Translations under genes and position numbers: made by a program | In this document: positions 1-64,000 of the stretch, in pieces | How the letters are laid out: the number at the start of each line of letters is the position of its first letter | Numbering within the stretch: position 1 is the stretch's first letter | From: Candidatus Wildermuthbacteria bacterium | GTDB lineage: Bacteria; Patescibacteriota; Minisyncoccia; Minisyncoccales; PEYH01 | Assembly: GCA_037445205.1 (NCBI GenBank) | Contig: JBBIKX010000001.1 | Coordinates: forward strand, 8,767 to 72,766 | Direction: 5' to 3' | DNA length: 64,000 nucleotides | Notes under the pieces: model-generated | The model's input: only the letters and a program-made list of their open reading frames with translations | Told to the model about the DNA's origin: nothing | The model's database searches: none

Positions 1-121
1 GGGCGGAAAGGTGAAGGATTTGCCGGGCATAAGATATAAAATAGTAAGGGGAAGGCTGGATACTGCGGGCGTTGAGGGGAGGAAACAATCGCGCAGCAGG
101 TACGGCGCAAAGAAAGGATAA
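1..121 (+). CDS. rpsL: 30S ribosomal protein S12, 3' end (5' part lies outside the window)
   Basis: Frame starting at nt 2 translates to [39 protein letters not shown], the conserved S12 C-terminus. rpsG follows immediately. Confidence 0.9.
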
Positions 122-131
122 TTTTTAGAAA

Positions 132-590
132 ATGTCAAAAAGCAAAAAGAAAAGAGAAGTTGATCCGGATTATCTTTATGGAAGCTCTACAGTTGCCAAG
201 CTCATTAATTACATAATGAGAAAGGGCAAAAAAACCACAGCCCAGAAAATTGTTTATGGCGCTTTTGAGGTTTTAAAAGAAAAAACCAAGAAAGATCCGC
301 TTGAGGTTTTTGAAAGCGCTTTGCAAAATGCAGCGCCGATTTTGGAGGTAAGACCAAAAAGGATTGGGGGAGCGACATATCAGGTGCCAGTGGAAGTAAC
401 GCCCAAAAGAAGATTGATTCTGGCAACTCGCTGGATTATAGCGGCTGCGAAAACAAGGAAGGGGCCTATGAAAAATAATCTGGCGACAGAGATTCTTGAA
501 GCGGCCAACAATACAGGATCGGCAATCAGAAAGAAAGAAAACACTCATAAAATGGCCGAGGCAAACCGCGCTTTCGCTCATTTTGCCTAA
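132..590 (+). CDS. rpsG: 30S ribosomal protein S7
   Basis: 152-aa ORF with S7 motifs and the rpsL-rpsG-fusA order. Confidence 0.95.
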
Positions 591-651
591 TATGGTAAAT
601 ATTTGCATTTAAGGCAGAACTGCCTTTTTTAATTGTAAAATTATAAAACTT

Positions 652-2772
652 ATGCCAAGAACCCATTCCTTAGAAAGATATAGAAATATAGGCATTATTG
701 CCCACATTGACGCAGGAAAAACAACAGTTTCCGAACGCGTTTTATTTTACACGGGAATTTCTCACAAAATCGGAGAAGTTCATGAAGGAGCAACAATTAT
801 GGATTGGATGGAGCAGGAAAGGGAAAGGGGGATTACCATCACCGCGGCCGCCACCACTTGTTTTTGGGTTCCGGTTGAAAAAGAAACCGGACAGGATAAT
901 CAGGAAAGGCAAAAAAATCAGTATAGAATAAATATTATTGATACTCCCGGGCATATTGATTTTACAGCGGAGGTGCAGAGATCTTTGAGAGTGCTGGACG
1001 GGGCAGTGGTTGTGTTTGACGGAGTGGCGGGGGTTGAAGCGCAATCAGAAACCGTCTGGCGCCAAGCCGACAAGTTTAAAGTTCCAAGAGTCTGCTTCAT
1101 AAACAAATTAGACAGAATGGGCGCTTCGTTTGAAAACAGCCTGCAGTCAATTCGGGACAAGCTCACTCCCAATGCCGTGGCTATTCAAATTCCCATCGGC
1201 ATTGAATCCACTTTTAAAGGAGTGATAAATCTTATTACAATGAAGGCCTTAAGGTTTGAGGGAGAGCATGGAGAAAAAGTGATTATAGAAGAAATCCCTC
1301 AAGATTTGAAGGAAGAAGCGAATAAACGGAGAAAGCAAATGCTTGAAAAAATAGTTGCCGAAGATCATGATTTGCTTGAAAAATATCTGGCCAACCAAGA
1401 AATTTCTCCCTCAGAAATAAGAAACACCTTAAGAAAAAGCGTCATCAACTACAAATTAGTTCCCGTACTTTGTGGTTCCGCCCTGAAGAACAAAGGAGTG
1501 CAGGGATTGCTTGATGCCGTTATTTATTATCTTCCAAATCCTCTTGATTTGCCTCCGGTTCAGGGGACTGATCCAAAAACAGGAGAAATAGTTGAGAGAA
1601 AATCAGAAGACAATGAGCCATTTTCTGCTCTGGCTTTTAAAATTGCCACAGACCCATTCGTGGGAACATTAACTTATTTTAGAGTTTATTCAGGAACGCT
1701 TAAGGCGGGTTCCACTATTTTTAACACTACCACCCAAGAAAAAGTGCGACTTGGAAGAATTGTAAGAATGCATGCCAATCACAGAGAAGACATAACAGAG
1801 CTTTATGCGGGAGATCTGGCAGCGGCTGTCGGTTTAAAAAATGTAAGCACCGGTCATACTCTGTGCGATATGGATCGTTTGATCGTTCTTGAAAAAATAA
1901 CCTTTCCCGAGCCGGTTATTTCTATCAGAATTGAGCCCAAGACCAAGGCCGATCAGGAAAAAATGGATACTGCCCTTAGAAAATTGGCTGAAGAAGATCC
2001 GACTTTCAGAATTAAAGTTGATCCCGAAACTGAAGAGACCATTATTTCCGGCATGGGAGAACTTCATTTGGAAATTATCGTTGAAAGAATGAAAAGAGAA
2101 TTTCAGGTTGAAGCCAATGTTGGAAAACCCCAAGTTGCTTATAAAGAAACAATTACCATGCAGGCCGAAGCAGAAGGAAAATATATCAGGCAGAGTGGAG
2201 GCAGGGGGCAGTATGGTCATGTCTGGATTACTGTTGAGCCAAGAGAGAGGGGAGAAGGATATGAATTCGTTGATAAAATCAAGGGAGGCATTATTCCAAG
2301 AGAATTTATTCCCGCCGCAGAAAAAGGGATAAAAGAGGCGCTGGAGAAAGGAGTAGTCGCAGGGTACCCTTTGGTTGATATTTTGGTTACTCTTTTTGAT
2401 GGTTCTTTTCACGATGTCGATTCGTCGGAAGCTGCTTTTAAAATCGCAGGTTCCATTGCCCTGCAGGATGCGGTTAAAAAAGCAAAGCCGGTGCTTTTGG
2501 AGCCCGTTATGAAGCTTGAAGCGGCTTTTCCTTCGGAATATTTTGGAAGCGTAATCGGCGATTTAAATTCCCGGAGAGGAAAAGTCTTTGAGACGCTGGA
2601 CAGAATGAATTTAAAAATCGCCAGAGCATATCTGCCCTTGGCGGAAATGTTTGGCTATGCGACCACGATCAGATCATTGACTCAGGGGCGCGGATCATTT
2701 ACTATGGAATTTGACCATTATGCGCAGGTTCCATCAAACATCGCGCAAAATTTAATGGGAGTAAAAAAATAA
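652..2772 (+). CDS. fusA: Elongation factor G
   Basis: 706 aa with the GTPase motifs [14 protein letters not shown] and NKLD. It carries a roughly 10-aa insertion ([18 protein letters not shown]) in the G domain. Confidence 0.95.
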
Positions 2773-2776
2773 ACAT

Positions 2777-3049
2777 ATGGATTTCAGCTTGATTAAAAGA
2801 ATACTGGCCAAAGAAAAAACAAAAATTGTCATCGTGGAAAACGGCGTACCCACAATGATTATTTCAAGCATTGAAGATTATCTTTCAGGAGAAGAGAAAA
2901 CCGCCAAAGAAAAAATCGGCATGGAAAAAATCGGCATGGAGGAAAAAAAAGAAAGCTTTTTATCCGCTCCCAAGAGAGAAGAAGATGTTTTTTTGCCCAA
3001 AAGCGGGGAATTTACCGAGGAGCTGACTATTGATGATTTGCCTCTTTAG
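2777..3049 (+). CDS. Small hypothetical protein with a Phd/YefM-antitoxin-like N-terminus and a 2x KIGME tandem motif
   Basis: The 90-aa ORF starts 4 nt after the fusA stop. Its N-terminal ...KTKIVIVENGVPTMIISSIEDY resembles the YefM/Phd core (ILITRQNGEACVLMSLEEY). No toxin partner follows it. Confidence 0.45.
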   Translation: MDFSLIKRILAKEKTKIVIVENGVPTMIISSIEDYLSGEEKTAKEKIGMEKIGMEEKKESFLSAPKREEDVFLPKSGEFTEELTIDDLPL

Positions 3050-3116
3050 TGCTATATTCTGTATGAGCGTCACTTGATGATTGATTTCTGTTATCAATCC
3101 TTGGGCGCAAAAAGGA

Positions 3117-3144
3117 TTGACTTTTATTTTAAAAATAATATAAT
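3117..3144 (+). promoter_or_regulatory. Putative sigma70 promoter for tuf (TTGACT-16-TATAAT)
   Basis: TTGACT at 3117-3122 and TATAAT at 3139-3144, about 30 nt upstream of the tuf ATG. It overlaps an inverted repeat (aatcctt/aaggatt) with a U-rich tail that could terminate upstream transcripts. Confidence 0.5.
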
Positions 3145-3172
3145 TAAAAAAAATTAAACAAAATTAATACAT

Positions 3173-4372
3173 ATGGCAGAAAAAGAAAAATTTGAGCGCA
3201 CAAAACCGCACCTTAATGTAGGAACCATTGGGCATGTTGATCATGGAAAAACTACACTAACGGCTGCAATTTTAAAAGTCCTGAAACTTAAGGGTCTTAG
3301 AGCGTCTGAAAAAGACGTTGATCAAATTGACTCGGCGCCGGAAGAAAAAGCGAGAGGACTTACAATCAACATCACTCACGTTGAATATGAAAGCGACAAA
3401 AGGCATTACGCCCACATTGACTGTCCGGGGCACGCCGATTACATCAAAAATATGATTACAGGCGCAGCCCAGATGGATGGGGCTGTTCTTGTTGTTTCAG
3501 CGGTGGATGGCCCGATGCCTCAAACTCGCGAACACATACTTTTAGCAAGACAGGTGGGCGTTCCCGCAATCGTTGTATTCTTAAACAAATGCGATTCGGT
3601 GGATGATCCAGAAATGATTAATCTTGTGGAATCTGAGATAAGAGAGCTTTTGAAGAAATATAATTTCCCCGGAGATCAGACTCCCATTATCAGGGGATCT
3701 GCGCTTAAAGCCCTTGAGGCAAAATCTGCTGATGATGAATCTGCAAAGCCCATTCTTGAATTGGCAAAAGCACTTGATGAACACGTGCCTGAGCCGGTCA
3801 GAGAAAAAGACAAGCCATTTTTAATGGCCGTTGAAGATGTTTTCTCAATTGCGGGCAGAGGCACTGTTGCTACAGGAAGAGTTGAAAGGGGAATGGTAAA
3901 ATCCGGCGAGGAAATAGAAATAGTCGGGATCAAGCCCACAAGCAAAACAACGGTTGTGAGCATTGAGATGTTTAATAAAATCCTTGACGAAGGATTTGCC
4001 GGAGACAATGTTGGAATTCTTTTAAGGGGTCTTAAAAAGGAGGACATCGAGAGAGGGCAGGTTTTGGCAAAAACCGGCTCAATCACCCCTCATGCCGAAG
4101 TTGATGCAGAGGTTTATATTTTGACAAAAGAAGAGGGCGGAAGACACACGCCGTTTTTTGCCGGCTACAAGCCCCAATTTTACGCCCGAACAGCGGATAT
4201 TACCGGAGAGGTGACTCTTCCTCAGGGAACAGAAATGGTTATGCCCGGTGATACCGTCAATTTGAAAATTAAATTGATTGTGCCGGTGGCCATTGAAGAA
4301 AAACAAAGATTTGCCATCAGAGAAGGAGGAAAAACAGTGGGCGCGGGAGTAGTCACAAAAATAATCAATTAG
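3173..4372 (+). CDS. tuf: Elongation factor Tu
   Basis: 399 aa with [14 protein letters not shown] and NKCD motifs. Confidence 0.97.
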
Positions 4373-4396
4373 TTCTGGATTTTAAAAAATAAATAA

Positions 4397-4732
4397 ATGA
4401 TAGCCAAGAAAAAGCAAGAAGAAACAGTCAAGCCGCGACTTAGGATTAAGCTTAGGGCTTACGATTATAAAGTTTTAGACAAGAGCAGTCATCAAATAGT
4501 GGAAACTGCCTTGCGTCACGGCATTGAATTTTGCGGGCCTATTCCTTTGCCCACGGAAATTCACAAATACACCGTTAATCGCTCAAGCTTTATTCATAAA
4601 GACGCGAGAGAGCAGTTTGAAATGAGAATTCACAAAAGATTGATAGATGTTTCAAGCCCCAGCCAGAAGTTTATTGAAGCGCTGACAAGTCTGACTTTGC
4701 CGAGCGGAGTGGATGTACAGATCAAGATGTAG
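4397..4732 (+). CDS. rpsJ: 30S ribosomal protein S10
   Basis: 111 aa. The S10 core is LRIKLRAYDYKVLD...RLIDV. Confidence 0.93.
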   Translation: MIAKKKQEETVKPRLRIKLRAYDYKVLDKSSHQIVETALRHGIEFCGPIPLPTEIHKYTVNRSSFIHKDAREQFEMRIHKRLIDVSSPSQKFIEALTSLTLPSGVDVQIKM

Positions 4733-4805
4733 AAAAAAGAGAAAAAATTAATTATGAGCAAATCATCTTAGGTTAAAAGAGGATTTTGGCAGCCACAAAG
4801 GTAAA

Positions 4806-4834
4806 ATACCGGGCGCAAAACCCGGTATTTCGTT
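4806..4834 (+). promoter_or_regulatory. Stem-loop (ataccggg-cgcaaaa-cccggtat) plus a U-rich tail between rpsJ and rplC; possible attenuator or processing site
   Basis: An 8-bp perfect stem with a 7-nt loop is followed by ttcgtt, inside the 123-nt rpsJ-rplC spacer. Confidence 0.3.
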
Positions 4835-4855
4835 AAAAAGATATCAAAATAATTT

Positions 4856-5446
4856 ATGCCGTTTATCTTGGGAAAAAAAATTGGGATGGCGCAAGTGTGG
4901 CGGGACAAAAAGGTGGTGCCGGTTACAATTATCGGGGCCGGGCCTTGCGTTGTTACCCAATTAAAAAATCAGCGAAAAGACGGATATCAATCAATACAGA
5001 TCGGCTTTGAGAAAATCACCAAGGAAAAAAAGATTAAAAAAACGCAGAAAAACAAGCCATATAGATGGTTAAGGGAGTTCAAAAAAGATCCGGGCGAATA
5101 TAAGTTGGGCGATGTTCTGGACGTTTCAAGGTTTAAGATTGGAGAGAAAGTAAAGATTTCGGGCATTTCGAAAGGGAAAGGATTCCAGGGAGGAGTAAAA
5201 AGGTGGGGATTCGCGGGAAGGAATGCCACCCATGGAGTAAAGCATGAACATAGAACAATTGGTTCCACGGGGAGTTGTTTGCCCGAAAGAGTGAGAAAAG
5301 GAAAAAAAATGCCCGGCAGAATGGGACAGGACAGGATAACGGTAAAAAATCTGGAGATTATGGAAATTGATCAAGAGAAAAACTTGATTGCCGTCAAAGG
5401 AGCGGTTCCGGGCAGCAAAGATACATTATTAGAAATCAGGAATTAA
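4856..5446 (+). CDS. rplC: 50S ribosomal protein L3
   Basis: 196 aa. L3 motifs are present, including the FKIGEKVKISGISKGKGFQG loop. Confidence 0.93.
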   Translation: MPFILGKKIGMAQVWRDKKVVPVTIIGAGPCVVTQLKNQRKDGYQSIQIGFEKITKEKKIKKTQKNKPYRWLREFKKDPGEYKLGDVLDVSRFKIGEKVKISGISKGKGFQGGVKRWGFAGRNATHGVKHEHRTIGSTGSCLPERVRKGKKMPGRMGQDRITVKNLEIMEIDQEKNLIAVKGAVPGSKDTLLEIRN

Positions 5447-5477
5447 ATAAAAACGGGGCAGTTTGTATTAAAATTTT

Positions 5478-6119
5478 ATGTTGACAGACGTTTACAATCA
5501 AAAAGGCGAAAAAACAGGGCAAGCGCAACTGCCCAAGGAGATTTTTGGAGTAAAATTCAGAGCTGATTTGGTGCATCAGGTGTTTTCTTCCATGGTTTCA
5601 AACAAAAGAAGGCCCATCGCTCACGCAAAAGACAGGGGAGAGGTGAGGGGCGGAGGGAAAAAGCCCTGGCGCCAGAAAGGAACGGGCAGGGCAAGACATG
5701 GTTCGATCAGGTCTCCTTTATGGAGAGGCGGCGGGGTTACTTTTGGTCCAAGAAACGAAAGAAATTTTAAAAAAAGCATACCTAAAAAAATGAAAAGGTC
5801 AGCGCTCTTTTCCGTTTTGTCAGCCAAATTAAAAGATAATGAAATTATTGTTTTAGATAATCTTTTCCTGAAAGAACCCAAAACAAAATTAATGGACGAA
5901 ATCCTTGATAATCTTAAAAAAGCCGGTTTAAAGCAAAAAAACTGCTTGATTATTCTTCCAAAAAAGGATAAAAATATAGGACTGGCAGCAAGGAATATCG
6001 CGAAAATAAAAACCGCCCAAATAAATAATTTTAACATTTTAGACATACTTTCGTTTAAATACCTGCTTTTTACAAAAGAAACCATCGGCGCGATGAAAGA
6101 AACATTGATAAAAGATTAA
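5478..6119 (+). CDS. rplD: 50S ribosomal protein L4
   Basis: 213 aa. L4-like sequence in the S10-operon order. Confidence 0.9.
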   Translation: MLTDVYNQKGEKTGQAQLPKEIFGVKFRADLVHQVFSSMVSNKRRPIAHAKDRGEVRGGGKKPWRQKGTGRARHGSIRSPLWRGGGVTFGPRNERNFKKSIPKKMKRSALFSVLSAKLKDNEIIVLDNLFLKEPKTKLMDEILDNLKKAGLKQKNCLIILPKKDKNIGLAARNIAKIKTAQINNFNILDILSFKYLLFTKETIGAMKETLIKD

Positions 6120-6120
6120 T

Positions 6121-6525
6121 ATGGCTCCATTGAGAATTTTTAAACAAAAAAAAGAAAGCCCCAAAGAAAAAAAGAAAGAAGAAAAGAAAGAAACCGCAGA
6201 GAAGGTTGTCAAACAGGAAATTTCCAAACCAAGCAAAGTAAGAATGATTGCGTGGAGGGTTGTAAAAGCGCCTCATATTACAGAAAAGGCGACCATCGGG
6301 GAAGAAAGCCGCAGGTATATCTTTAAAATTTTTGAAAGGGCTAATAAGACTGAAACCAAAAAAGCCATTGAAGAAATTTTTAATGTGAAGGTTGAGAAAG
6401 TGAGGATTATTAATGTCCCAAGAAAAAAAAGACAGCGGGGAAGAGTGCGCGGATGGAAGGGGGGATATAAAAAAGCGATAGTGACGTTAAAAGAAGGATA
6501 TAAAATTGAAATTTTATCACGATGA
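6121..6525 (+). CDS. rplW: 50S ribosomal protein L23 (with a lysine-rich N-terminal extension)
   Basis: 134 aa. The L23 core is VVKAPHITEKAT...KVEKVRIINV. Confidence 0.92.
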   Translation: MAPLRIFKQKKESPKEKKKEEKKETAEKVVKQEISKPSKVRMIAWRVVKAPHITEKATIGEESRRYIFKIFERANKTETKKAIEEIFNVKVEKVRIINVPRKKRQRGRVRGWKGGYKKAIVTLKEGYKIEILSR

Positions 6526-7352
6526 TAGGGTTTGGCAAAAAAAACATAAGCAGAGGGAAAAAGCTAAAAAGGATTGATCTTTCGGGATTATCTAAAAAGA
6601 AACCCCAAAAAAGCTTGATTTTTTCTTTGAAAAAAAAGTCGGGCAGAAATTTTCAGGGAAGGATTACAGTAAGGCATCGGGGCGGAGGATCAAAAAAATT
6701 TTATCGCATGATTGATTTTTCCCAGAAGAAAATGAACATTGCGGGAAAGGTAGCGGCCATTGAATATGATCCAAACAGGACGGCTTTTATTGCCTTGATA
6801 GAGTACCAAGACAAAACCAAGGGATATATTTTGGCTCCTCAAAAGCTGAAAGAGGGCGATGAGATAATAGTGTCTGAATCAGCGCCTATAAATCCCGCCA
6901 ACAGAATGAAGCTGAAAAATATACCCGTTGGAACAGAAGTCCATAACATTGAATTGCAGCCCTTTGGCGGGGGAAAAATTGTTCGCTCCGCGGGCAGCTC
7001 TGCAACTGTTTTGGCGCAGGAAGGAGGATATGCTCACCTTTTATTGCCCTCAAAAGAAATAAGGAAAATTCATAGCGAATGTTTTGCAAGCATCGGAGCG
7101 CTTTCTCATCAGGAGCATAGATTTATCCGCATTCCCAAAGCAGGCACGATGCGTCTTAAAGGCAGAAGGCCGCAGGTCAGGGGCACTGCGATGAATCCGG
7201 TTGATCATCCCCATGGCGGCGGAGAAGGAAGAACAGGAATTGGCATGCCCCATCCAAAAACTCCTTGGGGAAAGCCGGCCTTGGGAGTAAAAACAAGAAA
7301 GAGAAAACATACCAACCAGTTTATCCTTCAGAGAAGGTCAAAGAAAAAATAA
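6522..7352 (+). CDS. rplB: 50S ribosomal protein L2
   Basis: 276 aa with RHRGGGSKK, AGT(M)RLKGRRP and HPHGGGEG motifs. Confidence 0.95.
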   Translation: MIGFGKKNISRGKKLKRIDLSGLSKKKPQKSLIFSLKKKSGRNFQGRITVRHRGGGSKKFYRMIDFSQKKMNIAGKVAAIEYDPNRTAFIALIEYQDKTKGYILAPQKLKEGDEIIVSESAPINPANRMKLKNIPVGTEVHNIELQPFGGGKIVRSAGSSATVLAQEGGYAHLLLPSKEIRKIHSECFASIGALSHQEHRFIRIPKAGTMRLKGRRPQVRGTAMNPVDHPHGGGEGRTGIGMPHPKTPWGKPALGVKTRKRKHTNQFILQRRSKKK

Positions 7353-7388
7353 CAAACAACCAACAATTAATAAATTATTTTAATTATT

Positions 7389-7730
7389 ATGGCGAGATCA
7401 TTAAAGAAAGGCCCATACATTGATAAAAAACTGATAGAAAAGATTAAAAAAACTGCGCCGGATTCGAAAACCATTATCAAAACATGGGCAAGGGATTGCA
7501 CCATTGTTCCGGAGATGATCGGGCGGTCCATTAATGTCCATAACGGGAAAGATTTTATAACCGTAAAGATAAGCGAAGAAATGGTTGGACATAGATTGGG
7601 AGAGTTTTCGCCGACTACGAAATTCGTAAGGCATGGAGGGAAAATGCAGAGAGATTTAGAGGCAAAAACCGAAGCAAGGGCGTTGCCTCAAAAAGAGACA
7701 GCAGGATTGCCCAAAGATAACAAAAAATAA
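7389..7730 (+). CDS. rpsS: 30S ribosomal protein S19 (C-terminal extension)
   Basis: 113 aa starting MARSLKKGPYID... Confidence 0.93.
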   Translation: MARSLKKGPYIDKKLIEKIKKTAPDSKTIIKTWARDCTIVPEMIGRSINVHNGKDFITVKISEEMVGHRLGEFSPTTKFVRHGGKMQRDLEAKTEARALPQKETAGLPKDNKK

Positions 7731-7738
7731 TCGCTTGT

Positions 7739-8161
7739 ATGGAAAAAAAAGATGTAGTGGCAAAATTAAATCATTTGAGGGTCGCGCCAAGAAAAGCAAT
7801 GCTTGTGGTTGATTTGATAAGGGGAAAGTCAATTAAAGAGGCGCTTGCTGTTTTGGATTTAGCCAATAAAAAATCAGCCCTGCCCGTTAAGAAATTATTG
7901 AACTCCGCCCTTGCCAACGCTAAAAATAATTTTCATTTAAGCGAAGAAAATTTATATATTTCAAAAATAGTCGTCAATCAGGGCCCAAAATTAAAAAGGT
8001 GGATTGCAAGGTCAAGAGGGCAGGCAAATGAAATCCAGAAGAAGACCAGCCATATTATTCTCGTGCTTTCAGAAAAAAAGAAACCAAAAAGCCCAAAAGA
8101 AAGGAAAATTGACAAAGGCGATAAAAAGCAAATTAAAAATAAAAAGAAGTGGAATAAGTAG
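7739..8161 (+). CDS. rplV: 50S ribosomal protein L22 (lysine-rich C-terminal tail)
   Basis: 140 aa. L22 core. Confidence 0.9.
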   Translation: MEKKDVVAKLNHLRVAPRKAMLVVDLIRGKSIKEALAVLDLANKKSALPVKKLLNSALANAKNNFHLSEENLYISKIVVNQGPKLKRWIARSRGQANEIQKKTSHIILVLSEKKKPKSPKERKIDKGDKKQIKNKKKWNK

Positions 8162-8175
8162 CATTTATTTATCTT

Positions 8176-8874
8176 ATGGCACACAAGGCTAATCAAAAAA
8201 GTTTAAGAATTGGATATATCGAGGGTTGGGATTCGCGCTGGATAAGCAATCAAAAGTTTCCCAAATATCTGGAGGAGGATTTTTTGATCCGCCGATTTCT
8301 TGAGAAAAAGCTGAGAGATGGAGCGGTGGAGAAGATAGAGATAGAGCGTTTCCCCGGGAAATTGAATATTGCCATTAATACTGCCAGACCGGGCTTGATA
8401 ATCGGGAGGGGAGGAAGGGGAGTTGAGGATCTGAAGGTTGCCATAGAAAAACTTTTGCTCAAAAAAAATGATTCAAAAAAAGAAGCAAGAGGAGTAAGAA
8501 TAGAGATAAAGGAAATAAAGAATCCCTGGATCAGCGCTCCTGTTGTCGCCCAGTGGGCGGCCCAGAGAATAGAAAAAAGATTACCTTATAGAAGAGTGTT
8601 GAAAGAGGCATTATCCAGAGTGATTAATTATAAAGAAGTTCAGGGAGTAAAAATTGAAGTATCAGGGAGACTAAACGGAGTTACCATTGCAAGAAGGGAA
8701 TGGATGCAGAAAGGCAAATTGCCAAGGCAAACTCTGAGGGCAGATATTGATTATGGCTTTGCGCAGGCATATTGCACTTACGGAGTAATAGGAGTAAAAG
8801 TATGGATATATAAAGGAGAGAAGTTTCAACCCCAAGGATTAAAAAACCACAATGCTTTATCCAAAAAAGGTTAA
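8176..8874 (+). CDS. rpsC: 30S ribosomal protein S3
   Basis: 232 aa with a KH domain and the [11 protein letters not shown] motif. Confidence 0.95.
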
Positions 8875-9259
8875 ATATAGGAAAATGCAGAGAGGAAAAA
8901 GCAAAGGCATAGAGAGCCGGGGCGTAGATTTGTCCTTTGGTCAGTTTGGATTGAAAGCGCTTGAAGCCCAGTGGATAACGGCGCGCCAGCTTGAAGCGGC
9001 AAGAAGAACAATAGTTTACTATCTTAGAAAGGGCGGAAAGCTTTGGATAAGAATTTTTCCCGATAAACCTGTTACCAGCAAAGGCGTTGAAGTTCCCATG
9101 GGCGGAGGGAAGGGAGCGGTAAGTCATTATGTTTTTTCCGTGAGGCCGGGTAGAATTATTTTTGAGTTGGCAGGCGTTGATGAAAGTATTGCGCGGGAAG
9201 CTTTCACAAAAGCGGCGGCAAAATTCCCCATTAAAACAAAGTTTATAAAAAAGGATTAA
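8852..9259 (+). CDS. rplP: 50S ribosomal protein L16
   Basis: 135 aa starting [15 protein letters not shown]... Confidence 0.95.
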
Positions 9260-9325
9260 TCCCCGCGTCCGGAGGAGCATTGACAGAAACGGTAAAAATC
9301 ATTATGAAAGAGTTTTAAAATATAA

Positions 9326-9532
9326 ATGATAAAAACAAAGATAAAAGAATTAAGAAGTAAAAATAAAGAAGATTTAGGTCGGCTGCTTTTAAACTTGCGA
9401 GAAAAGCTAAGGCAATTAAAATTTGATTTGGCTTCGGGGAAAATTAAGAATGTAAGCGAAATAAGAAAAATAAGAAAAGAAATAGCCCAGATTTTGACGG
9501 TTCTTGAAGAACATACGGATCAAAAAGTTTAA
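9326..9532 (+). CDS. rpmC: 50S ribosomal protein L29
   Basis: 68 aa. L29 helical pattern and operon position. Confidence 0.85.
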   Translation: MIKTKIKELRSKNKEDLGRLLLNLREKLRQLKFDLASGKIKNVSEIRKIRKEIAQILTVLEEHTDQKV

Positions 9533-9553
9533 TAATTTTTACATACAGCCAAT

Positions 9554-9787
9554 ATGGCAAAAAAGAAATTAATCGGAAAAATCGTCTCTTCTAAAATGCA
9601 GAAAACAGTCGTTGTAGAGGTTGAAAGAATGAAATTTCATTCCAAGTTTAAAGTGCGCCATAAAATGCATAAGAGGTATAAAGTTCATAATGAGGATCCA
9701 GAATATAAGGTGGGGGATAGGGTGATTATTGAAGAATCTTTGCCAATCAGCAAAGAAAAGAGATGGAGGATTATAAATAAGGTTTAA
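9554..9787 (+). CDS. rpsQ: 30S ribosomal protein S17
   Basis: 77 aa. S17 OB-fold sequence. Confidence 0.9.
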   Translation: MAKKKLIGKIVSSKMQKTVVVEVERMKFHSKFKVRHKMHKRYKVHNEDPEYKVGDRVIIEESLPISKEKRWRIINKV

Positions 9788-9815
9788 TTTTTAATTCAAG
9801 GCGATAATCAAAGCT

Positions 9816-10187
9816 ATGATTCAATTAAGAACAATGCTGACCGTTGCGGACAATACCGGAGCAAAAATAGTGCAGTGCATCCGTGTTTTGGGCGGGAGTA
9901 CGCGCCGATACGCTCGATTGGGTGATATCATAGTTGCGGCTGTCAAAAAAGCAGAACCAAGAAAAATTGTTAAAAACCACGAGGTAGTAAGGGCGGTAGT
10001 GGTCAGGCAAAGGAAAGCGTATAGAAGGGTTGATGGTTCTTACATAAAGTTTGATGAAAATGCGGTGGTGATTTTAGATGGCAAAACAAAAAATCCAAAA
10101 GGGGGGAGAATTTTCGGACCGATCCCCCGCGAGATAAAAGAAAAAGGTTTTGAAAAAATTATAACCCTTTCTCCGGAAGTTGTATAA
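9816..10187 (+). CDS. rplN: 50S ribosomal protein L14
   Basis: 123 aa starting [17 protein letters not shown]... Confidence 0.95.
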
Positions 10188-10211
10188 ATTTAAGACGATA
10201 AACTAATTTTT

Positions 10212-10520
10212 ATGAAGTTGAAAAAAAGCGATACAGTATTAATAATATCGGGAGATGACAGGGCAAAGAAGGGAAAGATCATAAAAGTTATACCATCAAA
10301 GCAAAAAATTGTGGTGGAGGGCGTGAGCATTCAGAGGAGACATCAGAGGCCGAAAAAAGAAGGAGAAAAAGGGCAAATTGTAGAAAAGCCGGCGCCTATT
10401 TCTGCCTCTAATGCAAAATTGATTTGCCCGCGATGTCAAAAACCAACCATGATATCGCGAAAAATAATGCAGAATAAAAAAAGAAGAGTGTGTAAAAAGT
10501 GCAATCAAATGATTGACTAA
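10212..10520 (+). CDS. rplX: 50S ribosomal protein L24 with an unusual C-terminal CxxC...CxxC zinc-ribbon tail
   Basis: 102 aa. The KOW/L24 core is followed by ICPRCQKPTMISRKIMQNKKRRVCKKCNQ. Confidence 0.88.
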   Translation: MKLKKSDTVLIISGDDRAKKGKIIKVIPSKQKIVVEGVSIQRRHQRPKKEGEKGQIVEKPAPISASNAKLICPRCQKPTMISRKIMQNKKRRVCKKCNQMID

Positions 10521-11088
10521 AGATATGACCGTAAGAATAAAAGAACAATTTGGAGAAAAGATAAACCTGAAAATGAAGGAGCTTTTTGGATATCGAAGCC
10601 GTCTTTCAGCGCCCAAGATAAAAAAGGTTGTTGTAAATGTCGGATTCGGAAATTTGGTGGCTAACAAATCAAAGCAAGAGAGAGAAAAAATATACGAAGA
10701 AATAGCCAAAGATTTAGCGATCATAACCGGGCAGAAACCGATTGCCACCAGAGCAAAAAAATCCATTGCGGCTTTTAAAGTAAGAAGCGGCATGGCTTTA
10801 GGCGCCAAAGTAACTCTTAGGCGCCAGAAAATGAATGATTTTTTGGAAAGATTGATTAATATCGCCCTTCCCCGCACAAGGGATTTTAAGGGCATTGATC
10901 TTAAATGTATTGATCAGGGAGGCAATTTGAATTTTGGAATTAAAGAGCAGATTTCTTTTCCCGAGATTGCCCCGGAAAAGATTAAAAGAATTTTTGGTTT
11001 TGAAATTACCATAGTGACAAGCGCAAAAAGCCCAAAAGAGGCGATAGAATTATTTAAACTGCTTGGCTTTCCCTTAAAAAATCAATAA
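10513..11088 (+). CDS. rplE: 50S ribosomal protein L5
   Basis: 191 aa. L5 motifs. Confidence 0.93.
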   Translation: MTKDMTVRIKEQFGEKINLKMKELFGYRSRLSAPKIKKVVVNVGFGNLVANKSKQEREKIYEEIAKDLAIITGQKPIATRAKKSIAAFKVRSGMALGAKVTLRRQKMNDFLERLINIALPRTRDFKGIDLKCIDQGGNLNFGIKEQISFPEIAPEKIKRIFGFEITIVTSAKSPKEAIELFKLLGFPLKNQ

Positions 11089-11097
11089 GATTTAAAT

Positions 11098-11283
11098 ATG
11101 GCTACAGAAGCGCAAATATACAAATCTTTAAAAAATCCGAAATTCAGCTCAAGAATTATGAGAAGATGTTTTAGATGCGGAAGAAAAAAGGGATATCTGA
11201 GAAAATTTGGCCTTTGTAGAATTTGTTTCAGAGAATTAGCGCATAAAGGCCTTATTCCCGGAATCAGAAAATCAAGCTGGTAA
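11098..11283 (+). CDS. rpsZ: 30S ribosomal protein S14 type Z (zinc-binding)
   Basis: 61 aa with [23 protein letters not shown]. Confidence 0.93.
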
Positions 11284-11305
11284 ATTACATTTATTAAAAA
11301 AAGAT

Positions 11306-11692
11306 ATGGATTCAATCGCAGAAATGCTAATTAGGATAAAAAACGCCCAATCCGCAGGGAAGCCGACGGTGGATGTTGATTATTCTTCCGTAAAATATCA
11401 AATAGCGAATATTCTTGTAAAGAAGGATTTTCTTGAGGCGGTGGAGCGGAAATTCAAAAAGCAAAAAAAGTTTTTAAGATTAATTTTAAAATATGTAGAC
11501 AAAGAGCCGAAAATGAGGGGAGTAAAAAGGATTTCCAAGCCGGGGAGAAGAGTTTATTTGCCGTCTAAAAAAATAAAATCTTCAAAAGGAGTTTTTAGCG
11601 TTGTTATTGTCTCTACCTCTCAGGGGATAATGTCTCACATAGACGCGCGAAAGAAGAATTTGGGAGGAGAAATTATTTGTGAAGTCTGGTAA
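11306..11692 (+). CDS. rpsH: 30S ribosomal protein S8
   Basis: 128 aa. S8 core. Confidence 0.92.
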   Translation: MDSIAEMLIRIKNAQSAGKPTVDVDYSSVKYQIANILVKKDFLEAVERKFKKQKKFLRLILKYVDKEPKMRGVKRISKPGRRVYLPSKKIKSSKGVFSVVIVSTSQGIMSHIDARKKNLGGEIICEVW

Positions 11693-11694
11693 AT

Positions 11695-12246
11695 ATGTCC
11701 CGCTTATCAAAAAAACCAATTGTTATTCCCGCCGGCATAGAAGCCGAGATTTTGCAAGGCACGATTAGGATAAAAGGCCCCAAGGGCGAGCTTTCTTTTA
11801 CTTTACATCCAAAGATAGAGATTTTAAAAGAGAGCAAAAAAATAAAAATTAAGACAAAAACCCTGACAAAGAAAACGAAATCTCTTTTGGGCCTTAGTAT
11901 AAGAATGATTTGCGCAATGATTGAGGGGGTTATTAAGGGATATGAAAAACAGTTAATAATAGAAGGAGTTGGATATAAGGCGAACGTAGAAGGAGAAGAT
12001 TTGATTTTGGAGGCGGGCTTCTCTCATAAGGTGAAAATGAAAATTCCCGAGGGCCTGAAAATAACTGTTGCCAAGAATGTTATCAGCATCTTGGGCGCAG
12101 ACAAGCAGGTTGTTGGCGAATTTGCCGCCAGAATTAAAAAAATAAAACCGCCCGAGCCGTATAAAGGAAAGGGGATTAGATATGCAAACGAAAAAATCAA
12201 AAAGAAATTTAGCAAAAAAGCAACTGCGGCCGCCAGCGCCGCTTAG
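11695..12246 (+). CDS. rplF: 50S ribosomal protein L6
   Basis: 183 aa. L6 two-domain pattern. Confidence 0.92.
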   Translation: MSRLSKKPIVIPAGIEAEILQGTIRIKGPKGELSFTLHPKIEILKESKKIKIKTKTLTKKTKSLLGLSIRMICAMIEGVIKGYEKQLIIEGVGYKANVEGEDLILEAGFSHKVKMKIPEGLKITVAKNVISILGADKQVVGEFAARIKKIKPPEPYKGKGIRYANEKIKKKFSKKATAAASAA

Positions 12247-12262
12247 CGGATTCATATAAAAA

Positions 12263-12688
12263 ATGCCCAGCAAATTATCAAAAATTAAAAAAAGAATAAG
12301 AAGGCATAAAAGATGCAGAGCAAAGATTTTTGGCACGGCGCTAAAACCGCGACTTTGCGTTTTTCGCTCAAATAAACATATTTATGCGCAGTTGATTGAT
12401 GATGAAAAAAGAAAAGTATTGCTGTCGGCAAGCGATTTTGAAGTTAAGGGCCAAAAAAACAAAGCGCCATCTTTAAAAATTAAGGATAAAAACAAAAATG
12501 ATTCAAAAAAAGAGGATATTTTGCAAAGCGTTAAAAGGTCTATTGCTTATAAGGTTGGAGCTTTAATCGCCCAAAAAGCTTTTGCCAAAAAAATCAAAAA
12601 AATAGTCTTTGACAGGGGCGGATATAAATATCATGGCCGGGTTAGAGCGCTTGCAGAGGGAGCGCGCAACGAAGGTCTGGAATTTTAA
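12263..12688 (+). CDS. rplR: 50S ribosomal protein L18 (lysine-rich insertion)
   Basis: 141 aa with RLCVFRSNKHIYAQLIDD and a C-terminal FDRGGYKYHGRVRALAEGAR. Confidence 0.9.
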   Translation: MPSKLSKIKKRIRRHKRCRAKIFGTALKPRLCVFRSNKHIYAQLIDDEKRKVLLSASDFEVKGQKNKAPSLKIKDKNKNDSKKEDILQSVKRSIAYKVGALIAQKAFAKKIKKIVFDRGGYKYHGRVRALAEGARNEGLEF

Positions 12689-12693
12689 TTTTT

Positions 12694-13170
12694 ATGGAAA
12701 AAAAAGGTTTTAGAAAATTTAATCAAAAGCCGGCGGATGATTTTGTTTCCGAGTTTTTGGAAGTGAGGAGGGTGACAAAGGTTACAACCGGAGGGAAGAA
12801 ATTAAGATTTCGCGGCATTGTTGTTATAGGCGATAAGAAGGGAAAGGTTGGTTTGGGAGTGGCAAAGGGAAAAGATGTCGCCCAGGCGATTGAAAAAGCA
12901 GAAGCATCGGCAAGAAAAAATATAATTGATGTGCCCATCGTTGAGGGAACCATACCGCACGAAGTTATGGCAAAATTCGGCGCGGCAGTTATTCTTTTAA
13001 GACCCCAAAGAAAAGGAAGGGGGTTGGTTGCGGGCGGAACAGTGAGGGTTATTTGTCAGCTTGCAGGCATTAAAAACATTTCTTCAAAAACCCTTGGAAC
13101 AACAAGAAACAAGCTGAATAACGCCCGGGCAACTCTTAGAGCGATAAAGCAATTAAGGATAAAAAAGTAG
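12694..13170 (+). CDS. rpsE: 30S ribosomal protein S5
   Basis: 158 aa. S5 dsRBD plus C-terminal domain. It is followed directly by rplO, with no rpmD (L30) between. Confidence 0.93.
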   Translation: MEKKGFRKFNQKPADDFVSEFLEVRRVTKVTTGGKKLRFRGIVVIGDKKGKVGLGVAKGKDVAQAIEKAEASARKNIIDVPIVEGTIPHEVMAKFGAAVILLRPQRKGRGLVAGGTVRVICQLAGIKNISSKTLGTTRNKLNNARATLRAIKQLRIKK

Positions 13171-13173
13171 TTT

Positions 13174-13617
13174 ATGCAAATTCACCAGATTAAGCCAAAA
13201 AATCCCCGCAAAAGGAAAAAACGGATCGGAAGGGGAGGCAAAAGAGGGGTTTTTTCCGGAAAGGGAACCAAAGGACAGAAATCGCGCGCAGGAAGAAGAA
13301 TGCAGCCCCTTATCAGAACCCTCATTAAAAAATATCCAAAACTCAGAGGATATAGCTTTAAGGCAAAAAATAAAAATCAAAATTCAAAAATCGCCGCTTT
13401 GAATATAGAAACCTTAGAAAAACAATTTCAAGACGGGGATAAGGTTTCTTTTAAGAGTTTGCTTGAAAAAAGAATAATTCGTAAAATAAAAGGAGCAGCG
13501 CCCAGAGTAAAAATTTTAGGAAGGGGCAATTTAAACAAAAAAATTACAATTGAAAAATGCATGGTTTCCAAAACCGCCCGGGAGAAAATTAAAAAAACGG
13601 GCGGAAAGATTTTATAA
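13174..13617 (+). CDS. rplO: 50S ribosomal protein L15
   Basis: 147 aa with the RIGRGGKRG... motif. Confidence 0.92.
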   Translation: MQIHQIKPKNPRKRKKRIGRGGKRGVFSGKGTKGQKSRAGRRMQPLIRTLIKKYPKLRGYSFKAKNKNQNSKIAALNIETLEKQFQDGDKVSFKSLLEKRIIRKIKGAAPRVKILGRGNLNKKITIEKCMVSKTAREKIKKTGGKIL

Positions 13618-13620
13618 TTT

Positions 13621-14913
13621 TTGAAAATGTGGTCTGGCAAGCTTTTACAAATTTTTAAAATACGCGATTTAAGGAAAAAGATTTTCTTCGTTTTGCTGAT
13701 TTTTATTGTTTTCAGAATGATGGCAAACATTCCCGCGCCGGGAGTAAATACGGAAAATTTAAAAGAATTCTTTCAAAGATTTCAGGTCTTTGGCCTGATG
13801 AATATTTTTGCGGGCGGGGCGATGGAAAATGTTTCTATCGCCATGCTTGGATTGGGTCCCTATATTACAGCTACCATTATTTTTCAGCTCTTAACCCTTA
13901 TTTTTCCAGCTCTTGAGAGAATGTATAAGGAAGAAGGCGATGCGGGGAGAAAAAAATTCAATCAATATGCAAGAATTGTAACTGTGCCGCTGGCTCTTGT
14001 TCAGGCATATGCGATGCTTTCCTTTTTTCAAAAACAGAACGCGGTGAGTTTTGATTCTTCGTTTTCTCTTTTGGCGTCTGTGGTGGCGGTGACGGCGGGC
14101 AGTATTTTTCTGATGTGGCTTGGAGAATTAATTACAACAAGGGGTATCGGCAATGGCGTATCCCTTTTAATTTTTGCGGGAATTGTCGCGCGCCTGCCCC
14201 TAAATATCTGGGAAATAATGGTGAAATGGGAACGTTCCCAAATTCCATTCTATGCTTTGTTTTTGGCATCAATATTCGCGATTATATTCGGAGTTGTTTT
14301 TGTGACAGAGGCCAGAAGGAATATTCCCGTCTCCTACGCCAAAAGGGTGAGAGGGTCAAAAATTTATGGAGGGGTTTCTACGTATCTTCCTATGAGTGTT
14401 AATCCTGCGGGGGTTATTCCGATTATTTTCGCCCTTTCCATTATGATTTTTCCGGGGATGATCGCTAATTTTTTAACGGGCGCAGGGGGCAAAGTTGGTC
14501 TTGTTGCTCAGGCAATAGCGAATTTTTTTGATCCCCAAAAACATCCCTTTGGGCATGGCGCTATGTATTTCGCCCTTGTTTTCATCTTCACATATTTTTA
14601 TACGATGGTTACTTTTGATCCCAAAACTATTTCTTCTAACTTGCAAAAAATGGGCGGATTTGTTCCCGGTATTAGGCCCGGAACATCAACGGTGCAACAT
14701 CTTTCATTCATACTGCACAGGGTTTTATTTATCGGAGCCCTTTTTCTAGCCGCGATCGCTGTCATGCCTTCTATTATTCAGGGAATAACAAGAATAACTG
14801 CTCTGCAGTTTCTAATCGGGGGTACTTCTGTTTTGATTATGGTGAGCGTTATTTTGGAAATGGTGAAGCAGATTAATTCTCAGCTCCAGATGCGGGAGTA
14901 CGAAACAATTTAA
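13621..14913 (+). CDS. secY: Preprotein translocase subunit SecY
   Basis: 430 aa, ten TM segments, SecY signature. Confidence 0.93.
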   Translation: MKMWSGKLLQIFKIRDLRKKIFFVLLIFIVFRMMANIPAPGVNTENLKEFFQRFQVFGLMNIFAGGAMENVSIAMLGLGPYITATIIFQLLTLIFPALERMYKEEGDAGRKKFNQYARIVTVPLALVQAYAMLSFFQKQNAVSFDSSFSLLASVVAVTAGSIFLMWLGELITTRGIGNGVSLLIFAGIVARLPLNIWEIMVKWERSQIPFYALFLASIFAIIFGVVFVTEARRNIPVSYAKRVRGSKIYGGVSTYLPMSVNPAGVIPIIFALSIMIFPGMIANFLTGAGGKVGLVAQAIANFFDPQKHPFGHGAMYFALVFIFTYFYTMVTFDPKTISSNLQKMGGFVPGIRPGTSTVQHLSFILHRVLFIGALFLAAIAVMPSIIQGITRITALQFLIGGTSVLIMVSVILEMVKQINSQLQMREYETI

Positions 14914-14936
14914 TTGCGCCTCTTTTGACCTAAAAC

Positions 14937-15656
14937 ATGTCGGAGTTAAAAAAAATAGACAGCCAGAGGATTATTATTGTTATTGGACCTCCGGGATCGG
15001 GCAAGGGAACTCAGGCAATTCTTCTTGCCGATAAATTGGGGTTATATTATTTTGAAACAAGCAAAATAATAGAGCTTAACGTGATGAATGCAAAGAAAGG
15101 AGAGTGGCAGATGGTTGAGGGTAAAAAATATTTTCTTGAAAACGAAAAAATAATATGGGAGAAAGGGGGATTGTGCAGTCCGCCGATAGTAACTTTTTGG
15201 GTCAAGGAAAAAATTAAAAATTTGGCAAACGAAAATCAAGGTATTATTTTTGCGGGTAGTCCTAGAACTATTTACGAAGCAGAAAACCTAATGCCTCTGC
15301 TGGAAAAACTTTATAAAAAAGAAAATATCAAGATTGTTTTGTTAGATTTGCCCCCGGAGCAGACATTGTGGCGCAATTCAAGAAGAAAAATCTGCACATT
15401 AATGCGCCATCCGATTATTTATCATCAGGAAACAAAAAAACTGAAAATTTGCCCGCTCGACGGCTCTAAGCTGGTGACAAGAGTGGGGCTTGACAGTAAA
15501 AAATCAATCAAATTAAGAGTTGAACAGTATCAAATCAGAACCTTTCCGGTTATAGACTATCTCAAGAAAAACCAATACGAAGTTGTAAAGATAAACGCGA
15601 TGCCCGCTCCATCAATAGTTTTTTCCGATATTTGCGACGCACTTGATATAAAATGA
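14937..15656 (+). CDS. adk: Adenylate kinase
   Basis: 239 aa with P-loop GPPGSGKGTQA and a LID region. Confidence 0.9.
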   Translation: MSELKKIDSQRIIIVIGPPGSGKGTQAILLADKLGLYYFETSKIIELNVMNAKKGEWQMVEGKKYFLENEKIIWEKGGLCSPPIVTFWVKEKIKNLANENQGIIFAGSPRTIYEAENLMPLLEKLYKKENIKIVLLDLPPEQTLWRNSRRKICTLMRHPIIYHQETKKLKICPLDGSKLVTRVGLDSKKSIKLRVEQYQIRTFPVIDYLKKNQYEVVKINAMPAPSIVFSDICDALDIK

Positions 15657-16405
15657 GAGAAATTCCCGTTAAAACCAAAGAAGAAATAGAAATTATGGCC
15701 AGGGCCGGAAAAATCCTGGCTTTAATTTTAGATTCTTTAAAAAAAGAGATTCGAGCCGGCATAAAAACAAAAGATTTAGACTTAAAGGCCCGTCAATTAA
15801 TTAATTTTTACAAAGCGAAGCCAGCTTTTCTGGGATACGATAATTTTCCGGCTGTTTTATGCGTTTCCGTGAACGACATAATCGTCCACGGAGTGCCCTC
15901 TGATCATCAATTAAAAACAGGGGATATTATAAGCCTGGATCTTGGAATAAAATATGGCGGTTTTTATGTTGATATGGCGGTTACGATGCCGGTTGGAAAA
16001 GTTGATTCCGAGGCCTTAAGATTGATAAAAACCACAAAAAAAGCGCTCAAAAGAGCAATCAAAAAAGTCAGGCCCGGGAACACTTTTGGCGATGTCAGCA
16101 ACACTATTCAAAGATATATTGAGAAGCGGGGATTTTTTGTGATAAAAGATCTGTGCGGGCATGGCATCGGGAAAAAGCTTCACGAACCGCCGGAAATTTT
16201 AAATTATGGCAAAAGAAAAACAGGTCCTTTGTTGCGCGAAGGAATGGTTTTTTGTATAGAGCCAATGGCTTCAATCAGCGCTGAAAAAACAAAAAAATCC
16301 GATGATATCTGCGGATACAAAACGATTGATGGATCTCTGTCCGCCCATTTTGAACATACAGTGGCAGTGACAAAAAATGGGGCAAGGATTCTCACTAAAA
16401 TTTGA
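15653..16405 (+). CDS. map: Methionine aminopeptidase type I
   Basis: 250 aa with pita-bread-fold metal-binding residues. Confidence 0.92.
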   Translation: MREIPVKTKEEIEIMARAGKILALILDSLKKEIRAGIKTKDLDLKARQLINFYKAKPAFLGYDNFPAVLCVSVNDIIVHGVPSDHQLKTGDIISLDLGIKYGGFYVDMAVTMPVGKVDSEALRLIKTTKKALKRAIKKVRPGNTFGDVSNTIQRYIEKRGFFVIKDLCGHGIGKKLHEPPEILNYGKRKTGPLLREGMVFCIEPMASISAEKTKKSDDICGYKTIDGSLSAHFEHTVAVTKNGARILTKI

Positions 16406-16433
16406 CGATTGGATCATATTATATTACTATAAA
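16402..16433 (+). promoter_or_regulatory. Putative promoter of GC-rich cassette A (TTGACG-17-TACTAT)
   Basis: The -35 box at 16402-16407 overlaps the map stop codon and the -10 box is at 16425-16430. It is followed by aatcccaaaaaagataAGGAGGTag. Confidence 0.45.
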
Positions 16434-16461
16434 GAATCCCAAAAAAGATAAGGAGGTAGTG

Positions 16462-16839
16462 ATGAGAAGGATAACGCTTTTAGTAGGACTAGTTCCGCTT
16501 TCGCTCTGCACGGTTTTGGCGAGTCATTTCCTTGAGCTGCGCGGTTTCCATTACGAGCAAGCCGCTGTCTTATTTCTTCCTTTCTTAATATGGCTGACCT
16601 TATTGCGGCTTGTGGAAGGGTCAAGGGCTTGGATAGCTTGGATCGGATTTGGAACCGCCAGCGCATTGGGCGGTTTCGTTGTTTTTTCGGTGGTTCTGCA
16701 TCATCTTGCAGAGTGGAAAATAGGCCTTTGTCTCATCATGTTAGTTGCCTACTGTTTTGCCTGTGGGTTCGTTGGCCTGCTTGGTTACGATATCTGGAAG
16801 CTACAGCGCCACAATCGCGACAAGAAGAAAAAATCGTAA
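16462..16839 (+). CDS. Small integral membrane protein, about 4 TM (GC-rich cassette A)
   Basis: SD AAGGAGGT at 16449-16456 sits 5 nt before the ATG. The 125-aa hydrophobic protein has much higher GC than its flanks and is followed by a strong terminator. Confidence 0.6.
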   Translation: MRRITLLVGLVPLSLCTVLASHFLELRGFHYEQAAVLFLPFLIWLTLLRLVEGSRAWIAWIGFGTASALGGFVVFSVVLHHLAEWKIGLCLIMLVAYCFACGFVGLLGYDIWKLQRHNRDKKKKS

Positions 16840-16882
16840 CAAAGCAGAGCCGGGCAGATGGGGAAATTGAGGTTGGGATGTC

Positions 16883-16915
16883 GGGGGCATAGCTAGGCCC
16901 CCTTTTTCTTTTTTT
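16883..16915 (+). terminator. Rho-independent terminator of cassette A
   Basis: Stem gggggc/gccccc around loop atagctag, followed by tttttcttttttt. Confidence 0.75.
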
Positions 16916-16961
16916 GAAAAAGATGATAGAATAAAAAAGATAAAGAATTAATTTAAAAAAA

Positions 16962-17696
16962 ATGAAACTATCAATAATTATTCCCGCGTACAACGAAGAA
17001 AAAAGACTGCCCAAAACGCTTTTATCGATAGATAAGCATTTGAAAGGACAATCTTATGAATATGAGATTATTGTTGTAAGCGATGGTTCAAAAGACGACA
17101 CCGCAAAGATGGCTAATGATTTAAAGCCCAATGTTTCAGGCCTGAAAGTGATTGACAACAAGGAAAATCACGGCAAGGGATATGTCGTGAGGCAGGGAAT
17201 GCTTGAGGCAAGAGGAGATTATCGCATTTTCAGCGATGCTGATAATTCTACCACCATTGATCAGGTTGAAAGAATGTGGCCTTGGTTTGAAAAAGGATAC
17301 GACATCGTCATAGGATCAAGAGATGTTGAGGGTTCTGTTTTAAATCCTCCCCAGCCCTGGCTCAGAAAAGTTATCTTTGGAGGAGGGTTCAAGCTGGTCA
17401 GAAAATTTATAATCGGCCTTTGGAATATAAATGATACCCAGTGCGGCTTTAAATGCTTTACAAAAAAAGCCGCGGAAGACATTTTCTCTTCTTCAAAAAT
17501 TGACGGCTTTGCGTTTGATGTGGAAATACTGGTTTTGGCGAAGAGAATGAAGCATAAAATCAAAGAAATACCAATTACCTGGATAAATGACGTTGAGTCA
17601 AAAGTGAAATTAAAACATGTTTTCAAAATGTTTTTGGAAATGCTTAAATTGAGAAAGGATTTAGTTTTTGGAAAATATGGAAAAAGAAGAATCTAA
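16962..17696 (+). CDS. Family 2 glycosyltransferase (dolichyl-phosphate-sugar transferase-like)
   Basis: 244 aa with IIIPAYNEE...VVSDGSKDDT...DAD motifs. Confidence 0.85.
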   Translation: MKLSIIIPAYNEEKRLPKTLLSIDKHLKGQSYEYEIIVVSDGSKDDTAKMANDLKPNVSGLKVIDNKENHGKGYVVRQGMLEARGDYRIFSDADNSTTIDQVERMWPWFEKGYDIVIGSRDVEGSVLNPPQPWLRKVIFGGGFKLVRKFIIGLWNINDTQCGFKCFTKKAAEDIFSSSKIDGFAFDVEILVLAKRMKHKIKEIPITWINDVESKVKLKHVFKMFLEMLKLRKDLVFGKYGKRRI

Positions 17697-18726
17697 TCCA
17701 TTTCCGTCACAGCTGCGCTATGATTTGGTTTCAAAAGACTGGGTAATTATCGCCACGGGCCGGGCAAAAAAACCCCAGCTTTTTAAGCAGGCAAGAAAAC
17801 CCCAACAAGCAGTCAGGAGAAAAGATTGCCCATTTTGCAAAACAGAAACGCAATTGTTGCCCACCCTTGTTTTTTCCAATGGAAAAAGACAAGACCTGAA
17901 AAAAAACAATGGCAAAATTCCAAAAAATTGGACAACCGTCGTTATTCCCAACAAATACCCGGCCCTTTTACCCCACCCCGATCTTGGTAAAAAAATGGAA
18001 GGCGGGCTTTATCAAACAATGAACGCGGTCGGTTTTCACGAGGTTGTGGTTACCAGAAATCATCAAAAAACAATGGCAAAGTTTTCTTTAAAGGAAGCAA
18101 AAGAACTTATGGATGTTTATCAGGCAAGATATCTTGATTTAATGAAGAAAAAATTCGTAAATTATATTTCCATATTTCATAACCATGGCCAGGCGGCCGG
18201 CGCCTCCATAGAACATCCTCACTCTCAAATTATTACAACGCCCCTGATCGATTCGGATTTAAACAAAGCGCTTATCAACGGCCATAGATATTTTAAGAAA
18301 TTCAAAGAATGCATCTATTGCAGGATGAATAGATGGGAAATAAGAGCGAAAAAAAGAATTATTTTTGAAAATAAAAATTTTATTGCCGTTTGCCCTTTTG
18401 CCTCTAAAGCCGCTTTTCAGGTCATTATATCGCCCAAAAAACACCTTTCTTATTTTGAGCGAATAACAGAAAAAGAAAAAATTGATTTGGCAGATGCTTT
18501 TAGAACGGCTTGCGCAAAGCTTGAAAAAGGCCTAAATAGCCCCGCTTATAATTTTTATCTTCACACCGCCCCTTGCGACAGAAAAAAATATCCCTTTTAT
18601 CATTGGCACTGGACTATTATTCCCAAGACATCGACTTGGGCCGGTTTTGAAATCGGCACAAGAATTGAAATTTCCACCATTGAGCCCGAAAAAGCAGCGC
18701 AGTATTTAAGAGAACAAAGGACTTAA
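17668..18726 (+). CDS. GalT-family (galactose-1-phosphate uridylyltransferase-like) HIT-superfamily nucleotidyltransferase
   Basis: 352 aa with CPFC zinc motif and HPHSQ active-site motif. Confidence 0.7.
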   Translation: MENMEKEESNPFPSQLRYDLVSKDWVIIATGRAKKPQLFKQARKPQQAVRRKDCPFCKTETQLLPTLVFSNGKRQDLKKNNGKIPKNWTTVVIPNKYPALLPHPDLGKKMEGGLYQTMNAVGFHEVVVTRNHQKTMAKFSLKEAKELMDVYQARYLDLMKKKFVNYISIFHNHGQAAGASIEHPHSQIITTPLIDSDLNKALINGHRYFKKFKECIYCRMNRWEIRAKKRIIFENKNFIAVCPFASKAAFQVIISPKKHLSYFERITEKEKIDLADAFRTACAKLEKGLNSPAYNFYLHTAPCDRKKYPFYHWHWTIIPKTSTWAGFEIGTRIEISTIEPEKAAQYLREQRT

Positions 18727-18840
18727 GTTTTTTGTAATGGGGAAAAATATATCTGGAAAGCATAGAGGGGGTTGGCACGAGATTTACGCTTGTTTTTCCG
18801 TTTGCAAGACAGAGCTACTTAAAATCAGCTCAAAAGTCTT

Positions 18841-19587
18841 ATGAATAAAACAATAATTATAGCAAACTGGAAATGCAATCCGAATTCTCTAAAAGAGGCA
18901 AAAAATATTTTTGGAAAAATCAAAAAATCCCTTAGCCGTTTTAAAAAGATAGAAATAGTGGTTTGCGCGCCATTTGTCTATCTTTTTTCTTTAAAAAATA
19001 TCGCGGGAGGGAATATTCTTCTGGGCGCCCAAGATGTTTTTTGGGAAGAGGGGGGAGCGTTTACAAGCCAAATTTCTTCTTTAATGCTTAAAGACGCCGG
19101 ATGCAAATACGTGATAATTGGCCATAGCGAAAGAAGGAGATTCGGAGAGAGCGATGTAACGATAAATAAAAAGATTAAGAAGGCGATTTCTTTTGGGTTA
19201 AATGTTATTTTTTGTGTTGGGGAAACAAAGGAGGAAAGAGAAAAAGGAAGGACGTTTGAAGCGGTGTCAGGGCAGTTAAAAATTGGGTTGGGCGGTGTAT
19301 CAAAAAACTTGACGAAAAATATCATTATCGCCTATGAGCCGGTTTGGGCGATAAATCCGGGAAAACCCTGTTTATATGACGACGCCATGACAATGAATAT
19401 TTTTATTAAAAAAAATCTTGTTAAAATTTTTGGAAAGAATTTTTCCCAGAAAATAAGAATAATTTACGGAGGGAGCGTTGATTCCCAAAACGCAAAAGAT
19501 TATATAGAAAAAACGCTTATGAAAGGATTATTGGTTGGATCCGCTTCTTTAACAGAAGATTTTATAAAGATAGCAAAAAAAATATAA
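18841..19587 (+). CDS. tpiA: Triosephosphate isomerase
   Basis: 248 aa with ANWKCN, IGHSERR and YEPVWAI motifs. Confidence 0.92.
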   Translation: MNKTIIIANWKCNPNSLKEAKNIFGKIKKSLSRFKKIEIVVCAPFVYLFSLKNIAGGNILLGAQDVFWEEGGAFTSQISSLMLKDAGCKYVIIGHSERRRFGESDVTINKKIKKAISFGLNVIFCVGETKEEREKGRTFEAVSGQLKIGLGGVSKNLTKNIIIAYEPVWAINPGKPCLYDDAMTMNIFIKKNLVKIFGKNFSQKIRIIYGGSVDSQNAKDYIEKTLMKGLLVGSASLTEDFIKIAKKI

Positions 19588-19635
19588 TTTCTTGTTTTCG
19601 CCTGACCTTTTTGATAGTATATACAAAGAAATTTT

Positions 19636-20145
19636 ATGAAAGACATAACTTTCGGAAGGTTTTTTAATCCCACAAAGGGCTATATTGATTTTTCAGAAGT
19701 TTTAAATGAAATCTTTTTTTATTTTCAGGAGAGGCCGGAAAAATTTTATGAAGTTGTTTTGGGCTGCGATTCGTCTTCCCAAAAAGAGCCATTTTTTCCT
19801 GTGGCCATTGTTGTTTTAAGAAGAGGGGAGGGCGGAAGGTTTTTTTTGAAAAAAATCAAATATCGCCATAGAAAATTTTATAATCATCAACAAAGGATTT
19901 TAGAAGAAGTTTTTTTGTCCTGTCAGATGGCGCTTATCATAAAAGATAGGATTAACAATGAAATCAGGGGGAAAATACCAAATTTAAAATTGGAATTTAA
20001 ATATATCCATGCCGATGTGGGAACAAATGGATTGACCCGCGATATGATAAAGGAAGTGGTTGGATTGATCAAGGGGAACGGATTCGAGGCAAAAATCAAG
20101 CCCGAATCTTTTGCGGCTACGATTGTAGCCGATCGCTACTCCTAA
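19636..20145 (+). CDS. Hypothetical protein, possibly YkuK/DUF458-like RNase-H-fold
   Basis: 169 aa with GCDSS...GGRFFLKKI; assigned only from a remembered family resemblance. Confidence 0.35.
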   Translation: MKDITFGRFFNPTKGYIDFSEVLNEIFFYFQERPEKFYEVVLGCDSSSQKEPFFPVAIVVLRRGEGGRFFLKKIKYRHRKFYNHQQRILEEVFLSCQMALIIKDRINNEIRGKIPNLKLEFKYIHADVGTNGLTRDMIKEVVGLIKGNGFEAKIKPESFAATIVADRYS

Positions 20146-20164
20146 AAAATCAATAAAAAAGCCA

Positions 20165-21970
20165 ATGAACAGCGCAGGCAAGATTCGTCAAAAATTTCTT
20201 AAGTTTTTTGAAAAAAGGGGACACAAAATCGTGCCATCATCTTCTCTTTTGCCCGCTGACCCTTCCGTTCTTTTTACCACCGCCGGCATGCAGCAATTTA
20301 AGCCCTACTTTTTGGGGGAAGAATCGCCCCACGGGGACAAGACGACAAGCTGCCAGAAATGCTTGCGCACTTCAGATATAGAGAGCGTGGGCGATGAAAG
20401 CCATCTGACATTTTTTGAAATGCTTGGAAATTTCAGCTTCGGAACTTATTTTAAAAAAGAGACTATAAAGATGGCGATTGATTTTTTAGTTGAAGAATGT
20501 AAATTGCCGATTAAAAATATTTGGGTAACAGTTTTTGGAGGAGAGGCTGGTATGCCGCCGGATGAAGAATCTCCGAAAATCTGGCAGGAGATTGGGATTC
20601 CTCCAGAAAGAATTTATTCTTTTGGAAAAAAAGATAATTTTTGGGGGCCTACGGGAAAAGAAGGTCCCTGCGGCCCGACTACTGAAATCCACTATGATTT
20701 GAGAGGCGGTTTTTGTTCCAAAAAAGAAAAATGCATGCCCGGCTGTAAATGCCAGAGATTTGTAGAGGTTTGGAATTTGGTGTTTAACCAGCACTATCAA
20801 AATGAGGACGGAAGCCTTGAGGCGTTAAGAAAAATTGGAGTTGATACGGGTATGGGACTGGAAAGATTAACGATGATCCTCCAAAACAAAAAATCAGTTT
20901 TTGAATCAGATCTTTTTTGGCCGATAATGAAAGTGATTGAGTCCAATTGCAAAAAAAAATATGAAACAGCGCCAAGACATTTCAGAATTATTGGCGATCA
21001 CCTGAAGTCATCTTGTTTTCTGATATCAGAGGGGATAACGCCCTCTAAAATTGAAAGAGGATATGTTTTAAGGCGTCTTTTGAGAAGATCTATGCGTTAT
21101 GGTAAAATGATAGAGTTAAAAGAAGAAGGATGGAGGCAAATTCTTGGCCAGATAATTGATCTTTATAAAAAAGATTATCCCGATATTTTTTACAATCAAA
21201 AGAAAATTTTTTCCATAATATCCGAGGAAAAAAGCAGATTTGACAAAACAATTCAGGAGGGAATCAGGGATTTTGAGAGATTAATCGCCGATTCTAATGG
21301 AAAAATAACGGGCAAAGAGCTCTTTGATCTTTCTGCAACGCATGGCCTTCCCTTGGATTTGATTCAGGATATTGCTTTTGAGCGGGGCATTCAATTTGAT
21401 AAAGACGGCTTTAACAGGGCGTTAAAAAAACATCAGGAGGTTTCGCGCGCCGGAGCAAAGAAAAAATTTGGAGGTCTCGGGGTGGACAGTTTGGAAAATG
21501 AACAGGAAATCAAAGAAGCAAAAAAACTTCACACGGCAACCCATATTCTTCACGCCGCGCTAAGAGAAATTTTGGGCAAAGAGGTAAAACAGATGGGTTC
21601 TGACATTACTCCTCAGAGGTTAAGATTTGATTTCTCTTTTAAAAGAAAGCTTGAAAAAGACGAGCTTGAGAAGATAGAAAGCTTTGTAAATAAGAAAATT
21701 AAGGCAAATCTTTCGGTCTCTAAAAAAGCAATGCCCTTAAAAAAAGCCCTTAGCGTCGGAGCGCTCGCTTTTTTTAAAGAAAGGTATCCGCAAACCGTAA
21801 ATGTTTATTTGATAAGAGATCCAGAAGGCAAAGCGGGATTTCTTTCAAGGGAAATTTGCGCAGGTCCTCATGTAAACGGAACTTTAGAGATAGGAGGGTT
21901 TAAAATCCTCAAAGAAGAAGCAGTGGGTTTAGGAATCAGAAGAATCAGGGCAGTAGTCGGAAAAAAATAA
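20165..21970 (+). CDS. alaS: Alanyl-tRNA synthetase, compact form (catalytic, tRNA-binding and editing domains; no C-Ala domain)
   Basis: 601 aa. N-terminal AlaRS motifs (FTTAGMQQFKP, FEMLGNFSFG) plus the editing HTATHILH...CAGPHV. Confidence 0.88.
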   Translation: MNSAGKIRQKFLKFFEKRGHKIVPSSSLLPADPSVLFTTAGMQQFKPYFLGEESPHGDKTTSCQKCLRTSDIESVGDESHLTFFEMLGNFSFGTYFKKETIKMAIDFLVEECKLPIKNIWVTVFGGEAGMPPDEESPKIWQEIGIPPERIYSFGKKDNFWGPTGKEGPCGPTTEIHYDLRGGFCSKKEKCMPGCKCQRFVEVWNLVFNQHYQNEDGSLEALRKIGVDTGMGLERLTMILQNKKSVFESDLFWPIMKVIESNCKKKYETAPRHFRIIGDHLKSSCFLISEGITPSKIERGYVLRRLLRRSMRYGKMIELKEEGWRQILGQIIDLYKKDYPDIFYNQKKIFSIISEEKSRFDKTIQEGIRDFERLIADSNGKITGKELFDLSATHGLPLDLIQDIAFERGIQFDKDGFNRALKKHQEVSRAGAKKKFGGLGVDSLENEQEIKEAKKLHTATHILHAALREILGKEVKQMGSDITPQRLRFDFSFKRKLEKDELEKIESFVNKKIKANLSVSKKAMPLKKALSVGALAFFKERYPQTVNVYLIRDPEGKAGFLSREICAGPHVNGTLEIGGFKILKEEAVGLGIRRIRAVVGKK

Positions 21971-21979
21971 TTTTAAATT

Positions 21980-23215
21980 ATGGCCAATATAAAAATTTAT
22001 GATATACGTCCGCCAAGGAAAGTAAAAAAAATAAGCCCGGATAAGGAAGTTTTAAAACAGCCAAAAAAATCCGACGCGAAAGCAAATATCAAAAAAATAT
22101 CAATAATATTTATTTTTTTTATCATTCTTTCCTTGGTTGTCATACAATTTTTTAACGCCTCAAAAGCGACTATATCAATATGGCCAAAAACTCAGGAAAA
22201 TGAATATCAGGTTTTTATAACAGCCGTTCCTCAGCAAAAAGAATTTGATGTTCTTGCCCAAACAATTCCCGCAACTGTTTTAGAAAAAGAAGAAGTGTTA
22301 ATAAAGGAATTTCAGTCGCCCAAGATTAATATTGGAGAAAAAGCGAAGGGCACGATCCGCGTCCACAGCAAACATCATTTGCCGACAACCCTTATCGCCA
22401 ATACAAGATTTTTGTCTTCCACCGAACCGACCCGTCAATTCGTCGCTTTAAAGCGATTTACGGTTCCGGCGGGAGGTTACGTGGATGTGGATGTTGTCGC
22501 CAGCGAGGCGGGAAGCGATTATAACATAGGACCCTCCACTTTTTCCATTCCGGGATTAAGAAATTTTTCTCCTCCGGAACTGTATTATAATCTTTACGGA
22601 AAATCCTCGGAAGAAATGACAGGAGGCGGCAATAAGGAAATTTTTAAAATTGACAAAAAGGCTGTTGAAAAAGCAAAAGAGGTTGCAGAAAAAGAAGCCC
22701 GGGAAATGATACAAAAAGAATTAGAAAAGCTTGCCGGTCAAGACAAATTATTGCAAAAAAGCATTTATAAAGAAATATTAGAATCATCTGCGCCATCCGC
22801 CCAAGAGCAGGAACAAAAAGAATTTTTCACATACAAAGTAAAGATTAGGGGCAAGGCTTTGATTGTTAAAAATTCCCAACTTTCGGATTTCATTATAAAA
22901 TATCTTTCGCTTAAAATGCCTCGTGATAAAGATGTCAACAAAGAAAAAATTGCCATAAAAAATTTTTCTGAAAATATTGATAAGGAAAATAACATCACCA
23001 TTGATTTGACCATTGCGTCTTATATCTTTTCTAAAATAGAAGATATGGCTATAAAAGAGATGAGTCGCAACCAGAGAGTGTCTAACATCAAGCGATACTT
23101 AACAGAAATTTATCCCCAGATGCAAAAAGAGCCCAAAATCAAAACCTCTCCATTTTTTCTAAAAAAACTTCCCGAGAGCTCCGAAAGCGTGGAAATTCAA
23201 ATTAAATTCGAATGA
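21980..23215 (+). CDS. Hypothetical membrane-anchored protein
   Basis: 411 aa with one N-terminal TM and a lysine/glutamate-rich coiled region. Confidence 0.5.
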   Translation: MANIKIYDIRPPRKVKKISPDKEVLKQPKKSDAKANIKKISIIFIFFIILSLVVIQFFNASKATISIWPKTQENEYQVFITAVPQQKEFDVLAQTIPATVLEKEEVLIKEFQSPKINIGEKAKGTIRVHSKHHLPTTLIANTRFLSSTEPTRQFVALKRFTVPAGGYVDVDVVASEAGSDYNIGPSTFSIPGLRNFSPPELYYNLYGKSSEEMTGGGNKEIFKIDKKAVEKAKEVAEKEAREMIQKELEKLAGQDKLLQKSIYKEILESSAPSAQEQEQKEFFTYKVKIRGKALIVKNSQLSDFIIKYLSLKMPRDKDVNKEKIAIKNFSENIDKENNITIDLTIASYIFSKIEDMAIKEMSRNQRVSNIKRYLTEIYPQMQKEPKIKTSPFFLKKLPESSESVEIQIKFE

Positions 23216-23218
23216 TGC

Positions 23219-23247
23219 TTGACCTTTTTGTGCAATATTGCTATACT
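23219..23247 (+). promoter_or_regulatory. Putative sigma70 promoter for infA-rpmJ-rpsM... (TTGACC-17-TATACT)
   Basis: The -35 box is at 23219-23224 and the -10 at 23242-23247. A 6-bp inverted repeat (attgtc...gacaat) follows in the leader. Confidence 0.5.
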
Positions 23248-23292
23248 TTTTTACATTGTCCGGATTTAAAAAGACAATTTAGGAAGTAGCAA

Positions 23293-23511
23293 ATGTCTAA
23301 AAACAAAGCCCACAAGGTAGACGGAATGGTAATTGAATCTCTGCCCAATGCAACTTTTAGGGTCAAGCTTGATGATGGAAGGGAAATTTTGGCGCATCTT
23401 GCGGGCAAATTAAGAATATATAGAATAAGGGTTCTGCCCGGAGACAGGGTTGTGGTAGAACTACCATCTTTACAAGACCTAAGAGGCAGAATCACATACA
23501 GAAAAAAATAA
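23293..23511 (+). CDS. infA: Translation initiation factor IF-1
   Basis: 72 aa. S1-like OB fold with GMVIESLPNATFRVKLDDGREILAH. Confidence 0.95.
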   Translation: MSKNKAHKVDGMVIESLPNATFRVKLDDGREILAHLAGKLRIYRIRVLPGDRVVVELPSLQDLRGRITYRKK

Positions 23512-23525
23512 AGTTTTTTTGAAAT

Positions 23526-23639
23526 ATGAAGGTGAGACCATCAGTAAAAAAAATTTGTCAAAAATGCAAAATCGTCAGAAGAAAAGGACGAATTTATGTT
23601 ATTTGCGAAAATAAAAAACATAAGCAAAGACAGGGATAA
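23526..23639 (+). CDS. rpmJ: 50S ribosomal protein L36 (not in the supplied ORF track)
   Basis: Manual translation gives [37 protein letters not shown], which has the C-x2-C-x12-C-x4-H zinc ribbon typical of L36. Confidence 0.9.
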
Positions 23640-23641
23640 TT

Positions 23642-24031
23642 ATGGCCAGAATTTCAGGGATAAATCTCCCCGACAATAAAAAAATAGAAGTTGGATTGTC
23701 CTATATATACGGAATAGGCCCTTCTTTGAGCAAAAAAATTATAAAAGAGACCAAGATCAGCGCCGCTAAAAAAGTTTCTGAACTTAGCGCCGAAGAAGTC
23801 AGCAGAATTCAGGATTACATCATTAAAAACTTTAAAGTTGAGGGGGATTTGAAAAGAGAAACGATGATGAATATCAAAAGATTAAAGGAAATCAGTTGCT
23901 GGCGCGGGATAAGACATATAAAGAAATTGCCGACAAGAGGCCAGACTACCAGAGTGAATTCAAGAACCGTCAGGGGAAACGTGAGAAAGACGGTTGGTTC
24001 GGGGAGAAAACCGCCTCCCGCTCCTACCTAA
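23642..24031 (+). CDS. rpsM: 30S ribosomal protein S13
   Basis: 129 aa starting MARISGINLPDNKKIEVGLSYIYGIG. Confidence 0.95.
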   Translation: MARISGINLPDNKKIEVGLSYIYGIGPSLSKKIIKETKISAAKKVSELSAEEVSRIQDYIIKNFKVEGDLKRETMMNIKRLKEISCWRGIRHIKKLPTRGQTTRVNSRTVRGNVRKTVGSGRKPPPAPT

Positions 24032-24045
24032 TAAACTAAATTAAT

Positions 24046-24498
24046 ATGGGAAAGAAAAAAGTCATTAAACAAACAGAAGAAGAAGTTTTAAAAGAGAGAG
24101 AAGAGCTTGAAACAAAGATTCAAAAAATTTCTCCGACAAAATCAATAAAGAAGATTAATTCAGGCATAATTTTTATTACTTCTACTTACAATAATACAAT
24201 CCTTACGCTGACCGACCGCAAGGGCAATGTTTTGTCTTGGGTTAGCGCGGGCAAAATAGGATTTAGGGGGACAAAAAAAGGAACTCCTTACGCGGCGGTA
24301 AAAGCCGCAGAGGTTCTGGTTGGCGCAATAGAGAAAATAAAACTGGACGAGGTTGAGGTAAAGATAAAAGGCATTGGAACAGGCAGAGAATCAGCCCTGA
24401 GAACTTTAGCGGGAAGGGGAGTGAATATTGTTTCCATAGAAGACATCACACCTATTCCTCATAATGGTTGCAAAAGGCCCAAGCCCCGCAGAGTTTAA
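24046..24498 (+). CDS. rpsK: 30S ribosomal protein S11
   Basis: 150 aa. S11 core. Confidence 0.93.
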   Translation: MGKKKVIKQTEEEVLKEREELETKIQKISPTKSIKKINSGIIFITSTYNNTILTLTDRKGNVLSWVSAGKIGFRGTKKGTPYAAVKAAEVLVGAIEKIKLDEVEVKIKGIGTGRESALRTLAGRGVNIVSIEDITPIPHNGCKRPKPRRV

Positions 24499-24524
24499 AC
24501 AACAAGGATTAATCATGGATAAAA

Positions 24525-25169
24525 ATGGAAAAAAAACCACAATGCAGAATTTGTAGAAGAAGGCAGAAAAAGCTTTTCTTAAAGGGAGATAAGTGCAATT
24601 CTCCCAAATGTCCCATTATAAAAAAACCATATCCCCCCGGCACGAAAAAGAAAAGAAGGATGGGCGGTTTTTCCGAATATGCCAAAGAGTTGCAGGAAAA
24701 GCAAAAATTAAAGAATTATTATAATTTAAGCGAGAAACAGCTTAATAAATACATCAAAGATATTTTGGAGAAAAGCCGCAAGGGATCTTGGAAGGCCCAA
24801 GACGCCACAGAATCTTTAATAAAAAGATTAGAATTGCGCTTGGACAACGTTGTTTATCAAATGGGATTGGCAGAATCAAGAAAGGCGGCCAAGCAAGTCG
24901 TTTCACATGGCCATCTTTGGGTTAATGGAAAATCAATAGACATACCCAGCATTGAACTTAAAAAGGGAGACAAGATAAGCGTTAGGCCCCATTCCCTTAA
25001 AAAGAATATATTCAAAGACAAGGAAGCTTTGATAAAAAAACATCAACCTCCAGTTTGGATTAAATTTGATGCGGAAAAGTGGAGCGGGGAAATTATTGGT
25101 TTCCCCTCGGTAGAGGTTGCGGCCCCGCCGGCGGATATTACTGTCGTTTTCGAATTCTATTCGAAATAA
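24525..25169 (+). CDS. rpsD: 30S ribosomal protein S4 (zinc-finger form)
   Basis: 214 aa with CRICRRRQKKLFLKGDKCNSPKC. Confidence 0.93.
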   Translation: MEKKPQCRICRRRQKKLFLKGDKCNSPKCPIIKKPYPPGTKKKRRMGGFSEYAKELQEKQKLKNYYNLSEKQLNKYIKDILEKSRKGSWKAQDATESLIKRLELRLDNVVYQMGLAESRKAAKQVVSHGHLWVNGKSIDIPSIELKKGDKISVRPHSLKKNIFKDKEALIKKHQPPVWIKFDAEKWSGEIIGFPSVEVAAPPADITVVFEFYSK

Positions 25170-25198
25170 AAATTTAAAATTAATTCATAAACAAAAAT

Positions 25199-26152
25199 AT
25201 GATTCCCTTGCCCACTATTATGAAAATAACGCAGAAAAATGAAAATTATGCTGAATTTATGATCGAGCCGCTTTATCCGGGATATGGCATTACTCTTGGC
25301 AATACTCTCCGCAGAGCGCTTTTTTCCTCGCTGGAGGGAGCGGCGCCGACAGAGGTTAAAATTAAGGGAGTGCAGCACGAATTCTCTACTATTCCGGGAG
25401 TCATAGAAGATGTGATTCACATTTGCTTAAACTTAAAAAAACTTAGATTCAAAATTTTTGGCGATGAACCAATAAGGGCAACGCTGAAAATAAAAGGGCA
25501 GAAAGAAGTAAAGGGGGGCGATTTTGAATTGCCTTCTCAACTGGAATTAGTGAATAAAAACCAGCATATCGCCAGTTTGACCAAAAAAGACGCAGAATTG
25601 GAAATGGAAATTATAGTGAAAAATGGCATTGGCTATGAAACCAGGGAAATGAGATCAAAGGAAAAACTGCCCGTAGGTCAAATATCACTGGATGCAATTT
25701 ATACACCCATAAGAAGGGTTAATTTCAGGATAGAAAATATGCGCTTTGGCGAAAGAACAGATTTTGATCGGTTATTTGTTGAAATTGAAACCGACGGCAC
25801 TATACAGCCCCAAGAAGCGCTTTTGAAAGCAAACGATGTTTTAATAAAGCATTTTCAATTTGTAGCCAATGAAGGGGTGGGATTTTTAACAGACAAGGCC
25901 TCGGAAGAGAAAAAAGAAAAAAAGAAAACTGCAAAAAAAGAAGAATTTCAAGATATTTCTAAAATGCCGATATCCCAGCTTAAGCTGTCCAACAGAACCA
26001 TTAATGCTTTGTCGGGCGCGCACATTAAGACAGTTGGAGGGCTTTTAAAGAAAAAAGAAAAAGATCTTCTTGGGCTTGAGGGCTTGGGGCAAAAGGGGAT
26101 TGAGGAAATCAAAAAAATACTAAAAACATTAGATATAGAGATAAAGAAATAG
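25199..26152 (+). CDS. rpoA: DNA-directed RNA polymerase alpha subunit
   Basis: 317 aa with N-terminal dimerisation domain and alpha-CTD. Confidence 0.92.
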   Translation: MIPLPTIMKITQKNENYAEFMIEPLYPGYGITLGNTLRRALFSSLEGAAPTEVKIKGVQHEFSTIPGVIEDVIHICLNLKKLRFKIFGDEPIRATLKIKGQKEVKGGDFELPSQLELVNKNQHIASLTKKDAELEMEIIVKNGIGYETREMRSKEKLPVGQISLDAIYTPIRRVNFRIENMRFGERTDFDRLFVEIETDGTIQPQEALLKANDVLIKHFQFVANEGVGFLTDKASEEKKEKKKTAKKEEFQDISKMPISQLKLSNRTINALSGAHIKTVGGLLKKKEKDLLGLEGLGQKGIEEIKKILKTLDIEIKK

Positions 26153-26158
26153 AGGTTT

Positions 26159-26509
26159 ATGTGGAAAAGAAAAAAAGGAAGAAAATTTCATAGAGAGAAA
26201 GATCAGAGGAAGGCCTTTATAAAGTCTTTGCTTGGGGCGTTGATTATGAAAGAAAGAATTGAAACAACGCAAGCCAGAGCCAAAGAAATTTCCGGATTGG
26301 CGGAGAAATTAATCACCAAAGCCAAAGCGGGAGGCTTAAGTTCAAGGAGATTAACATCCAAAATTTTATCATACAAAGCGTCCAAGAAATTATTTGAGAA
26401 ATTAGCGCCTCAATATAAAGACAGGAAAGGAGGATATACCAGAGTTTTAAAAACAGGTCATAGGAAAGGAGATGGCGCCAAAAAAGCAATTATTGAATTC
26501 GTAAAATAG
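26159..26509 (+). CDS. rplQ: 50S ribosomal protein L17
   Basis: 116 aa. L17 core. Confidence 0.9.
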   Translation: MWKRKKGRKFHREKDQRKAFIKSLLGALIMKERIETTQARAKEISGLAEKLITKAKAGGLSSRRLTSKILSYKASKKLFEKLAPQYKDRKGGYTRVLKTGHRKGDGAKKAIIEFVK

Positions 26510-26513
26510 TTAT

Positions 26514-26888
26514 ATGAAAAGCATTATCAAGAGAAAAACACACATCATTGACGCCAAAGATCGATCGCTTGGGAGATTGGCCAGCGAAATTGCGCTTTTG
26601 CTTCAGGGAAAGCACAAACCCGATTACGCTCCTCACAAAGATATAGGCGATAGGGTAGTTATCAGAAATTTGGATAAAATTAAATTTAGCGGACGAAAAA
26701 TTGACAAGAAAAATTTTTACTATCACACAACTTTTCCCAAGGGCTTGAAAACAACCCCTCTTAGAAAGTTTTTGGAGAAAAACCCATTTAAAGTTTTAGA
26801 GCTGGCTGTTTTGGGAATGCTCCCCAAGAATAAACTTAGAAAAAGAATGATCAGCAGGTTAAAGATTGAAGATTTTTCTAAAAATTAA
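26514..26888 (+). CDS. rplM: 50S ribosomal protein L13
   Basis: 124 aa. L13 core. Confidence 0.9.
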   Translation: MKSIIKRKTHIIDAKDRSLGRLASEIALLLQGKHKPDYAPHKDIGDRVVIRNLDKIKFSGRKIDKKNFYYHTTFPKGLKTTPLRKFLEKNPFKVLELAVLGMLPKNKLRKRMISRLKIEDFSKN

Positions 26889-26893
26889 ATCAT

Positions 26894-27367
26894 ATGCCAA
26901 GAAAAAAAACTAAAAAAACAAAAGATCCGGTAAAAGTCAAGGCGAAAGAGGAATTGAAGCAGAAGAAAAGCAAAGAAGATCGCTATATAGAAGCTGTTGG
27001 TCGCCGAAAAAGAGCAATTGCAAGATTAAGATTTAAAAAACACGAAGGGAAGGAAATTTTTATAAACGATAAAAAATTATTTGAATATTTTCCCCCAAAA
27101 GAATTGCAAGAAATTGTTTTTTCTCCTCTTTACAAAATAAATCTTTCTGAAAACTTTAAAATTACAATCAAGGTCAAGGGCGGGGGAGTCCGCGCGCAGG
27201 CAGAGGCAATAAGGCATGCATTGGCGCGGGCGCTTGTTAAGAGCAATGAAGATTTCAAAAAAAGATTAAAAAAGGCAGGATTCCTTACGCGAGATCCCCG
27301 CGAAAGAGAAAGAAAAAAGTTTGGACTTAAGCGGGCAAGGAGAGCTCCGCAGTGGTCTAAACGATAA
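26894..27367 (+). CDS. rpsI: 30S ribosomal protein S9
   Basis: 157 aa with the C-terminal ...RKKFGLKRARRAPQWSKR. Confidence 0.93.
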   Translation: MPRKKTKKTKDPVKVKAKEELKQKKSKEDRYIEAVGRRKRAIARLRFKKHEGKEIFINDKKLFEYFPPKELQEIVFSPLYKINLSENFKITIKVKGGGVRAQAEAIRHALARALVKSNEDFKKRLKKAGFLTRDPRERERKKFGLKRARRAPQWSKR

Positions 27368-27390
27368 AGACTTAATTTTTAAACGCAACA

Positions 27391-27414
27391 AACCCCGCTC
27401 CTAAGCGGGGTTTT
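27391..27414 (+). terminator. Rho-independent terminator after rpsI
   Basis: aaccccgc-tcctaa-gcggggtttt. Confidence 0.8.
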
Positions 27415-27419
27415 GGCAC

Positions 27420-27447
27420 TTGATCGCGGCTGAGAATAGGCTATAAT
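27420..27447 (+). promoter_or_regulatory. Putative promoter TTGATC-16-TATAAT upstream of the excisionase-family gene
   Basis: Perfect -10 TATAAT at 27442-27447. Confidence 0.45.
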
Positions 27448-27467
27448 TAATGTAATTCGTAAAAATA

Positions 27468-27710
27468 ATGGAAAACAATCAAAAAGAGCCAAAAAAAATT
27501 CCGTTATTTAATACTTCAAGGCATGCAAGGAAAATAAAAGCGACAACTCTTTTAACGCCACAAGAAGTGGCAGAAAGATTAAGGTTAAAGCGCTCTACCA
27601 TTTGGGAATATATTCGCAAGGGAAAAATAAAAGCAATAAGATTCAATAAAAGAACTTGGCGCATTCTGGAAAAAGATCTTAATAGGTTTCTGAAGCAATG
27701 CAGGCGATAG
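27468..27710 (+). CDS. Excisionase-family (Xis/AlpA-type) helix-turn-helix DNA-binding protein, orphan
   Basis: 80 aa. LLTPQEVAERLRLKRSTIWEYIRKGKIKAIRFNKRTWRILEKDLNRFL matches the excisionase-family HTH consensus. No integrase is nearby. Confidence 0.65.
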   Translation: MENNQKEPKKIPLFNTSRHARKIKATTLLTPQEVAERLRLKRSTIWEYIRKGKIKAIRFNKRTWRILEKDLNRFLKQCRR

Positions 27711-27807
27711 ATATATTTTGCTATATTGACTCAGGTCAAATCAATCGTATCTGAACTTTTTGATTTCATATGGTTTTTTGGGCTTTTGTCCGGGCGCAGC
27801 AGTGAAT

Positions 27808-27840
27808 GCCCTCCGAGCAATCGGAGGGCTCTTCTTCTTT
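27808..27840 (+). terminator. GC-rich hairpin (gccctccga-gcaa-tcggagggc) with a pyrimidine-rich tail; probable terminator between convergent genes
   Basis: A 9-bp perfect stem with a GNRA-like loop. Confidence 0.5.
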
Positions 27841-27860
27841 CAAGAATTAAAATTTAAAAG

Positions 27861-29303
27861 CTATCTTAAAATCTCATTATTTGAATAAAACTTGTCTTTT
27901 TCCAAAACAAAAAGAGTTTTTTTCTCGCCAATCCATAAAATCTTTGCGTTGTTAAACTCTGATATTTGCCAGATATTGACCGGTTTTCTATCATCAATTT
28001 CTATTATAAAAATTCCGCTGCGCCCGGAAAAAATTAAATGATTCAAGCCCAGCCAAAAAATTTCATTCACTGGTTCCTTAAATTCAGCCAATTTGACGAT
28101 TTCCATTTCTTGGCGATGGGGTTGCTCATATTCTTTTTCTAAATAAAAAATTTCTATTTGATTGCCTTTCAAGATAGATATTTTTCTGTTTTCTTTATCC
28201 GCCAAAACCTTGTTTACATTTTCAGAGACTTTGTAAAAAATATGCGTTTTTGGATTTATATAGTAAAGATTCTCATCGCCCAGGACAAAAAACCGGGAAT
28301 TTGGGTAAGCAAAAATTTTATAACTTTTTTCATTCATTTCCAGGGGTTTCAAATTCAATATTTCCGAAACAATAATGATATGGTCTCTTATAAATGTTTT
28401 GTACAAAAAACCGCTGCTGCCCAGTAAAATCAAATCGCCGTTTAAAAAAGAAAAATCCATTATTTGGTCATCAAAAAAGGCTTCATTCATTAGCGATATT
28501 TGGTTAAGCTGTTCGTCAAGCGTCCAAAGGCGATCTTTTTTATTGTTTTTTACATCATCGCCGATAAAAACAATTTCGTTTTGATTTTGAGGATTAAATT
28601 TGGCTGATTTTAGGGAAAACTCAATTTCAATGGGAATTAATTTGTTTTGAGAGATATCTACTAAAAATATCCTTTTCTGTTTATCAAGGGCTGCCTCAAA
28701 AATAATTTTTTTTTCGTCCCCTGACCAGATGACTTCGTTTATGGTCAAAGATGTTTTTGGCTTTTTTATCTTGAAATGCGGGATTAGCTGGTCTTCTGAA
28801 AAAAGCTGGCTGATTTTCGAGTCAAAATGGCTCAATAGCAATATTCTCCTTTCTTCCTTTTCTGCTCCTTGGTCTGCGACAGAAAAACGCCCCGAGGGAG
28901 AGAAAAATATTTCTTTAATGTTTTCATAAGAAAAGGAAAAATTTATATTTTGAGGGATAAGAAGGATATTTTTCGCTTCAGTCACCATTGATTCTTCTAT
29001 GGTAAGAATTTTTTCCCATTTTTGATAATTATCCCTTTCTATCCTTATATGATAATCTCCGGGCAAAAGGTTATTCAAAAAAACCGAACTAAAAATTGGG
29101 TTTGTTTTTTTAATAAGGCGGTCGTTTATATAAATTTTGGCTGTTGATGGTTCGCTTTTAAGATAAAGTCCTCCCAAATGAACGATTTTATATGAAGCGA
29201 AATCAAAACGATATCCGTTTATATAAAAAAGAGTCAAGGGGGCGCAAGTTAAAAAAGCCAACGAAAGCGCTAAAAGCAGAATTTTTTTATGAAGCTTTTT
29301 CAT
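27861..29303 (-). CDS. Secreted or membrane-anchored PEGA-domain protein with a C-terminal beta-rich region
   Basis: 480 aa with signal/TM anchor. The PEGA-like segment is AKIYINDRLIKKTNPIFSSVFLNNLLPGDYHIRIERDNYQKWEKIL. Confidence 0.6.
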   Translation of the reverse strand: MKKLHKKILLLALSLAFLTCAPLTLFYINGYRFDFASYKIVHLGGLYLKSEPSTAKIYINDRLIKKTNPIFSSVFLNNLLPGDYHIRIERDNYQKWEKILTIEESMVTEAKNILLIPQNINFSFSYENIKEIFFSPSGRFSVADQGAEKEERRILLLSHFDSKISQLFSEDQLIPHFKIKKPKTSLTINEVIWSGDEKKIIFEAALDKQKRIFLVDISQNKLIPIEIEFSLKSAKFNPQNQNEIVFIGDDVKNNKKDRLWTLDEQLNQISLMNEAFFDDQIMDFSFLNGDLILLGSSGFLYKTFIRDHIIIVSEILNLKPLEMNEKSYKIFAYPNSRFFVLGDENLYYINPKTHIFYKVSENVNKVLADKENRKISILKGNQIEIFYLEKEYEQPHRQEMEIVKLAEFKEPVNEIFWLGLNHLIFSGRSGIFIIEIDDRKPVNIWQISEFNNAKILWIGEKKTLFVLEKDKFYSNNEILR

Positions 29304-29384
29304 AATTTAACTTATTCTATCATAAAATATCCTTTTTTGAAGCAATTGCCAAAAATGCTTTTTTAGTTTAAGATTAAAAAATCT

Positions 29385-30653
29385 ATGGACGAAAAATTTA
29401 TCATTGCCGGCAATAAACCGCTGAAAGGAGAAATTGAGGTCGGCGGCGCGAAAAACGCCACCTTTCCAATCTTGGCCGCCTCTCTTTTAACCGAAAAGCC
29501 ATGCGTTATAGACAATATACCTCTTATAGAAGACATTCTTAAAATGATAGAAATCATTAAAGAGTTGGGAGCAGAGGTTTTTTGGCTTGGAGATCGGAAG
29601 ATAAAGATCGTTGCGCGAAACATAGATCTTAAAAAACTAAACGAAGGTTTAGTGAAGAAATTAAGAGGATCGGTGCTTATTGCGGGATCTCTTTTGGCCC
29701 GATTTGGGGAAATAAAAATTCCCCAGCCGGGCGGATGTTTAATCGGCGCAAGGTCTATTTCCACCCACCTTGATTTATTTTCCCAATTGGGCGTAAAAAT
29801 AGATTTTCAGGATGATGGGTTTTTATTCCAAGCTCCTTTAAATATTTCTGCAAAAGAAGTTATTTTAAACGAATGCAGCGTTACTACCACCGAAAATGCC
29901 TTGCTTTTTCTCGCAAACAGACCGCAAGAAATTATTATTAAAAACGCTGATGGAGATTATCCCGTGCAAGAGCTGGCAAGGGTTTTGCAAAAAATGGGCG
30001 TCAAGATAGGGGGTTGGGGGACTCATACTATTTTGATTAAGGGAGCTAAAAAATTAGAGGGATTTGAACATAAAATAATGTATGATCCTTTAGAAGCAGG
30101 GACGTTTATTCTGCTTGCCGCAGCCACCAAGAGCAATATAATTATAAAAAATGTTGAGTTCAGATTTTTGGAAATGGTCTTGAAAAAATTAAAAGATTTC
30201 GGATTGCCGTTCGAAATTATTGATGAGAAAACAATTAAAGTTAGTCCGTGGCATCATTTAATTTTGGACAAATTGCAGGCTCTTCCGTACCCGGGCCTGC
30301 CCACAGACCTTCTGCCATTATTTGGCGTTTTGGCTACTCAGGCCGAGGGGCTGACGCTTTTACACGATCCTCTTTATGAAAATAGATTGAAATATTTAGA
30401 AGAATTAAATAAAATGGGAGCGCAGATTATTTTTGCCGATCCTCATCGGGCGATTGTAAAAGGTCCTACTGCGCTTTTTGGGATAGAAATTAACAGTCCG
30501 GATATAAGAGGCGGGGCTTCCCTGATTGTCGGCGCCTTGCTCGCCAAGGGGAAGACAATCATAAGTAATATTCATCAGATAGACAGGGGATACGAAAAAA
30601 TTGAAGAAAAGCTTCAAAAAATCGGCGCTGATATAAAAAGAGTAAAAGAATAA
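29385..30653 (+). CDS. murA: UDP-N-acetylglucosamine 1-carboxyvinyltransferase
   Basis: 422 aa. MurA/EPSP-synthase fold motifs. Confidence 0.92.
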   Translation: MDEKFIIAGNKPLKGEIEVGGAKNATFPILAASLLTEKPCVIDNIPLIEDILKMIEIIKELGAEVFWLGDRKIKIVARNIDLKKLNEGLVKKLRGSVLIAGSLLARFGEIKIPQPGGCLIGARSISTHLDLFSQLGVKIDFQDDGFLFQAPLNISAKEVILNECSVTTTENALLFLANRPQEIIIKNADGDYPVQELARVLQKMGVKIGGWGTHTILIKGAKKLEGFEHKIMYDPLEAGTFILLAAATKSNIIIKNVEFRFLEMVLKKLKDFGLPFEIIDEKTIKVSPWHHLILDKLQALPYPGLPTDLLPLFGVLATQAEGLTLLHDPLYENRLKYLEELNKMGAQIIFADPHRAIVKGPTALFGIEINSPDIRGGASLIVGALLAKGKTIISNIHQIDRGYEKIEEKLQKIGADIKRVKE

Positions 30654-30671
30654 TCCAAAACAATAAAAATT

Positions 30672-31679
30672 ATGATTGTAAGAAAAATAGGAATAGATCT
30701 GGGGACCTGCAATTCATTGGTTTATATTCCCAAAAAAGGAGTGATGCTTAATGAGCCGACAGTTGTTGCCGTATCTATGGATGATAATAAAATTTTGGCG
30801 GTAGGCAGGGCGGCCAAAGAAATGACGGGCCGCACGCCAGATACTATAAGAGTTTATCGCCCTCTAAAAGATGGCGTAATCGCCGATTATACGGTCACTT
30901 TGGTGATGCTTAAATATTTTATTAACAGCACAAAACCATGGTATCAGGTTTTTAAGCCAGAACTTGTTATTTCTGTGCCTGCGGGTATTACCTCCACCGA
31001 AAAGAGAGCAGTGATAGAGGCTGCTATGGAAGCGGGCGCAAAGGCGGCTTATGTCGCAAAAGAACCCATTTTGGCAGCCATAGGGGCCGGTATCCCCATT
31101 AACAGCTGTTCGGGCCATCTGATCATTGATATTGGCGGAGGAACCACAGAGGTGGCTGTTATATCTCTTGGCGGGATAGTAACCGCGCATTCGGTGCGTA
31201 TGGCGGGAGATAAAATGAATGCGGCCATATCCGACTATATAAAAAAGAAATACAACTTGGCGATAGGCGAACAAACCGCAGAAGATATAAAAATAAAAAT
31301 CGGCACTGCTCTTTCTGAAAGAAAAGAAATGTTTATAGAGGCAAAAGGAAGAGATTTGATTTCCGGACTTCCAAGGGTGATAAAATTTTCATCAAATGAG
31401 GTATGCGAGGCCATTTCAAACGTTTTAAGCGATATAGTTCAGGCAGTAAAAATGGTTTTAAAAGAAACGCCCCCTGAGCTTGCCGCAGATATTATGGATA
31501 AGGGGATGGTGCTTTCCGGAGGCGGTGCGCTGCTCAGGAACATAGATCAATTAATTGCGAAAATGACAGGAGTGCCTTGTTTTGTGGCGGATGAACCGCT
31601 ATTTTGCGTTGTAAAAGGAACGGGAGTGGTTTTGGAAAATTTGGAGACATATAAAAAGAGCATTATGACAAAACATTAA
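30672..31679 (+). CDS. mreB: Rod shape-determining protein MreB
   Basis: 335 aa. Actin-fold motifs include IGIDLGTCNS and DIGGGTTEVAVISLGG. Confidence 0.92.
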   Translation: MIVRKIGIDLGTCNSLVYIPKKGVMLNEPTVVAVSMDDNKILAVGRAAKEMTGRTPDTIRVYRPLKDGVIADYTVTLVMLKYFINSTKPWYQVFKPELVISVPAGITSTEKRAVIEAAMEAGAKAAYVAKEPILAAIGAGIPINSCSGHLIIDIGGGTTEVAVISLGGIVTAHSVRMAGDKMNAAISDYIKKKYNLAIGEQTAEDIKIKIGTALSERKEMFIEAKGRDLISGLPRVIKFSSNEVCEAISNVLSDIVQAVKMVLKETPPELAADIMDKGMVLSGGGALLRNIDQLIAKMTGVPCFVADEPLFCVVKGTGVVLENLETYKKSIMTKH

Positions 31680-31686
31680 TAATTTT

Positions 31687-32598
31687 ATGATTATAGGACA
31701 CCAAAAAGAATGGGAGTTCTTAAAAAAAAGCGCAGAGAAAAGAAGCTTATCCCATGCCTATCTTTTTTATGGGCCCCAAAGCGTGGGCAAGAGGAAAGTG
31801 GCAATGGAATTTGCAAAATATCTTAATTGTAAAGATCATATTAAAAATAACCCATGCCAGAAGTGCATAGTCTGTTATCAGATAGAAGGAAAATTTTATC
31901 CGGACCTGTCTTTGGTGGAAAAAAAATTGGACGAACAAGCAATAGGCATAGAGCAGATAAAAGATTTAAAAGCGAAACTTTCTTTATCCTGCGCTCTTGA
32001 AGGTCATAAGACAGCGATAATTGATCAAGCCCATCTTATGACCCACGATGCGCAAAACGCCCTTTTAAAACAGCTAGAAGAACCCAAAGGCAAAACGATT
32101 ATTATCTTGATTGCAGAGCATCCTCATCGTCTTCTGGGAACAGTTCTTTCAAGATGCCAAAAAATAAGATTTTCCCCCGTGCCTTCATATTTAATAAAAG
32201 AATATTTTCCGAAAAACGAAGCGTTAAAAGAAAATCATTTATATGCATTGGGGAGGCCCGGAATTGTTTTTGGTGCCTTAGCCAATCCCCAAACAGACGC
32301 CAAAAGAAAAAAACTGGAACAAGATATGATACAATTAAAACAGGCAAGTTTTCATGAAAGATTCTCTTATGCAAAAAAAATAATTAAAAACGGCGGGGAA
32401 ATCTCTGAAATATTTGGAATTTGGATTCTTTATCTAAGAAACCTTATGCAAAATTATTTAGAGAAGAAAAAAAACAATATTTGGAATTTAAAAGAATTAA
32501 GAAAAATTATATCTTTGGCTCAGGAAATGCAACATCTTATAGATACCTCTAATGTGAACAAACAATTAGCGCTAGAATTATTTTTAATGGAAATATGA
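31687..32598 (+). CDS. holB: DNA polymerase III delta' subunit
   Basis: 303 aa with the AAA+ P-loop YLFYGPQSVGKRK and a zinc module CQKCIVC. Confidence 0.8.
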   Translation: MIIGHQKEWEFLKKSAEKRSLSHAYLFYGPQSVGKRKVAMEFAKYLNCKDHIKNNPCQKCIVCYQIEGKFYPDLSLVEKKLDEQAIGIEQIKDLKAKLSLSCALEGHKTAIIDQAHLMTHDAQNALLKQLEEPKGKTIIILIAEHPHRLLGTVLSRCQKIRFSPVPSYLIKEYFPKNEALKENHLYALGRPGIVFGALANPQTDAKRKKLEQDMIQLKQASFHERFSYAKKIIKNGGEISEIFGIWILYLRNLMQNYLEKKKNNIWNLKELRKIISLAQEMQHLIDTSNVNKQLALELFLMEI

Positions 32599-33149
32599 AC
32601 AATTTAGTGAACAATTTTAAAAACGAGATGGAAAAAATATCAACTTTTTTTAGAAACGAATTGCAAAGATTAAGAACGGGCAGAGCGAGCCCCCTCATCG
32701 TGGAAGATATTTTAGTGGATTGTTACAACACAAAAATGAAGTTAAAACAGGTGGCGGCTATTTCTTGTCCGGAGCATCGCCAGATTCTTATCCAACCATG
32801 GGACAGGACAATCACAGAGCATATTGTTAAAGCCCTTAGCGCAAGCGATCTTGGCACAAGTCCGATTGTAGACAAGCAGTTTATCAGGATTAACTTGCCC
32901 TCGCTCACAGAAGAGTTTCGCAAGAATTTAATAACCCAGATTTCCAGAAAAGAAGAAGAATCCAGGGAGGCAATTAGAAAATGGAGAGATTATTTCTTAA
33001 AAGAATTACAAAAGCAGTTTCAAGAAAAGCAGATTTCCGAAGACGATAAATTCAGGACAAAAGATGAAATACAAAAAATAGTGGATGAATACAACAAAAA
33101 ATTAGCGGATATTGCCAAATTAAAAGAAAAAGAAATTTTAGAATCCTAA
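32595..33149 (+). CDS. frr: Ribosome recycling factor
   Basis: 184 aa. RRF motifs. Confidence 0.92.
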   Translation: MNNLVNNFKNEMEKISTFFRNELQRLRTGRASPLIVEDILVDCYNTKMKLKQVAAISCPEHRQILIQPWDRTITEHIVKALSASDLGTSPIVDKQFIRINLPSLTEEFRKNLITQISRKEEESREAIRKWRDYFLKELQKQFQEKQISEDDKFRTKDEIQKIVDEYNKKLADIAKLKEKEILES

Positions 33150-33152
33150 TTT

Positions 33153-34274
33153 ATGATTGCTTTTATCGTTGCTATTTTTATTTTAAGCTTCCTTATTTTT
33201 ATCCACGAACTTGGGCATTTTCTTGCCGCAAAAAAAGCCAATATTTTGGTTGAAGAGTTTGGATTTGGATACCCGCCAAGAATATTTGGAAAGAAAATCG
33301 GCGAAACGATATATTCGCTAAACATTATTCCCTTCGGGGGTTTTGTAAAAATCAGGGGAGAGAGCGGGCCCTTAGAAGACAAAAATGCGGACAAAAGGAG
33401 TTTTTTCTTGCAAAAGCCAAAAATGAAGGCAAAAATTCTTTTAGCGGGCGTTTTGGCGAACGCTTTTTTGGCGGTAGTTATTTTTTATTTTATTCTGATA
33501 AGCCAAAATTTCTCCTTTCATCTTCCGTCTTTTTATAATCATCGCTTTATTTTCGGGGAGCAGAAAAGTTTTCCCGCAGTGGCGCTGGTGCTTGATGATT
33601 CCCCCGCCCAAGAATCAGGGCTTAGGATATACGATTTGATTATTTCAGCCAATGATCAGTATATTTCAGGTGCCCGTCAATTTATTGATTTTATCAACCA
33701 AAGAAAGGGCGAGACAGTCGCGCTTCATGTTAGGAATTTAAATGATAATCTGGAAAAGACGATTATGGTGTCTTTGCCTATCAATGCGCCAGATAAAAAA
33801 GTCTTGGGGGCGGGAATTCAGGATATGATAAATATAAGATACAATTCTGGCTTAGAAAAAATCTTTTCGGGATTTTTTCATTCAATTAATATCATTGATT
33901 ATTCCTTCGCCATCTCGGGAAATTTGATTAAACAATCATTTGCTACAAAAGAGATAGCTCCTCTCGCGAATTTGGCAGTAGGTCCGGTGGGCATAATCGC
34001 TTTGACAAAAAATATTCTTAGCGGAGGGGTTTTGGCGCTTTTGAATTTCTTGGCAATTTTTTCGCTGGGCTTGGCGCTGGTAAACGTCCTGCCCATTCCG
34101 GCGGCAGACGGGGGAAGATTGGTTTTTGTAGCATATGAGGCCATATTCAAAAAAACCGCTCCGCCTAAATTTGAAAGGAATTTCAACCTTGTGGGATATA
34201 TTTTCCTTATTGTATTGTCAATTATCATCGCCGCAAAAGATATTATCCAATTTAGGGATATTTTATTTAAATAA
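33153..34274 (+). CDS. rseP: RseP-family site-2 zinc metalloprotease (M50) with PDZ domain
   Basis: 373 aa with HELGH and a distal LDG-type motif. Confidence 0.85.
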   Translation: MIAFIVAIFILSFLIFIHELGHFLAAKKANILVEEFGFGYPPRIFGKKIGETIYSLNIIPFGGFVKIRGESGPLEDKNADKRSFFLQKPKMKAKILLAGVLANAFLAVVIFYFILISQNFSFHLPSFYNHRFIFGEQKSFPAVALVLDDSPAQESGLRIYDLIISANDQYISGARQFIDFINQRKGETVALHVRNLNDNLEKTIMVSLPINAPDKKVLGAGIQDMINIRYNSGLEKIFSGFFHSINIIDYSFAISGNLIKQSFATKEIAPLANLAVGPVGIIALTKNILSGGVLALLNFLAIFSLGLALVNVLPIPAADGGRLVFVAYEAIFKKTAPPKFERNFNLVGYIFLIVLSIIIAAKDIIQFRDILFK

Positions 34275-34286
34275 CCTTGTTTTTAT

Positions 34287-35540
34287 ATGAGGCAATCGCA
34301 ATTATTTTATAAAACAGAAAAAGTTTTGCCGGACAAAAAAGAGGCGATATCCCATGAGCTTTTAAAAAAAGCCGGCTTTATAAACCAATTGGCTTCAGGG
34401 CTTTATAGTTTATTGCCGCTGGGGTTTTTAGTCCATAAAAAAATTGAAAATATCATTCGCGAAGAAATGAAGAATATCGGCGCCCAAGAAGTATTTTTGC
34501 CCGCCCTGCAGCCAAAAGAAATTTGGGAAAAGACAAAAAGATGGAATACTATTGATCCTCCGCTCTTTAAGCTAAAAGACAGGCACCAAAAAGAATTTGC
34601 CCTTGGGTCTACGCATGAGGAAGTAATCAGCGATCTTGCGCGCCTTAAAATTAAATCTTACCGAGATTTGCCGGCGGCGCTTTTTCAGATTCAAACAAAA
34701 TTCAGAAACGAATTAAGATTTTCCGGGGGTCTTTTAAGGGCCAGAGAGTTTGTTATGAAAGATCTTTACAGCTTCCATCGAGATAAAGAAGATTTTGAGA
34801 AATATTATAAAAAGGCTATGGGCGCCTATCTTAAAATTTTTAAGCGATGCGGACTTAGGGCGGTTGTAACAGAAGCTTCGGGACAGGGATTTACAAAATC
34901 CGCTACTCACGAATTTCAGATTTTAACGCCGGCCGGCGAAGATAAAATAATTTTTTGCAAAAATTGTGCTTTTTCTCAAAATCAAGAAATCGCCCGGCAA
35001 AATGAAGGAGAAAAATGTTTAAATTGCAATAAGGGCGTTTTAGAGCTTAAGAGGGGAATAGAGGTGGGAAACATTTTTCCTTTGGAAGATAAGTATTCCA
35101 ATGATTTTGACCTTTATTTTGTTGATAAAGACAATAAAAAAAAGCCCGTTATTATGGGATGTTATGGAATCGGACTGGGAAGGTTGATGGCCGCCGCTGT
35201 TGAGATAAACTGCGATAAAAAAGGAATTGTCTGGCCAAAAGAGATAGCGCCCTACAGCGTGCATTTGCTTGCCATAGATTTAAAAGATAAAAAAGTTTTT
35301 CATCAGGCGGAAAGTTTTTATCAAAGTTTACAAGGCGCGGGTATGGGGGTATTATATGACGACAGACCGCAGACAAGCGCAGGAGAGAAATTTTTTGAAT
35401 CAGATTTGATAGGGATACCCAAAAGAATTGTTATCAGCAAAAAAACGCTGGGCGGGAATAAAATAGAATTAAAAGAGCGAAAGAGCGACAATTTGAAACT
35501 GATCAGCCGGAAACAGGCGTTAGGAGAATTAAAATTATGA
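34287..35540 (+). CDS. proS: Prolyl-tRNA synthetase (short form without the INS editing domain)
   Basis: 417 aa. Class II motifs and the ProRS signature SHELLKKAGFINQLASGLYSLLPLG. Confidence 0.85.
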   Translation: MRQSQLFYKTEKVLPDKKEAISHELLKKAGFINQLASGLYSLLPLGFLVHKKIENIIREEMKNIGAQEVFLPALQPKEIWEKTKRWNTIDPPLFKLKDRHQKEFALGSTHEEVISDLARLKIKSYRDLPAALFQIQTKFRNELRFSGGLLRAREFVMKDLYSFHRDKEDFEKYYKKAMGAYLKIFKRCGLRAVVTEASGQGFTKSATHEFQILTPAGEDKIIFCKNCAFSQNQEIARQNEGEKCLNCNKGVLELKRGIEVGNIFPLEDKYSNDFDLYFVDKDNKKKPVIMGCYGIGLGRLMAAAVEINCDKKGIVWPKEIAPYSVHLLAIDLKDKKVFHQAESFYQSLQGAGMGVLYDDRPQTSAGEKFFESDLIGIPKRIVISKKTLGGNKIELKERKSDNLKLISRKQALGELKL

Positions 35541-36604
35541 TAAAAAATTTATTTTCAAACTTTGGAAAAGATATTGCCATAGATCTGGGTACGGCCAATA
35601 CGCTGGTTTATGTGAAAGGAGAGGGGATAGTAATTCGGGAACCCTCGGTTGTGGCGCTCAACCAAAAAACTGGAAAAATTTTGGCAATTGGACAAGAGGC
35701 AAAGAAAATGATCGGCCGCACGCCTTCCCATATTTTGGCAATCAAACCGCTAAGGAATGGCGTCATATCCGATTTTGAAGTGGCAGAGCAGATGTTAAGG
35801 TATTTTATTCAGAAATCATATAAAAGGAATATTGTTTTTCCAAGGCCCCGAATTATTATTGGCATTCCATGCGGGCTGACAGACGTAGAAAGAAGGGCAG
35901 TCAGAGATGCCGCAAAAAATACCGGAGCAAAAAGCGTATTCTTGGTGGAACAGCCGATGGCCAGCGCAATCGGCGCAAGGCTGCCCGTTAACGACCCCGG
36001 AGGAAATTTTGTTGTTGACATTGGGGGAGGCACTACTGAAATAGCCGTTATATCTCTTGGCGGGATAGTTCTTTCCAAGAGCTTGAAAATCGCGGGAGAT
36101 AAATTAAACGACGATATCATCAATTATGTCCAAGAAGAATATCGTCTTTTGATAGGGGAAAGAACCGCAGAGCAGATAAAAATGCATCTTGGAAGCGCTT
36201 GCCATGTAAAAGAAAAAGAAGGCGCTCCCGTAAAAAAGGAATTGCCAATGAGGGGGCGAAATCTTATTACCGGCCTTCCCGAAGAAGTAATTATTACGCA
36301 AGATGACGTGCGCAGGTCTCTTGAGAAATCAATAAAAGAGGTTGTTATGGCAGTAAAGGATACAATCGAGGCAACCCCTCCCGAGCTTGTTTCCGATATT
36401 ATGACTAAAAATATTTATCTCTCAGGAGGAGGAGCGCTTTTGAAGGGAATAGATGTTTTGATATCAAAGGAAACGAGGATTCCGACAAAAATTGTGGAAG
36501 ATCCCTTAACTGCGGTTGTGAGAGGTGCGGGCATGGTTTTGGAAAATCTTGAGATATTCAAAGATGTTTTAACCCAGCCCCAAGAAGTTCAGATTCCGCA
36601 ATAA
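35537..36604 (+). CDS. mreB: Second MreB-family actin homolog
   Basis: 355 aa with IAIDLGTANTLVYV and DIGGGTTEIAVISLGG. Confidence 0.9.
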   Translation: MIKNLFSNFGKDIAIDLGTANTLVYVKGEGIVIREPSVVALNQKTGKILAIGQEAKKMIGRTPSHILAIKPLRNGVISDFEVAEQMLRYFIQKSYKRNIVFPRPRIIIGIPCGLTDVERRAVRDAAKNTGAKSVFLVEQPMASAIGARLPVNDPGGNFVVDIGGGTTEIAVISLGGIVLSKSLKIAGDKLNDDIINYVQEEYRLLIGERTAEQIKMHLGSACHVKEKEGAPVKKELPMRGRNLITGLPEEVIITQDDVRRSLEKSIKEVVMAVKDTIEATPPELVSDIMTKNIYLSGGGALLKGIDVLISKETRIPTKIVEDPLTAVVRGAGMVLENLEIFKDVLTQPQEVQIPQ

Positions 36605-36611
36605 TAAAAAA

Positions 36612-36899
36612 ATGATCACAGAAAAAGAAGTAATACATATTGCAGGGCTCGCGCGCATTAATCTTTCAGAAAAAGAAATTGAAAAGATGAAAAATGAACT
36701 TTCTTTGATTTTGGAATACATCAAGAAATTAAAAGAGCTTGATTTAGAAAATGTTTTGCCGACCACGCACTGCGCGGAATTAAAAAATATTACAAGAGAG
36801 GACATTTCGTCCAAAAGAGACGAGAGGGTGGCTGACTCTTTAAAAAATCTGGCTCCTCAAAAAGAGCAGAAATATATTAAAACAAAATCAGTTTTTTGA
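36612..36899 (+). CDS. gatC: Glutamyl/aspartyl-tRNA amidotransferase subunit C
   Basis: 95 aa. GatC pattern, immediately upstream of gatA. Confidence 0.85.
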   Translation: MITEKEVIHIAGLARINLSEKEIEKMKNELSLILEYIKKLKELDLENVLPTTHCAELKNITREDISSKRDERVADSLKNLAPQKEQKYIKTKSVF

Positions 36900-36900
36900 A

Positions 36901-38340
36901 ATGAATTTTTCTGACCTATCTATAAAGGAGATTCATAATGGGTTAAAAAGCAAAAAATTTTCCTGCCGGGAGTTAACCGATTTTTATTTGAGCAAAATTG
37001 AAGAGTGGAATCCGAAAATCAATGCCTATCTTTGGATTTTTTTTGATCAGGCGCGCTATCTTGCTCAAGAAATTGATGAATTAATAGCGCAGGAGAAAGA
37101 GATCCATCTTCTTTCGGGAATTCCCTGCGCGATCAAAGACAATATTGCAATAAGGGGCCAAAAAGCGAGCGCCGGCTCCAAAATACTCAAAAATTATATT
37201 GCACCCTATGATGCGTTCGTTATAGAAAAGTTGAAGTCAAAAAATAGCGTTATACTCGGGAAAACTAATTTAGATGAGTTTGCGGTGGGCTCTTCGGGAG
37301 AACATTCCGCATACGGGCCCACAAAAAATCCCTTAGACCATAAACTTGTTCCGGGCGGATCATCTTCGGGATCAGCGGCGGCAGTCAGCCAAAAAATGTG
37401 CGTTTTTTCATTGGGTTCGGACACGGGCGGATCCGTGAGGCAGCCCGCCTCATTTTGCGGAGTTGTGGGATTAAAACCAACCTATGGGGCGGTTTCTCGG
37501 CATGGATTGATAGCTATGGCTTCATCGCTGGATCAAATAGGCCCCATCGCAAAAACAGTTGAAGATGCAGAAATCGTTTTTGAGGCGATTAGAGGACAAG
37601 ACAAAATGGATTCAACCAGCTTTGAAAAAAAAGAAGAAGATTTTGAAAAGAAGCTTCAGGCAGAGAAATTTAAAATCGGAATCGTGAAAGAAGGGATGGG
37701 CGAGGGGATAGACAATGAAGTTCTTGCGTCTTTTAAAAAAACGATAGAAAATATAAGAAAAGAAGGAGTCAGCCTGGAAGAAATTAGCCTGCCCCACCTG
37801 CATTACGGACTCGCCTGTTATTATATTTTGATGACTGCGGAAGTTTCAAGCAATCTTGCAAGGTATGATGGAATAAAATATGGCCAATCAAAGAAAGACG
37901 CAAAAAATCTTTTAGATATTTATTTTGAAACAAGGAAAGAGTTTTTTGGACCGGAGGTGAAGCGAAGAATAATGCTTGGGACTTACTGTCTGTCATCGGG
38001 CTATTACGAGTCTTATTATTTAAAAGCCCAAAGAACAAGGACAAAAATAGTAGAGGATTTCAAAAGCGCATTCAAAAAAGTGGATTTGCTGTTAATGCCC
38101 ACCTCCTCCACTCTTCCATTCAGATTGGGCGAGAGGATAGACAATCCTTTGTCAATGTATCTTGCAGATTTGTTAACCGTTCCTGTTAATCTTTCAGGGC
38201 TTCCCGCCATTTCCATCCCTTTCAAGGACAAAAAGAAATTTCCGATAGGCATTCAGCTTATTGCTCCGGCCTTTGGAGAAAAAAAGATATTTGAATTTGG
38301 AAAATTTTTTGAGAAAATATGTCAATCCAAAACAACATAA
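36901..38340 (+). CDS. gatA: Glutamyl/aspartyl-tRNA amidotransferase subunit A
   Basis: 479 aa. Amidase signature with GGSSSGSAAAV. Confidence 0.93.
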   Translation: MNFSDLSIKEIHNGLKSKKFSCRELTDFYLSKIEEWNPKINAYLWIFFDQARYLAQEIDELIAQEKEIHLLSGIPCAIKDNIAIRGQKASAGSKILKNYIAPYDAFVIEKLKSKNSVILGKTNLDEFAVGSSGEHSAYGPTKNPLDHKLVPGGSSSGSAAAVSQKMCVFSLGSDTGGSVRQPASFCGVVGLKPTYGAVSRHGLIAMASSLDQIGPIAKTVEDAEIVFEAIRGQDKMDSTSFEKKEEDFEKKLQAEKFKIGIVKEGMGEGIDNEVLASFKKTIENIRKEGVSLEEISLPHLHYGLACYYILMTAEVSSNLARYDGIKYGQSKKDAKNLLDIYFETRKEFFGPEVKRRIMLGTYCLSSGYYESYYLKAQRTRTKIVEDFKSAFKKVDLLLMPTSSTLPFRLGERIDNPLSMYLADLLTVPVNLSGLPAISIPFKDKKKFPIGIQLIAPAFGEKKIFEFGKFFEKICQSKTT

Positions 38341-38945
38341 TCAATATTCCCAATTACGATTTTGAGGGGTTATTTTCTTATCTTTTAAGGATTGTTCAGG
38401 GATTTAAAATTCCCTTCATTGTTGTTTCTTTAATATTGCTTGCCGGAATTGTATATTTTATGGTTTTTACGGATTATCTTTATTACAAATACTTTGAGCA
38501 ATGGGAGGAATATACCAAATGGAAAGCGATGCATAAAATTCCCCGCAGAAAAAAAAGGAAAATCATCCAAAAGGAAAATCCGCTCTCCATGGCGCCGTCC
38601 CTGCCCGCAGAAGAGTCAATCATAAAAGAATCAAAACCGCCGGGGGAGTGGGAAAGGATTTTTGAAAAGCTTAAAAGCCAAAAAGGCATTGATTATAAAT
38701 TGGCGCTTGTTGACGCAGACAGATTGCTTGCCAAAAAATTAGAAGAAGCGGGAATCGCGGGAAGGAATTTAGATCAGCAAATAGAAAATGTTCCTCCGGA
38801 TTTTAAAATGGATTTGTCCCAGATTAAAAAGGCGCGAAATCTTTTAAAAGAGGTATTTTTGGAAGAAAAAAAGAAGACTGCGAAAAGCTCTGTTAAAGAG
38901 GCAATTGAGGTGTATAAAAATGCGTTTGACGCAGTAAAAATTTGA
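38319..38945 (+). CDS. Hypothetical membrane protein
   Basis: 208 aa with one TM and a charged C-terminal region. Confidence 0.5.
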   Translation: MSIQNNIINIPNYDFEGLFSYLLRIVQGFKIPFIVVSLILLAGIVYFMVFTDYLYYKYFEQWEEYTKWKAMHKIPRRKKRKIIQKENPLSMAPSLPAEESIIKESKPPGEWERIFEKLKSQKGIDYKLALVDADRLLAKKLEEAGIAGRNLDQQIENVPPDFKMDLSQIKKARNLLKEVFLEEKKKTAKSSVKEAIEVYKNAFDAVKI

Positions 38946-38975
38946 TTTTTTCTAAAAATCAATATATAAATACGA

Positions 38976-39049
38976 TAGCGGGGTGGACCAGTAGTAGGTC
39001 GCGGGTCTCATAAGCCCGAAGCGTTGGTGCAATTCCAGCCCCCGCTACC
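38976..39049 (+). tRNA. tRNA-Met (CAU), initiator-like; CCA is encoded
   Basis: Manual fold: acceptor agcgggg/ccccgct, D-stem gacc/ggtc, anticodon stem cgggt/gcccg (three G:C pairs), loop ctCATaa, T-stem gttgg/ccagc. Confidence 0.85.
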
Positions 39050-39084
39050 AGTTTAAAAATAAAAAATTTTAATTTTTCTCTGTG

Positions 39085-39156
39085 GCCGGTGTAGCTCAGT
39101 GGCAGAGCAAACGTTTCATAAGCGTTGGGTCGTTGGTTCAATTCCAACCACCGGCA
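39085..39156 (+). tRNA. tRNA-Met or tRNA-Ile2 (anticodon CAU), elongator-type
   Basis: Acceptor gccggtg/caccggc, D-stem gctc/gagc, anticodon loop ttCATaa, T-arm gttgg-ttcaatt-ccaac. Confidence 0.85.
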
Positions 39157-39175
39157 AAAATTGAGAATATATTAT

Positions 39176-39250
39176 GGACCCATGGTGTAGCCCGGTTAAC
39201 ACATCTCCCTGTCACGGAGAAGATCAGGGGTTCAAATCCCCTTGGGTCCG
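39176..39250 (+). tRNA. tRNA-Asp (GUC)
   Basis: Acceptor ggaccca/tgggtcc, anticodon stem tctcc/ggaga, loop ctGTCac, T-loop ttcaaat, discriminator G. Confidence 0.88.
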
Positions 39251-39253
39251 CAA
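39235..39253 (+). repeat. Direct repeat copy 1 (aatccccttgggtccgcaa), the 3' end of tRNA-Asp; attL-like
   Basis: A 19/19 identical copy is at 40465-40483. Confidence 0.9.
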
Positions 39254-39305
39254 TACGAGATTTGTCAAAGATTCTGTTTCGCAATCAACGCGGAAGTGAC
39301 AATTT

Positions 39306-40373
39306 ATGAAAATTTCTGATTTAAATTTTAGTAATTTCAATAGACAAATTAAATTTTCAATGAAAGCAATACTAAGCGATTTTAAATATTTCTATTTATC
39401 GATTTTTTTCTTTGGAATTCTTTTGTTTTTCATTCCTGAAATTTGTAGCGCTAATTTCCTTATAGGAGGATTTTTTATGTATAGTTTCTCTTTGTTGGCG
39501 CCCGTTATTTTCACGGGCGTTTGGGCCATAGAAGCCTTAACTATCAAGAATAAATTAGGGGGGACGCCACAAAAAGCACTATTTACTGCTTTAGTGGTAA
39601 ATTTGGCCACCAGCCTATCGGGCTTTGTTTTGGTTAAAAAAAACTTCTTGGCGGAATACACCCTATATAACGAATCTCTTACATTAATGATTTTTTTCCT
39701 TCTATCTGTTTTTGTTGAAATGTTAATGTTGCATTTTTGCTATAGAGAAGAATCTTGGCATAAAGTAATTATTGCTAGCTTTTTAATGAATCTGAAATCT
39801 TACTTTTTTTTAGCGTTTTTCTTGATAGGAGATTTTACAATCATAGGCGGGGCTATTATTTTAGTTATTGTCGTCCCCTATTTTTTCACAAAAGCTTTTA
39901 GGATGTTAGCCCCGGACAGAGAGTTTTTAAAATTTTTTAAAATAAGATCAGGCATCTTAATTCATTTCCTTTCCATTGTTCTAATCGGTTTGGTGTTTAT
40001 AGGAACCATAAAGGCGATAGATAAAGCGTTTCTTAAGCAAAGAAGAGAGGTGATAAAAGAGCATGAGGTAATGTCTAACATGCTTCAGATAAGCTCCAAG
40101 GCAGAATTGATCTATGCATACAAAGGAAGTTATGAATCATTAAATTGCGACTATGACGAAGAAATAAAAAGTGCTTGCAAGAATATTGAAAAGAAGACAG
40201 GCGCCAGGCTCACTATTCATACATCTGAAAACAGATATTGCGCCTATATTAAATTAATTTATTCTGAAAAATGGTATTGCGCAGATAATATTTCTGGACT
40301 TATCCCTGGGAAAATTAATATTAATCCCTCTATTTTGGGGTATTGTGATGGTAAGACTTTTATTTGTCCATAA
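39306..40373 (+). CDS. Polytopic membrane protein with a Cys-rich C-terminal domain (cargo of the tRNA-Asp-flanked insert)
   Basis: 355 aa, about 7 TM segments. C-terminal NCDYDEE...CAYIKL...YCADN...YCDGKTFICP. Confidence 0.6.
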   Translation: MKISDLNFSNFNRQIKFSMKAILSDFKYFYLSIFFFGILLFFIPEICSANFLIGGFFMYSFSLLAPVIFTGVWAIEALTIKNKLGGTPQKALFTALVVNLATSLSGFVLVKKNFLAEYTLYNESLTLMIFFLLSVFVEMLMLHFCYREESWHKVIIASFLMNLKSYFFLAFFLIGDFTIIGGAIILVIVVPYFFTKAFRMLAPDREFLKFFKIRSGILIHFLSIVLIGLVFIGTIKAIDKAFLKQRREVIKEHEVMSNMLQISSKAELIYAYKGSYESLNCDYDEEIKSACKNIEKKTGARLTIHTSENRYCAYIKLIYSEKWYCADNISGLIPGKININPSILGYCDGKTFICP

Positions 40374-40464
40374 ATATTAGCTTATTTGTAAGAATTAGAT
40401 GTGTTGTCCACAATTTTTTAGAGTAAAAATAATTGATTAATTTTTCCATCGGTATCAGATTATT

Positions 40465-40483
40465 AATCCCCTTGGGTCCGCAA
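40465..40483 (+). repeat. Direct repeat copy 2 (aatccccttgggtccgcaa); attR-like duplicate of the tRNA-Asp 3' end
   Basis: Perfect 19-bp match to 39235-39253, about 1.2 kb downstream of the tRNA. Confidence 0.9.
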
Positions 40484-40505
40484 CGATACAAATTTCTTAC
40501 CTTAA

Positions 40506-40531
40506 AGCCGCGCTCCAGCGTGGCTTTTTTT
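40506..40531 (+). terminator. Rho-independent terminator (agccgcgc-tcca-gcgtggct-ttttttt); likely the original tRNA-operon terminator
   Basis: An 8-bp stem (one G:U pair), tetraloop and a 7-T run. Confidence 0.75.
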
Positions 40532-40589
40532 GGTTGAAATTTTTTTTGATTCTGATAGATTGAAAAAATAACCAAAAGGAGGTGAGACA

Positions 40590-41588
40590 GTGTCTTGCGA
40601 TACAGCCGTTATCGTGAATGTGCAGGCGGGCGCGGGAATGACTCGCTGGAAGTTGGCGCATCTTATGCGCCAGTTAAACCGCATTCTTTCTGTGCCCAAG
40701 AGTTGTGTCTGGCTGACTCGGGAAACCGGCGAGAGCAGCGCCACATCCCTGGCATCTTTTGCCCAAAGCAGAGGGGCCAAAGCAGTGATTGTCTTTGGCG
40801 GAGACGGCACGGTTCATCAGGCAGTAAACGGCCTGAAACTGCCCGATCCTTCAATCTCTGTTGGCATTGTGCCCTGCGGTACGGCCAACGTGGTTGCTTC
40901 CTGCCTTGGAATGCCAAGAAATGTCAAAGCGGCGCTGGAAGTCATAAGGGCCGGAATGACAAGAAAGATCGATCTGGGAATCCTGGAGGGAGATGGCCTT
41001 CCAAGATACGCGGTTTCCACGCTAAGCGTGGGACTTGACGCGATGATAAACGAACTGGCGCATCGTGTTAAGCCCCTGTTTCGGAAATACCATCTGCCAT
41101 CCATCTTGGGCTACATTCCGCCTCTTCTTAGATACACTCTTAATGAAGTTCCGCTCTACGATGTAGCTGTCAAAAAGGATGGATTGGTTTTTTGCGAAAG
41201 GATATCCTTTCTGGCAGTAACAAACACTCCATGGTATGGAGGCGGATTGGTGGACAGAACTGCCAAGCTTGACGACGGGCTGTTTAACATGATATGCGCC
41301 AGAAAGATCAGGTCCCGCGATCTTCCCTGGTGGATGTTTCAGATGTGGCAGGGAAATCACATCTATTATCCCAAGGTTTTTCTGCCCTGCTCTTCGTTTT
41401 CAGGATTAAGCATAAGTTCTGACTTTCCCTTGCCCGCGCAGATTGACGGACAGATTCTGCCCGCCCGGAAGAACATCGCAATCTCTGTCGTTCCCCGCCT
41501 CCTGCAGGTTTTCGCACCTTTGCCCCAACCAGAAAGAACAAAGCATTCTGGTTGGGGTTGTTTTTTTGATATGTCCAGGTTCAGATAG
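40590..41588 (+). CDS. Diacylglycerol-kinase catalytic-domain lipid kinase (YegS/BmrU-like), in GC-rich island B
   Basis: 332 aa with GTG start and SD AGGAGGTG 5 nt upstream. Motifs VIVFGGDGTVHQAVNGL (the GGDGT signature) and IVPCGTANVVA. GC is much higher than the flanks. Confidence 0.75.
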   Translation: MSCDTAVIVNVQAGAGMTRWKLAHLMRQLNRILSVPKSCVWLTRETGESSATSLASFAQSRGAKAVIVFGGDGTVHQAVNGLKLPDPSISVGIVPCGTANVVASCLGMPRNVKAALEVIRAGMTRKIDLGILEGDGLPRYAVSTLSVGLDAMINELAHRVKPLFRKYHLPSILGYIPPLLRYTLNEVPLYDVAVKKDGLVFCERISFLAVTNTPWYGGGLVDRTAKLDDGLFNMICARKIRSRDLPWWMFQMWQGNHIYYPKVFLPCSSFSGLSISSDFPLPAQIDGQILPARKNIAISVVPRLLQVFAPLPQPERTKHSGWGCFFDMSRFR

Positions 41589-41591
41589 ATA

Positions 41592-41620
41592 TTGACCAAA
41601 ATATTCTTTTATGATATAAT
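41592..41620 (+). promoter_or_regulatory. Consensus sigma70 promoter TTGACC-17-TATAAT inside island B
   Basis: TTGACC at 41592-41597 and TATAAT at 41615-41620. It is followed by ttggatatccTAAGGAGGTG. Confidence 0.65.
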
Positions 41621-41647
41621 TTGGATATCCTAAGGAGGTGATGCGTG

Positions 41648-41815
41648 ATGAAGGCGGGTATAGTGATTTTCCGGCATACACAAGTAGAAACGCTGCAGGC
41701 GACGGTTAACGCGTTTCTCAAGGTTCACGCTCCACATATGGAGAACCTTGAGCATCAGCTGGTAGTGACTCCAGACGGCACTATCGTCTTGACCCTGCTT
41801 TATCGGGCTAAGTAG
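41648..41815 (+). CDS. Small hypothetical protein (55 aa), island B
   Basis: SD TAAGGAGGTG at 41631-41640, ATG 7 nt later. Translation MKAGIVIFRHTQVETLQATVNAFLKVHAPHMENLEHQLVVTPDGTIVLTLLYRAK*. Not in the ORF track (under 60 aa). Confidence 0.5.
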   Translation: MKAGIVIFRHTQVETLQATVNAFLKVHAPHMENLEHQLVVTPDGTIVLTLLYRAK

Positions 41816-41837
41816 GGTTCGTAAGGAGGGAGGAACG

Positions 41838-42101
41838 ATGCGTAAGCTCTTTGCGGCGATTGTCGGACTCTACCGTCGGCTCTGGATGATTGAGCCCCGC
41901 CGTTTCAAACGGGGACAAATCATCCAGTTCGAAGACTGGCGCGATGGCATTAGAGTTGCCAAAGCCAGATACCTGGTTCTCGGCAATACACCCTCCGAGA
42001 AGAGGTACGTCCTGGAGGGTGTTGGGCCCGGCAACAAGGGGAGGCGCGAGCGCCTTCGCTTCCGCTGGGTTGACAAACACGCACATTTGGTGCGCGGCTG
42101 A
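41838..42101 (+). CDS. Small basic hypothetical protein (87 aa), island B
   Basis: SD AAGGAGGG at 41823-41830, then the ATG. A strong terminator follows. Confidence 0.55.
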   Translation: MRKLFAAIVGLYRRLWMIEPRRFKRGQIIQFEDWRDGIRVAKARYLVLGNTPSEKRYVLEGVGPGNKGRRERLRFRWVDKHAHLVRG

Positions 42102-42111
42102 AATGCCTGTT

Positions 42112-42155
42112 CCGCCCGGGACTAAGGAGGAGTTCCGGGCGGTTGTTGTTTTTTG
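42112..42155 (+). terminator. Rho-independent terminator (ccgcccgg...ccgggcgg, ttgttgttttttg)
   Basis: An 8-bp perfect GC stem with a T-rich tail. The loop contains taaggagg. Confidence 0.7.
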
Positions 42156-42204
42156 ATGAAGTTTCTGGTATCGTATCAAGTATCGCACATTGGGAGGTGG
42201 AACG

Positions 42205-42348
42205 GTGCACAAATGGGTAATCTTTGCGGTAGTGGTGATCCCAAGCATTCTCATCGGTTCCCTTATCTGCCTTTTCCAAGGAAAGGGCAGAAGAGTGTGG
42301 TCCTTCGCTAAGGGGAGAGTCTTTGCTTGGGCGGAAACGGATTGGTGA
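42205..42348 (+). CDS. Tiny single-TM protein (47 aa, GTG start), island B
   Basis: SD GGGAGGTGG at 42192-42200, 6 nt before the GTG. Translation VHKWVIFAVVVIPSILIGSLICLFQGKGRRVWSFAKGRVFAWAETDW*. Confidence 0.45.
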   Translation: MHKWVIFAVVVIPSILIGSLICLFQGKGRRVWSFAKGRVFAWAETDW

Positions 42349-42371
42349 ACACAATCCTCTTGGCACTTGTT

Positions 42372-42407
42372 AACCGGCGCATCTTCTGATGGGCCGGTTC
42401 ATCTTTT
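42372..42407 (+). terminator. Hairpin aaccggc...gccggtt with a weak U tail; probable right-end terminator of island B
   Basis: A 7-bp stem with a 14-nt loop, followed by catcttttaacaaaaaa. The sequence turns AT-rich after this point. Confidence 0.4.
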
Positions 42408-42472
42408 AACAAAAAATGCTCCATTTTTTGATTTGATTTTTGTTTGTTTTTGAATTAGAATTAATATATAAA

Positions 42473-43519
42473 ATGGATTTAAAAAGCATTAAAAAGAAAG
42501 CAAAAAAGGAGATTGAATCGGCAAAAGATTCTGTTGCGCTAAAGCATATTTTTCAAGATTTTTTCGGCAAAAAGGGCGAGATTGCCGTCATTTTAAGCTC
42601 TCTTAAAAATCTTCCCCAAAAAGAAAGAAAGGACAAGGGAAAAATTATAAATGAAGTAAAAAAAGAGGTTCTGGAAATGATTGCAAAAAAAGAAAATAAT
42701 TTGAAAAAAATTGAGGCGGCTTTGGACGCAAAAGAGGAGTGGATTGATATAAGCTTTCCCTCAAAAAAAATTCCTCTGGGACATCTTCACCCCCTTACCC
42801 AAGCCAGAAGAAAAACAGAGGAAATTTTTGAAAAACTTGGATTTTCTGTGATTGAAGGACCCCAGATAGAAACAGAGTGGTATAATTTTGACGCCCTAAA
42901 CATTCCCAAAGATCATCCCGCGCGGGACAGGTGGGACACTTTTTGGCTCAGGGAGTCAGAAAGTCAAAAGTCAAAGGTCAAAAGTCAAAGGTTATTGTTA
43001 AGAACCCACACAAGTCCGGTTCAAATCCGCTATATGGAAAAAAACAATCCTCCCTTGCGGATTATTGTTCCAGGCAGAATATTCAGATACGAGGCGACAG
43101 ACGCTTCTCATGAAATAAACTTTTACCAGCTGGAAGGATTAATGGTTGATTCAAAAGTAACCCTTGCCGACTTTAAAGGAGTGATGGAAAAATTTTTCCA
43201 GATGTTTTTTGGCGATGAGGCCAAGATCCGGCTAAGGCCCAGCTATTTTCCCTTTACCGAACCGAGCGTTGAAATTGATATTAGCTGCCGGATATGCAAA
43301 CAAGAGGGATGCAGCGCTTGCGGCCGGAAGGGCTGGGTTGAAATAGCGGGCGCAGGCATGGTTCACCCAAATGTTTTTAAAGCAGCCAACCTTAACCCTA
43401 AAAATTGGCAGGGATTTGCGTTTGGAATAGGTCTTGATAGGTTGGCTATGATGAAATACAGGATTAATGATATAAGATTGTTCTATGGGGGAGATCTGCG
43501 GTTTCTTGAGCAATTTTAA
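42473..43519 (+). CDS. pheS: Phenylalanyl-tRNA synthetase alpha subunit
   Basis: Class II motifs (HPARD, FRYEATDASHEINFYQLEG, GFAFGIGLDRLAM). ATG at 42473; the ORF track starts at an upstream TTG (42440). A 10-aa repeat-encoded insertion is present. Confidence 0.92.
   Translation: MDLKSIKKKAKKEIESAKDSVALKHIFQDFFGKKGEIAVILSSLKNLPQKERKDKGKIINEVKKEVLEMIAKKENNLKKIEAALDAKEEWIDISFPSKKIPLGHLHPLTQARRKTEEIFEKLGFSVIEGPQIETEWYNFDALNIPKDHPARDRWDTFWLRESESQKSKVKSQRLLLRTHTSPVQIRYMEKNNPPLRIIVPGRIFRYEATDASHEINFYQLEGLMVDSKVTLADFKGVMEKFFQMFFGDEAKIRLRPSYFPFTEPSVEIDISCRICKQEGCSACGRKGWVEIAGAGMVHPNVFKAANLNPKNWQGFAFGIGLDRLAMMKYRINDIRLFYGGDLRFLEQF
42955..42992 (+). repeat. Tandem microsatellite-like repeat (GTCARAR)x5 inside pheS
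   Basis: gtcagaa-a-gtcaaaa-gtcaaag-gtcaaaa-gtcaaag encodes SQKSKVKSQR. Confidence 0.8.
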
Positions 43520-43528
43520 TTTAACATA

Positions 43529-45595
43529 ATGATATTTTCGTATAACTGGATACAGTCATTTTTTACTGAAAAACTGCCCAAGCCTCAAGCATTGGCAGAG
43601 CTTTTGGAGCTTCACAGCTTTGAAGTAAAAGAGACAAAAAAAATCGGGAGAGATTTTTCGCTTGATATAGATATAATGCCGAACAGGCCCGACTGTTTTT
43701 CTCATTTGGGCATTGCAAGAGAATGTTCTGCCATTCTTGGATTAAAAACCAAGAATAATCAGCCAAAAATAGTTTCAGAATTTTCGTTTAAAAATCTCAA
43801 AAAGAAATCTAATCTGATTTCCGTGGAAATTAAAGATCAAAACGATTGTTTTAGATATACGGGGGCGTTTGTCGGGGGCATTAGTGTTGGTTTTTCTCCG
43901 AAATGGATGCAGCAAAGACTTTCCGTTTGCAATATTCAGCCGATTAACGGCATAGTTGATGTGGCGAACTACACAATGCTTGAAACGGGCCAGCCCATAC
44001 ATATTTTTGATTATGATAAAATCGCGGGCAAAAAAATTGTCGTAAGACGCGCCCGAAAAAACGAGAAAATTTCCGCTCTTGATGGGAAAGAATATAGCCT
44101 CGATCAGGATATTTTGGTAATTTCCGATGAAAAACAACCTTTGGCGATAGCGGGAATTAAAGGCGGAAATATCGCAGCAATTGACGAAAAAACAAAAAAC
44201 ATCTTTATTGAATCCGCGACTTTTGACCCTTTGGTTATAAGAAAGGCGTCTTATAAGCTGAAATTGAAAACAGATGCTTCTTTGAGATTTGAGCACGGGC
44301 TTGATTACAATATGACGGAATCGGCGATCAATAAAGCGATATCTTTTGTAAAAAAAACTTCGTCCAAGGATGCTAAAATTTTCAAAATAGATATTTTTGA
44401 GAAGTGTCCGCCCAAAAAAATTATAAAACTTGATTTTAACTTTGCAGAAAAACTCTTGGGCGTAAAAATTTCTCCAAAAAATACAGAGAACATATTAAAA
44501 ACGCTTGGAATAAAAGTTTTTAAAAAAACGAACAGCACTTTTGATTTAGAGATTCCCTTTGAAAGGGGCGATCTCTGCCTGCCCTCCGACATCGCGGAAG
44601 AAATTATAAGAATTTACGGATTAGAAAGAATAAAACCCACTTTGCCCCTTGGAGTTTTAGTCCCTCCCCAAAAAAACGACGAACTTTTTTGGGAAAACCA
44701 GGTTAAAAATTCTTTGAAAGAAATGAATTTCTTTGAAATTTACAATTATTCTTTCATCAAAAAAAACGATGGAAAAAATTATTTTTCTCTTGTTGAGCTT
44801 GAAAATCCGGCAAGCGAACAATTCCAATATCTCAGGCCAACGCTTTTAACGGGGCTTATAGAAAATTTAAAAATCAACACTCCAAATTACAAGGAAATAA
44901 AAATTTTTGAGCTGGAAAAAGTTTTCCAAAAATCAATCAGCGGAGAAATTTTTGAAAAGAAAATGTTGTCTGGCCTGATTTGGGAAAAAGGGGCAAAAAA
45001 GGGGAGATTGGAAAACGAATTCGCCCATATCAAGGGAATTTTAGACACGCTTTTGAATAATTTGGGGATAAGCGATTATTATTTTAACGAATACAAACCA
45101 AATCCTTCGGAGATGAAATTATCATTTTGGGATAAAAACCGCGTAGCAGAAATTTCTCTTATGAGCGGGAAAAAAATTGGATTTCTGGGAGCGATTTCTT
45201 TGGATATTCTTGGGGGCTATAAAATTGAGGAACCGGTTATGGCTTTTGACATAGATTTTGAAAAGCTTTGGACGGAGTGCAGCGAAGAGTGCGAATATCG
45301 TCCTGCCTCAAATTATCCCTGCGCTATACGCGATATTGCGGTTTTAGTTCCAAGAGAAACAAAAATAGGCGAGGTTTTAAATGCAATACAGAAAGCCGGC
45401 GGAGAAAAGATAAGAGATGTGGATTTGTTTGATTTCTACGAGGGGTCTCAAATTCCCCAAGGAAAGAAGAATCTTGCATTCCATATCATATTTCAATCAG
45501 ACGATAAAACATTAAGCGGCAAGGAAGTTGATTCATTGCATAAAAAAATAATCGGTTTTCTTGAGAAAAAAGAAGGATGGGCGGTGAGAAAATAA
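43529..45595 (+). CDS. pheT: Phenylalanyl-tRNA synthetase beta subunit (short form)
   Basis: 688 aa. B3/B4 and B5 domain patterns, downstream of pheS. Confidence 0.88.
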   Translation: MIFSYNWIQSFFTEKLPKPQALAELLELHSFEVKETKKIGRDFSLDIDIMPNRPDCFSHLGIARECSAILGLKTKNNQPKIVSEFSFKNLKKKSNLISVEIKDQNDCFRYTGAFVGGISVGFSPKWMQQRLSVCNIQPINGIVDVANYTMLETGQPIHIFDYDKIAGKKIVVRRARKNEKISALDGKEYSLDQDILVISDEKQPLAIAGIKGGNIAAIDEKTKNIFIESATFDPLVIRKASYKLKLKTDASLRFEHGLDYNMTESAINKAISFVKKTSSKDAKIFKIDIFEKCPPKKIIKLDFNFAEKLLGVKISPKNTENILKTLGIKVFKKTNSTFDLEIPFERGDLCLPSDIAEEIIRIYGLERIKPTLPLGVLVPPQKNDELFWENQVKNSLKEMNFFEIYNYSFIKKNDGKNYFSLVELENPASEQFQYLRPTLLTGLIENLKINTPNYKEIKIFELEKVFQKSISGEIFEKKMLSGLIWEKGAKKGRLENEFAHIKGILDTLLNNLGISDYYFNEYKPNPSEMKLSFWDKNRVAEISLMSGKKIGFLGAISLDILGGYKIEEPVMAFDIDFEKLWTECSEECEYRPASNYPCAIRDIAVLVPRETKIGEVLNAIQKAGGEKIRDVDLFDFYEGSQIPQGKKNLAFHIIFQSDDKTLSGKEVDSLHKKIIGFLEKKEGWAVRK

Positions 45596-45631
45596 CTTCA
45601 AAATTAAGTTTTGATAATAAAAATATAATAT

Positions 45632-47557
45632 ATGACAAAAAAAGATAAGGCCTCGGAGGGTTATAGTGCAAAAGATATTTTTGTATTGAAAGGATTGGAG
45701 CCGGTGCGCAAAAGACCGGCGATGTATATTGGCTCAACGGGGCCAGACGGGCTTCATCATCTAATTTGGGAATGTTTGGACAATGCCATTGATGAGGCGA
45801 TGGGAGGATACGCTACAGAAATTGAAGTGGTTTTATTGCCCAAAAACCGGGTAAAGGTTACTGACAACGGCCGCGGGATTCCTGTTGATATTCATCCCCA
45901 GACCAAAAAATCTGCCCTTGAAACGGTGATGACGACCCTTCATGCAGGCGCAAAATTTGACAGGAAAGTATACCAAATTTCAGGGGGACTGCATGGAGTC
46001 GGAGTTTCTGTCGTATGCGCTCTTTCTTCCTGGATGAGGGTTGAAGTATGCCGTCAGGGACATCGCCATTCCCAAGAATACGAGAAAGGCAAGCCCCAGA
46101 CGAAAGTGAAAAAAGAAGGAACTTGCAGACAATCCGGCACCGCTGTAATTTTTGATGCCGACCCGGAAATTTTTTCTCAAATCAAATATGACAGAAAAAG
46201 GGTCATTTCTCATTTGAGGAGACAGGCATATCTTACAAAAGGCGTGAGAATAAAATTCAAGGATTTGCGCGAAGGAGAATTTGAATACACTTTTTATTTT
46301 GAAGGCGGGCTCCGTTCCTACATAAAGTTTTTAATCGGCAACAATACTCCTCTTCATCAGGGCGTTTTTTACGTCCAAAAGGAAAAGGACGGAATTATTT
46401 CAGAGGCCGTATTCCAGTATACGCAGGAAAGAGAGGGCTGGGAGGAGGGTTTCGCGAATAACATTTATACAGTTGAGGGAGGTAGCCATTTAACCGGCTT
46501 TCGCTCCGCCTTAACGCGCAGCCTGAATGATTACGCCAAAAAGAATAACTACATAAAACCAGAAGAAGATGGTTTTTCCGGCCAAGACGTGAGAGAGGGT
46601 TTGAACGCGGCTGTTTCCGTGAAAATTAAAGAACCGCAGTTTGAGGGCCAGACAAAAACAAAACTTGGAAATCCCGAGGCAAAATCGGCGGTAGAGTCAG
46701 TTGTGGGAGAGGTGCTCAGCGATTTTTTGGAGAGAAATCCCCAAGATGCCCGGTTAATTGTGGAAAATTGTCTTTTAGCCGCAAAAGCGCGTCAGGCGGC
46801 AAGGGCGGCGCGCCAGACAATCCTTCGCAAGGGTATTTTAGATGGATTGAGCCTTCCCGGAAAACTGGCCGATTGCATTATGCGCAATCCGAGCCAAGCA
46901 GAGCTTTTTATCGTAGAGGGAGAGAGCGCGGGCGGCTCTGCAAAAATGGGAAGAGATAGGAAATTTCAGGCGATCCTCCCCCTTAGGGGAAAAATTTTAA
47001 ATGTTGAAAGGGCGAGGCTTGATAAAATTTTGTCATCTGAAGAAATCAAAGCGCTTGTAATTGCATTAGGCACTGCCATTTCTCAGGATTTTGAAATAGA
47101 CAAGATAAGGTATCATAGGATTATCATTATGACCGATGCGGATGTAGATGGCGCTCATATAAGAACTCTTCTTTTAACGCTTTTTTACAGATATTTTAAG
47201 CCGGTGATAGATATGGGATATCTTTATATCGCCCAGCCTCCGCTTTATAAAATCCAATCGGGAAAGATTGTAAAATATGCCTACACAGAGGGTCAGAAAG
47301 AAAAATTCATAAAAGAGATCCAGAAAGGAGAAGTGAAAAATATTAATATACAAAGGTATAAAGGTTTGGGAGAAATGAACCCCGATCAGCTCTGGGAAAC
47401 GACAATGAATCCTTCCCAGAGAATGTTAATGCGGGTAGCAATTGAAGAGGCCAAAGAAGCCGATAAGATATTTGATATTCTGATGGGCAAGGAGGTTTTT
47501 CCAAGAAAAAAATTCATTCAGGCGCACGCCAAAAGCGTCAAAAACTTAGATATTTAA
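45632..47557 (+). CDS. gyrB: DNA gyrase subunit B
   Basis: 641 aa with GHKL ATPase and Toprim motifs (LHHLIWECLDNAIDE, EGESAGG, PLRGKILN). Confidence 0.95.
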   Translation: MTKKDKASEGYSAKDIFVLKGLEPVRKRPAMYIGSTGPDGLHHLIWECLDNAIDEAMGGYATEIEVVLLPKNRVKVTDNGRGIPVDIHPQTKKSALETVMTTLHAGAKFDRKVYQISGGLHGVGVSVVCALSSWMRVEVCRQGHRHSQEYEKGKPQTKVKKEGTCRQSGTAVIFDADPEIFSQIKYDRKRVISHLRRQAYLTKGVRIKFKDLREGEFEYTFYFEGGLRSYIKFLIGNNTPLHQGVFYVQKEKDGIISEAVFQYTQEREGWEEGFANNIYTVEGGSHLTGFRSALTRSLNDYAKKNNYIKPEEDGFSGQDVREGLNAAVSVKIKEPQFEGQTKTKLGNPEAKSAVESVVGEVLSDFLERNPQDARLIVENCLLAAKARQAARAARQTILRKGILDGLSLPGKLADCIMRNPSQAELFIVEGESAGGSAKMGRDRKFQAILPLRGKILNVERARLDKILSSEEIKALVIALGTAISQDFEIDKIRYHRIIIMTDADVDGAHIRTLLLTLFYRYFKPVIDMGYLYIAQPPLYKIQSGKIVKYAYTEGQKEKFIKEIQKGEVKNINIQRYKGLGEMNPDQLWETTMNPSQRMLMRVAIEEAKEADKIFDILMGKEVFPRKKFIQAHAKSVKNLDI

Positions 47558-47561
47558 GGTT

Positions 47562-49058
47562 ATGAGCTATATTGTTAAAATAATATTTTTTTGGAAAAGA
47601 ATTTATTTGCTGATAATGATTATCTGTTTTTCTTTATTCGCAGAGTTTGCGTTGGCAGAAGAAATTAAACAAGAAATATATGTCCCCAAAATAGAAATAG
47701 GCGATGGAATTACTCATTTAGCCAGAAAAACAATAATTGAATTTATAAAAAGAGAGGGTATTGACCCCAGAATTACGGTTCCGCACTTGGTTTATATTGA
47801 GGATCGTCTTGCGATAGAAAAAGGAAAGAAAACTATTTATTTAAAAGATTTTTCGCCAATAAATTTTTCCAGTGAAGAAATATCTAGGGCGATAAATAAA
47901 GCGTTGCTGCTTAACGAAAAGCAGATTTTAAGCTTAGAGCACTACGCTCTGTCCGTAAGCGCATATTTTGACTTAATAGTTAATAATAAGTTGCGGTTTA
48001 ATATAAAAAAAATTTCCGATTATAATTTGCCCCAGATAACCGGATTAGGATATCGCTTTATTGTTTACAAAGACAATATTTTTTTATTAGACATAGAGAA
48101 AAAAATAATGATTTTAGATATAGCGAATTCTAAAACCCCGAAGTTAATTGCCGAATTTTCTCCACCCCCTGGGGCTCGATGTAATAATCTTGCCTCTCTA
48201 CAAGACAATTTGATCGCTCTTTTTTGCTGGAATTCTTTTTCCGAGAGAATAATCTATTTTCTCGAGGTAGACAATCCTTTTGATTTGAAAATTATTTCAG
48301 AGTATAAGTTCGGCAAGGGAAATCTTATGGGAAATGCCGCTATAAAAGATTCTTTGCTTTTTTTGAGCGATTATAATCTATTTGAGGCAATAGACGTAGG
48401 CGATATTAAAACACCAAAATTAATTTTTAAACATGAATTTGATGATAGCTTTGAGCCGGTGAATATAACAAAAAAAGATAATCTTTTAATAGTCGGCTAT
48501 GATAAAAACTCTCCCCAGATCTTATGGTTGTTTGATGCCAAAAATTTTGAAATAAAAGAATTAGAAATACAAAACGAGAAAGCGATAAAACATCGCTATT
48601 TTTGGAGAAGCAGGGAAGGAAAAAACTGGCTCTTGGGTTCGCCCAGTATTTATTATTATTTTCCTTCATTGCTATTTATCAACTCCAAGGATATTTCTTT
48701 GGGAAAAAATAGCGGAATCTTGAACGTTAAGCCCTTTGAATTTCAATGTCCTTTATTAGAAAATCCAATTTTTGACTATGATAGCAAAGATGATGTCGTA
48801 TATCTTTATGTTCGCAGCCGCTATTTGAGAGACCCGACAAACAATATAACAGAATGTTGTGATGAGAATCTTTATATTTTGGATTTTAATGCTATTGGAG
48901 AAGAGCCACTAAAAGAGATTATAAATATCGGAAAATCCCCAGTTCTATTTAAAAATATGAACCTACAAAAGAGTAGATTATTTACTGTAACCGACTCCTT
49001 AACGACTTCTTGGCAAAAACTGGAAATTTATCAATTAATAAAAACTATCCATCCTTGA
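47562..49058 (+). CDS. Secreted LVIVD-repeat beta-propeller-like protein
   Basis: 498 aa with a signal peptide and repeated ...ILDIANSKTPKLIAEF / IDVGDIKTPKLIFKHE LVIVD-type motifs. Confidence 0.55.
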   Translation: MSYIVKIIFFWKRIYLLIMIICFSLFAEFALAEEIKQEIYVPKIEIGDGITHLARKTIIEFIKREGIDPRITVPHLVYIEDRLAIEKGKKTIYLKDFSPINFSSEEISRAINKALLLNEKQILSLEHYALSVSAYFDLIVNNKLRFNIKKISDYNLPQITGLGYRFIVYKDNIFLLDIEKKIMILDIANSKTPKLIAEFSPPPGARCNNLASLQDNLIALFCWNSFSERIIYFLEVDNPFDLKIISEYKFGKGNLMGNAAIKDSLLFLSDYNLFEAIDVGDIKTPKLIFKHEFDDSFEPVNITKKDNLLIVGYDKNSPQILWLFDAKNFEIKELEIQNEKAIKHRYFWRSREGKNWLLGSPSIYYYFPSLLFINSKDISLGKNSGILNVKPFEFQCPLLENPIFDYDSKDDVVYLYVRSRYLRDPTNNITECCDENLYILDFNAIGEEPLKEIINIGKSPVLFKNMNLQKSRLFTVTDSLTTSWQKLEIYQLIKTIHP

Positions 49059-49163
49059 CAGGGAATAAAAGAGGGATTATTCTAAAGCAATAAGCCCCAA
49101 AAAAGGGCTTTTAAAAAATGCGTTTATCGTCCTAAATTCCCCCTAGATTCTTTTAATAAAAAT

Positions 49164-49364
49164 ATGAATTTCTCATCTTTTCCCAAAAAGATCCTTAATT
49201 ATTTCAAAGAGGTCAAAACAGAAACAAAAAAAGTCAATTGGCCTACAAAAAAAGAAGCGACTAAATACACCTTAATTGTTATTGCTGTTATTGTTGTTGT
49301 TTCTGTCTTTCTGGGCTTTTTGGACATTATTTTTACCCTTATTTTAGATAAATTCATTTTTTAA
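49164..49364 (+). CDS. secE: Preprotein translocase subunit SecE
   Basis: 66 aa with one TM, directly upstream of nusG. Confidence 0.85.
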   Translation: MNFSSFPKKILNYFKEVKTETKKVNWPTKKEATKYTLIVIAVIVVVSVFLGFLDIIFTLILDKFIF

Positions 49365-49367
49365 ACT

Positions 49368-49913
49368 ATGCCCAAGCAACAATTGCCCGAACAGCGAAAA
49401 TGGTACGCAATCCACACATATTCGGGATATGAAGATGCGGTTTCAAGAAATCTCAAGCAGAGGATTGAGTCTTTGGGAATGGAAGATAAAATTTTCAGCG
49501 TTCTGGTTCCCAAAGAAAAAAAAATTAAAATTAAGAACGGAAAACGATATTCCATTGAAGAAAAAATTTATCCGGGATATGTTTTGGTAGAAATGATTGT
49601 CACAGACGATTCTTGGTATGTGGTCAGAAACACTCCCAATGTTACGGGATTCGTCGGCGCTGGCACTACGCCCGTGCCTCTTTCCGAAGAGGAAATATCG
49701 GTTCTGAAAAATAGGATGGAGGGAGAGACGCCCAAATACCAGATAAGTTTTAAAATAAGCGACCATGTAAAAATTATTGATGGCCCTTTCAAAGATTACG
49801 AAGGAAAGGTTTCAGAAATAAATCAAGACGAGGGAAAAATTAAGGTAATGATAAATCTATTTGGAAGAGATACGCCAGTTGAATTAGATTCCCTGCAAGC
49901 CAAAAAAATATGA
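49368..49913 (+). CDS. nusG: Transcription termination/antitermination factor NusG
   Basis: 181 aa. NGN domain (KWYAIHTYSGYE) plus KOW. Confidence 0.93.
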   Translation: MPKQQLPEQRKWYAIHTYSGYEDAVSRNLKQRIESLGMEDKIFSVLVPKEKKIKIKNGKRYSIEEKIYPGYVLVEMIVTDDSWYVVRNTPNVTGFVGAGTTPVPLSEEEISVLKNRMEGETPKYQISFKISDHVKIIDGPFKDYEGKVSEINQDEGKIKVMINLFGRDTPVELDSLQAKKI

Positions 49914-49990
49914 TTCCCGCCTTCGGCAGGACCCCGTCTTTCTCTAACGAGAAATTATGATTCCCGCCTTCGGCAGGACCCCGTCTTTCT
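49909..49990 (+). repeat. Two tandem copies of a 35-bp element (tatgattcccgccttcggcaggaccccgtctttct) with a 12-nt spacer, in the nusG-rplK intergenic
   Basis: Perfect copies at 49909-49943 and 49956-49990. Each holds a small gcc-ttc-ggc hairpin and a U-rich tail, and the first copy includes the nusG stop. Confidence 0.85.
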
Positions 49991-50006
49991 AAAAACTTTA
50001 AAAATT

Positions 50007-50429
50007 ATGAAAAAAATACAAACAAAAGTTAAACTCCATATCGCCGCCGCTCAGGCTAATCCCGCCCCTCCTATCGGTCCCGCCCTTGCGCAACACGGAA
50101 TAAACATCGCTGACTTTTGCCAGAAGTTTAATGCCGCAACTAAAAATCTGGCAGGTTATCAGATTCCTGTTGAAATATCAATATACGAGGACAGGACTTT
50201 TAATTTTAAAATAAAACAGCCCCTTGTCAGCGATCTTTTAAAAAAGGCAGCGGGCATTGAGAAAGGGTCGGGCGAGCCGAATAAAATTAAGGCTGGAATA
50301 ATCACCAAAGAGCAGTTAAAAGAGATTGCCCAGAAGAAATTAGACGATTTAAACACAAAAAACATTGATGCCGCAATGAAAATTATTGAAGGACAGGCAA
50401 GATCAATGGGAATTGAAATTAAAAATTAG
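50007..50429 (+). CDS. rplK: 50S ribosomal protein L11
   Basis: 140 aa with [22 protein letters not shown]. It is not followed by rplA. Confidence 0.95.
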
Positions 50430-50434
50430 TTTTT

Positions 50435-51265
50435 ATGACCCAGTTTGACGAGCAGTATAAACAAGCAATCTGGGAAGTAATGAACGGAGGTACGGAAATT
50501 TACAGCGCAAGACAGAAATGTCATACCAAAGCTTTTCCGGGCATAACCTTTAATTTAGACAAAGGATTTCCTCTGCTTACTTTGAGAAAAATTCCTGTTA
50601 AAATTTTTGTCGCTGAACAATTCTGGTTTTTGATGGGCGAAAAAGACCCCAAGGTTTTTTTAAAAAAATTTACTGCCATATGGGATGATTTTGCCGATCA
50701 AAATGGATTAGTTTTGGGCGCTTATGGCTATCGCTGGAGGAAGCATTTTGGGAAAGATCAAATAGCCAATTTGTTGAGCCTTCTTTCCCAGGATCCAAGT
50801 TCGCGTCACGGAGTTGTGGTGGCGTGGGATCCCTCAGACGACATCAGGACCCTTGATTCAAAAAAGAAAAACGTTCCCTGCCCCTATACTTTCACTGTTA
50901 ATATTATCGGCAATAAGCTTCATATTCATATTATTATAAGGTCAAACGATATGATTCTTGGCTGTCCTCACGATATTGCGGGATTTGCGCTTTTGCAAAG
51001 GATTTTGGCCGGAAAGCTGGGGGTAAAGACAGGAAAGCTTACTTGTTCCATCAGCAATGCCCACATTTACGATATTCATTACAATGCGGCATGGGAGATG
51101 CTTGAAAGAAAAAACAATCATCCCGAAATTATTTTGGACGCAGAAGAAAATTGGTTTGACAGGGCGGAGAAGGGAGATGAATCGCTTGCTCAAGAAATTA
51201 TAGATACCATTGCAAGACAATATAGCCCGATGAATCCCATTAAGGGCTTAAAAATTATTTTATAA
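50435..51265 (+). CDS. thyA: Thymidylate-synthase-family enzyme with Asn177(E. coli)->Asp and RSND motif (possible cytosine-nucleotide C5-modifying enzyme)
   Basis: 276 aa. TS fold motifs: FPLLTLRK, AEQFWFLMGE, catalytic VPCP, IIRSNDMILGCPHDIAGF, SNAHIYDIH. A gap-free 22-residue alignment from the catalytic PC puts D where all TS enzymes have N (LPFNIAS). Confidence 0.8.
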   Translation: MTQFDEQYKQAIWEVMNGGTEIYSARQKCHTKAFPGITFNLDKGFPLLTLRKIPVKIFVAEQFWFLMGEKDPKVFLKKFTAIWDDFADQNGLVLGAYGYRWRKHFGKDQIANLLSLLSQDPSSRHGVVVAWDPSDDIRTLDSKKKNVPCPYTFTVNIIGNKLHIHIIIRSNDMILGCPHDIAGFALLQRILAGKLGVKTGKLTCSISNAHIYDIHYNAAWEMLERKNNHPEIILDAEENWFDRAEKGDESLAQEIIDTIARQYSPMNPIKGLKIIL

Positions 51266-51270
51266 ATTAT

Positions 51271-51777
51271 ATGAAAATAATTTTAGTAATGGCAATCACG
51301 CTTGATGGGAAAATTGCCAAGACAAAAGACCATTTTCCAAACTGGACGTCAAAGGAGGATAAAAACTTCTTTGCCAAAATTTCAAAAAAGCACAAGGTCG
51401 TCTTAATGGGAAAGAACACTTTTGATACCTTCAAAAAACCGCTCAAAGACAGATTAAATGTGGTTTTTACAAATAAAAAAAATCTGGCGAAGATAAAAAA
51501 TGTAATGTGGGTTTCGGGCAAAATAAGTCCGATTTTAAAAAAGCTGGAAAAGAGGGGATATAAATCGGCGGTTCTTGGCGGAGGAGCAATGTTGAACGCA
51601 GAGTTCTTAAAGGAAAAATTGATAGATGAGGTTATAGTCACAATCAATCCCAAAATCTTTGGGCGAGGGATATCTTTGTTTGAAGGAGATTTTGATATTG
51701 ATTTAAAACTTTTAAAAGTGGAAAATATTAATAAAGATACGATAGCTCTTCGTTATAGGCCGGTGTTTTGTAATTAA
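51271..51777 (+). CDS. folA: Dihydrofolate reductase
   Basis: 168 aa starting MKIILVMAITLDGKIAK... with DHFR GG motifs. Confidence 0.88.
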   Translation: MKIILVMAITLDGKIAKTKDHFPNWTSKEDKNFFAKISKKHKVVLMGKNTFDTFKKPLKDRLNVVFTNKKNLAKIKNVMWVSGKISPILKKLEKRGYKSAVLGGGAMLNAEFLKEKLIDEVIVTINPKIFGRGISLFEGDFDIDLKLLKVENINKDTIALRYRPVFCN

Positions 51778-51786
51778 ATTAAAAAT

Positions 51787-52443
51787 ATGCCCCTATCAAA
51801 ACCTGAAATCATAAAATCCATCCAAGAAGAGAAAATTAAATTTGAACCGTCTCTTGATAAATTTCAGCTTCAGCCCCATTCCATTGATTTGCGGCTTGGT
51901 TGGAATTTTTATATACCAAAAAACTGGGCAATCACGGAAAAGGGAAGGGTTGGCGTAAGTATTGATTATTTGGACACGCAATCCCAAAAAGACAACTTTG
52001 ATTTAATCAAATTAAAACCCGGTCAGTATTTTGAAATTTTGCCAAAAGAATTCATTATTGCTTCGACAATGGAAAAGGTGGTTATAGAAGCCGATAAGCT
52101 AATGGCATTGTTGTATCCCAGAAGCTCTTTTACAAGAAAAGGGTTGTTCATTGCCAGCGGAATCGTTGATGTAAAATACAGCGGATATCTGGCTCTTTCA
52201 GTGATAAACAATACAGAAACCCAGATTATAAGGCTATATCCGGGCGAAAGAGTGTGCCAGCTGGTCTTTCATTTTTTAAGCTCTGCTTTGTCGCCAGAAG
52301 AGGCAATTAAGCACGGGATAAGCGATTCCAAATATTTAAAAGCGGCTCCTTATTCTCTTGAGGCAAAAAGCGACAATCAGGAAGAAATAGATCTAATCAG
52401 ATTTGGAAAGATTGGCGAATTGAAAGAAAAATTCAAATTATAA
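51787..52443 (+). CDS. dcd: dCTP deaminase / dUTPase-family protein
   Basis: 218 aa. HSIDLRLG...RSSFTRKGL...GYLALSVIN aligns with E. coli Dcd. Confidence 0.8.
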   Translation: MPLSKPEIIKSIQEEKIKFEPSLDKFQLQPHSIDLRLGWNFYIPKNWAITEKGRVGVSIDYLDTQSQKDNFDLIKLKPGQYFEILPKEFIIASTMEKVVIEADKLMALLYPRSSFTRKGLFIASGIVDVKYSGYLALSVINNTETQIIRLYPGERVCQLVFHFLSSALSPEEAIKHGISDSKYLKAAPYSLEAKSDNQEEIDLIRFGKIGELKEKFKL

Positions 52444-52449
52444 AAGCCG

Positions 52450-52908
52450 ATGGGAAAAGAAGGAATAAAATATCCCTATTTGCCGGAAGCAAGAGAAATA
52501 AAATTTGTTTCAGAAAAAAATATTTTTATCAGGGAGGCGAAGAAAATTTGCAAAAAGAAAGGATGCATTGCGCATCCAACAGGGGCGGTTTTGGTCAAAA
52601 AGAATAAAATCATAGGGAAGGGGACTAACGCCGCAAAAAAAATAAAAGATTGTCCAAGGGCTTTGAAAAAAAGCAAGACCGGCCAAGATTATCATTTATG
52701 CAAAAAAATTTGCCTGCAGGAAGGACACGCAGAAGCGATGGCGATTAAAAGCGCAAAAGAAAAAAAGGAGAAAATCAGAGGAGCAGATTTATATCTTTAT
52801 GGCCATTGGTGGTGCTGTAAAGATTGTTGGGATAAAATCATCAAAGAAGGGATAGGAGAGGTTTATTTAATTGAAAACGCTTTTGATAAATTTCATAAGC
52901 GAATATGA
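52450..52908 (+). CDS. dCMP deaminase (ComEB-type cytidylate deaminase family)
   Basis: 152 aa with HAE...C-x2-C zinc motifs (GHAEAMAI, WCCKDC). Confidence 0.8.
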   Translation: MGKEGIKYPYLPEAREIKFVSEKNIFIREAKKICKKKGCIAHPTGAVLVKKNKIIGKGTNAAKKIKDCPRALKKSKTGQDYHLCKKICLQEGHAEAMAIKSAKEKKEKIRGADLYLYGHWWCCKDCWDKIIKEGIGEVYLIENAFDKFHKRI

Positions 52909-53540
52909 AAAAAAATCCTTATCTTGGAAAATTCATAGTTTTTGAAGGGCTGGACGGGTCCGGACAAAGCACCCAAGCATCAAAACTGGTGGATTATTTC
53001 AATGAAAAAAACCAGATATTTAAATTTGGGCATACCGGAGCGCATCTTACCAAAGAGCCGACATCCGGAATTATTGGAGGATTAATCAGGGGCCAGCTAT
53101 CTTTTGACTGGAAATCTTCTCAAGAATGCCTCCAGCTTTTATTTGCGGCAGATCGGGCGTACCATCTAGAAAAGGAGATTTTGCCTCTTTTGGAAATGGG
53201 CGTAACGGTGGTTTGCGATCGTTATTTTTTTTCTTCTTGCGCCTTCGGGGCGCTGGAGGCCGATCAGGAATGGCTTTTAAAAATCAATGAAAAGTTTCTT
53301 TTGCCTGATTTGATATTCCTGCTTGCTGTTTCTCCCAAAATCTGCATTGAAAGAATAAAAAGAAATCGTTTTGAAATAAATCTTTTTGAAAACGAAGAAA
53401 TATTAAAAAATGTGTGGGAGAAATACTTGATATTGGCACATCAAAATAAAAACACGCATATTATAGACGGGGAACGGCCGATCAATGAGATTTTTGAGGA
53501 GATTAAAGAAATAACTGATAGGAAATTTAACCAACGATGA
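52905..53540 (+). CDS. tmk: Thymidylate (dTMP) kinase
   Basis: 211 aa with P-loop FEGLDGSGQSTQ and LID region. Confidence 0.9.
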   Translation: MKKNPYLGKFIVFEGLDGSGQSTQASKLVDYFNEKNQIFKFGHTGAHLTKEPTSGIIGGLIRGQLSFDWKSSQECLQLLFAADRAYHLEKEILPLLEMGVTVVCDRYFFSSCAFGALEADQEWLLKINEKFLLPDLIFLLAVSPKICIERIKRNRFEINLFENEEILKNVWEKYLILAHQNKNTHIIDGERPINEIFEEIKEITDRKFNQR

Positions 53541-55024
53541 TAAATTCATCAAAAAAATATATTCCCGTCATCGGGCTTGAAATACATACGGAATTAAAAA
53601 CTAATTCCAAAATGTTTTGCGGGTGCAAAAACGATTCGCAGGAAAAAGAAGCGAATTTGAATATTTGTCCTGTTTGCATGGGTCATCCCGGCACTCTCCC
53701 CGTTATAAACAAAACAGCGATTCGTTTTGTCATAAAAACAGGGATTGCTCTGAATTGTAAAATTACAAAAGAGTCGCGATTTGAAAGAAAAAATTATTTT
53801 TATCCCGATCTTCCAAAAGGATATCAGATTTCTCAATACAAAGAGCCGTTTTGTTTTAATGGCTTTTTAAAAATAAATAATAAAAAAATAAGAATTAGAA
53901 GGGTTCATTTGGAAGAAGATACTGCCCGCCTGATACACTCCAAAAATGGATATTCGCTGATTGATTTCAACCGCGCCGGCATTCCTTTAATGGAGCTTGT
54001 AACGGAGCCGGACATAGAATCTTCTAAAGAGGCATCAGACTTCGCAAAAAAACTTCAGTTGATCCTGAGATATTTAAATGTTTCCAGCGCTGACATGGAA
54101 AAAGGGCAATTGAGAGTGGAGGCAAATATTTCATTAATAAACGCAAATTTTAAAGCAAAAAACGCAAAACTAGGAACAAAGGTGGAGATCAAAAATTTAA
54201 ATTCGTTTAGGGCAGTTGAGAGGGCGATAGAATATGAAATAGAAAGGCAAAAGGAGTTACTATTAAATGATGAGAGGGTGGCGCAGGAAACAAGAGGATG
54301 GGATCCTCAATCAGAAAGAACCTTTCCCCAGAGAGAAAAAGAAGAGGCGCATGATTACCGCTACTTTCCAGAGCCGGATTTGCCCCAGATTTATATAAAA
54401 AAAGACTATCTGGAGGCGATAAAAAAAGGAATTCCCGAACTTCCCGATCAAAAAATAAAAAGATTAAAAGAAGAATTTTTTGTTAACGAACAATCAGCCC
54501 AGATTCTTGTCTCTAACAGAGATTTAAGCGAGTATTTTGAAAAATCGGCAAGCGAGCTTTTAAGATGGTCAAAAGACAAAAGATTAGATCAAAAGAGCCA
54601 AAAAGAATTGATACAGAGCGCCGCCAACTATCTTTTGACAGATTTACTCGGCTGTCTTTCAGGGAAAGAATTTTCAGAAAAAGATTTTCCCATAACGCCT
54701 GAAAATTTCGGAGAGTTTATCGCTCTTGTCCGCGATAAAAAATTCACAAGCAAAATGGCAAAAATTCTTTTAGGAGAGATGTTTGATTCCGGCCAAGATC
54801 CCTCAACCATAATAAAAAAAAGAGGATTAATCCAGACGGACAACGAAGATGAGATTAAAAAAATAGTGCAAAAAATAATTTCATCAAATCCTCGGGCATT
54901 TGAAGATTATAAAAAAGGAAAAGAAAATGCTCTTCAATTCATGATTGGACAAATGATGAAAGAAACTAAAGGCACTATAAATCCCCAGATGGCAAAGAAA
55001 GCGTTGATTGATTTTTTAAAATAA
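53537..55024 (+). CDS. gatB: Glutamyl/aspartyl-tRNA amidotransferase subunit B
   Basis: 495 aa. N-terminal GLEIHTELKT...CGC...CPVC motifs and GatB/YqeY tail. Confidence 0.93.
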   Translation: MINSSKKYIPVIGLEIHTELKTNSKMFCGCKNDSQEKEANLNICPVCMGHPGTLPVINKTAIRFVIKTGIALNCKITKESRFERKNYFYPDLPKGYQISQYKEPFCFNGFLKINNKKIRIRRVHLEEDTARLIHSKNGYSLIDFNRAGIPLMELVTEPDIESSKEASDFAKKLQLILRYLNVSSADMEKGQLRVEANISLINANFKAKNAKLGTKVEIKNLNSFRAVERAIEYEIERQKELLLNDERVAQETRGWDPQSERTFPQREKEEAHDYRYFPEPDLPQIYIKKDYLEAIKKGIPELPDQKIKRLKEEFFVNEQSAQILVSNRDLSEYFEKSASELLRWSKDKRLDQKSQKELIQSAANYLLTDLLGCLSGKEFSEKDFPITPENFGEFIALVRDKKFTSKMAKILLGEMFDSGQDPSTIIKKRGLIQTDNEDEIKKIVQKIISSNPRAFEDYKKGKENALQFMIGQMMKETKGTINPQMAKKALIDFLK

Positions 55025-55135
55025 TATATAATACTTAAAATCCAGAATAAGGAGGTGGTCGCCGGGATACAGTCCAAAGAGGGCGAGGGGCGTTTTCGGA
55101 AGCAAAACCGGATCTTTCTTGCGAAAGGAGCATCG

Positions 55136-55333
55136 ATGCCAGCAGTAAATCTTGTTAACGTGGCGAGGTCATTGCCGGACGAAGAGGCGGAGAGGCTTTT
55201 GCTCATCGAGCAAAGCAATCCTGATTGCCTCAGGGCGCTTTTTGCGGTCGTTCTGAGCGCCGGAACGCTGGAAAAAGCTGTTCCTCTGATCCAACGAGTT
55301 CTTGCTGGCGCACCCTTGTTTCCGGGCGGATGA
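55136..55333 (+). CDS. Small hypothetical protein (65 aa) in GC-rich cassette C; start uncertain
   Basis: Inside a GC-rich segment that begins with AAGGAGGTG (55049-55057) but has no start codon at the right spacing. An internal aaaggag-N5-ATG sits at 55136. The ORF ends at a TGA followed by a perfect terminator. Confidence 0.4.
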   Translation: MPAVNLVNVARSLPDEEAERLLLIEQSNPDCLRALFAVVLSAGTLEKAVPLIQRVLAGAPLFPGG

Positions 55334-56341
55334 AACTGGATGGGGCTCCCTTCGGGAGCCCCCTTGTTTTGTTAAAAAAGTATTTATTATTTTTCTGGCT
55401 TTTTTTTTATCCCCAACCCAATTTACTCTTTTGTCTTTTTTAAACCAGGTTATTTGTCTTTTGGCGTAACTTTCAATTGCTTTTTGGAGCATTCCGACCA
55501 TTTCATCATAGCCAATTTTTTTTTGAAGATAGCAAGCAATATATCTGTATTCCAATCCAAATTCTTCAAGCCGTTTCCAGGAAACGCCGTCTTTTCTTAG
55601 CGCTCTGACCTCTTTTATCATCCCCTGATTTAATCTTTTGTATAGCCGTTTTCTGATTAAATTTTTTAGCTCTTTTTTTTCTTTCTTGATGCCGATAATG
55701 AGCAAATCAAACAATTGGCTTTTTTTTATGACGGGTACCGGTTTTTTTGATTTCAAAACTATTTCAATTGCCCGGATTAATCTGCGGGGATTTTTTTTAT
55801 CAATAATTTTTGCCCGCCGCGGGTCCAGTTTTTTTAACATTTGATAAAGCTGGTTTGGCAATTTTTTTTCCAGTTTTTTCCTTAATTTCCAGTCCGGCGG
55901 AATTTTTGGGATGACGATTCCGTCAACGACTGATTGAATATAGAATCCGGTGCCGCCGCAAAGAATGGGCAGCTTATTTCTCTTATGGATTTCCCTTATT
56001 TTTTTTAATGCCATTTTTTGATACTGGGCGACCGTAAATTTCCTTTTTGGAGAAGCAACATCCAAAAGATGATGTTGGATGCCTCTATAAAGATATGACT
56101 GTTTTGAAATTTGAGATTTAGGACTTGGAGTTTGTTTAGAAATTAGAAATTTGGAATTAGAAATTTTATCTCGTGGAACCTTCCCGGTTCCGATATCCAT
56201 TTTGCGATAAACCTGACGGGAATCGGCCGAAATCACCTCTCCGTTAAAATTTTTTGCCAGTGCTACCGCCAAATCGCTTTTTCCCGAAGCAGTGGGTCCA
56301 AGAATAACTAACAATATTTTTCGGTCCGTTTTTTTTGACAT
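55169..56341 (-). CDS. miaA: tRNA dimethylallyltransferase; about the last 70 codons read antisense through GC-rich cassette C (an insert-derived C-terminal extension or lost stop)
   Basis: P-loop ILGPTASGKS and MiaA core. The lysine-rich host-like tail ...NWVGDKKKARKIINTFLTKQ is followed by the GC-rich-encoded GGSRREPHPVSS... Confidence 0.8.
   Translation of the reverse strand: MSKKTDRKILLVILGPTASGKSDLAVALAKNFNGEVISADSRQVYRKMDIGTGKVPRDKISNSKFLISKQTPSPKSQISKQSYLYRGIQHHLLDVASPKRKFTVAQYQKMALKKIREIHKRNKLPILCGGTGFYIQSVVDGIVIPKIPPDWKLRKKLEKKLPNQLYQMLKKLDPRRAKIIDKKNPRRLIRAIEIVLKSKKPVPVIKKSQLFDLLIIGIKKEKKELKNLIRKRLYKRLNQGMIKEVRALRKDGVSWKRLEEFGLEYRYIACYLQKKIGYDEMVGMLQKAIESYAKRQITWFKKDKRVNWVGDKKKARKIINTFLTKQGGSRREPHPVSSARKQGCASKNSLDQRNSFFQRSGAQNDRKKRPEAIRIALLDEQKPLRLFVRQ
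55342..55374 (+). terminator. Rho-independent terminator with UUCG tetraloop (ggggctccc-ttcg-gggagcccc-cttgttttgtt)
   Basis: A 9-bp perfect stem with a T-rich tail. It lies antisense inside the extended miaA reading frame. Confidence 0.75.
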
Positions 56342-56363
56342 AATCCCAAGAATATTATATCAT
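56335..56363 (+). promoter_or_regulatory. Consensus sigma70 promoter TTGACA-17-TATCAT of cassette D
   Basis: The -35 box at 56335-56340 overlaps the miaA ATG on the opposite strand. The -10 box is at 56358-56363, followed by tataaatcccaaaaAGGAGGTGgttaATG. Confidence 0.6.
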
Positions 56364-56389
56364 TATAAATCCCAAAAAGGAGGTGGTTA

Positions 56390-56683
56390 ATGTCGTATTA
56401 TTTAGCAATAATGTTTATGTTGCTAAGCGCAGGCTTTGCAAGTGCGGGGTTTAGGGTGATCCGTTATGCCCTTCGAGGAAAGCTGACAGGCACTATGCTT
56501 GATAGAGGCATGATACTCGGTACTGTCATCGTGCTTGTTGGAGTGGGGCTCGCCACGATTCCCATCATCTTCCAGAGCGGGATAAGATGGTGGTGTCTTG
56601 CGCTGGCGCTTGTGGAGGCAGTGGTCTGTATTGGGCTCTGGATGCTGCATGTCTTCTCGTCTGCGTCAATGGATTCACCCTAA
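56390..56683 (+). CDS. Small integral membrane protein, about 3 TM (GC-rich cassette D)
   Basis: 97 aa. A perfect SD AAGGAGGTG sits 4 nt before the ATG. Hydrophobic and GC-rich. Confidence 0.6.
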   Translation: MSYYLAIMFMLLSAGFASAGFRVIRYALRGKLTGTMLDRGMILGTVIVLVGVGLATIPIIFQSGIRWWCLALALVEAVVCIGLWMLHVFSSASMDSP

Positions 56684-56695
56684 GGCGTGGATTGC

Positions 56696-56728
56696 GAGGG
56701 CTCTCTTGTGCGGGGGCCCTCCTTTTTT
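56696..56728 (+). terminator. GC-rich hairpin plus T6 terminator of cassette D
   Basis: gagggc...gccctc stem followed by cttttttt. The T run abuts the miaB stop codon on the other strand. Confidence 0.6.
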
Positions 56729-58061
56729 ATTCCATCAATTTTCCTCTCAGTCCGTATGGACCAATGTTTATTATTTTGGCTTTAACAAAATTTCCTAAAA
56801 TATTTTTATCTGATTTCAATCTAATGGTTTGATAATGCCTTGTTTTTCCGACATAAAAATCATTTTTTTTGGTGAGTATCAAAACTTCCGCGGTTTTTTT
56901 AAAAAACTTCTTGTTAAAATTTAAAATGGTTTTTTTTAATACTTTGAATAATTCTTTTTCTCTTGTTTTTTTCTTAAAGTTGGGGACATCGTCGTTTAAA
57001 TGAAGGGCGGCTGTTTGAGGCCTTTTAGAATAAGCCGCAATATATCCAAACGCAAATCCGATTTTTTCAAAATTATTTTTTGTATTTTCAAATTGTTTTT
57101 TGGTCTCGCCGGGAAATCCTACAATTACATCAGAAGATACAGCCACTTCTTTTTCGATGCCGCATCTGTATTTTTTAAAATTATTTCTTATTTTTTTAAT
57201 AAGCGCTTTATATTGAGATACAGTGTAGGGCCTATTCATTTTTTTAAGGATTTCATTGTCTCCTGATTGAATTGGAAGATTAATATAGGGCGTTACTTTA
57301 TGGCATTTTGCCATTGTTTTAATTAGTTCGTCGCTTAAATCTTTTGGATGAGAAGAGGTAAATCTTATCCAAAAATTCCCCTCAATATCATTTATCATTT
57401 TAAGAAGCGTTGGAAAATTTATTTCTTTTTCTTTTTTCACTTTAAGGTTTGTGTTTTGGATTTTACCATTATAGGAATTGACATTCTGTCCCAACAGCCA
57501 TACTTCTTTTGCTCCGCTTAAAACGGCCTTTTTTATTTCACAAATAATATCTTGGGCCGGCCTTGAGATTTCTTTTCCTCTTACATAAGGTACGACGCAA
57601 TAACTGCAGAAATTATTGCACCCGGTCATTATCGGAATATAGGCAACAACAGGGGATTGATATTTAGGCATTAATTCAAAATAGTGTTTTTTTTTGAATT
57701 CAACCGACCTAATTTTAAAACCAAGCTTTTTTAATATCTCGGGCAATTTGGGAAGCTCATTTATGTCAAAGATTTCATCGCAGAATTTATTAAGTTCTTT
57801 TTTGTCTTTTTCTAAGATACATCCCGTTAAAATAATTTTATATTTTATATTTTTATTTTCATATTTGAGCCTTATCTTTTTAATTCGAGCGCTTGCTCGA
57901 TCTATCGCCGACTGTCTGACTGAACAGATATTAAACACTATCAAATCCACCCCATCGCATTTATTGGCATGATTAAATCCTGATTTTTCCAAAACGCCTG
58001 CGATTCTTTCGGAGTCAGATTTATTCATTTGGCACCCAAAAGTGATAATATGATATTTCAT
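56727..58061 (-). CDS. miaB: tRNA-i6A37 methylthiotransferase (radical SAM MTTase)
   Basis: 444 aa with an N-terminal MTTase domain (ITFGCQMN), radical-SAM CNNFCSYC and a TRAM domain. Adjacent to miaA. Confidence 0.88.
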   Translation of the reverse strand: MKYHIITFGCQMNKSDSERIAGVLEKSGFNHANKCDGVDLIVFNICSVRQSAIDRASARIKKIRLKYENKNIKYKIILTGCILEKDKKELNKFCDEIFDINELPKLPEILKKLGFKIRSVEFKKKHYFELMPKYQSPVVAYIPIMTGCNNFCSYCVVPYVRGKEISRPAQDIICEIKKAVLSGAKEVWLLGQNVNSYNGKIQNTNLKVKKEKEINFPTLLKMINDIEGNFWIRFTSSHPKDLSDELIKTMAKCHKVTPYINLPIQSGDNEILKKMNRPYTVSQYKALIKKIRNNFKKYRCGIEKEVAVSSDVIVGFPGETKKQFENTKNNFEKIGFAFGYIAAYSKRPQTAALHLNDDVPNFKKKTREKELFKVLKKTILNFNKKFFKKTAEVLILTKKNDFYVGKTRHYQTIRLKSDKNILGNFVKAKIINIGPYGLRGKLME

Positions 58062-58092
58062 ATCTTTTCTTTAAGATAAACGCTAAAGAATA

Positions 58093-58536
58093 TTATTCTC
58101 CGATTATTTGAATCTGGATATTTCTTTTTTTAGGATAAGCGAGTTCTATGAAAAGAATGCTCTGCCATAAGCCGAGCTGCAGCTTTCCTTCAATTATATT
58201 TAGGCAGACGCTTGTTGGTATATGCAATGCTCTGCAATGAGAGTGGGCGTTCGGTTTCTCATCCGGACACATATTTACGGTTCTTATTTCAAAATTATTG
58301 TGATTATACGCTTTATTTTTCGGAGAACAATGCTCTAAGTGTTCTTTAATGTCCTGTAAAAGCAACGGTTCGTTTTCATTTACAAAAACAGAGGCGGTTG
58401 TGTGAAGAGACTGAATATTAATAATTCCGTTTTTTACCGCAGTTTTTTTGGTTATTTCTTTAATCCTTTCCGTGATATCGATAATTTGAAGTTCTTCGAC
58501 GGTATCAATAGAGATAATCGAATTTTTGATAATCAT
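58093..58536 (-). CDS. yjbQ: YjbQ-family (UPF0047) protein
   Basis: 147 aa with TASVFVNENEP...LGLWQSI...ELAYPKKRNIQIQIIGE. Confidence 0.75.
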   Translation of the reverse strand: MIIKNSIISIDTVEELQIIDITERIKEITKKTAVKNGIINIQSLHTTASVFVNENEPLLLQDIKEHLEHCSPKNKAYNHNNFEIRTVNMCPDEKPNAHSHCRALHIPTSVCLNIIEGKLQLGLWQSILFIELAYPKKRNIQIQIIGE

Positions 58537-60287
58537 TTTTTTTCTTTGATTTCTTTTTTTATTTTTTCAATGAAATCACGCAATGAAATAACACCTAAAT
58601 TTCCTTTTTCTCTGCTTCTCATGCTTATTTTTTGTTCTTTTTCTTCTTTATCCCCGGCAACAACAACGTAAGGAATTTTTTGAATTTCAGCTTCCCTTAT
58701 TTTTTTAGAAAGCGTTTCATTATCGTCTTTAATTTCCACTCTGATACTTTCTTTTTCTAATGCGTTTTTTATTCCTTGGGAATAAATCAAATGCCTTTGA
58801 GCAATCGGCATTATTGAAACCTGGACCGGAGAAAGCCAAAGGGGCAAAGCGCCTTTATAATGCTCTAATAAAAACGCAATGGTTCTTTCAATCGCGCCGA
58901 TTGAAGAACGATGAATCACAATCGGTTCTTTTTTTGAGCCGTCTTGGTCGATATAAGAAAGATTGAATCTTTTTGAGGCTAAAAAATCGTATTGCACGGT
59001 AAAAGCGGTTTCTTCTTTGCCGGCGAAATTTTTTATTTGAATATCTATTTTGGGCCCATAGAAAGCGGCTTCACCCTTTGCCTCAAAAAAAGGAGATTTT
59101 CTTTCGATTAAAACATCTCGCAAAATATTTTCCGCGAGAAGCCAGGATTTTTTATCCTGATAATATTTTTTAGCATTTTTTAGGTCGCCCAAAGACAATC
59201 TGTATCTGTAATTTTTATTTTTTTCCAAGCCCAGGGCGAAAGATACGCATTCTATCAAATCCAGAACTTTTTTAATTTCTTCTTTTGCCATTTCTTTTTG
59301 GCAGATGATATGGGAATCCGCCAAACAAAAAGATCGCACCCTCATCAGACCGGTTAATTCCCCGGATTTTTCGTATCTATACTGCTTTGCCAATTCGGCC
59401 AAGCGGAAAGGAAGATCTCTGTAAGATCTTGGAGCGTCAAGGTAAAGTTGATAATGATGCGGGCAGGTCATTGGTCTTAGAATCAGCTTTTCTTCGTCAA
59501 CCTGCATCACTGGATACATCGCATCTTTATAATAAGGGTAATGTCCGGAAACTTCATATAGAGCAACGCGAGCCAGATCGGGTGTGTAAATATGCATATA
59601 GCCCCTTTTAATTTCTTCTTCAACTATAAACCTTTCCAGTTCTCTTCTGATTATTGATCCCTTGGGCGTGAAAAGGGGTAATCCTTTGCCTACCAATTCG
59701 GAGAATGTGAACAAATTAAGCTTTTTTCCAATTATCCTATGGTCTCTTTTTTCCGCTTCTTTAATCAGTTCAAAGTGATTATCCAGTTCTTTTTTATTTT
59801 TAAAAGCAACCCCATAAATTCTTGTCATCATTTTATTCTTTTCGCTGCCCCTCCAATAAGCGCCCGCAATCTTAGTTAATTTAAAACAATCTTCTGGAAT
59901 TTCTTTTGTTGATTTTATATGCGGACCTCCGCACAAATCAATAAAATTTCCTGATTCATATATCGTAACCATTTTTTCTTTAAGCTCTTTGATCAGTTCA
60001 ATTTTATACGGTTGATTTTTAAAGATCTTTTTTGCTTCAATTTTAGAAACAAATCTTTTTTTAAATTTGATATTTTGTCGAATTAATTCTTTCATTTTTG
60101 TCTCAATTCTTGATAAATCATCAACGCTAAATCCGCTCCCATCTGAAGTCGTAGCGGGCAAGTCAAAATCATAATAAAATCCATTTTCAATAACCGGACC
60201 TATGCCAAACTTTGCTTTAGGATAAAGTTCTTTAACCGCATGCGCCATTATATGCGCCAGCGAATGTCTGATGGTGTCTAATTTCAT
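58533..60287 (-). CDS. thrS: Threonyl-tRNA synthetase lacking the N-terminal TGS domain
   Basis: 584 aa. It starts at the N2 editing domain (RHSLAHIMAHAVKELYP...GPVIENGFYYDFDL), then the class II core and anticodon-binding domain. Confidence 0.9.
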   Translation of the reverse strand: MKLDTIRHSLAHIMAHAVKELYPKAKFGIGPVIENGFYYDFDLPATTSDGSGFSVDDLSRIETKMKELIRQNIKFKKRFVSKIEAKKIFKNQPYKIELIKELKEKMVTIYESGNFIDLCGGPHIKSTKEIPEDCFKLTKIAGAYWRGSEKNKMMTRIYGVAFKNKKELDNHFELIKEAEKRDHRIIGKKLNLFTFSELVGKGLPLFTPKGSIIRRELERFIVEEEIKRGYMHIYTPDLARVALYEVSGHYPYYKDAMYPVMQVDEEKLILRPMTCPHHYQLYLDAPRSYRDLPFRLAELAKQYRYEKSGELTGLMRVRSFCLADSHIICQKEMAKEEIKKVLDLIECVSFALGLEKNKNYRYRLSLGDLKNAKKYYQDKKSWLLAENILRDVLIERKSPFFEAKGEAAFYGPKIDIQIKNFAGKEETAFTVQYDFLASKRFNLSYIDQDGSKKEPIVIHRSSIGAIERTIAFLLEHYKGALPLWLSPVQVSIMPIAQRHLIYSQGIKNALEKESIRVEIKDDNETLSKKIREAEIQKIPYVVVAGDKEEKEQKISMRSREKGNLGVISLRDFIEKIKKEIKEKK

Positions 60288-60329
60288 AACGATTAATTAT
60301 ATTATTAATTTTTCAGGATTTTTTCAAAT

Positions 60330-61916
60330 TTAGGAAAGAGGGATATTGATGTAAAACAAAGAACCCTTCTCTGTTTTTTTGGGGGTTGCCCAGACAATTC
60401 CCCTATGAAGTTCGGTAAACTTTCTTGCGATATAAAGACCCAGCCCCGCCCCTCCTGTCCAGCTTTCTTCGCCCGCTTTTCCCCGCATAAAGCTTTGGAA
60501 GAGATTTGCAGCTTCTTCTTCGCTCATTCCAAGCCCCGTGTCAGAAATTTTTATAAGCGCCCTGTTTTCTTTAACAGTGCTGATAATTTCTATCCCGCCC
60601 TTCTCTGTGTATTTGATTGCGTTATCAATAATATTTATAAAAACCTGCCTTATTTTTTCTTTGTCTAACGACATTAAAGGAAGAGGAATATTCTTTTTAT
60701 ATCTTAAATACAGATCTTTCTGATGGGCGGCAATTTTTAATTGTTCCACCACTTCTCCAATTAAATCCTCAAGCGAGGTTTTTTCAATGTTCATTTCCAT
60801 TTTTCCCGCTTCAATCCGGGAGATGTCTAAAAGATCCTGCACAAGCTTATTAAGCTGGGAAACCACCTGAAAAGAATTTTTTATTGGTTTTTTGATTCCC
60901 CGCGAAACTTCTCCGTAGTTTTCTTCAAGAACCATTGAAAGGTAGCCGCGAACGATGGTTAAAGGGGTTCTCAATTGGTGCGAGGCAATAGAAATAAATT
61001 CTGTTTTCGCCTTGTCCAGCTCCGATAATTTTTCATAAGCAATTTTCAGTTTTTTCGCCATTTCCTCCATTTCTTTCCTCTGCTTTATTTCCCTGAGAAC
61101 GCTTCTTATAAGCAAAACTCCAAAAATCAAAAAAACAAAAAACACAAATCCCTTCCACATATACTGCCAGAGGTGAACCGCGTCAAAAATGTTAAAAAAC
61201 AAAACGATGCTTATAATGCCTACAATCAGGGCGGCAATTACAACCTTTATGTCAAAAAGTCGGTGCTTGACGATGGCATAGGAGAGTATTAGCGGGTAAA
61301 ACGCAACAAAAAAATTTCCATAGGGCGGAAAAGAAATTCCATACCACAATGGAAAATTTGTTGCGCCCCCTCCAAACCCAATTATTATTGCCAGAAAAAT
61401 ATATTTTATCTGGTTGCGGATATCGTTAGATGATTTTTTATAGACTTTTAAAAGTTCGTAGCAGGTGTAAGCAATTATCGCGCCGTATGCCCCAAAAAGA
61501 TAAATGGTGTAGACAGGTCCGGCTATCGGCCACCAGGGAAAATTAAGCTGGGGTTTTACATTTTTTACAAAAAGAGGGCTGAAGCTGAATAGAAATAAAA
61601 TTGCTGTAAGCAGGTATCCAGAAATAATGACCGCCCTTCTTTTTTTATGTAAATCATAAATTGTAAAAATCCAATGAAGGAATGTTATCGGTATGAAAGT
61701 TGATCCAATACTTAAGCATTTCGCCCAAAATAACGCAGTTTCTTTATTAAGACTTAGCTGCCAGAAACCGTAACTGACTCCCCAAAAAACAAGCGCGACA
61801 TTCATTAGCAAAAAAGTTTTATGGGAAAGCTTTTTTGGATTTTTATAGAATACAAAAAAACCGAAAATTATAGCCGATAGTCCGTTGATAAAACCAGATA
61901 AAGCGAATATATTCAT
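60330..61916 (-). CDS. Sensor histidine kinase with a multi-TM N-terminal domain
   Basis: About 8 TM segments, then HisKA (ISIASHQLRTPL) and HATPase_c (GGAGLGLYI). The ATG at 61916 is preferred over the upstream TTG at 61928. Confidence 0.85.
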   Translation of the reverse strand: MNIFALSGFINGLSAIIFGFFVFYKNPKKLSHKTFLLMNVALVFWGVSYGFWQLSLNKETALFWAKCLSIGSTFIPITFLHWIFTIYDLHKKRRAVIISGYLLTAILFLFSFSPLFVKNVKPQLNFPWWPIAGPVYTIYLFGAYGAIIAYTCYELLKVYKKSSNDIRNQIKYIFLAIIIGFGGGATNFPLWYGISFPPYGNFFVAFYPLILSYAIVKHRLFDIKVVIAALIVGIISIVLFFNIFDAVHLWQYMWKGFVFFVFLIFGVLLIRSVLREIKQRKEMEEMAKKLKIAYEKLSELDKAKTEFISIASHQLRTPLTIVRGYLSMVLEENYGEVSRGIKKPIKNSFQVVSQLNKLVQDLLDISRIEAGKMEMNIEKTSLEDLIGEVVEQLKIAAHQKDLYLRYKKNIPLPLMSLDKEKIRQVFINIIDNAIKYTEKGGIEIISTVKENRALIKISDTGLGMSEEEAANLFQSFMRGKAGEESWTGGAGLGLYIARKFTELHRGIVWATPKKTEKGSLFYINIPLS

Positions 61917-61920
61917 ATAC

Positions 61921-61971
61921 AAAAACAAATCCCCCGGAGGTGCGTTAGTTCATTTTAACACCTTTTGGGGG
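61921..61971 (-). terminator. Hairpin terminator of cassette E (minus strand)
   Basis: ccccc-gg-aggtg ... cacct-ttt-ggggg stems with a U-rich tail on the minus strand. It overlaps the kinase start region. Confidence 0.5.
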
Positions 61972-61983
61972 ATAGAGACAACG

Positions 61984-62859
61984 TTATGCTGGTTTATAGA
62001 CACGGTTTACCAGCACTTGGCGGGCAAACGTCACCCTCCATGTCGGGCCTACGAATCCGACTTCCCGGAGCAGTTGTTCCCATTGCGGAATTGCGAGGAA
62101 GGTGTATGTTCCTTCTTTTCCCTTTCTTTGTATTTCAAGGGCGTGACGAAGTATGCTTGTGCCCTGAAGAATTCGGCTAAAATCCCGATTTCTTATGTAG
62201 GGCAGAGGATTGAGCATGTCAGGAAGAGAAGCGACAAACACCCATTGGAAGTGAACGTTTTGTCTGGGAGTAGACCAGACGATATGTCCTCCGGGCTTGA
62301 GCACCCTATGCATCTCTCTGAAAACTTCCCTCATGGCCCTTATGCCTTTTTCGCTTCGAAAGTCAGTTGCATAGGGGATAACTAAATTTGCGATAATTCC
62401 ATCAAAGTGGTTATCGTCGAAGGGAAGTTCTTCGCCAAGATGAGCGAAAACAAGATGCATGGGCAACGTGGGGTGAAGAGATTGCGTTTTCCGCGCCGGA
62501 TCAAGAACTATATCCAGACCAACTACCAATTTGATAGTTCTGCCGGATTTGTTCCATGCCAAGAGAGCCATCTTGGCGGGTCCGCAGCCTACATCCAGCC
62601 AAACTTCGTTAGCTTTGGGCTGGATTAATCCGGCGACTGTCGTTGTAAGGTTGTGGTAGGGTCTTGCCTTTTCCAGGTTTTTGTAAATCCTTGCGTAATC
62701 CCTCCAAAACGCCAACTCTTGTCCCCAAGAGCGGATCCTTCCTCTTGTGAAGGGCGAAAGCCCGTTCTCATTTGCTTCCAGCCACTCTTCTATGCTCTCC
62801 GTGCTTAATCCTTCTCCAAAGCACGGCCCAAGGATCTCTGATATGCTTTTGGTTTTCAT
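61984..62859 (-). CDS. Class I SAM-dependent methyltransferase (GC-rich cassette E)
   Basis: 291 aa. Motif I VWLDVGCGPAKMALL and post-I/II motifs. SD AAGGAGGT sits 5 nt before the ATG. GC is much higher than the flanks. Confidence 0.75.
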   Translation of the reverse strand: MKTKSISEILGPCFGEGLSTESIEEWLEANENGLSPFTRGRIRSWGQELAFWRDYARIYKNLEKARPYHNLTTTVAGLIQPKANEVWLDVGCGPAKMALLAWNKSGRTIKLVVGLDIVLDPARKTQSLHPTLPMHLVFAHLGEELPFDDNHFDGIIANLVIPYATDFRSEKGIRAMREVFREMHRVLKPGGHIVWSTPRQNVHFQWVFVASLPDMLNPLPYIRNRDFSRILQGTSILRHALEIQRKGKEGTYTFLAIPQWEQLLREVGFVGPTWRVTFARQVLVNRVYKPA

Positions 62860-62906
62860 TCCTTACCTCCTTGCTTGCCCGATAAATCAAAGGGCTGTGT
62901 TTATTT

Positions 62907-62935
62907 TTTATAGCCGTATAGCAGGAATTTGTCAA
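62907..62935 (-). promoter_or_regulatory. Consensus sigma70 promoter TTGACA-17-TATAAA driving cassette E (minus strand)
   Basis: Reverse complement of 62930-62935 is TTGACA and of 62907-62912 is TATAAA. The -35 box sits 5 nt from the dnaE stop codon. Confidence 0.6.
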
Positions 62936-62939
62936 TTTT

Positions 62940-64000
62940 CTATTCTTCAATGATTTCTTCTATTTCCTCGGCAATAATTTTTGGGATTTCGTTTTCAAAA
63001 TTAACGCGGCCCGAAATGAAAACAACTTTATTTTCCTGCAGGGCGGCCGGATTTTTTTCAATGATGCTTGGAAAAATAACCGTTTCTATTTTCTCTGAAA
63101 GGTCCTCAATTTCAACAAAAAGCATTGGTTTGCCGTTCTTGGTGATAATTCTTTTTATTTTGTTGATGAGTCCGCCAATCTTTATTCTGGTCCCCGGCAT
63201 AATTTTTTTGACAAACGAGATGGGAAAATTATTTTCTTTATTTACGCCATTTTGGTAAATCTTTACTATGGGAGTTGTTTTTTCAGCGATTATTTTCTCC
63301 ATAGACCTTAGAGGATGTCCGGAAATATAAAGGCCCAGCAGTTCTTTTTCCCACAAAAGCTTTTCTTTTTCATGGGCATCTTGGCAATCTTCCATTTTCA
63401 GGCCGGGATTAATTTTGGGCAATCCGTCAAAAAGCCCTTTTTGCCCGTTAGATTTTGACTTTTTAAGCTCTCTATTATATTCAAGCAATCTCTCCAAATT
63501 TTTCAAAAGCTTGTTTCTTTTTTCGAGGTTGTCAAAAGCTCCCGCCTTGATAAGCGCCTCCATTGATTTTTTATTGAGATCTTTGCAATCTATGCGATGG
63601 ATAAAATCGCTGATTGATTGGTACTTGCCATTTGATTTTCGTTCTTTGACGATTGTTTCTACGATATTGTGCCCCACGTTCTTAATCGCCAAAAGCCCAA
63701 AGCGGATCTGATTTTTTCCTACCACGCTGAAGTTTTCAAAGCTTTCATTGATGTCGGGACCAAAAACTTCAATTTTCATTCTTTTGCATTCTTCCAAAAG
63801 AAAAGCGATTCTTTCCACGTCCTGTTTTTCGCAAGCCAAAACAGACGCCATAAACTCCACCGGAAAATGCGCTTTTAAATACGCGGTTTGATGCGCAATT
63901 GTCGCGTATCCGACGCTGTGGCTTTTGTTGAATCCATAACTTGCGAACGGCAAAAACCATTGCCATATTTTCTGGGCGATTTCTTTTTTAATGTCTTGAG
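62940..64000 (-). CDS. dnaE: DNA polymerase III alpha subunit, 3' part (5' portion lies outside the window)
   Basis: ...IAQKIWQWFLPFASYGFNKSHSVGYA... and an OB-fold C-terminus. The reading frame is open to the window edge. Confidence 0.88.
   Translation of the reverse strand, partial: QDIKKEIAQKIWQWFLPFASYGFNKSHSVGYATIAHQTAYLKAHFPVEFMASVLACEKQDVERIAFLLEECKRMKIEVFGPDINESFENFSVVGKNQIRFGLLAIKNVGHNIVETIVKERKSNGKYQSISDFIHRIDCKDLNKKSMEALIKAGAFDNLEKRNKLLKNLERLLEYNRELKKSKSNGQKGLFDGLPKINPGLKMEDCQDAHEKEKLLWEKELLGLYISGHPLRSMEKIIAEKTTPIVKIYQNGVNKENNFPISFVKKIMPGTRIKIGGLINKIKRIITKNGKPMLFVEIEDLSEKIETVIFPSIIEKNPAALQENKVVFISGRVNFENEIPKIIAEEIEEIIEE

Follow-up and report, generated by a model that had tools for sequence, protein, structure and literature searches.

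Features of the five GC-rich segments

The window, i.e. the whole 64-kb stretch of DNA that was analysed, is part of the chromosome of a member of the Parcubacteria (Patescibacteria/CPR) and has a mean GC content of 0.387. It contains five segments with a GC content of 0.48–0.51 over 400–1900 bp (cassettes A to E; Table 1), which, as the initial annotation had described, lie exactly at gene boundaries at the positions assigned to them. Since some conserved host genes also reach 0.47–0.49 locally, raw GC is not unique to these segments; the GC content at third codon positions (GC3), at 0.50–0.68 in the cassette ORFs against 0.38 ± 0.037 (maximum 0.47) in 65 host genes, separates the two sets cleanly. 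No transposase, attC site, or terminal inverted repeat/target-site duplication was found for the units, in agreement with the view that they belong neither to the integron cassettes nor to the IS elements.

Table 1. Features of cassettes A to E (positions in the window; SD, Shine-Dalgarno sequence)
Cassette	Feature	Position	Strand	Remarks
A	Promoter-like site TTGACG-17-TACTAT	16402..16430	+	-35 overlaps map stop TGA 16403-16405; identical in sister L167
A	SD AAGGAGGT	16450..16457	+	4 nt 5' of ATG; -12.4 kcal/mol
A	ORF A, 125 aa	16462..16839	+	Four hydrophobic segments, KKKKS tail; ORFan
A	Intrinsic terminator	16883..16915	+	GGGGGC...GCCCCC, then T-run
B	Hairpin + T-run directly 5' of B	40504..40533	+	Insulates B from tRNA/p355 region; z -4.4
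B	Promoter P1 TTGAAA-16-TAGATT with TG	40534..40561	+	
B	B1 extended SD AAAGGAGGTGA, 11 nt	40575..40585	+	Core GAGGTGAGA kept in L083/L084
B	ORF B1, 332 aa lipid kinase	40590..41588	+	DAGK_cat + YegS_C; closest solved relative DgkB
B	Hairpin, 12-bp perfect arms, + T-run	41522..41566	+	Overlaps B1 3' end; z -3.6
B	Promoter P2 TTGACC-17-TATAAT with TG	41592..41620	+	11/12 matches
B	B2 extended SD AAGGAGGTGAT, 11 nt	41632..41642	+	
B	ORF B2, 55 aa	41648..41815	+	No family; GC3 0.57
B	ORF B3, 87 aa	41838..42101	+	No family; SD AAGGAGG 41823-41829; GC3 0.68
B	Hairpin, 12 pairs, + T-run 3' of B3	42112..42154	+	z -3.8
B	ORF B4, 47-aa single-TM peptide	42205..42348	+	SD GGAGGTG 42193-42199
B	Closing hairpin + T-run	42372..42407	+	z -4.9
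C	Promoter-like site TTGATT-17-TATAAT	55004..55032	+	Overlaps gatB 3' end; conserved in sister genome
C	Orphan SD-like AAGGAGGTGGT	55049..55059	+	5' end of leader; no usable start codon behind
C	SD GAAAGGAG	55123..55130	+	Real SD; 5 nt 5' of ATG at 55136
C	ORF C, 65 aa	55136..55333	+	No family
C	Terminator GGGGCTCCC-TTC-GGGAGCCCC + T-run	55342..55374	+	z -3.1
D	Promoter TTGACA-17-TATCAT	56335..56363	+	11/12 matches; -35 = miaA codons 1-2, other strand
D	Extended SD AAAGGAGGTG, 10 nt	56376..56385	+	
D	ORF D, 97 aa	56390..56683	+	Three to four hydrophobic segments; ORFan
D	Terminator, 10-pair hairpin + T-run	56696..56728	+	z -2.5
E	Conserved hairpin + T-run	61921..61975	-	Between E and histidine-kinase gene
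E	ORF E, 291 aa, class I SAM-dependent methyltransferase	61984..62859	-	
E	SD AAGGAGGT	62865..62872	-	5 nt 5' of ATG; GGAGGT conserved in L085-L088
E	Promoter TTGACA-17-TATAAA	62907..62935	-	4-5 nt from dnaE stop codon; read from sequence

The single homologue of ORF A among 1.84 billion representatives is the copy in the sister genome (83% identity). The gene has a GC3 of 0.52 and a dN/dS of 0.70, and cassette A forms an island of 90–97% identity between strains within flanks of 65–80%. ORF D is likewise matched only in the sister genome, at the same site (89% identity; dN/dS 0.89). As both proteins evolve almost neutrally, A and D could be non-functional. The overlaps of the -35 boxes with the map stop codon (A) and the miaA start codon (D) were correctly described at the outset, and so was the loss of the miaA stop codon to cassette C: the miaA frame, on the other strand, reads through the C terminator, giving a product of 390 aa here and 317 aa in the sister genome. 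The alleles of ORF C in the two sister genomes are hyper-divergent and cannot be aligned (35–39% nucleotide identity, with flanks of 95–99%). The leader of C, about 100 nt long, folds no better than shuffled sequences, and its orphan SD-like element is conserved as GGGAGGTGGT in L165/L166.

Cassette B, originally taken as one, consists of three serial units (B1; B2 with B3; and B4), the last without a convincing promoter. B1 matches PHROG 8777 and has orthologues at the same locus in the related loci L083 and L084, where B lies between gatA/p208/tRNA and pheS; the kinases are 55–56% identical, the proteins encoded by the host flanks 45–92%, and the sub-units, SDs, terminators and GC3 offset are all kept. 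In L083 an equivalent hairpin precedes B, a peptide visibly homologous to B4 occupies the same place, and B directly follows tRNA-Asp; in the window a 19-nt duplicate of the 3' end of tRNA-Asp brackets a later insertion there. In principle, B might instead have integrated site-specifically beside tRNA-Asp more than once, giving the shared position.

ORF E matches no specific family at its curated cut-off. Its orthologue in L085 (56% identity) is flanked by dnaE and the histidine-kinase gene, and those in L086–L088 (51–53%) adjoin the gene for the same 7TM histidine kinase; promoter, SD and hairpin are kept in these four relatives. The hairpin between E and the kinase gene has four pairs with compensatory changes across five genomes, and includes the invariant TGTTAAAAT, which resembles an extended -10 element for the kinase gene.

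Translation signals and codon usage

For SD pairing the 3' tail of the 16S rRNA was taken as canonical, as far as ...GGAGGUGAU; no 16S rRNA gene was found in the 2.07 Mb of sequence searched. All eight cassette ORFs carry an SD of 7–11 nt with a duplex energy of -8.2 to -13.1 kcal/mol, whereas host genes average -1.4 kcal/mol (n=64). Only 3/64 of the latter reach -6 kcal/mol or below, and one of these is an artefact, a TTG start inside the E terminator, so that about two are real. The contrast between canonical SDs in the cassettes and their virtual absence from the host genes is thus borne out. Host leaders have 19% G+C, with G nearly missing at positions -12 to -9, and their start context is A/T-rich, T occupying position -1 in 75% of genes compared with 0/8 in the cassettes. 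The octamer AAGGAGGT occurs seven times in the window against 1.72 expected (about four-fold; none of 100 shuffles reached seven), six of the occurrences being inside cassettes. When the entire window was scanned for a 7–12-nt SD followed by a start codon heading an ORF, cassette ORFs alone were returned. An anti-SD motif has been reported for just 48% of Parcubacteria and as largely absent from a group lacking uL1; bS21, too, is often absent in Parcubacteria (PMC9297842). Because L11 is directly followed by thyA here, this genome may belong to the uL1-lacking group.

The terminators were also confirmed. Among the G+C-rich hairpins followed by a T-run, those of the cassettes rank highest in the window, and they fold better than shuffled sequences (z -2.2 to -4.9). 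The near-consensus sigma70 sites exist as described and are partly made of host codons, but hexamer pairs of this kind occur at chance frequency (51 observed vs 40.6 expected, 54 vs 47.2 and 22 vs 20.8) and host tuf is preceded by TTGACT-16-TATAAT; since host operons use the same consensus, the promoter is not a cassette-specific mark. The proposed common leader core did not hold up: AATCCMAR is not enriched (26 vs 28.7 expected), and the 11-mer AATCCCAAAAA is common to the leaders of A and D only. Beyond generic signals no sequence was found in common among the cassettes, and A and D are not homologous. In both translation signals and codon usage the cassettes, which are self-contained expression units, are foreign to the remaining genome.

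The sources of the GC excess are amino-acid composition and C/G-ending codons in two-fold families, not four-fold sites. In strong four-fold families the values are 0.58 for cassettes and 0.55 for the host (not significant), while for weak NNY families C/(C+T) is 0.56 in cassettes and 0.26 in the host (p = 3e-15) and in AAR/GAR/CAR the values are 0.49 and 0.28. The two-fold excess is not accounted for by amino-acid G+C, and an excess confined to two-fold families is also seen in relatives. Its absence at four-fold sites argues against un-ameliorated foreign DNA. Cassette proteins contain 7.5% R and 4.5% K (host 4.6% and 11.2%), a profile like that of G+C-richer genomes. Codon usage in the cassettes is no exaggeration of that in the ribosomal-protein genes (r = 0.18). 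Orthologues exceed their own genomic background in GC3 by a constant offset (0.50 over 0.39, 0.39 over 0.27 and 0.26 over 0.19).

Distribution and alternative origins

B and E are present at the same loci in relatives with about 55% protein identity, where SD, terminators and codon shift are retained, while A, C and D are ORFans, presumably young, that are common to this genome and its sister. In other relatives the slots of these three either lack a unit or are filled by unrelated units with the same grammar. At the C, D and E junctions the flanking genes are directly adjacent in some relatives: the miaB–miaA gap is 10 nt in L004 and L085, the miaA–gatB gap 1–30 nt in L012/L015/L034, and the dnaE–kinase gap 138 nt in L004. 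Unrelated units of the same grammar fill the miaA–gatB junction in L024/L030/L038 and L003/L004/L085. In 87 related loci from Parcubacteria, an SD of at least 8 nt precedes 41 ORFs (13 in the reversed control) and one of at least 9 nt precedes 24 (3 in the control). These extended-SD ORFs make up about 3% of ORFs, with a median of 139 aa, and 56% of them, against 12% of other ORFs, have a GC3 z above 1.5.

A chimeric assembly or MAG contamination might have produced segments of deviant composition and signals, but this has been refuted and its probability is negligible. Host genes flank each cassette on both sides on one contig, and in other metagenomes the orthologues have the same neighbours. 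Independent Logan contigs of the source run contain B and E in identical form, and the sister MAG and a second run contain A, C, D and E; recurrence in these independent assemblies excludes chimerism. The reading offered initially, in which all five segments are recent acquisitions, horizontal or engineered, from a single G+C-richer donor whose signals they still carry, now appears improbable. It would account for a grammar and codon usage foreign to the host, for the restriction of A, C and D to two genomes, for junctions that are empty in some relatives and for the 11-mer common to A and D. For B and E it is contradicted, since relatives as distant as about 55% protein identity have both cassettes in place. 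Four-fold sites already at the host level, the unenriched leader motif, promoters built from host codons at chance-level sites, the lack of similarity between cassettes and the lack of a close homologue outside the clade also speak against it. Engineering is excluded by the presence of the units in several wild metagenomes.

We also regard it as very unlikely that these are native, very highly expressed genes without horizontal origin, whose promoters, SDs, terminators and C-ending codons are adaptations to high output. The NNY preference for C over U, with a shift in two-fold families only, does resemble translational selection, and the signals are conserved across a long divergence. However, the ribosomal-protein, EF-Tu and EF-G genes have neither the SD nor the codon shift, and a cargo of ORFan membrane peptides, a lipid kinase and a methyltransferase is unlikely as the top-expressed set. 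The dN/dS of A and D (0.7–0.9), the patchy phyletic distribution and an amino-acid composition typical of G+C-richer genomes point the same way. Remnants of phages or integrative elements, i.e. morons left after loss of the remaining element, are somewhat less unlikely, though still not probable; strong SDs would have been retained since parasite mRNAs must out-compete SD-less host mRNAs. The definition of a moron (PMC3594210) fits in having its own promoter and terminator, deviant composition and a position between genes adjacent in relatives. Extended-SD genes elsewhere in Parcubacteria include phage-typical ThyX-, thymidylate-synthase- and dUTPase-like genes, and B1 has its PHROG match. A tRNA gene is a classic integration site, and B abuts tRNA-Asp with its 19-nt att-like repeat. 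On the other hand, the 64 kb contain no phage structural, integrase or recombinase gene, a search of 2.9 million viral contigs returned no relative of A, B1, D or E, and the conserved terminator/promoter hairpin wires E functionally to the host histidine-kinase gene.

The cassettes are probably insulated, moron-like accessory units translated through SD pairing in an otherwise SD-independent genome. They would be neither one mobile-element family nor a recent single-donor import. Homologue searches identified no donor lineage and the nearest homologues outside the clade are 28–36% identical, so that it is their grammar that suggests a horizontal origin.

Relation to known systems and biological meaning

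Like the phage morons of the Hendrix/Juhala concept (reviewed in PMC3594210), these units have their own promoter and factor-independent terminator, deviate in base composition, stand between genes adjacent in relatives and carry accessory cargo that plays no part in the operons around them. They differ in residing in the core chromosome (ribosomal-protein/map, tRNA-Asp/pheS, gatB/miaA/miaB and dnaE junctions) rather than in a prophage, in that searches returned neither phage genes nor viral homologues, and in the inheritance of two units over deep divergence; their hallmark, a switched mode of translation initiation, is outside the moron definition. Absence of SDs throughout the genome, together with very few genes bearing unusually extended ones, recalls the SD-blind Bacteroidia, in which rpsU is led by an SD that is extended against the canonical 16S tail, its length being proposed as a requirement for engaging an anti-SD that is normally unavailable (PMC7797042, PMC9976891, PMC13000453). 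In Flavobacteria, however, essentially one gene in an autoregulatory loop is concerned, compared with about 3% of ORFs here, which are accessory or ORFan cargo each with its own promoter, terminator and codon shift. Flexible genomic islets and tRNA-linked islands are similar in placing strain- or lineage-specific genes in fixed slots between conserved genes and in exchange through homologous recombination in the flanks, as proposed here; one unit also adjoins a tRNA gene and has an att-like repeat close by. Unlike them, the units measure only 0.35–1.9 kb, have no integrase and are not themselves bounded by direct repeats (none was found flanking the GC-rich units), and B and E are not strain-variable. 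Small single-gene modules of diverse, mostly unknown cargo are also characteristic of integrons, but integron cassettes have no promoter, terminate in attC and form arrays beside intI, whereas these units are scattered, with their own promoters and terminators and neither attC nor integrase.

As insulated accessory units, the cassettes would be transcribed from a sigma70-type promoter, formed in part by neighbouring host-gene termini, into a leader of about 20–47 nt (about 100 nt in C), in which the long SD (7–11 nt), by its complementarity to a canonical 3' tail of the 16S rRNA, would recruit the 30S subunit; the G+C-rich hairpin and U-run would end transcription ahead of the next host operon. 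The remainder of the genome would initiate independently of SDs, so that two expression grammars would run in parallel. Use of the SD by the organism's own ribosome is suggested by this arrangement. The units most likely arose as foreign genes were added piece by piece, in the manner of morons, at operon boundaries and beside tRNA-Asp. Four-fold synonymous sites would then have adjusted to the host level, while SD-dependent initiation was retained, as we propose, because it makes these G+C-richer, more structured mRNAs translatable. B and E would be old residents inherited at fixed loci, in which selection, rather than another force, presumably keeps the SDs, the terminators and the preference for C/G-ending codons in two-fold families, and the A, C and D slots would be swapped between strains as whole units by homologous recombination. 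The old residency of at least two units points to a second, separately maintained mode of gene expression in this organism; if this is true, the 16S 3' tail of this genome and of relatives of the L083/L085 type would be able to pair with GGAGGUGA.

Host chromosome and architecture of the cassettes

Pfam matches and gene tables place the window in a Parcubacteria/Paceibacteria (Patescibacteria, CPR) chromosome. Its genes include rpsG-fusA-tuf, the S10/spc/alpha ribosomal operons, secY-adk-map, murA, mreB, gatCAB, pheST and gyrB, together with nusG-rplK, a thyA-folA-dcd-tmk block, miaA, miaB, thrS and dnaE. The 80 closest miaB loci among species representatives all come from Patescibacteria MAGs (43–61% identity). 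The proteins of the five GC-richer segments, cassettes A to E, have exact copies in Logan assemblies of run SRR11582151, and near-identical loci are found in a sister genome (GCA_964383555.1) and in a second run; an assembly chimera was therefore rejected. The eight cassette ORFs are listed in the table.

Cassette ORFs of the window
ORF	Position	Strand	Product
A	16462-16839		125 aa, four hydrophobic segments
B1	40590-41588		DAGK_cat + YegS_C lipid kinase; DgkB is the nearest solved relative
B2	41648-41815		55 aa
B3	41838-42101		87 aa
B4	42205-42348		47-aa peptide, single TM
C	55136-55333		65 aa
D	56390-56683		97 aa, hydrophobic
E	61984-62859	minus	class I SAM methyltransferase

All NCBIfam matches of these proteins fell under the curated cut-offs, and no specific enzyme family was assigned. 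Promoter-like sites, which are consensus matches only, and strong hairpin-plus-T-run terminators are present at A, at B-P1 and B-P2 within cassette B, and at C, D and E. The terminators described in the initial annotation were recovered as the best intrinsic-terminator candidates of the whole window, folding far better than shuffled sequences. The sigma70-like promoter, also put forward as a cassette mark, is not cassette-specific, since such hexamer pairs occur at chance frequency in the AT-rich DNA of the window and host operons use the same consensus. Several of the cassette -35 boxes are themselves host codons, namely the map stop codon and miaA codons 1–2. Nor was the supposed shared leader core, AATCCMAR, enriched (26 matches, 28.7 expected). 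A leader 11-mer is common to A and D only; the proteins of these two are unrelated, and homology between cassettes was rejected.

Cassette B consists of three units in series, with no convincing promoter found upstream of B4. The leader of cassette C is about 100 nt long, folds no better than shuffled sequences and starts with an orphan AAGGAGGTGGT, an element kept in the sister genome. The reported loss of the miaA stop codon was confirmed: at 55169–55390 (minus strand) the miaA frame continues for 73 further codons, antisense to the cassette C terminator and ORF, while the sister gene stops at 317 aa.

Relative to the sister genome the window is a recombination mosaic (65–99% identity), inside which the cassettes act as units. 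Across 15231–17236 and 53500–62943, aligned with sister loci L167 and L165, blocks of 95–100% identity alternate with blocks of 63–85% at sharp boundaries, examples being the map 3' half, the GT2 gene, miaB, yjbQ and thrS; this points to frequent homologous recombination with more divergent lineages. Between map and rpsM lie about 7 kb (16402–23640) without ribosomal genes, made up of cassette A, genes for a GT2 glycosyltransferase and a GalT/HIT-like protein, and four further ORFs; the spc and alpha operons, usually continuous, are interrupted here. The convergent gatB/miaA junction (about 55000–55400), the site of cassette C, is where gene orientation changes sign together with the cumulative GC skew. 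This junction might mark a replication terminus; against this, some relatives have just 1–2 nt between the two genes, too little to hold a dif site. Rfam at gathering threshold and ARAGORN returned only three tRNAs in the window (38977–39251), and structured RNA genes were rejected as an explanation of the GC-rich islands.

Shine-Dalgarno signals of cassette and host genes

The contrast initially drawn between strong cassette Shine-Dalgarno (SD) sequences and a host lacking them is borne out by predicted pairing energies. All eight cassette ORFs reach -8.2 to -13.1 kcal/mol with the anti-SD, whereas 64 host genes, those outside the cassettes, average -1.4 kcal/mol, weaker than random window positions (-3.0). 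Complementarity was scored against the canonical 16S tail only. Cassette SDs span 7–11 nt (e.g. AAAGGAGGTGA, AAGGAGGTGAT and AAAGGAGGTG), and when the window was scanned for 7–12-nt complementarity to the 16S tail followed by a start codon, the combination fell at true ORF starts in cassette ORFs only. Six of the seven occurrences of AAGGAGGT in the window (1.7 expected) are cassette SDs.

The sole copy of AAGGAGGT outside the cassettes (47489–47496) lies inside the gyrB 3' end, without a start codon at SD distance and 73 nt before an ORF at 47562–49058. This 498-aa ORF, situated between gyrB and nusG, is without family, SD-less and AT-rich (31–33% G+C). It is missing in the sister genome, where the alignment jumps from 47565 to 49028, and in the related loci L083 and L084, and so young accessory genes with host-type grammar also exist.

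Upstream of host starts G+C is 19%, and G makes up 2–7% at positions -12 to -9; A stands at 60% at -6 and -5, and 75% of the genes have T at -1, a base found there at none of the eight cassette starts. The host context looks like a Kozak-like signature of SD-independent initiation.

The same class of gene was sought in 87 Parcubacteria loci with 1,419 ORFs. ORFs preceded by a 6-mer SD have a higher z-score for third-position G+C (GC3; 1.8 vs 0.2, p = 9e-14). Complementarity to the canonical tail of at least 8 nt was found for 41 ORFs, against 13 with the reversed sequence, and of at least 9 nt for 24 against 3, often reaching into ...GGTGAT; with 41 such ORFs among 1,419, about 3% of the genes in these SD-poor genomes thus form an SD-led class. 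These extended-SD ORFs are short (median 139 aa), and 56% of them have a GC3 z-score above 1.5, compared with 12% of other ORFs. Most are without a Pfam family and a few are ThyX-, thymidylate-synthase- or dUTPase-like. Individual examples at L027 15191–17253, L029 14449–15685, L011 8047–8976 and L085 14601–15293 specify ThyX-like, divergent thymidylate-synthase-like, dUTPase/DCD-like and PEP-utiliser-domain proteins, a nucleotide-metabolism set reminiscent of phage modules.

Age and codon usage of the cassettes

The initial annotation regarded the five segments as a family of horizontally acquired or engineered modules from a common source. Recent import from one donor is only partly supported. 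Recency holds for A, C and D; cassettes B and E are not recent insertions, being conserved in place in relatives (B in L083 and L084, E in L085–L088), a finding that the initial annotation had itself named as a refutation. Among 5.8 billion proteins the B1 kinase has its five closest homologues in one small clade, beyond which identity falls to 36% and then to less than 31%. Two members of this clade, from other samples (L083 and L084), occupy the same site between gatA/p208/tRNAs and pheS. Their 55–56% identity to B1 is inside the range of the flanking genes (pheT 45%, pheS 60%, gatA 69%, gyrB 86%). L083 keeps the full architecture of cassette B, with the upstream hairpin, promoter-like site, GGGGAGGTGAGATT-ATG, terminator and a second promoter-SD-ORF-terminator unit, as well as a recognisable B4-peptide homologue, and its cassette has a G+C content of 0.50–0.56 in a genome of 0.38.

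Homologues of the E methyltransferase (51–56% identity) were found in four metagenome contigs. L085 has the identical order dnaE-MTase-kinase-thrS-yjbQ-miaB-miaA, and in L086–L088, from genomes of 29% G+C, the methyltransferase again lies upstream of the same 7TM histidine kinase. A promoter-like site and an extended SD (AAAGGAGGTGA, AGGAGGTGA) occur in all four, and in each the kinase gene is preceded by the same long hairpin. In this hairpin (61921–61975, minus strand, and its equivalents in L085, L086 and L087) four pairs show compensatory changes, and an invariant TGTTAAAAT looks like an extended -10 of the kinase gene; a single conserved structure thus seems to unite the E terminator with the promoter of the next gene.

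Cassettes A, C and D are young. Among 1.84 billion representative proteins A and D have a single homologue each (83% and 89% identity), at the same site in the sister genome. Their dN/dS relative to the sister is 0.7–0.9, compared with 0.04–0.27 for host genes, indicating weak protein-level constraint or diversifying selection. Cassette A with its own promoter and terminator forms an island of 90–97% identity between flanks of 65–80%. Cassette C is unalignable with its sister counterpart (35–39% nucleotide identity) inside flanks of 95–99%. Its promoter and its orphan SD are kept in the sister, and the two proteins resemble each other only faintly. More distant relatives have empty slots, with miaB and miaA 10 nt apart in L004 and L085 and miaA and gatB 1–30 nt apart in several loci. 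Insertion between genes that are adjacent in some relatives applies to C, D and E, but not to B and E in L083–L088, where the unit is present. Elsewhere the slots are filled by units that follow this grammar but are unrelated to the cassettes: a 131-aa ORF with TTGACA-17-TATACT, a GGGAGG SD and a strong terminator, of 47–51% G+C in genomes of 34–36% (L024, L030 and L038), and a DxDGT membrane protein of about 170 aa (L003, L004 and L085).

The segments are indeed richer in G+C than the window (48–51% vs 38.7%), but raw G+C is not unique to them, as some conserved host genes locally reach 47–49% over a few hundred bases. GC3 splits the two classes completely, at 0.50–0.68 for the eight cassette ORFs and 0.38 ± 0.037 (maximum 0.47) for 65 host genes. 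The excess is not a uniform compositional shift. In the weak NNY families (TTY, TAY, AAY, ATY) cassettes have a C fraction of 0.56 and host genes one of 0.26 (p = 3e-15), and in AAR/GAR/CAR the G fraction is 0.49 vs 0.28, while GC3 in the strong four-fold families (GCN, GGN, CCN, CGN) does not differ significantly (0.58 vs 0.55). This shift, limited to two-fold families, also occurs in the orthologous cassettes of L083–L087. The rest of the G+C excess is due to amino-acid composition (R 7.5% and K 4.5%, against 4.6% and 11.2% in the host). Neither an exaggerated ribosomal-protein usage (r = 0.18) nor a by-product of amino-acid G+C (cassettes lie 2.8–6.8 residual SD, here standard deviations, over the host regression) accounts for the codon shift, and both explanations were rejected. 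Host codon usage is itself strongly split by codon strength, with a GC3 of 0.55 in GCN/GGN/CCN/CGN and 0.26–0.28 in A/T-rich two-fold families.

A relic of donor composition is the alternative to selection for this preference. The GC3 of the E and B1 orthologues tracks the genome background with a constant positive offset (orthologue/background 0.50/0.39, 0.39/0.27 and 0.26/0.19). Because synonymous sites have followed a background change of 0.2 and the four-fold sites have equilibrated, the two-fold preference is probably kept gene-specifically, most simply by selection on codon choice, rather than left over from a donor.

Origin, known systems and a possible second translation channel

We infer a horizontal origin for the cassettes from their foreign amino-acid composition and grammar, from their patchy occurrence and from the placement of B immediately behind tRNA-Asp. 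The searches yielded no donor lineage. Four IMG/VR scans with A, B1, D and E gave no viral relatives and PHROG matches were generic, and a viral origin was rejected. The cassettes share with phage morons their own promoter and terminator, deviant GC3 and a position between genes adjacent in relatives (PMC3594210). Morons, however, live in phages or prophages; the neighbours of the cassettes are ribosomal, tRNA-synthetase, gatCAB, miaA/B and dnaE genes, and lying outside any phage or prophage the cassettes lack the defining context. As to a tRNA-linked integrative island, the observations are mixed. In L083 B directly follows tRNA-Asp. In the window a perfect 19-nt direct repeat, AATCCCCTTGGGTCCGCAA, is found at 39235–39253, where it forms the tRNA-Asp 3' end, and at 40465–40483. 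Between the two copies lies a later insertion of 1.2 kb, rich in AT and without an SD, whose 355-aa ORF (p355; 39306–40373) belongs to no family; the repeat looks like an att-type duplication without an integrase. The repeat bounds the p355 insertion and not B, and no integrase was found among the window ORFs.

Integron cassettes and IS elements had been discounted initially, and both exclusions stand. Integron cassettes are promoterless, end in attC and lie beside intI, whereas the present units have their own promoter-like sites, no integrase and, as sole 3' inverted repeats, terminator hairpins with T-runs. Against an IS or MITE, the cassette boundaries have no terminal inverted repeats or target-site duplications beyond A/T-rich low-complexity 7–10-mers, and no transposase family was matched among the window proteins searched. 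A known defence system was rejected, PADLOC giving no more than a marginal hit and a match to mad2 (1e-9) through a generic methyltransferase domain. The cassettes combine known kinds, namely accretion in the manner of morons and the use of SDs by a minority of genes where the genome otherwise has none. Bacteroidia ribosomes are blind to SDs, and their rare SD-led gene rpsU needs an extended one (PMC7797042, PMC9976891). This type is further marked by a canonical anti-SD that is present in 16S rRNA yet sequestered by bS21/bS18/bS6. The window genome resembles them in being otherwise SD-free, with extended SDs matching the canonical 16S tail; in contrast to the autoregulated rpsU, the SD-led set here comprises dozens of accessory genes, the cassette cargo being a lipid kinase, a methyltransferase and ORFans. 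No description of a two-grammar arrangement in CPR genomes was found in the searchable literature.

The best-supported account is that of insulated, SD-translated accessory units in an SD-independent genome. Each segment would be self-sufficient, with promoter, short leader, extended SD, ORF(s) and terminator, and its ORFs would be translated through SD/anti-SD pairing, core genes of the same genome initiating without an SD. In the relatives of B and E, GGAGGT(GA) has been retained although the proteins differ by about 45% and the leader around it has changed, which argues that the SD is functional; the ribosome reading it should then have a canonical tail. A 16S tail ending ...GAUCACCUCCUUU would fit SD use by the organism's own ribosome, GGAGGUGA being the motif with which it would need to pair. 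Neither a 16S rRNA nor rpsU occurs in the window or in the 2.07 Mb of related loci. An anti-SD motif was detected in only 48% of Parcubacteria, the absences being concentrated in a group lacking uL1 (Tsurumaki et al., PMC9297842). In the window rplK (L11, 50007–50435) is directly followed by thyA with no adjoining rplA (uL1), an adjacency that fits this group, in which the anti-SD is often undetected (PMC9297842). Depletion of SD-like hexamers inside genes was used as an indirect gauge of a functional anti-SD: GGAGG in 818 host CDS is slightly below synonymous-codon shuffles (ratio 0.91, z -2.9), control hexamers varying as much.

It is conceivable, though we hold it rather unlikely, that Parcubacteria with SD-free core genes keep a canonical anti-SD and reserve it, as a translation channel apart, for a small, insulated group of accessory genes that are monocistronic, have extended SDs of 8–12 nt and are under their own codon selection, access to the channel being possibly switchable. 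Switching could, for instance, depend on whether the 16S tail is masked or exposed, for which Flavobacterium ribosomes deficient in bS21 offer a precedent. That the cassettes carry a universal bacterial grammar for expression in a partner cell is very improbable. Were the channel switchable, the SD-led set would be a translational regulon, perhaps tied to a host-associated lifestyle, as the presence in it of membrane peptides, a lipid kinase and a methyltransferase linked to a kinase would suggest.

The ribosomes of CPR/Patescibacteria are reduced and unusual. Extended SDs retained by a minority of genes down to about 55% protein identity speak indirectly for the presence and use of the anti-SD. 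These genes are a concrete set for testing mRNA choice by CPR ribosomes and make translation initiation in CPR bacteria accessible to experiment. In annotation, short SD-led ORFs may be overlooked or given a wrong start by gene callers that have learned from the SD-less majority. Supposed signs of recent transfer, such as deviant GC, an own promoter and terminator and a foreign ribosome-binding site, can be stable, selected traits of old residents, and composition-based calls of horizontal transfer would therefore mislead in these genomes.

Follow-up and report, generated by a model that had tools for sequence, protein, structure and literature searches.

A 1.23-kb segment inserted at the 3′ end of a tRNA-Asp gene of a Candidatus Wildermuthbacteria bacterium is probably an integrative element of the large serine recombinase (LSR) type, reduced to its cargo gene and its att sites. 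The segment (39254-40483) lies in the window, the whole 64-kb stretch of DNA that was analyzed. It ends in a perfect copy of the tRNA 3′ end, and it is an insertion when compared with the syntenic locus L053. Homologues of its single gene recur beside tRNA genes. One lineage of these homologous loci (L009/L003) has an LSR gene, and another locus (L015) has the scar of one. That an LSR made the insertion in the window as well is suggested by the comparison of its sequence with these loci. The features are collected in Table 1.

Table 1. Features of the tRNA-Asp locus and its insert, with reconstructed junctions (positions in the window)
Feature	Position	Strand	Evidence or remark
Two tRNA-Met(CAT) genes, upstream part of the tRNA operon	38977..39156	+	ARAGORN, Rfam
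tRNA-Asp(GTC), intact	39176-39250/51	+	ARAGORN; Rfam tRNA, 67.9 bits
Direct repeat copy 1, attL core, AATCCCCTTGGGTCCGCAA	39235..39253	+	
Predicted central (crossover) dinucleotide, TC	39247..39248	.	Anchored site table
Inserted segment (element plus one repeat copy), 1,230 bp	39254..40483	+	GC 0.323
P′-like half-site, read as scar of the 3′ end of a deleted LSR gene	39254..39294	-	Anchored comparison
Cargo gene, 355 aa	39306..40373	+	Conserved ORF; signal peptide, ~6 TM helices, long helix, Cys-rich pilin-like domain
Trailer, 91 nt, presumed P arm of attR	40374..40464	+	
Direct repeat copy 2, attR core	40465..40483	+	
Intrinsic terminator of the tRNA operon, 10-bp stem and T-run	40504..40534 (stem 40504-40527)	+	
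DAGK_cat/YegS_C lipid-kinase gene, GC-rich	40590..41588	+	Pfam; syntenic ortholog in L053
Reconstructed attP			CAGATTATT-19mer-TACGAGATTTGTCAAAG
Synthetic empty attB junction of the window			...GATCAGGGGTTCAAATCCCCTTGGGTCCGCAACGATACAAATTTCTTACC
Synthetic circular attP junction of the window			...CGGTATCAGATTATTAATCCCCTTGGGTCCGCAATACGAGATTTGTCAAAG

Results

A perfect repeat of the tRNA-Asp 3′ end

A preliminary description of this DNA, made from the sequence alone, had pointed out a perfect 19-bp repeat of the tRNA-Asp 3′ end and regarded it as an att-site signature. It was found that the repeat is exact and that both copies lie on the forward strand. No further copy exists in the 64-kb window even when up to three mismatches are allowed (0.03 expected). 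A second copy appeared in 0 of 100 shuffles, and the chance expectation for recurrence of the 19-mer within 5 kb is approximately 5e-8. Copy 1 spans the last 3 nucleotides of the T-loop, the 3′ strand of the T-stem, the 3′ strand of the acceptor stem, the discriminator, and 3 further nucleotides. The tRNA-Asp gene is the attB-derived left arm of attL. Its T-loop motif GTTCAAA lies 10 nucleotides from the predicted crossover, and its 3′ end (AATCCCCTTGGGTCCGC) is identical to that of the single-copy tRNA-Asp gene of a relative (L021), where this 3′ end occurs only once. The gene order gatA-X-tRNAMet-tRNAMet-tRNAAsp is kept in relatives, and an Rfam scan of the region returned the three tRNAs and nothing else.

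Does copy 2 belong to a longer tRNA-like pseudogene, as the preliminary description had considered? The sequences flanking the two copies (59 nucleotides on the 5′ side and 60 on the 3′ side) are no more similar to each other than shuffled sequences (p = 0.31 and 0.48, respectively), and neither ARAGORN nor Rfam (E up to 1) detected a tRNA at copy 2. Thus, the sharp loss of similarity at both edges of the 19 bp indicates that copy 2 is not a tRNA pseudogene or a duplicated tRNA. It does not fold as a tRNA-like 3′ processing minihelix either.

An empty site in a syntenic relative

L053, a fairly distant syntenic relative whose GatA is 67% identical, is the sole empty site found. Its gene order is gatC-gatA-X-tRNAMet-tRNAMet-tRNAAsp-terminator-DAGK-pheS-pheT, with no insert. 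A terminator-like hairpin directly follows the tRNA-Asp gene of L053, and then come the same T-rich spacer with its RBS and the DAGK gene. When 39254-40483 was removed in silico, the window became colinear with L053 through the tRNAs, the T-rich spacer, the RBS, and the start of the DAGK gene. These comparisons support the view that the segment between the repeats has the properties of an insertion into the 3′ end of tRNA-Asp. Site-specific integration into the tRNA gene had been proposed before, with a comparison to relatives in which the terminator would directly follow tRNA-Asp as its check, and L053 is such a relative.

In the window, the terminator is now 1.23 kb downstream of the tRNA-Asp gene, while the equivalent position in L053 directly follows the tRNA. 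It had been placed correctly just beyond copy 2, but its coordinates are 40504-40527 plus the T-run rather than 40506-40531. The predicted fold of 40374-40535 shows this hairpin only.

In a scan of genome contigs with GatA, no relative closer than 59% was found, and thus no conspecific empty site. A sister strain with 95-97% identity was recovered by homologue searches with X208 and DAGK. Neither of its two contigs reaches the insertion site; L052 breaks off within tRNA-Met, and L055 starts at 40526 (terminator T-run). Contigs of several relatives also break right after tRNA-Asp.

The DAGK gene is the native right-hand neighbour (B′ side) and lies outside the element. A GC-rich island after the terminator had been taken as the sign of a repeated integration hotspot. 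The GC shift was confirmed (GC 0.516 and GC3 0.553 for the DAGK gene versus approximately 0.39 for core genes), but the hotspot was not. Since an ortholog with 51% amino acid identity occupies the same position in L053 and the gene is 95% identical in the sister strain, the DAGK gene is not a second integration at the tRNA. The region 40590-42400 is compositionally odd, and the sequence from 41633 onward varies between the sister strains. The interval between tRNA-Asp and pheS is variable among relatives, with pyrE in L021 and with GIY-YIG and M23 genes in L022.

The cargo gene

The two repeat copies enclose a single ORF. As had been noted, it encodes a 355-aa membrane protein with a Cys-rich domain, and no integrase accompanies it. 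No recombinase domain was found within the insert (Pfam) or in the other unassigned ORFs of the 64-kb window, and tblastn revealed no LSR homologue in the window. The GC3 of the insert (0.331) falls inside the range of the host genes (0.31-0.44), and thus composition does not mark the insert as foreign. An RBS-like GGAAG lies 10-14 nucleotides upstream of the start codon, and no promoter-like site was predicted in 39254-39305. The public gene call of this ORF begins at M57.

Homology searches with the protein returned 7 close homologues and 38 representative clusters at E<1e-30. The cargo protein is a member of a small Parcubacteria family. The full-length protein has no Pfam match, including no N_methyl prepilin motif. 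Its C-terminal ~140 residues are homologous to many proteins of 137-160 aa, and two of the tested short homologues carry Pfam N_methyl. In the AF2 model (overall pLDDT 64, with a poorly modelled TM part), a helix of residues 191-255 is followed by another helix and four strands (pLDDT 86-92). Foldseek found no match to this model in the PDB. The long helix and the small β-sheet with conserved cysteines resemble type IV pilin-like proteins, and the AF2 topology agrees with this. The cargo protein differs from them in that this domain lies behind a signal peptide and a membrane part of ~6 helices, and it has no prepilin cleavage motif of its own. The product is predicted to be exported or anchored in the membrane, with a pilin-like ectodomain rich in disulfides. 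It may have a cell-surface or type-IV-pilus-related role, possibly in the exclusion of phages or competitors. A scan of IMG/VR with an alignment of the cargo family gave no matches.

Cargo homologues beside other tRNA genes and the LSR lineage

Is the linkage between this family and tRNA genes recurrent? In other metagenomes, cargo homologues lie directly downstream of tRNA genes in the same orientation. A tRNA-Val gene is located 37 nucleotides upstream of the homologue in L004, L005, L011, and L012, a tRNA-Ala gene upstream of that in L015, and another tRNA-Asp gene upstream of that in L009. In summary, tRNA linkage was seen in 4 of approximately 8 informative contexts. In L010 and L006, the family member is a normal chromosomal gene without a tRNA or repeats in its vicinity, and Rfam detected no tRNA fragments on the short cargo-family contigs.

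It was revealed that L009 and L003 have a gene for a 517-aa LSR (Resolvase, Recombinase, and Zn_ribbon_recom domains) between tRNA-Asp and the cargo gene. The stop codon of this LSR gene lies inside the tRNA 3′ end. The two loci have the same tRNA-Asp/LSR element with 100% identical LSR genes, but in L003 the cargo gene points in the direction opposite to the tRNA. The position of a marker within the inverted repeat (L009:1811) changed along with that of the gene. Thus, the crossover lies in a 69-nucleotide interval that holds the core and the P arm. In L015, only the last ~15 codons of the LSR gene are kept between tRNA-Ala and the cargo gene, as a 47-nucleotide match to the L009 site with 4 mismatches. 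This remnant indicates the same decay route as that proposed for the window.

In L004 and L011, tRNA-Val and acyP flank another single-gene cassette of the same size (~1.2 kb), whose P arm is intact and whose repeat (GCCCAC) is 6 bp in length. The repeats at LSR-linked cassettes are 6-8 bp in length. In L016 and L017, arrays of small heterogeneous genes are separated by repeated junction modules, whose motifs are not present in the window. An LSR scan of IMG/VR gave only two truncated N-terminal fragments on unrelated GC-rich phage contigs, and DNA scans of IMG/VR for the 19-mer, the 20-mer of the tRNA-Asp 3′ end, and the LSR-site pattern gave no matches.

Attachment-site architecture

In two independent lineages of the related loci (L009 and L004), the motif GTTCRAN lies 10 nucleotides from the centre in the tRNA (B) arm and 15 nucleotides from it in the P arm. 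In the P′ arm of related loci, GTCAAC lies 15 nucleotides from the centre. This architecture fits the published pattern of serine-integrase sites. The crossover in the window was predicted from the 10-nucleotide attB-type spacing after the T-loop motif in the LSR-bearing relatives. A GTCAA starts exactly 15 nucleotides after this predicted centre, as in L009 and L015. With this anchor, the leader following the tRNA shares 15 of 25 positions with the P′ arm of L009 site S1, a score that 0.04% of genomic 25-mers reach (p~4e-4), and 13 of 25 positions with L015. The reverse-strand translation of the leader (..ETESLTNLVLR..) resembles the C-terminus of the L009 LSR (..EAEMLTFLVWR..). The ~40 nucleotides after the tRNA thus look like the scar of a recombinase gene 3′ end and its P′ half-site. 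Unanchored local alignments between the att flanks of the window and the P and P′ arms of the LSR loci were not significant, so that the link to an LSR rests on one anchored 25-nucleotide comparison. A decayed or trans-mobilised element had been suggested at the outset; the scar favours decay.

At the right end, only the last 12 nucleotides of the trailer (TATCAGATTATT) show similarity to the P arm (TATCA-ATTATT) of the tRNA-Val cassettes. Both sequences abut the core, and an unanchored alignment of the trailer with this P arm gave p=0.12. The recognition motif that lies 5 bp further out in P arms than in the B arm was not found in the left arm of attR. The P-arm motif of LSR-linked cassettes, GGTTCGAC, is absent from the window, including the right end of the insert.

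Discussion

The history of the locus may be reconstructed as follows. A small integrative element would have entered the tRNA-Asp 3′ end by site-specific recombination. If the last 19 nucleotides of the tRNA region were also present in its attP, integration would have left a complete tRNA gene at attL and moved the former tRNA 3′ end, along with the operon terminator, 1.23 kb downstream to attR. By comparison with the related loci, the ancestral element may have been ~3 kb in length, in the order tRNA, core, P′ arm, LSR gene, cargo gene, P arm, core, and host DNA. Its P′ arm would have overlapped the 3′ end of the LSR gene on the opposite strand, and the cargo gene would have been co-directional with the tRNA. 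A deletion in the window appears to have removed the LSR gene except for ~40 nucleotides of its 3′ end with the P′ half-site; besides these, the cargo gene and the two cores remain. The cargo gene seems to lack its own promoter and terminator. Read-through from the tRNA operon probably accounts for its transcription, so that it would be co-transcribed with the tRNAs, and its transcript probably ends at the displaced tRNA terminator.

Was the insertion made by a tyrosine integrase instead? The segment would then be the remnant of an islet or prophage which used the tRNA-Asp gene from the T-loop to the 3′ end and later lost its integrase and almost all of the rest by deletion, and its resemblance to LSR sites would be coincidental. 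This origin is unlikely, although the 19-bp identity block of T-loop, T-stem, acceptor, and discriminator is a classic footprint of such enzymes in tRNA genes; an identity block from the T-loop to the tRNA 3′ end is reportedly typical of tyrosine integrases. No tyrosine integrase was found near any of the 17 cargo-family loci, while an LSR is the only recombinase that adjoins the family and left its scar in L015. The right end of the insert has no LSR P-arm motif, but at the left end the leader matches the LSR P′ arm in register. Similarly, the repeats of the LSR-linked cassettes are much shorter than 19 bp, but SCCmec is an LSR system with direct repeats of 15-19 bp.

It is still less probable that the segment is a non-autonomous single-gene cassette which remains mobile and is moved in trans by an LSR encoded elsewhere in the genome or on an incoming element, as part of a cassette exchange at tRNA 3′ ends. 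The two cores are still perfect, the gene family is found at three different tRNA species, the cassette is inverted between L009 and L003, which have identical LSR genes, and both the gene arrays of L016/L017 and the contig breaks of relatives after tRNA-Asp would suit such an exchange. However, no recombinase is encoded in the 64 kb, the P arm is not recognizable in the window, and the P′-like arm resembles a decaying coding scar. The absence of any mobile element, i.e. a resident gene followed by a 19-mer that arose by local duplication, by slippage of the tRNA 3′ end, or by chance, is already disfavoured and very improbable; the host-like composition of the insert and the plain chromosomal location of some family members would agree with it, but the chance expectation and the shuffles speak against coincidence, duplication does not explain why a terminator and a spacer of the L053 type follow copy 2, and the recurrent tRNA adjacency of the family would be left unexplained.

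The preferred reading, a reduced LSR-type element, can be compared with known systems. CIMEs of streptococci and pseudo-SCC elements without ccr in staphylococci are att-flanked elements which lack a recombinase and are related to autonomous elements using the same site. SCC elements use a large serine recombinase and accrete in tandem, and their repeats of 15-19 bp lie where a housekeeping gene ends (its 3′ end). Like CIMEs and pseudo-SCC, the cassette in the window is short, has direct repeats at its cores, and carries no recombinase of its own. It also has autonomous relatives, namely the LSR-bearing L009 with L015 as an intermediate that keeps an LSR scar. In contrast, its target is a tRNA 3′ end and not fda or rlmH, and it is a unit of only 1.23 kb with a single gene in a Parcubacteria (CPR) host. 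The locus resembles tRNA-targeted islands and prophages with tyrosine integrases (P4-like) in that the repeat is a 3′ segment of the tRNA gene, integration leaves a complete tRNA at attL, and the former 3′ end of the tRNA comes to lie at attR. Unlike these islands, it has no integrase beside the tRNA, it is smaller by an order of magnitude, and its composition is not atypical.

The related loci resemble the att sites of phage serine integrases (LI, Bxb1, and phiC31) in that the motif lies 5 bp further out in the P arms, in the dyad symmetry of attP, and in a short identity block, and their recombinase has the same Resolvase, Recombinase, and Zn-ribbon architecture. The window differs from these sites because only a P′-like half-site is recognizable and the recombinase gene is absent. 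L009 differs in having extra inverted full sites and in inverting its cargo, which is not typical integrase behaviour. Finally, the insert is like an integron gene cassette in consisting of one ORF without a promoter, which relies on a promoter further upstream, and cassette-like arrays occur in distant contexts of the family (L016/L017). However, the window has no IntI, attC hairpin, or attI, and its boundaries are derived from a tRNA.

The mobile elements of CPR/Patescibacteria are poorly known, and a full-text literature search revealed no description of tRNA-targeted serine-recombinase elements in these bacteria. As a tentative and rather doubtful extension, Parcubacteria may hold an undescribed LSR cassette system, in which single-gene units of ~1 kb are inserted, inverted, and stacked at tRNA 3′ ends. 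Such units would mostly encode membrane or surface proteins expressed by read-through from tRNA promoters, and the unit in the window might be trans-mobilisable. If true, this system would be a functional analogue of integrons with a different chemistry and a different target. Should the segment be no more than a dead remnant, it would be a common kind of genomic scar whose history is well resolved.

Serine integrases are useful tools for genome engineering, and none is known to be established for CPR bacteria. The locus and its relatives give a testable set of attB, attP, and recombinase from an uncultivated lineage. They also provide a proposed example of extreme reduction of an element, which would have left a functional cargo gene driven by a tRNA promoter. 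The cargo genes represent a new family of horizontally moving surface proteins with a pilin-like ectodomain on a polytopic anchor, and the family may be relevant to how episymbiotic bacteria attach by their pili or defend themselves against phages.

Repeat and insert at tRNA-Asp

A perfect 19-bp repeat of a tRNA-Asp 3′ end, reported in the preliminary description, was confirmed. The 64-kb window has the 19-mer, AATCCCCTTGGGTCCGCAA, at exactly two positions; a third copy is absent even when three mismatches are allowed (0.03 expected by chance), and two copies occurred in no shuffle. Copy 1, the attL core, runs from the T-loop end to 3 nt beyond the discriminator of an intact tRNA-Asp(GTC) (ARAGORN; Rfam 67.9 bits), which closes a tRNA-Met/tRNA-Met/tRNA-Asp cluster. 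The repeat has sharp edges: the similarity of the two flanks to each other is at the shuffled level both in the 59 nt on the 5′ side (p=0.31) and in the 60 nt on the 3′ side (p=0.48). At copy 2, the attR core, no tRNA model was matched by ARAGORN or Rfam, and the surrounding RNA has no tRNA-like fold. Therefore, copy 2 is not a longer duplicated tRNA pseudogene.

Positions of the features in the window
Feature	Position	Remark
tRNA-Asp(GTC)	39176-39250	intact
Copy 1	39235-39253	19 bp
Leader		52 nt, between copy 1 and the ORF
Cargo ORF	39306-40373	355 aa
Trailer		91 nt, from the ORF end to copy 2
Copy 2	40465-40483	19 bp
Intrinsic terminator	40504-40527 + T-run	strong, 3′ of copy 2
DAGK/YegS-type lipid-kinase gene (DAGK)	40590-41588	
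Promoter	41592-41620	near-consensus TTGACC-17-TATAAT with TG
56-aa ORF (orf56)	41645-41815	no Pfam match
87-aa ORF (orf87)	41838-42101	no Pfam match
Terminator	42112-42142	12-bp stem
Class I SAM-methyltransferase gene	61984-62859 (-)	

It was borne out that the bracketed segment holds a single ORF for a membrane protein (hereafter the cargo) and no integrase, and that a terminator lies just past copy 2. No homolog of the large serine recombinase (LSR) of the related locus L009 was found in the window by tblastn. The ten window ORFs that are not obviously housekeeping genes have no recombinase domains, and the remaining ORFs are recognisable core genes with no recombinase among them. Neither a promoter-like site nor a terminator is predicted between the tRNA and the cargo gene, and the cassette has no terminator of its own 5′ of copy 2. 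A promoter-like TTGATT-17-TATAAA can be read ahead of the first tRNA-Met. Since it lacks a predicted promoter and a terminator of its own, the cargo gene is probably co-transcribed with the tRNA operon, with transcription ending at the displaced tRNA terminator. In the leader, a GGAAG lies 10-14 nt 5′ of the ATG. Within 39306-39476, the public gene call P0001 (298 aa) begins at M57 and leaves out the signal-peptide region conserved in all homologs; a start at 39306 (with the RBS-like GGAAG) or at 39360 fits the family better.

Empty site and neighboring sequences

The window represents a low-GC (0.387), Parcubacteria-type CPR genome, with ribosomal-protein operons and core genes including rseP, proS, mreB, gatCA, pheST, and gyrB. 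Judged by GatA, its nearest relatives among GTDB representatives are Parcubacteria/Paceibacteria MAGs with at most 59% identity. Many of these relatives keep the order gatA, small membrane ORF, tRNA-Met, tRNA-Met, and tRNA-Asp, and the region 3′ of tRNA-Asp varies between them. It is followed by pyrE and pheST in L021 and by GIY-YIG and M23-like genes and then pheST-gyrB in L022; in L018 it is a synteny breakpoint leading into a rearranged miaB-thrS-dnaE block, which lies ~17 kb away in the window. In several relatives (L019, L020, L024, L025, and L054), the MAG or metagenome contigs stop within or shortly past the tRNA cluster.

An empty site was found in L053 (Logan SRR29396573), which was retrieved with the 208-aa protein encoded upstream of the tRNAs as query. 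Its amino acid identity with the window is 67% for GatA, 61% for PheS, and 51% for DAGK. The order is gatC-gatA-X-tRNAMet-tRNAMet-tRNAAsp, a terminator-like hairpin, the DAGK/YegS-type kinase gene, and pheS-pheT, with no insert. When 39254-40483 is removed in silico, the window aligns colinearly with L053 across the three tRNAs, the T-run, the 'TTGAA(A)TTTTTT' spacer, the RBS, and the kinase start. L021 has an identical tRNA-Asp 3′ end in a single copy. So the 1,230 bp have the properties of an insertion that separates the 3′ end of tRNA-Asp from its terminator, and the proposed footprint of integration into a tRNA gene is supported by the L053 empty site and the sharp 19-bp repeat. A sister strain (SRR11582140; 95-97% identical) is covered only by contigs that end inside tRNA-Met (L052) or at the terminator T-run (L055).

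The tRNA end had also been described as a repeated integration hotspot followed by a GC-rich island. The compositional jump is real: GC and GC3 are 0.516 and 0.553 for DAGK, 0.509 and 0.596 for orf56, and 0.583 and 0.682 for orf87, against a GC3 of about 0.39 for core genes. The hotspot is unsupported as stated: L053 has a DAGK ortholog in the same position, and the sister strain has one that is 95% identical, so that DAGK does not represent a second integration event at this tRNA. The stretch 40590-42400 is compositionally foreign, possibly owing to xenologous replacement or a local compositional oddity. L055 departs from the window exactly at 41633, just past the strong promoter-like site; in L053, the kinase gene and pheS are only about 90 nt apart, and the module is absent. 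Thus, the truly variable part is the two-gene module (41645-42101) with its own predicted promoter and terminator between DAGK and pheS. The SAM-methyltransferase gene is also compositionally atypical (GC 0.486, GC3 0.50); it lies between a 7TM histidine kinase gene and dnaE within the 62-63 kb GC peak (0.469).

The cargo family and its loci

A homology search with the 355-aa protein, which has no Pfam match, revealed a conserved family: seven close homologs (39-64% identity), nine further loci in JGI metagenomes, and 38 full-length clusters at E<1e-30 when 1.8 billion representatives were searched with a profile. In the family alignment, the N-terminus is signal-peptide-like (...IPEICSA), the polytopic core is conserved (WIIEALTIK, MNLKSYLF, and VPYFF), and the C-terminal domain has five invariant Cys, six being present in the window protein. 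An AlphaFold2 model (7-sequence alignment; mean pLDDT 64) has about six TM helices, a 65-residue helix, a short helix, and four strands, the C-terminal part reaching pLDDT 86-92. A Foldseek search of PDB with the whole model gave no match. The C-terminal ~140 residues alone match >2,000 proteins, many of them 137-160 aa in length. Two of the seven short homologs tested (137-159 aa) have an N_methyl prepilin motif (Pfam). On these grounds, I take the ectodomain to be pilin-like; the role of the protein is only inferred.

About four of the eight informative cargo contexts are directly tRNA-linked, which appears to far exceed the expectation for random genes. In L004, L005, L011, and L012, a ~1.2-kb single-gene unit has its cargo gene beginning 37 nt 3′ of tRNA-Val on the same strand. 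A GC hairpin comes after the gene, and then a conserved AAAATAGGTTCGACTATTATCAATTATT|GCCCAC abuts the acyP start codon; GCCCAC is also the end of tRNA-Val. In L009 and L003, a different tRNA-Asp is followed by a 517-aa LSR (Resolvase, Recombinase, and Zn_ribbon_recom domains) on the opposite strand and then by the cargo gene. The LSR stop codon falls within the tRNA-Asp 3′ end, and the two LSRs, from different metagenomes, are 100% identical. Truncated N-terminal 125-aa fragments, which share 73% identity with the catalytic domain of the L009 LSR, were found in two phage-like, GC-rich IMG/VR contigs with restriction-modification and IS1595 genes (L056, 7-354; L057, 18-428).

In L015, tRNA-Ala is followed by a 47-nt match to the L009 recombinase site (4 mismatches), which encodes the last ~15 recombinase residues on the opposite strand, and then by the cargo gene. 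Downstream lie the right-end motif of the tRNA-Val cassettes, a tRNA 5′ fragment, and a second, chimeric tRNA-Ala. At 2177-2307, this 5′ half fragment precedes the second tRNA-Ala, which is 95% identical to the first and whose 5′ acceptor strand GGGCCGA is unpaired with its 3′ strand; it looks like a chimera left by recombination between tRNA genes.

In L010 and L006, the cargo gene is an ordinary one, with a 554-aa ORF on one side and glyS on the other. L016 (1-4282) and L017 (6714-12303) have arrays of 4-6 small, unrelated genes on one strand (membrane proteins, PsbP-like, HhH-GPD glycosylase, PEP-utiliser domain, DUF996, and the cargo family). Repeated mosaic junction modules lie between them (AAACAGGTTCTAATAT..., AGTTTATTTCCTGACCCA, and AAAAYCCARAAAATCGCCTT plus a promoter-like TAGAAT), a layout like that of a cassette array. 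The L017 array begins 3′ of tRNA-His, and the sequence directly 3′ of this tRNA recurs in the modules.

Opposite orientations of the cargo gene in L009 and L003

The L009 cargo gene lies between 201-nt inverted repeats (97% identical) that hold full P-core-P′ sites, P and P′ being the element-side arms. In this region (L009, 1688-3149; L003, 1-1420), the inverted repeats also include the first 55 nt of the cargo gene. L003 has the same element with the cargo gene in the opposite orientation, and the unique 1,051-bp middle is identical. A C/T marker within the repeat (L009:1811) moved with the gene while outer markers did not, which placed the crossover in a 69-nt interval holding the core and the P arm. 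This fits a recombinase-mediated inversion; homologous recombination within the inverted repeat could also have produced it. Beside the first cassette, L009 has a second (3237-5365) for a 609-aa DUF2330/LamG-like secreted or membrane protein. Its flanking inverted repeats are perfect over at least 116 nt, where the contig ends, and a diverged copy of this site module lies ahead of it.

Architecture of the att sites

As the anchor for the sites, I used GTTCRAN, a T-loop-like motif. It lies 10 nt from a central CC in the tRNA-side (B) arm and 15 nt from this CC in the P arm of both L009 and L004, and short identity blocks (CC|CGCCAG and G|CC|CAC) sit exactly at the central CC. In the P′ arm, which overlaps the last ~20 LSR codons, an inverted GTCAAC is likewise 15 nt from the center. 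An attP outer motif 5 bp farther out than in attB half-sites is reportedly a hallmark of serine-integrase sites.

In the same register, the window attL reads GGG|TC|CGCAATACGAGATTTGTCAAAGATTC and that of L009 reads ACC|CC|CGCCAGACGAGAAAAGTCAACATTTC, each with GTCAA 15 nt from the (in the window, predicted) center. Beyond the tRNA, the anchored window and L009 sequences are identical at 15/25 positions, a score reached by only 0.04% of window 25-mers; L015 gives 13/25. The anchored controls gave 9/25 (window attR right arm), 5/25 (L053 empty site), and 5/25 (L004 left junction). The minus-strand translation of the window, ..ETESLTNLVLR.., resembles the LSR C-terminus, ..EAEMLTFLVWR.., and three of the seven differing codons are synonymous. 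Homology with the L003/L009 cargo leader starts at 39295. This one short anchored comparison suggests that the window leader is a scar of the LSR 3′ end and P′ arm.

Origin of the cassette

In the simplest history, the cassette would have started as an L009-like element at tRNA-Asp. Deletion of the LSR body and its upstream region would have left about 40 nt of the LSR 3′ end and P′ arm joined to the cargo leader; a deletion of this kind is seen in L015 too. An origin by a tyrosine integrase is a real rival, because the anchored link to the LSR is short, unanchored alignments of the window att flanks to LSR sites are not significant, the GGTTCGAC motif is absent from the window right arm, and the 19-bp identity block is longer than at LSR-linked loci. 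The right arm shares with L004 only TATCA(G)ATTATT, directly 5′ of the core. An LSR is still somewhat favored over a tyrosine integrase. The most likely mechanism is integration by an LSR followed by loss of the recombinase gene, which is reasonably probable when taken as a whole, and I hold with greater confidence that the locus is an integration remnant. The earlier suggestion of a decayed or trans-mobilised element is supported, with decay favored, by the LSR-scar-like leader and the lack of a recombinase in the 64 kb. The locus is an integrase-less, att-flanked element: a cassette of 1.2 kb with a single gene, located at a tRNA gene of a CPR bacterium and most likely descended from a serine-recombinase element.

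Follow-up and report, generated by a model that had tools for sequence, protein, structure and literature searches.

The locus described here was found in a contig of Candidatus Wildermuthbacteria, of which a stretch of 64,000 nucleotides (the window) was analysed. Between a tRNA-Asp gene and pheS there is a gene for a lipid kinase, followed by genes for three small proteins, here called p55, p87 and p47 (Table 1). The locus is a divergent lipid-kinase accessory cassette. A sequence-only reading had reported the kinase promoter, the Shine-Dalgarno sequence (SD) and GTG start, a 332-residue DAGK_cat/YegS kinase with a GGDGT motif, a near-consensus internal promoter, and three small ORFs, each with an SD, of which the 87-residue product is basic and the 47-residue one has a single transmembrane (TM) segment. 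All of these are present. It also listed two strong terminators, which do exist, within a total of four sites that combine a hairpin with a U-tract, the last of them weaker. The pheS gene, identified by Pfam, has its ATG at 42473, and both its promoter and its ATG lie downstream of the last cassette hairpin. Antisense ORFs of 148 and 138 residues also occur, and ORF length alone is therefore no evidence of coding.

Table 1 Features of the cassette and its left border, in window positions
Feature	Position	Strand	Remarks
tRNA-Asp 3' end, second 19-nt copy	40465..40483	+	100% identity to first copy, 39235-39253
Intrinsic terminator, 10-bp stem and T-run	40504..40534 (hairpin 40504-40527)	+	Closes upstream tRNA/insertion transcription unit
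Kinase promoter, TTGAAA-16-TAGATT, upstream TG	40534..40561	+	9/12 consensus match
Kinase SD, AAGGAGGTG	40576..40584	+	Read from sequence
Lipid kinase, 332 aa, GTG start at 40590	40590..41588	+	DAGK_cat/YegS_C (DgkB/YegS/BmrU) superfamily
Kinase terminator, perfect 12-bp stem CCCCAACCAGAA/TTCTGGTTGGGG and TTGTTTTTTTG	41523..41568 (hairpin 41523-41557)	+	Within 3' end of ORF
Internal promoter, TTGACC-17-TATAAT, upstream TG	41592..41620	+	11/12 consensus match; best site of 4-kb scan
p55, 55 aa	41648..41815	+	SD AAGGAGGTG at 41632-41640
p87, 87 aa, very basic	41838..42101	+	SD AAGGAGGGAGG at 41823-41833; pI 11.6
Terminator after p87, 12-bp stem (9 G-C pairs), loop with AAGGAGGA, T-run	42112..42152 (hairpin 42112-42142)	+	Promoter/terminator scan
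p47, 47 aa, GTG start, single-pass membrane micro-protein	42205..42348	+	SD GGGAGGTGG at 42192-42200
Likely p47 terminator, imperfect hairpin AACCGGCGCATC/GATGGGCCGGTT and CATCTTTT	42372..42407 (hairpin 42372-42399)	+	Read from sequence

The cassette stands out by its composition. Over positions 40500-42400 the GC content is about 0.52 (0.47-0.585), compared with 0.28-0.40 for the flanks and 0.387 for the whole window, which bears out the earlier description of a GC-rich segment of about 1.9 kb. The third-position GC content (GC3) of the four cassette ORFs is 0.55-0.68, while the 63 other ORFs have a mean of 0.385 (sd 0.04, maximum 0.50). Such a composition (GC 0.51-0.58, with GC3 as above) is atypical of the host, as is looked for in a genomic island. 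The closest named relatives by gyrB are Candidatus Parcubacteria, Pacebacteria and Nealsonbacteria.

The left border needs some care. The pair of 19-nt tRNA-Asp repeats bounds a strain-specific insertion of 1.2 kb to the left of the cassette, and is not an edge of the cassette itself. In a sister strain (97-98% nucleotide identity) tRNA-Asp directly abuts the kinase promoter and start, its contig L166 matching window positions 37901-39251 and then 40465-40644. The hairpin that precedes the kinase promoter is also found 3' of tRNA-Asp in the sister strain, and an equivalent terminator occurs at this place in all lineages. The locus has taken up a 355-residue ORF in the window; the insertions seen in relatives are ORFs of the GIY-YIG, LAGLIDADG (together with a group I intron) and 23S_rRNA_IVP types. 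The ORF list and Pfam revealed neither an integrase nor any other mobility gene. Two contigs from different genera (L164 and L171) share one identical 55-mer just upstream of pheS.

The lipid kinase and its inheritance

The kinase contains the Pfam domains DAGK_cat (PF00781; residues 6-130, 87.9 bits against a gathering threshold of 23.6, E = 5e-25) and YegS_C (PF19279; residues 144-308, 42.4 bits against 27, E = 8e-11), the second being a β-sandwich. The expected motifs are well conserved in an alignment of 121 family members. GGDGT occupies residues 70-74, with G70 in 120 of the 121 and the other four residues in every member. PxGTxN is present (G97 invariant, N100 in 111/121), and in (K)LDDG the residues D228, D229 and G230 are conserved. 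The exception is position 288, where the C-terminal DG[E/D] motif has an acidic residue in 115 of 121 sequences (93 E, 22 D, 5 Q, 1 R), and where the kinases of the window and the sister strain have Gln. The Glu of the DGE motif in DgkB was reportedly proposed as the catalytic base, in work by Miller et al. in 2008. With Gln in place of the acidic residue, the window copy may be catalytically weakened, or its chemistry may differ.

The kinase falls below every curated cut-off in NCBIfam: TIGR00147 (98.6 against 118.65), PRK13057 (104 against 274), the YegS model TIGR03702 (46.3 against 387) and MamU (57.5 against 400). A substrate can therefore not be transferred from a characterised relative. 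Among GTDB species representatives the closest homolog is only 31% identical.

The signals around the gene are conserved to differing degrees. A promoter-like element of the form TTGAAA/TTGAAT ... TAAATT/TAGATT is present at the equivalent site in L168, L001, L002 and L169, and all eight lineages compared keep the core RGGTGRGA ahead of the start codon of the kinase. At the other end, the last 22 or so codons traverse the gene's own terminator, and the TAG stop codon (41586-41588) sits 18 nt beyond the U-tract. If termination is efficient, non-stop transcripts would result. In L168 a TAA stop is retained ahead of the matching hairpin.

Six more related lineages also carry the kinase between tRNA-Asp and pheS, with identities of 72%, 54-56% and about 36%. 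The order tRNA-Asp, kinase, pheS is found in L001, L169 and L084, the last of these having an additional ORF of 154 residues between kinase and pheS; in L002, L085 and L175 the kinase is followed by pheS. Comparison with the sister strain gives a dS of 0.12 and a dN of 0.020 for the kinase (omega 0.17), with dS of 0.07-0.16 in the flanking genes and an omega of 0.165 for pheS. Between L001 and L002 the dS is 0.74 for the kinase and 0.64 for pheS. The groups formed by kinase identity are the same as those formed by pheS, gyrB and gatA. The implied host relationships are (((window, L001 group), L172), L084 group), and the kinase is missing in L172 only. The kinase is thus under purifying selection and co-diverges vertically with host genes. 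Its SD is retained in every lineage, as is an excess of 4 to 13 points in its GC content.

These data bear directly on the origin of the cassette. The sequence-only reading took it for an island, and in its full form this explanation would have a foreign, GC-rich, SD-using segment arriving recently beside tRNA-Asp as a self-contained lipid-signalling or toxin/immunity module. Several features do look that way: GC and GC3 are well beyond the host range, strong SDs precede each of the four ORFs in an otherwise SD-less genome, a tRNA gene and a repeat of a tRNA end lie next to the segment, the locus clearly receives insertions, as listed above, and the identical 55-mer is shared across genera. 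We nevertheless consider it very unlikely, because the site is shared with the relatives, the dS is like that of the flanks, there is no integrase, and the repeat bounds the neighbouring insertion instead. In addition, the collections of phage, plasmid and viral sequences gave no DNA match or close protein match, and the nearest homolog among species representatives is distant, as noted above. Recent integration of a tRNA-linked island was accordingly rejected: the sister strain and six further lineages carry the kinase at this very site, and in the pairs compared its dS equals that of the flanks. An ordinary host YegS with host-like composition had been set as the finding that would overturn the island. 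The gene is indeed host-resident; its composition is not host-like.

The internal promoter and the small-protein genes

The internal promoter was found in a 4-kb scan that gave 16 promoter-like sites, compared with 7.3 +/- 2.9 in shuffled sequence. L170, a sister contig, has exactly the same promoter, and a recognisable form of it (TTGACC...TATGAT) is present in L001. As far as position 41632, just past the promoter, L170 and the window are 96% identical; beyond it they diverge, this strain variability being read from a 35-nt contig tail and from contig break points. What follows the kinase is also variable between lineages. The spacers from kinase to pheS measure 884, 840, 532, 704, 136 and 90 bp, and the shortest has no ORF. 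The picture of a compact, fixed module therefore does not hold. In L169 and L085 the kinase stands alone, with no small-protein genes, and L002 lacks a 126-residue ORF present in L001, yet retains the p47 unit. Where relatives have ORFs at the equivalent position, these are single genes encoding an N-terminal membrane anchor.

The small ORFs have SDs of 7-9 nt, placed 4-7 nt before the start codon, and their annotated frames score best of the six under a codon model derived from the kinase. p55 is an orphan, with no homologs in a word search of 5.8 billion clusters. AlphaFold2 run on the single sequence predicts a β-α-β-β fold with a pLDDT of 95, for which a Foldseek search of the PDB returned only generic matches to this fold. 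p87 likewise has no homologs among 1.84 billion (1.84e9) representative proteins. Its predicted structure, an N-terminal helix and β-strands, has a pLDDT of 57, and the same fold search gave no significant match. L177, L001 and L084 contain possible positional counterparts of p87 with borderline similarity (E = 0.016, 0.23 and 6.7), the first of these values being the BLASTP match to an 89-residue ORF of L177 over the N-terminal 29 residues.

p47 is different, and the earlier statement that the ORFs have no recognisable homologs, which stands for p55 and p87, fails here. The protein has one predicted TM segment (Kyte-Doolittle maximum 2.85 over 19 residues), and homologs of 47 residues occupy the corresponding site in L001 and L002, with the motif MHKW...IP...LFQGxxRxxW and in-frame indels. 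Exactly 47 codons and the start position are kept, despite an identity of only 31% between the lineages. The surrounding signals are conserved as well: in L001 and L002 the p47-like gene has upstream of it a hairpin homologous to the terminator after p87, with the same loop motif, and equivalent hairpins downstream. The gene's own promoter is visible in these two lineages, and not clearly in the window. The codon differences between L001 and L002 (omega 0.49; 8, 9 and 8 differences at codon positions 1, 2 and 3) weakly suggest constraint at the protein level.

The proposal of a toxin/immunity-like cassette finds no support in Pfam, PHROGs, NCBIfam or PADLOC, where no toxin-antitoxin, defence or immunity family was matched. 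A narrower version would make p55 and p87 alone an orphan type II toxin-antitoxin or toxin/immunity pair, located in the variable slot and functionally unrelated to the kinase. The gene arrangement would suit such a pair, since the two genes are adjacent, separated by 22 nt, and lie behind a near-consensus promoter of their own and ahead of a strong terminator, as expected for co-transcription; of the two products, the first has a near-neutral pI (8.3) and the second is very basic, p55 is predicted to be compact, and both are strain-specific or orphan. Against this, the p55-p87 combination was found nowhere else, the fold searches yielded generic matches for one and none for the other, and the counterparts in relatives are single anchored proteins. 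This version too is improbable in our view.

A further explanation is that the region 41621-42150, and possibly the p47 unit too, acts chiefly as a regulatory leader or a structured non-coding RNA, its small ORFs having arisen by chance. For the 524-nt transcript the folding energy is -218 kcal/mol (z = -4.5 relative to dinucleotide shuffles), and windows within the cassette have z-scores of -0.2 to -4.9, compared with about 0 in host genes; the strongest scores, however, fall on the terminators. The segment is GC-rich within an AT-rich genome, and two of its three ORFs have no homologs. An unannotated tRNA-like RNA element is found at the equivalent intergenic position in related loci. For the p47 unit, the L001/L002 comparison shows no third-position excess, and the 92 nt upstream are about as well conserved (85%) as the ORF (83%); but p47 keeps its length, start and reading frame across distant lineages. 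Likewise, every small ORF has an SD of 7-9 nt at the correct spacing, the annotated frames are the top-scoring ones, and the p55 model is confident. No Rfam match was found down to E = 1. Finally, the segment is unconserved even in the sister strain, which is not expected of a functional RNA. An RNA is thus a distinctly doubtful explanation.

Translation signals and interpretation of the locus

The main oddity of the locus is that strong SDs and high GC are kept where other genes have neither. An SD of at least 6 nt is present at the first start codon in 4/4 cassette ORFs and in 1/63 of the other window ORFs. The one exception is a methyltransferase gene (61984-62859), the sole GC-rich gene outside the cassette, and the AT-rich host ORFs score 0/62. 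Unlike ORF length, this SD contrast speaks strongly against a chance origin. Host genes have no SD in any of the five lineages examined. Among more distant CPR kinases (L086-L095) there is neither SD nor excess GC, while in the lineages closer to the window the GC3 excess of the kinase (+0.09 to +0.14) persists despite saturated synonymous divergence. The combination of sigma-70 promoters, strong SDs and GC-rich terminators in an SD-less genome makes a different initiation regime probable, and the cassette is probably translated in a manner unlike the rest of the genome.

An anti-SD motif has been detected in only 48% of Parcubacteria, and the lineages that lack it overlap the group lacking uL1 (PMC9297842). 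No 16S gene lies within the window. The gene after rplK (L11) is thyA or dcd, instead of rplA, in the sister strain and in four more of the related lineages. In Bacteroidia, whose ribosomes are blind to SDs, the SD-led rpsU gene is translated only by ribosomes without bS21 (PMC9976891, PMC7797042).

By analogy, the SD/GC signature might itself be functional, with the cassette and the methyltransferase forming a small SD-led class that would be read only by those ribosomes, a sub-population or a particular state, whose anti-SD is available. The conservation of RGGTGRGA in eight lineages whose host genes, in the five examined, have no SD would fit, as would a GC3 excess that outlasts synonymous saturation, its absence together with that of the SD in the distant CPR kinases, and the rpsU precedent itself. 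However, about half of Parcubacteria have no anti-SD motif (PMC9297842), and if this were so in the host the SD-like motif could not act as an SD; moreover, the GC excess could come from GC-biased gene conversion at a hot spot of recombination, with no link to translation. We regard a functional signature as unlikely. The extended form of this idea is an SD-dependent class in SD-less Parcubacteria, some perhaps lacking the anti-SD, which would be a CPR counterpart of bS21/rpsU tied to membrane-lipid handling; we consider it quite unlikely. If it were true, the SDs and high GC of the cassette would be held by selection across deep lineages, because the cassette genes would use a distinct ribosome state, initiation route or cellular context.

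On the basis of all these observations, we think it probable, though well short of certain, that the cassette has long been resident in its host, a CPR bacterium of the Parcubacteria type, as an accessory locus consisting of a divergent lipid kinase and fast-changing small-protein genes. The locus would be a hot spot of recombination and insertion between the tRNA-Met/Met/Asp cluster and pheST. The product of its core gene, a soluble and divergent member of the DgkB/YegS superfamily of lipid kinases, may phosphorylate diacylglycerol or a related membrane lipid with ATP at the membrane surface. The product would feed lipid salvage or recycling, the host, like other CPR bacteria, probably having no de novo lipid synthesis. 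Beyond the kinase terminator, the conserved strong promoter would drive a slot of fast-evolving small, basic and often membrane-anchored proteins, occupied in the window by p55 and p87 and followed by the separately conserved TM micro-protein p47. The small proteins could be membrane partners or modulators of the kinase, rather than a toxin/immunity pair. This link of the kinase to the small proteins is a weak one: the co-occurrence search that had been proposed finds p47 beside the kinase in L001 and L002, but the kinase alone in L169 and L085, and p55 and p87 as orphans. The p47 gene also has terminators of its own. In a vertically inherited gene, moreover, a foreign GC signature should have faded long since; the resident-locus explanation does not account for its persistence.

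Comparison with known systems

The best match to a solved structure is Staphylococcus aureus DgkB, a soluble diacylglycerol kinase (PDB 2qv7; E = 4e-19, residues 40-310). The two proteins have the same two-domain DAGK_cat and YegS_C architecture and both contain the GGDGT and KLDDG motifs. The match is nevertheless weak (72 bits), and the closest relatives of the window kinase outside its clade are at most about 31% identical. The window kinase differs further in having Gln288 where the DGE motif of DgkB has Glu, and in its setting within a CPR genome, where a tRNA cluster and pheS flank it, with an SD/GC signature unlike that of its host.

The YegS/Rv2252/BmrU family (TIGR00147; E. coli YegS, PDB 2bon/2jgr) belongs to the same superfamily, and the JGI name of the 72% identical homolog P0002 is 'YegS/Rv2252/BmrU family lipid kinase'. 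However, the window kinase is below the cut-offs of both TIGR00147 and TIGR03702, and the YegS structures match only the N-terminal 85 or so residues. It is thus not an ordinary host YegS.

For the translation signals, the nearest parallel is rpsU of Flavobacterium johnsoniae (Bacteroidia), where again an SD-poor genome has very few strong, conserved SDs (PMC9976891, PMC7797042). That case comes from another phylum, and its SD-led gene encodes a ribosomal protein, while those of the window belong to an accessory kinase cassette or encode a methyltransferase. In its position the cassette resembles tRNA-linked islets, being located beside a tRNA cluster, with content that varies between strains and lineages and with selfish insertions and a 19-nt repeat next door. 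It differs from them in having no integrase and no bounding repeats, and in having a core kinase that is vertically inherited.

The kinase and its chromosomal site

The segment holds a divergent lipid kinase of restricted lineage distribution, together with three small proteins, of which one is conserved and two are orphans. Its anatomy, listed in the table, was re-read from the sequence and is in every detail that described in the sequence-only reading. The window is AT-rich (GC 0.387), and GC is 0.47–0.585 across approximately 40500–42400. An Rfam search of 38500–43000 (E ≤ 1) returned only tRNAs and chance matches, no T-box or other leader was found 5' of pheS in the window, and Pfam has no match to the antisense ORFs (148 and 138 aa) or to ORFs in other frames of the segment.

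Features of the cassette, of the kinase-to-pheS spacer and of the tRNA cluster, in the window and in contigs of related lineages (L numbers)
Sequence	Feature	Position	Detail
Window	Exact copy of tRNA-Asp 3' end	40465–40483	19 nt
Window	Terminator	40504–40527	
Window	Kinase promoter	40534–40561	TTGAAA-16-TAGATT
Window	Kinase SD, then GTG-started ORF	40590–41588	AAGGAGGTG; 332 aa
Window	Perfect hairpin and U-tract	41523–41568	12 bp
Window	Internal near-consensus promoter	41592–41620	TTGACC-17-TATAAT; 11/12, upstream TG
Window	p55, with SD	41648–41815	55 aa
Window	p87, with SD	41838–42101	87 aa
Window	Terminator 3' of p87	42112–42142	12 bp
Window	p47, with SD	42205–42348	47 aa
Window	Imperfect hairpin 3' of p47	42372–42399	
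Window	pheS promoter, then pheS	ATG at 42473	
Window	Spacer		884 bp; p55, p87, p47
L001	Spacer		840 bp; 126-aa TM ORF and p47-like ORF
L002	Spacer		532 bp; p47-like ORF only
L084	Spacer		704 bp; 154-aa TM ORF
L085	Spacer		136 bp; none
L169	Spacer		90 bp; none
L001	GIY-YIG ORF	9450–9713	
L084	Group I intron and LAGLIDADG ORF	6413–6671 and 6831–7781	Intron 78.9 bits
L172	23S_rRNA_IVP ORF	5771–6148	

The kinase matches the Pfam domains DAGK_cat (87.9 bits) and YegS_C (42.4 bits), and its best relative of solved structure is S. aureus DgkB (E = 4e-19), so that the lipid kinase named from the sequence was correctly recognised. It scores below every NCBIfam cut-off (TIGR00147, 98.6 against 118.65; YegS equivalog, 46 against 387), and it is thus not a YegS ortholog but a member of the soluble lipid-kinase superfamily that has diverged from the named groups. 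Close relatives are few: one at 95% identity, one at 72%, three at 54–56% and one at 36%, the rest being at 31% or less. None above 31% occurs among the GTDB species representatives, IMG/VR holds only two (23–26%), and the PHROG match, phrog_8777, reflects the superfamily only.

The GGDGT, PxGTxN and DDG motifs are kept. At the acidic position of the C-terminal DG[E/D] motif, both the window kinase and that of the sister strain carry Gln288; 115 of 121 family members have an acidic residue there, and the L001 ortholog has DGE. In the DgkB structure of Miller and colleagues from 2008, the glutamate of DGE is reported to have a catalytic role. The substitution may reduce or alter kinase activity in the window species.

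The host falls among the Parcubacteria on the basis of named gyrB relatives, and a sister MAG (GCA_964383555.1) has flanks 97–98% identical to the window. In the sister strain the terminator, promoter and kinase start come straight after the tRNA-Asp, which identifies the window sequence 39252–40464 as a strain-specific insertion; the 19-nt tRNA-Asp repeat bounds this insertion and not the kinase segment. The kinase lies between a tRNA-Met/Met/Asp cluster and pheS in L001 and L169 (kinase 54–56% identical) and in L084 (36%), and is followed by pheS in L002 (55%), L085 (36%) and L175 (36%). The contig of L168 (72%) is too short for its flanks to be seen.

Divergence follows the same pattern. 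For the window kinase against its sister-strain counterpart, dS is 0.12, dN 0.020 and omega 0.17, and the genes flanking it have dS 0.07–0.16, with a pheS omega of 0.165; between L001 and L002, dS is 0.74 for the kinase and 0.64 for pheS. Lineages fall into the same groups by kinase identity as by pheS identity, and the kinase distances (55%, 36%) match the host order given by gyrB and gatA, (((window, L001 group), L172), L084 group). In L172 the tRNA-Asp is followed by pheS and the kinase is absent, for which loss in that lineage is the simplest reading. Because the site is shared, dS values match and the groups run parallel to those of host genes, we conclude from these comparisons that the kinase was in place well before the genera split and has since been passed on vertically under purifying selection. 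A recent genomic island, or the foreign compact module suggested earlier, is contradicted by kinase synteny, by dS and by the absence of mobility genes, and we consider it highly improbable. Distant blastn of the segment gave no DNA matches in phage and plasmid collections, and tblastn found no match to p87 in phages.

The kinase has its own promoter, SD and terminator, and is under purifying selection. Its reading frame crosses the hairpin and U-tract, with the stop codon 18 nt past the U-tract (41523–41588). The L168 kinase has a stop before the terminator, which the window and sister-strain kinases have lost. Efficient termination at the hairpin would yield non-stop mRNAs. Because of this position of the stop codon, either translation would suppress termination and allow readthrough into the p55/p87 unit, or the terminated transcripts would be non-stop.

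CPR bacteria are generally regarded as lipid auxotrophs that rely on other cells for lipids. We hypothesise that the kinase phosphorylates diacylglycerol or a related lipid for salvage in such a cell, and that basic or membrane-anchored small proteins act with it at the membrane. A lineage-specific lipid kinase with membrane micro-proteins would thus provide a concrete handle on how CPR bacteria process scavenged lipids.

Small proteins of the variable spacer

The kinase is followed by a conserved second promoter that drives variable small ORFs, and then by a conserved unit encoding a transmembrane micro-protein. The spacer between kinase and pheS varies widely by lineage, from 90 to 884 bp. 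The sister contig L170 is 96% identical to the window as far as the end of the internal promoter and diverges completely from 41633, and the sister contigs resume at 42401. These contigs end at the window equivalents of 40644, 41632 plus 35 nt, and 42401; the comparison suggests, if thinly, that the cargo 3' of the conserved promoter differs between strains.

For p55, p87 and p47 alike, a codon model trained on the kinase selects the annotated frame as the best of six. The conserved member is p47: L001 and L002 each encode a counterpart of 47 aa that shares its MHKW start, an IP motif and LFQGxxRxxW; indels are in-frame, and each protein has one transmembrane segment. The hairpin 5' of p47, with AAGGAGGA in its loop, and the terminator 3' of it are also conserved in both lineages. 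Between L001 and L002 the p47-like ORF has an omega of 0.49 and lacks a third-position excess, pointing to weak constraint at the protein level, which is nevertheless compatible with a small membrane protein. The possibility that p47 is a pheM-like leader or attenuator peptide of pheS was rejected, as only 4 of its 47 residues are Phe and there is no Phe run.

The other two small proteins are orphans. p87 has no match among 1.84 billion representative proteins, and a fold search from its low-confidence model was uninformative. The positionally equivalent ORFs of L177 (89 aa), L001 and L084 resemble it in having a hydrophobic N-terminal helix, a pI of 10–12 and a short β-rich C-terminus. Pairwise, the L177 ORF matches p87 with E = 0.016 over the N-terminal 29 residues only, and the BLASTP comparisons with L001 (E = 0.23) and L084 (E = 6.7) are not significant, so that homology is suggestive. 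The p87-like ORF is intact in L177, with a run of five G, and is frameshifted by a sixth G in L175 and L176 (1224–1229), which come from different samples; this could be either phase variation or homopolymer error. A database search found no relatives of p55. It is predicted from its single sequence to form a β-α-β-β unit (pLDDT 95), which gives generic structural matches only. The statement that the small ORFs have no recognisable homologs thus holds for p55 and p87, and fails for p47.

Two other explanations of the small ORFs have been considered. The architecture of p55 and p87 would fit a toxin–antitoxin or immunity pair, as had been speculated. However, neither family nor fold searches support this and the pair is not conserved, which makes it very unlikely; PADLOC found no defence system in the segment, its one match, p47 to ThsA at 14.8 bits, being due to chance. 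Alternatively the transcript might be a structured RNA, or the ORFs spurious. It does fold more stably than expected (z = -4.5), but much of this signal comes from the terminators and several lines of evidence support coding, and we regard this explanation as improbable.

Insertions around the tRNA cluster and pheS

In related lineages, selfish elements accumulate at the tRNA-Met/Met/Asp cluster 5' of the cassette (see table). The insertion at 39252–40464 in the window is 1.2 kb long and AT-rich and is bounded by the 19-nt exact direct repeat; the sister strain, 98% identical, lacks it. Its 355-aa multi-pass membrane ORF (39306–40373, + strand) belongs to no Pfam, PHROGs, NCBIfam or PADLOC family and has no relative among viruses, and the insertion contains no integrase. 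Before the cluster, the end of gatA is overlapped by a 208-aa ORF (38319–38945, + strand) that belongs to no Pfam family and has syntenic counterparts in L001 (214 aa), L169 (199 aa) and L172 (196 aa).

Directly 5' of pheS, an RNA-like element of about 165 nt is present in L172 (6474–6634), L175 (1503–1676) and L177, and absent from the window. The element combines an 11-bp closing stem with internal hairpins, a hairpin resembling a tRNA T-arm (GGGGTTCGAATCCCC) and a U-tract, and in L175 has its own promoter (TTGACT-17-TATAAT). An alignment of it from two lineages shows compensatory changes. Rfam gave no match at E ≤ 10 and ARAGORN made no call. The element may be either a leader of pheS or a new tRNA-like RNA.

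Shine-Dalgarno and GC signature

Of the 62 AT-rich host ORFs in the window, not one carries an SD of at least 6 nt 5' of its first start codon, and all four cassette ORFs have one of 7–9 nt. Housekeeping genes likewise have no SD in L001, L002, L169, L084, L085 and L172. The window has a single further SD-led ORF, which encodes a SAM methyltransferase and is likewise its single further GC-rich gene. This gene (61984–62859, - strand; Methyltransf_11, E = 5e-13) has GC 0.486, GC3 0.50 and the SD AAGGAGGT, and may belong to the same GC-rich, SD-led class.

The signature is persistent. An RGGTGRGA element is kept 5' of the kinase in 8/8 kinase lineages, and kinase GC exceeds host GC by 0.04–0.13 in every one; the GC3 excess, 0.09–0.14 in the five lineages measured, persists despite saturated synonymous sites between groups. 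The more distant CPR kinases (L086–L095) have host-like GC and no SD. Long vertical inheritance with the SD and a GC excess (+4 to +13 points) retained conflicts with the interpretation of atypical composition as recent transfer.

Why such a signature should persist in SD-less Parcubacteria is unexplained. Candidates are selection on translation, discussed below, GC-biased repair at a recombination hot spot, which could account for the GC excess, and repeated exchange between lineages. Should GC-biased repair be all there is to it, the locus would amount to an ordinary accessory gene accompanied by orphan small ORFs. L164 and L171, which belong to different genera, begin with an identical 55-mer (1–55 in each) just 5' of pheS genes that are 61% identical; it corresponds to window 42401–42455, and contigs of three assemblies break there. 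This may be a co-assembly graph junction or recently shared sequence.

Selection for a separate, SD-dependent translation regime would explain both the putative SDs and the GC; we consider this unlikely, and it would add to the main explanation rather than replace it. The cassette signature is in any case a testable entry into translation initiation in Parcubacteria. The anti-SD motif is detected in only 48% of Parcubacteria, and the lineages without it overlap the group lacking uL1 (Tsurumaki et al., PMC9297842). In the window (50007–51265), and at the equivalent place in L001, L002, L164, L171 and L172, the gene next to rplK (L11) is thyA or dcd and not rplA (L1). The sister strain (97% identical to the window) and four other related lineages show this order. 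This gene order fits the uL1-lacking subgroup. A precedent for separate SD-dependent translation is provided by rpsU of the Bacteroidia (PMC9976891, PMC7797042).
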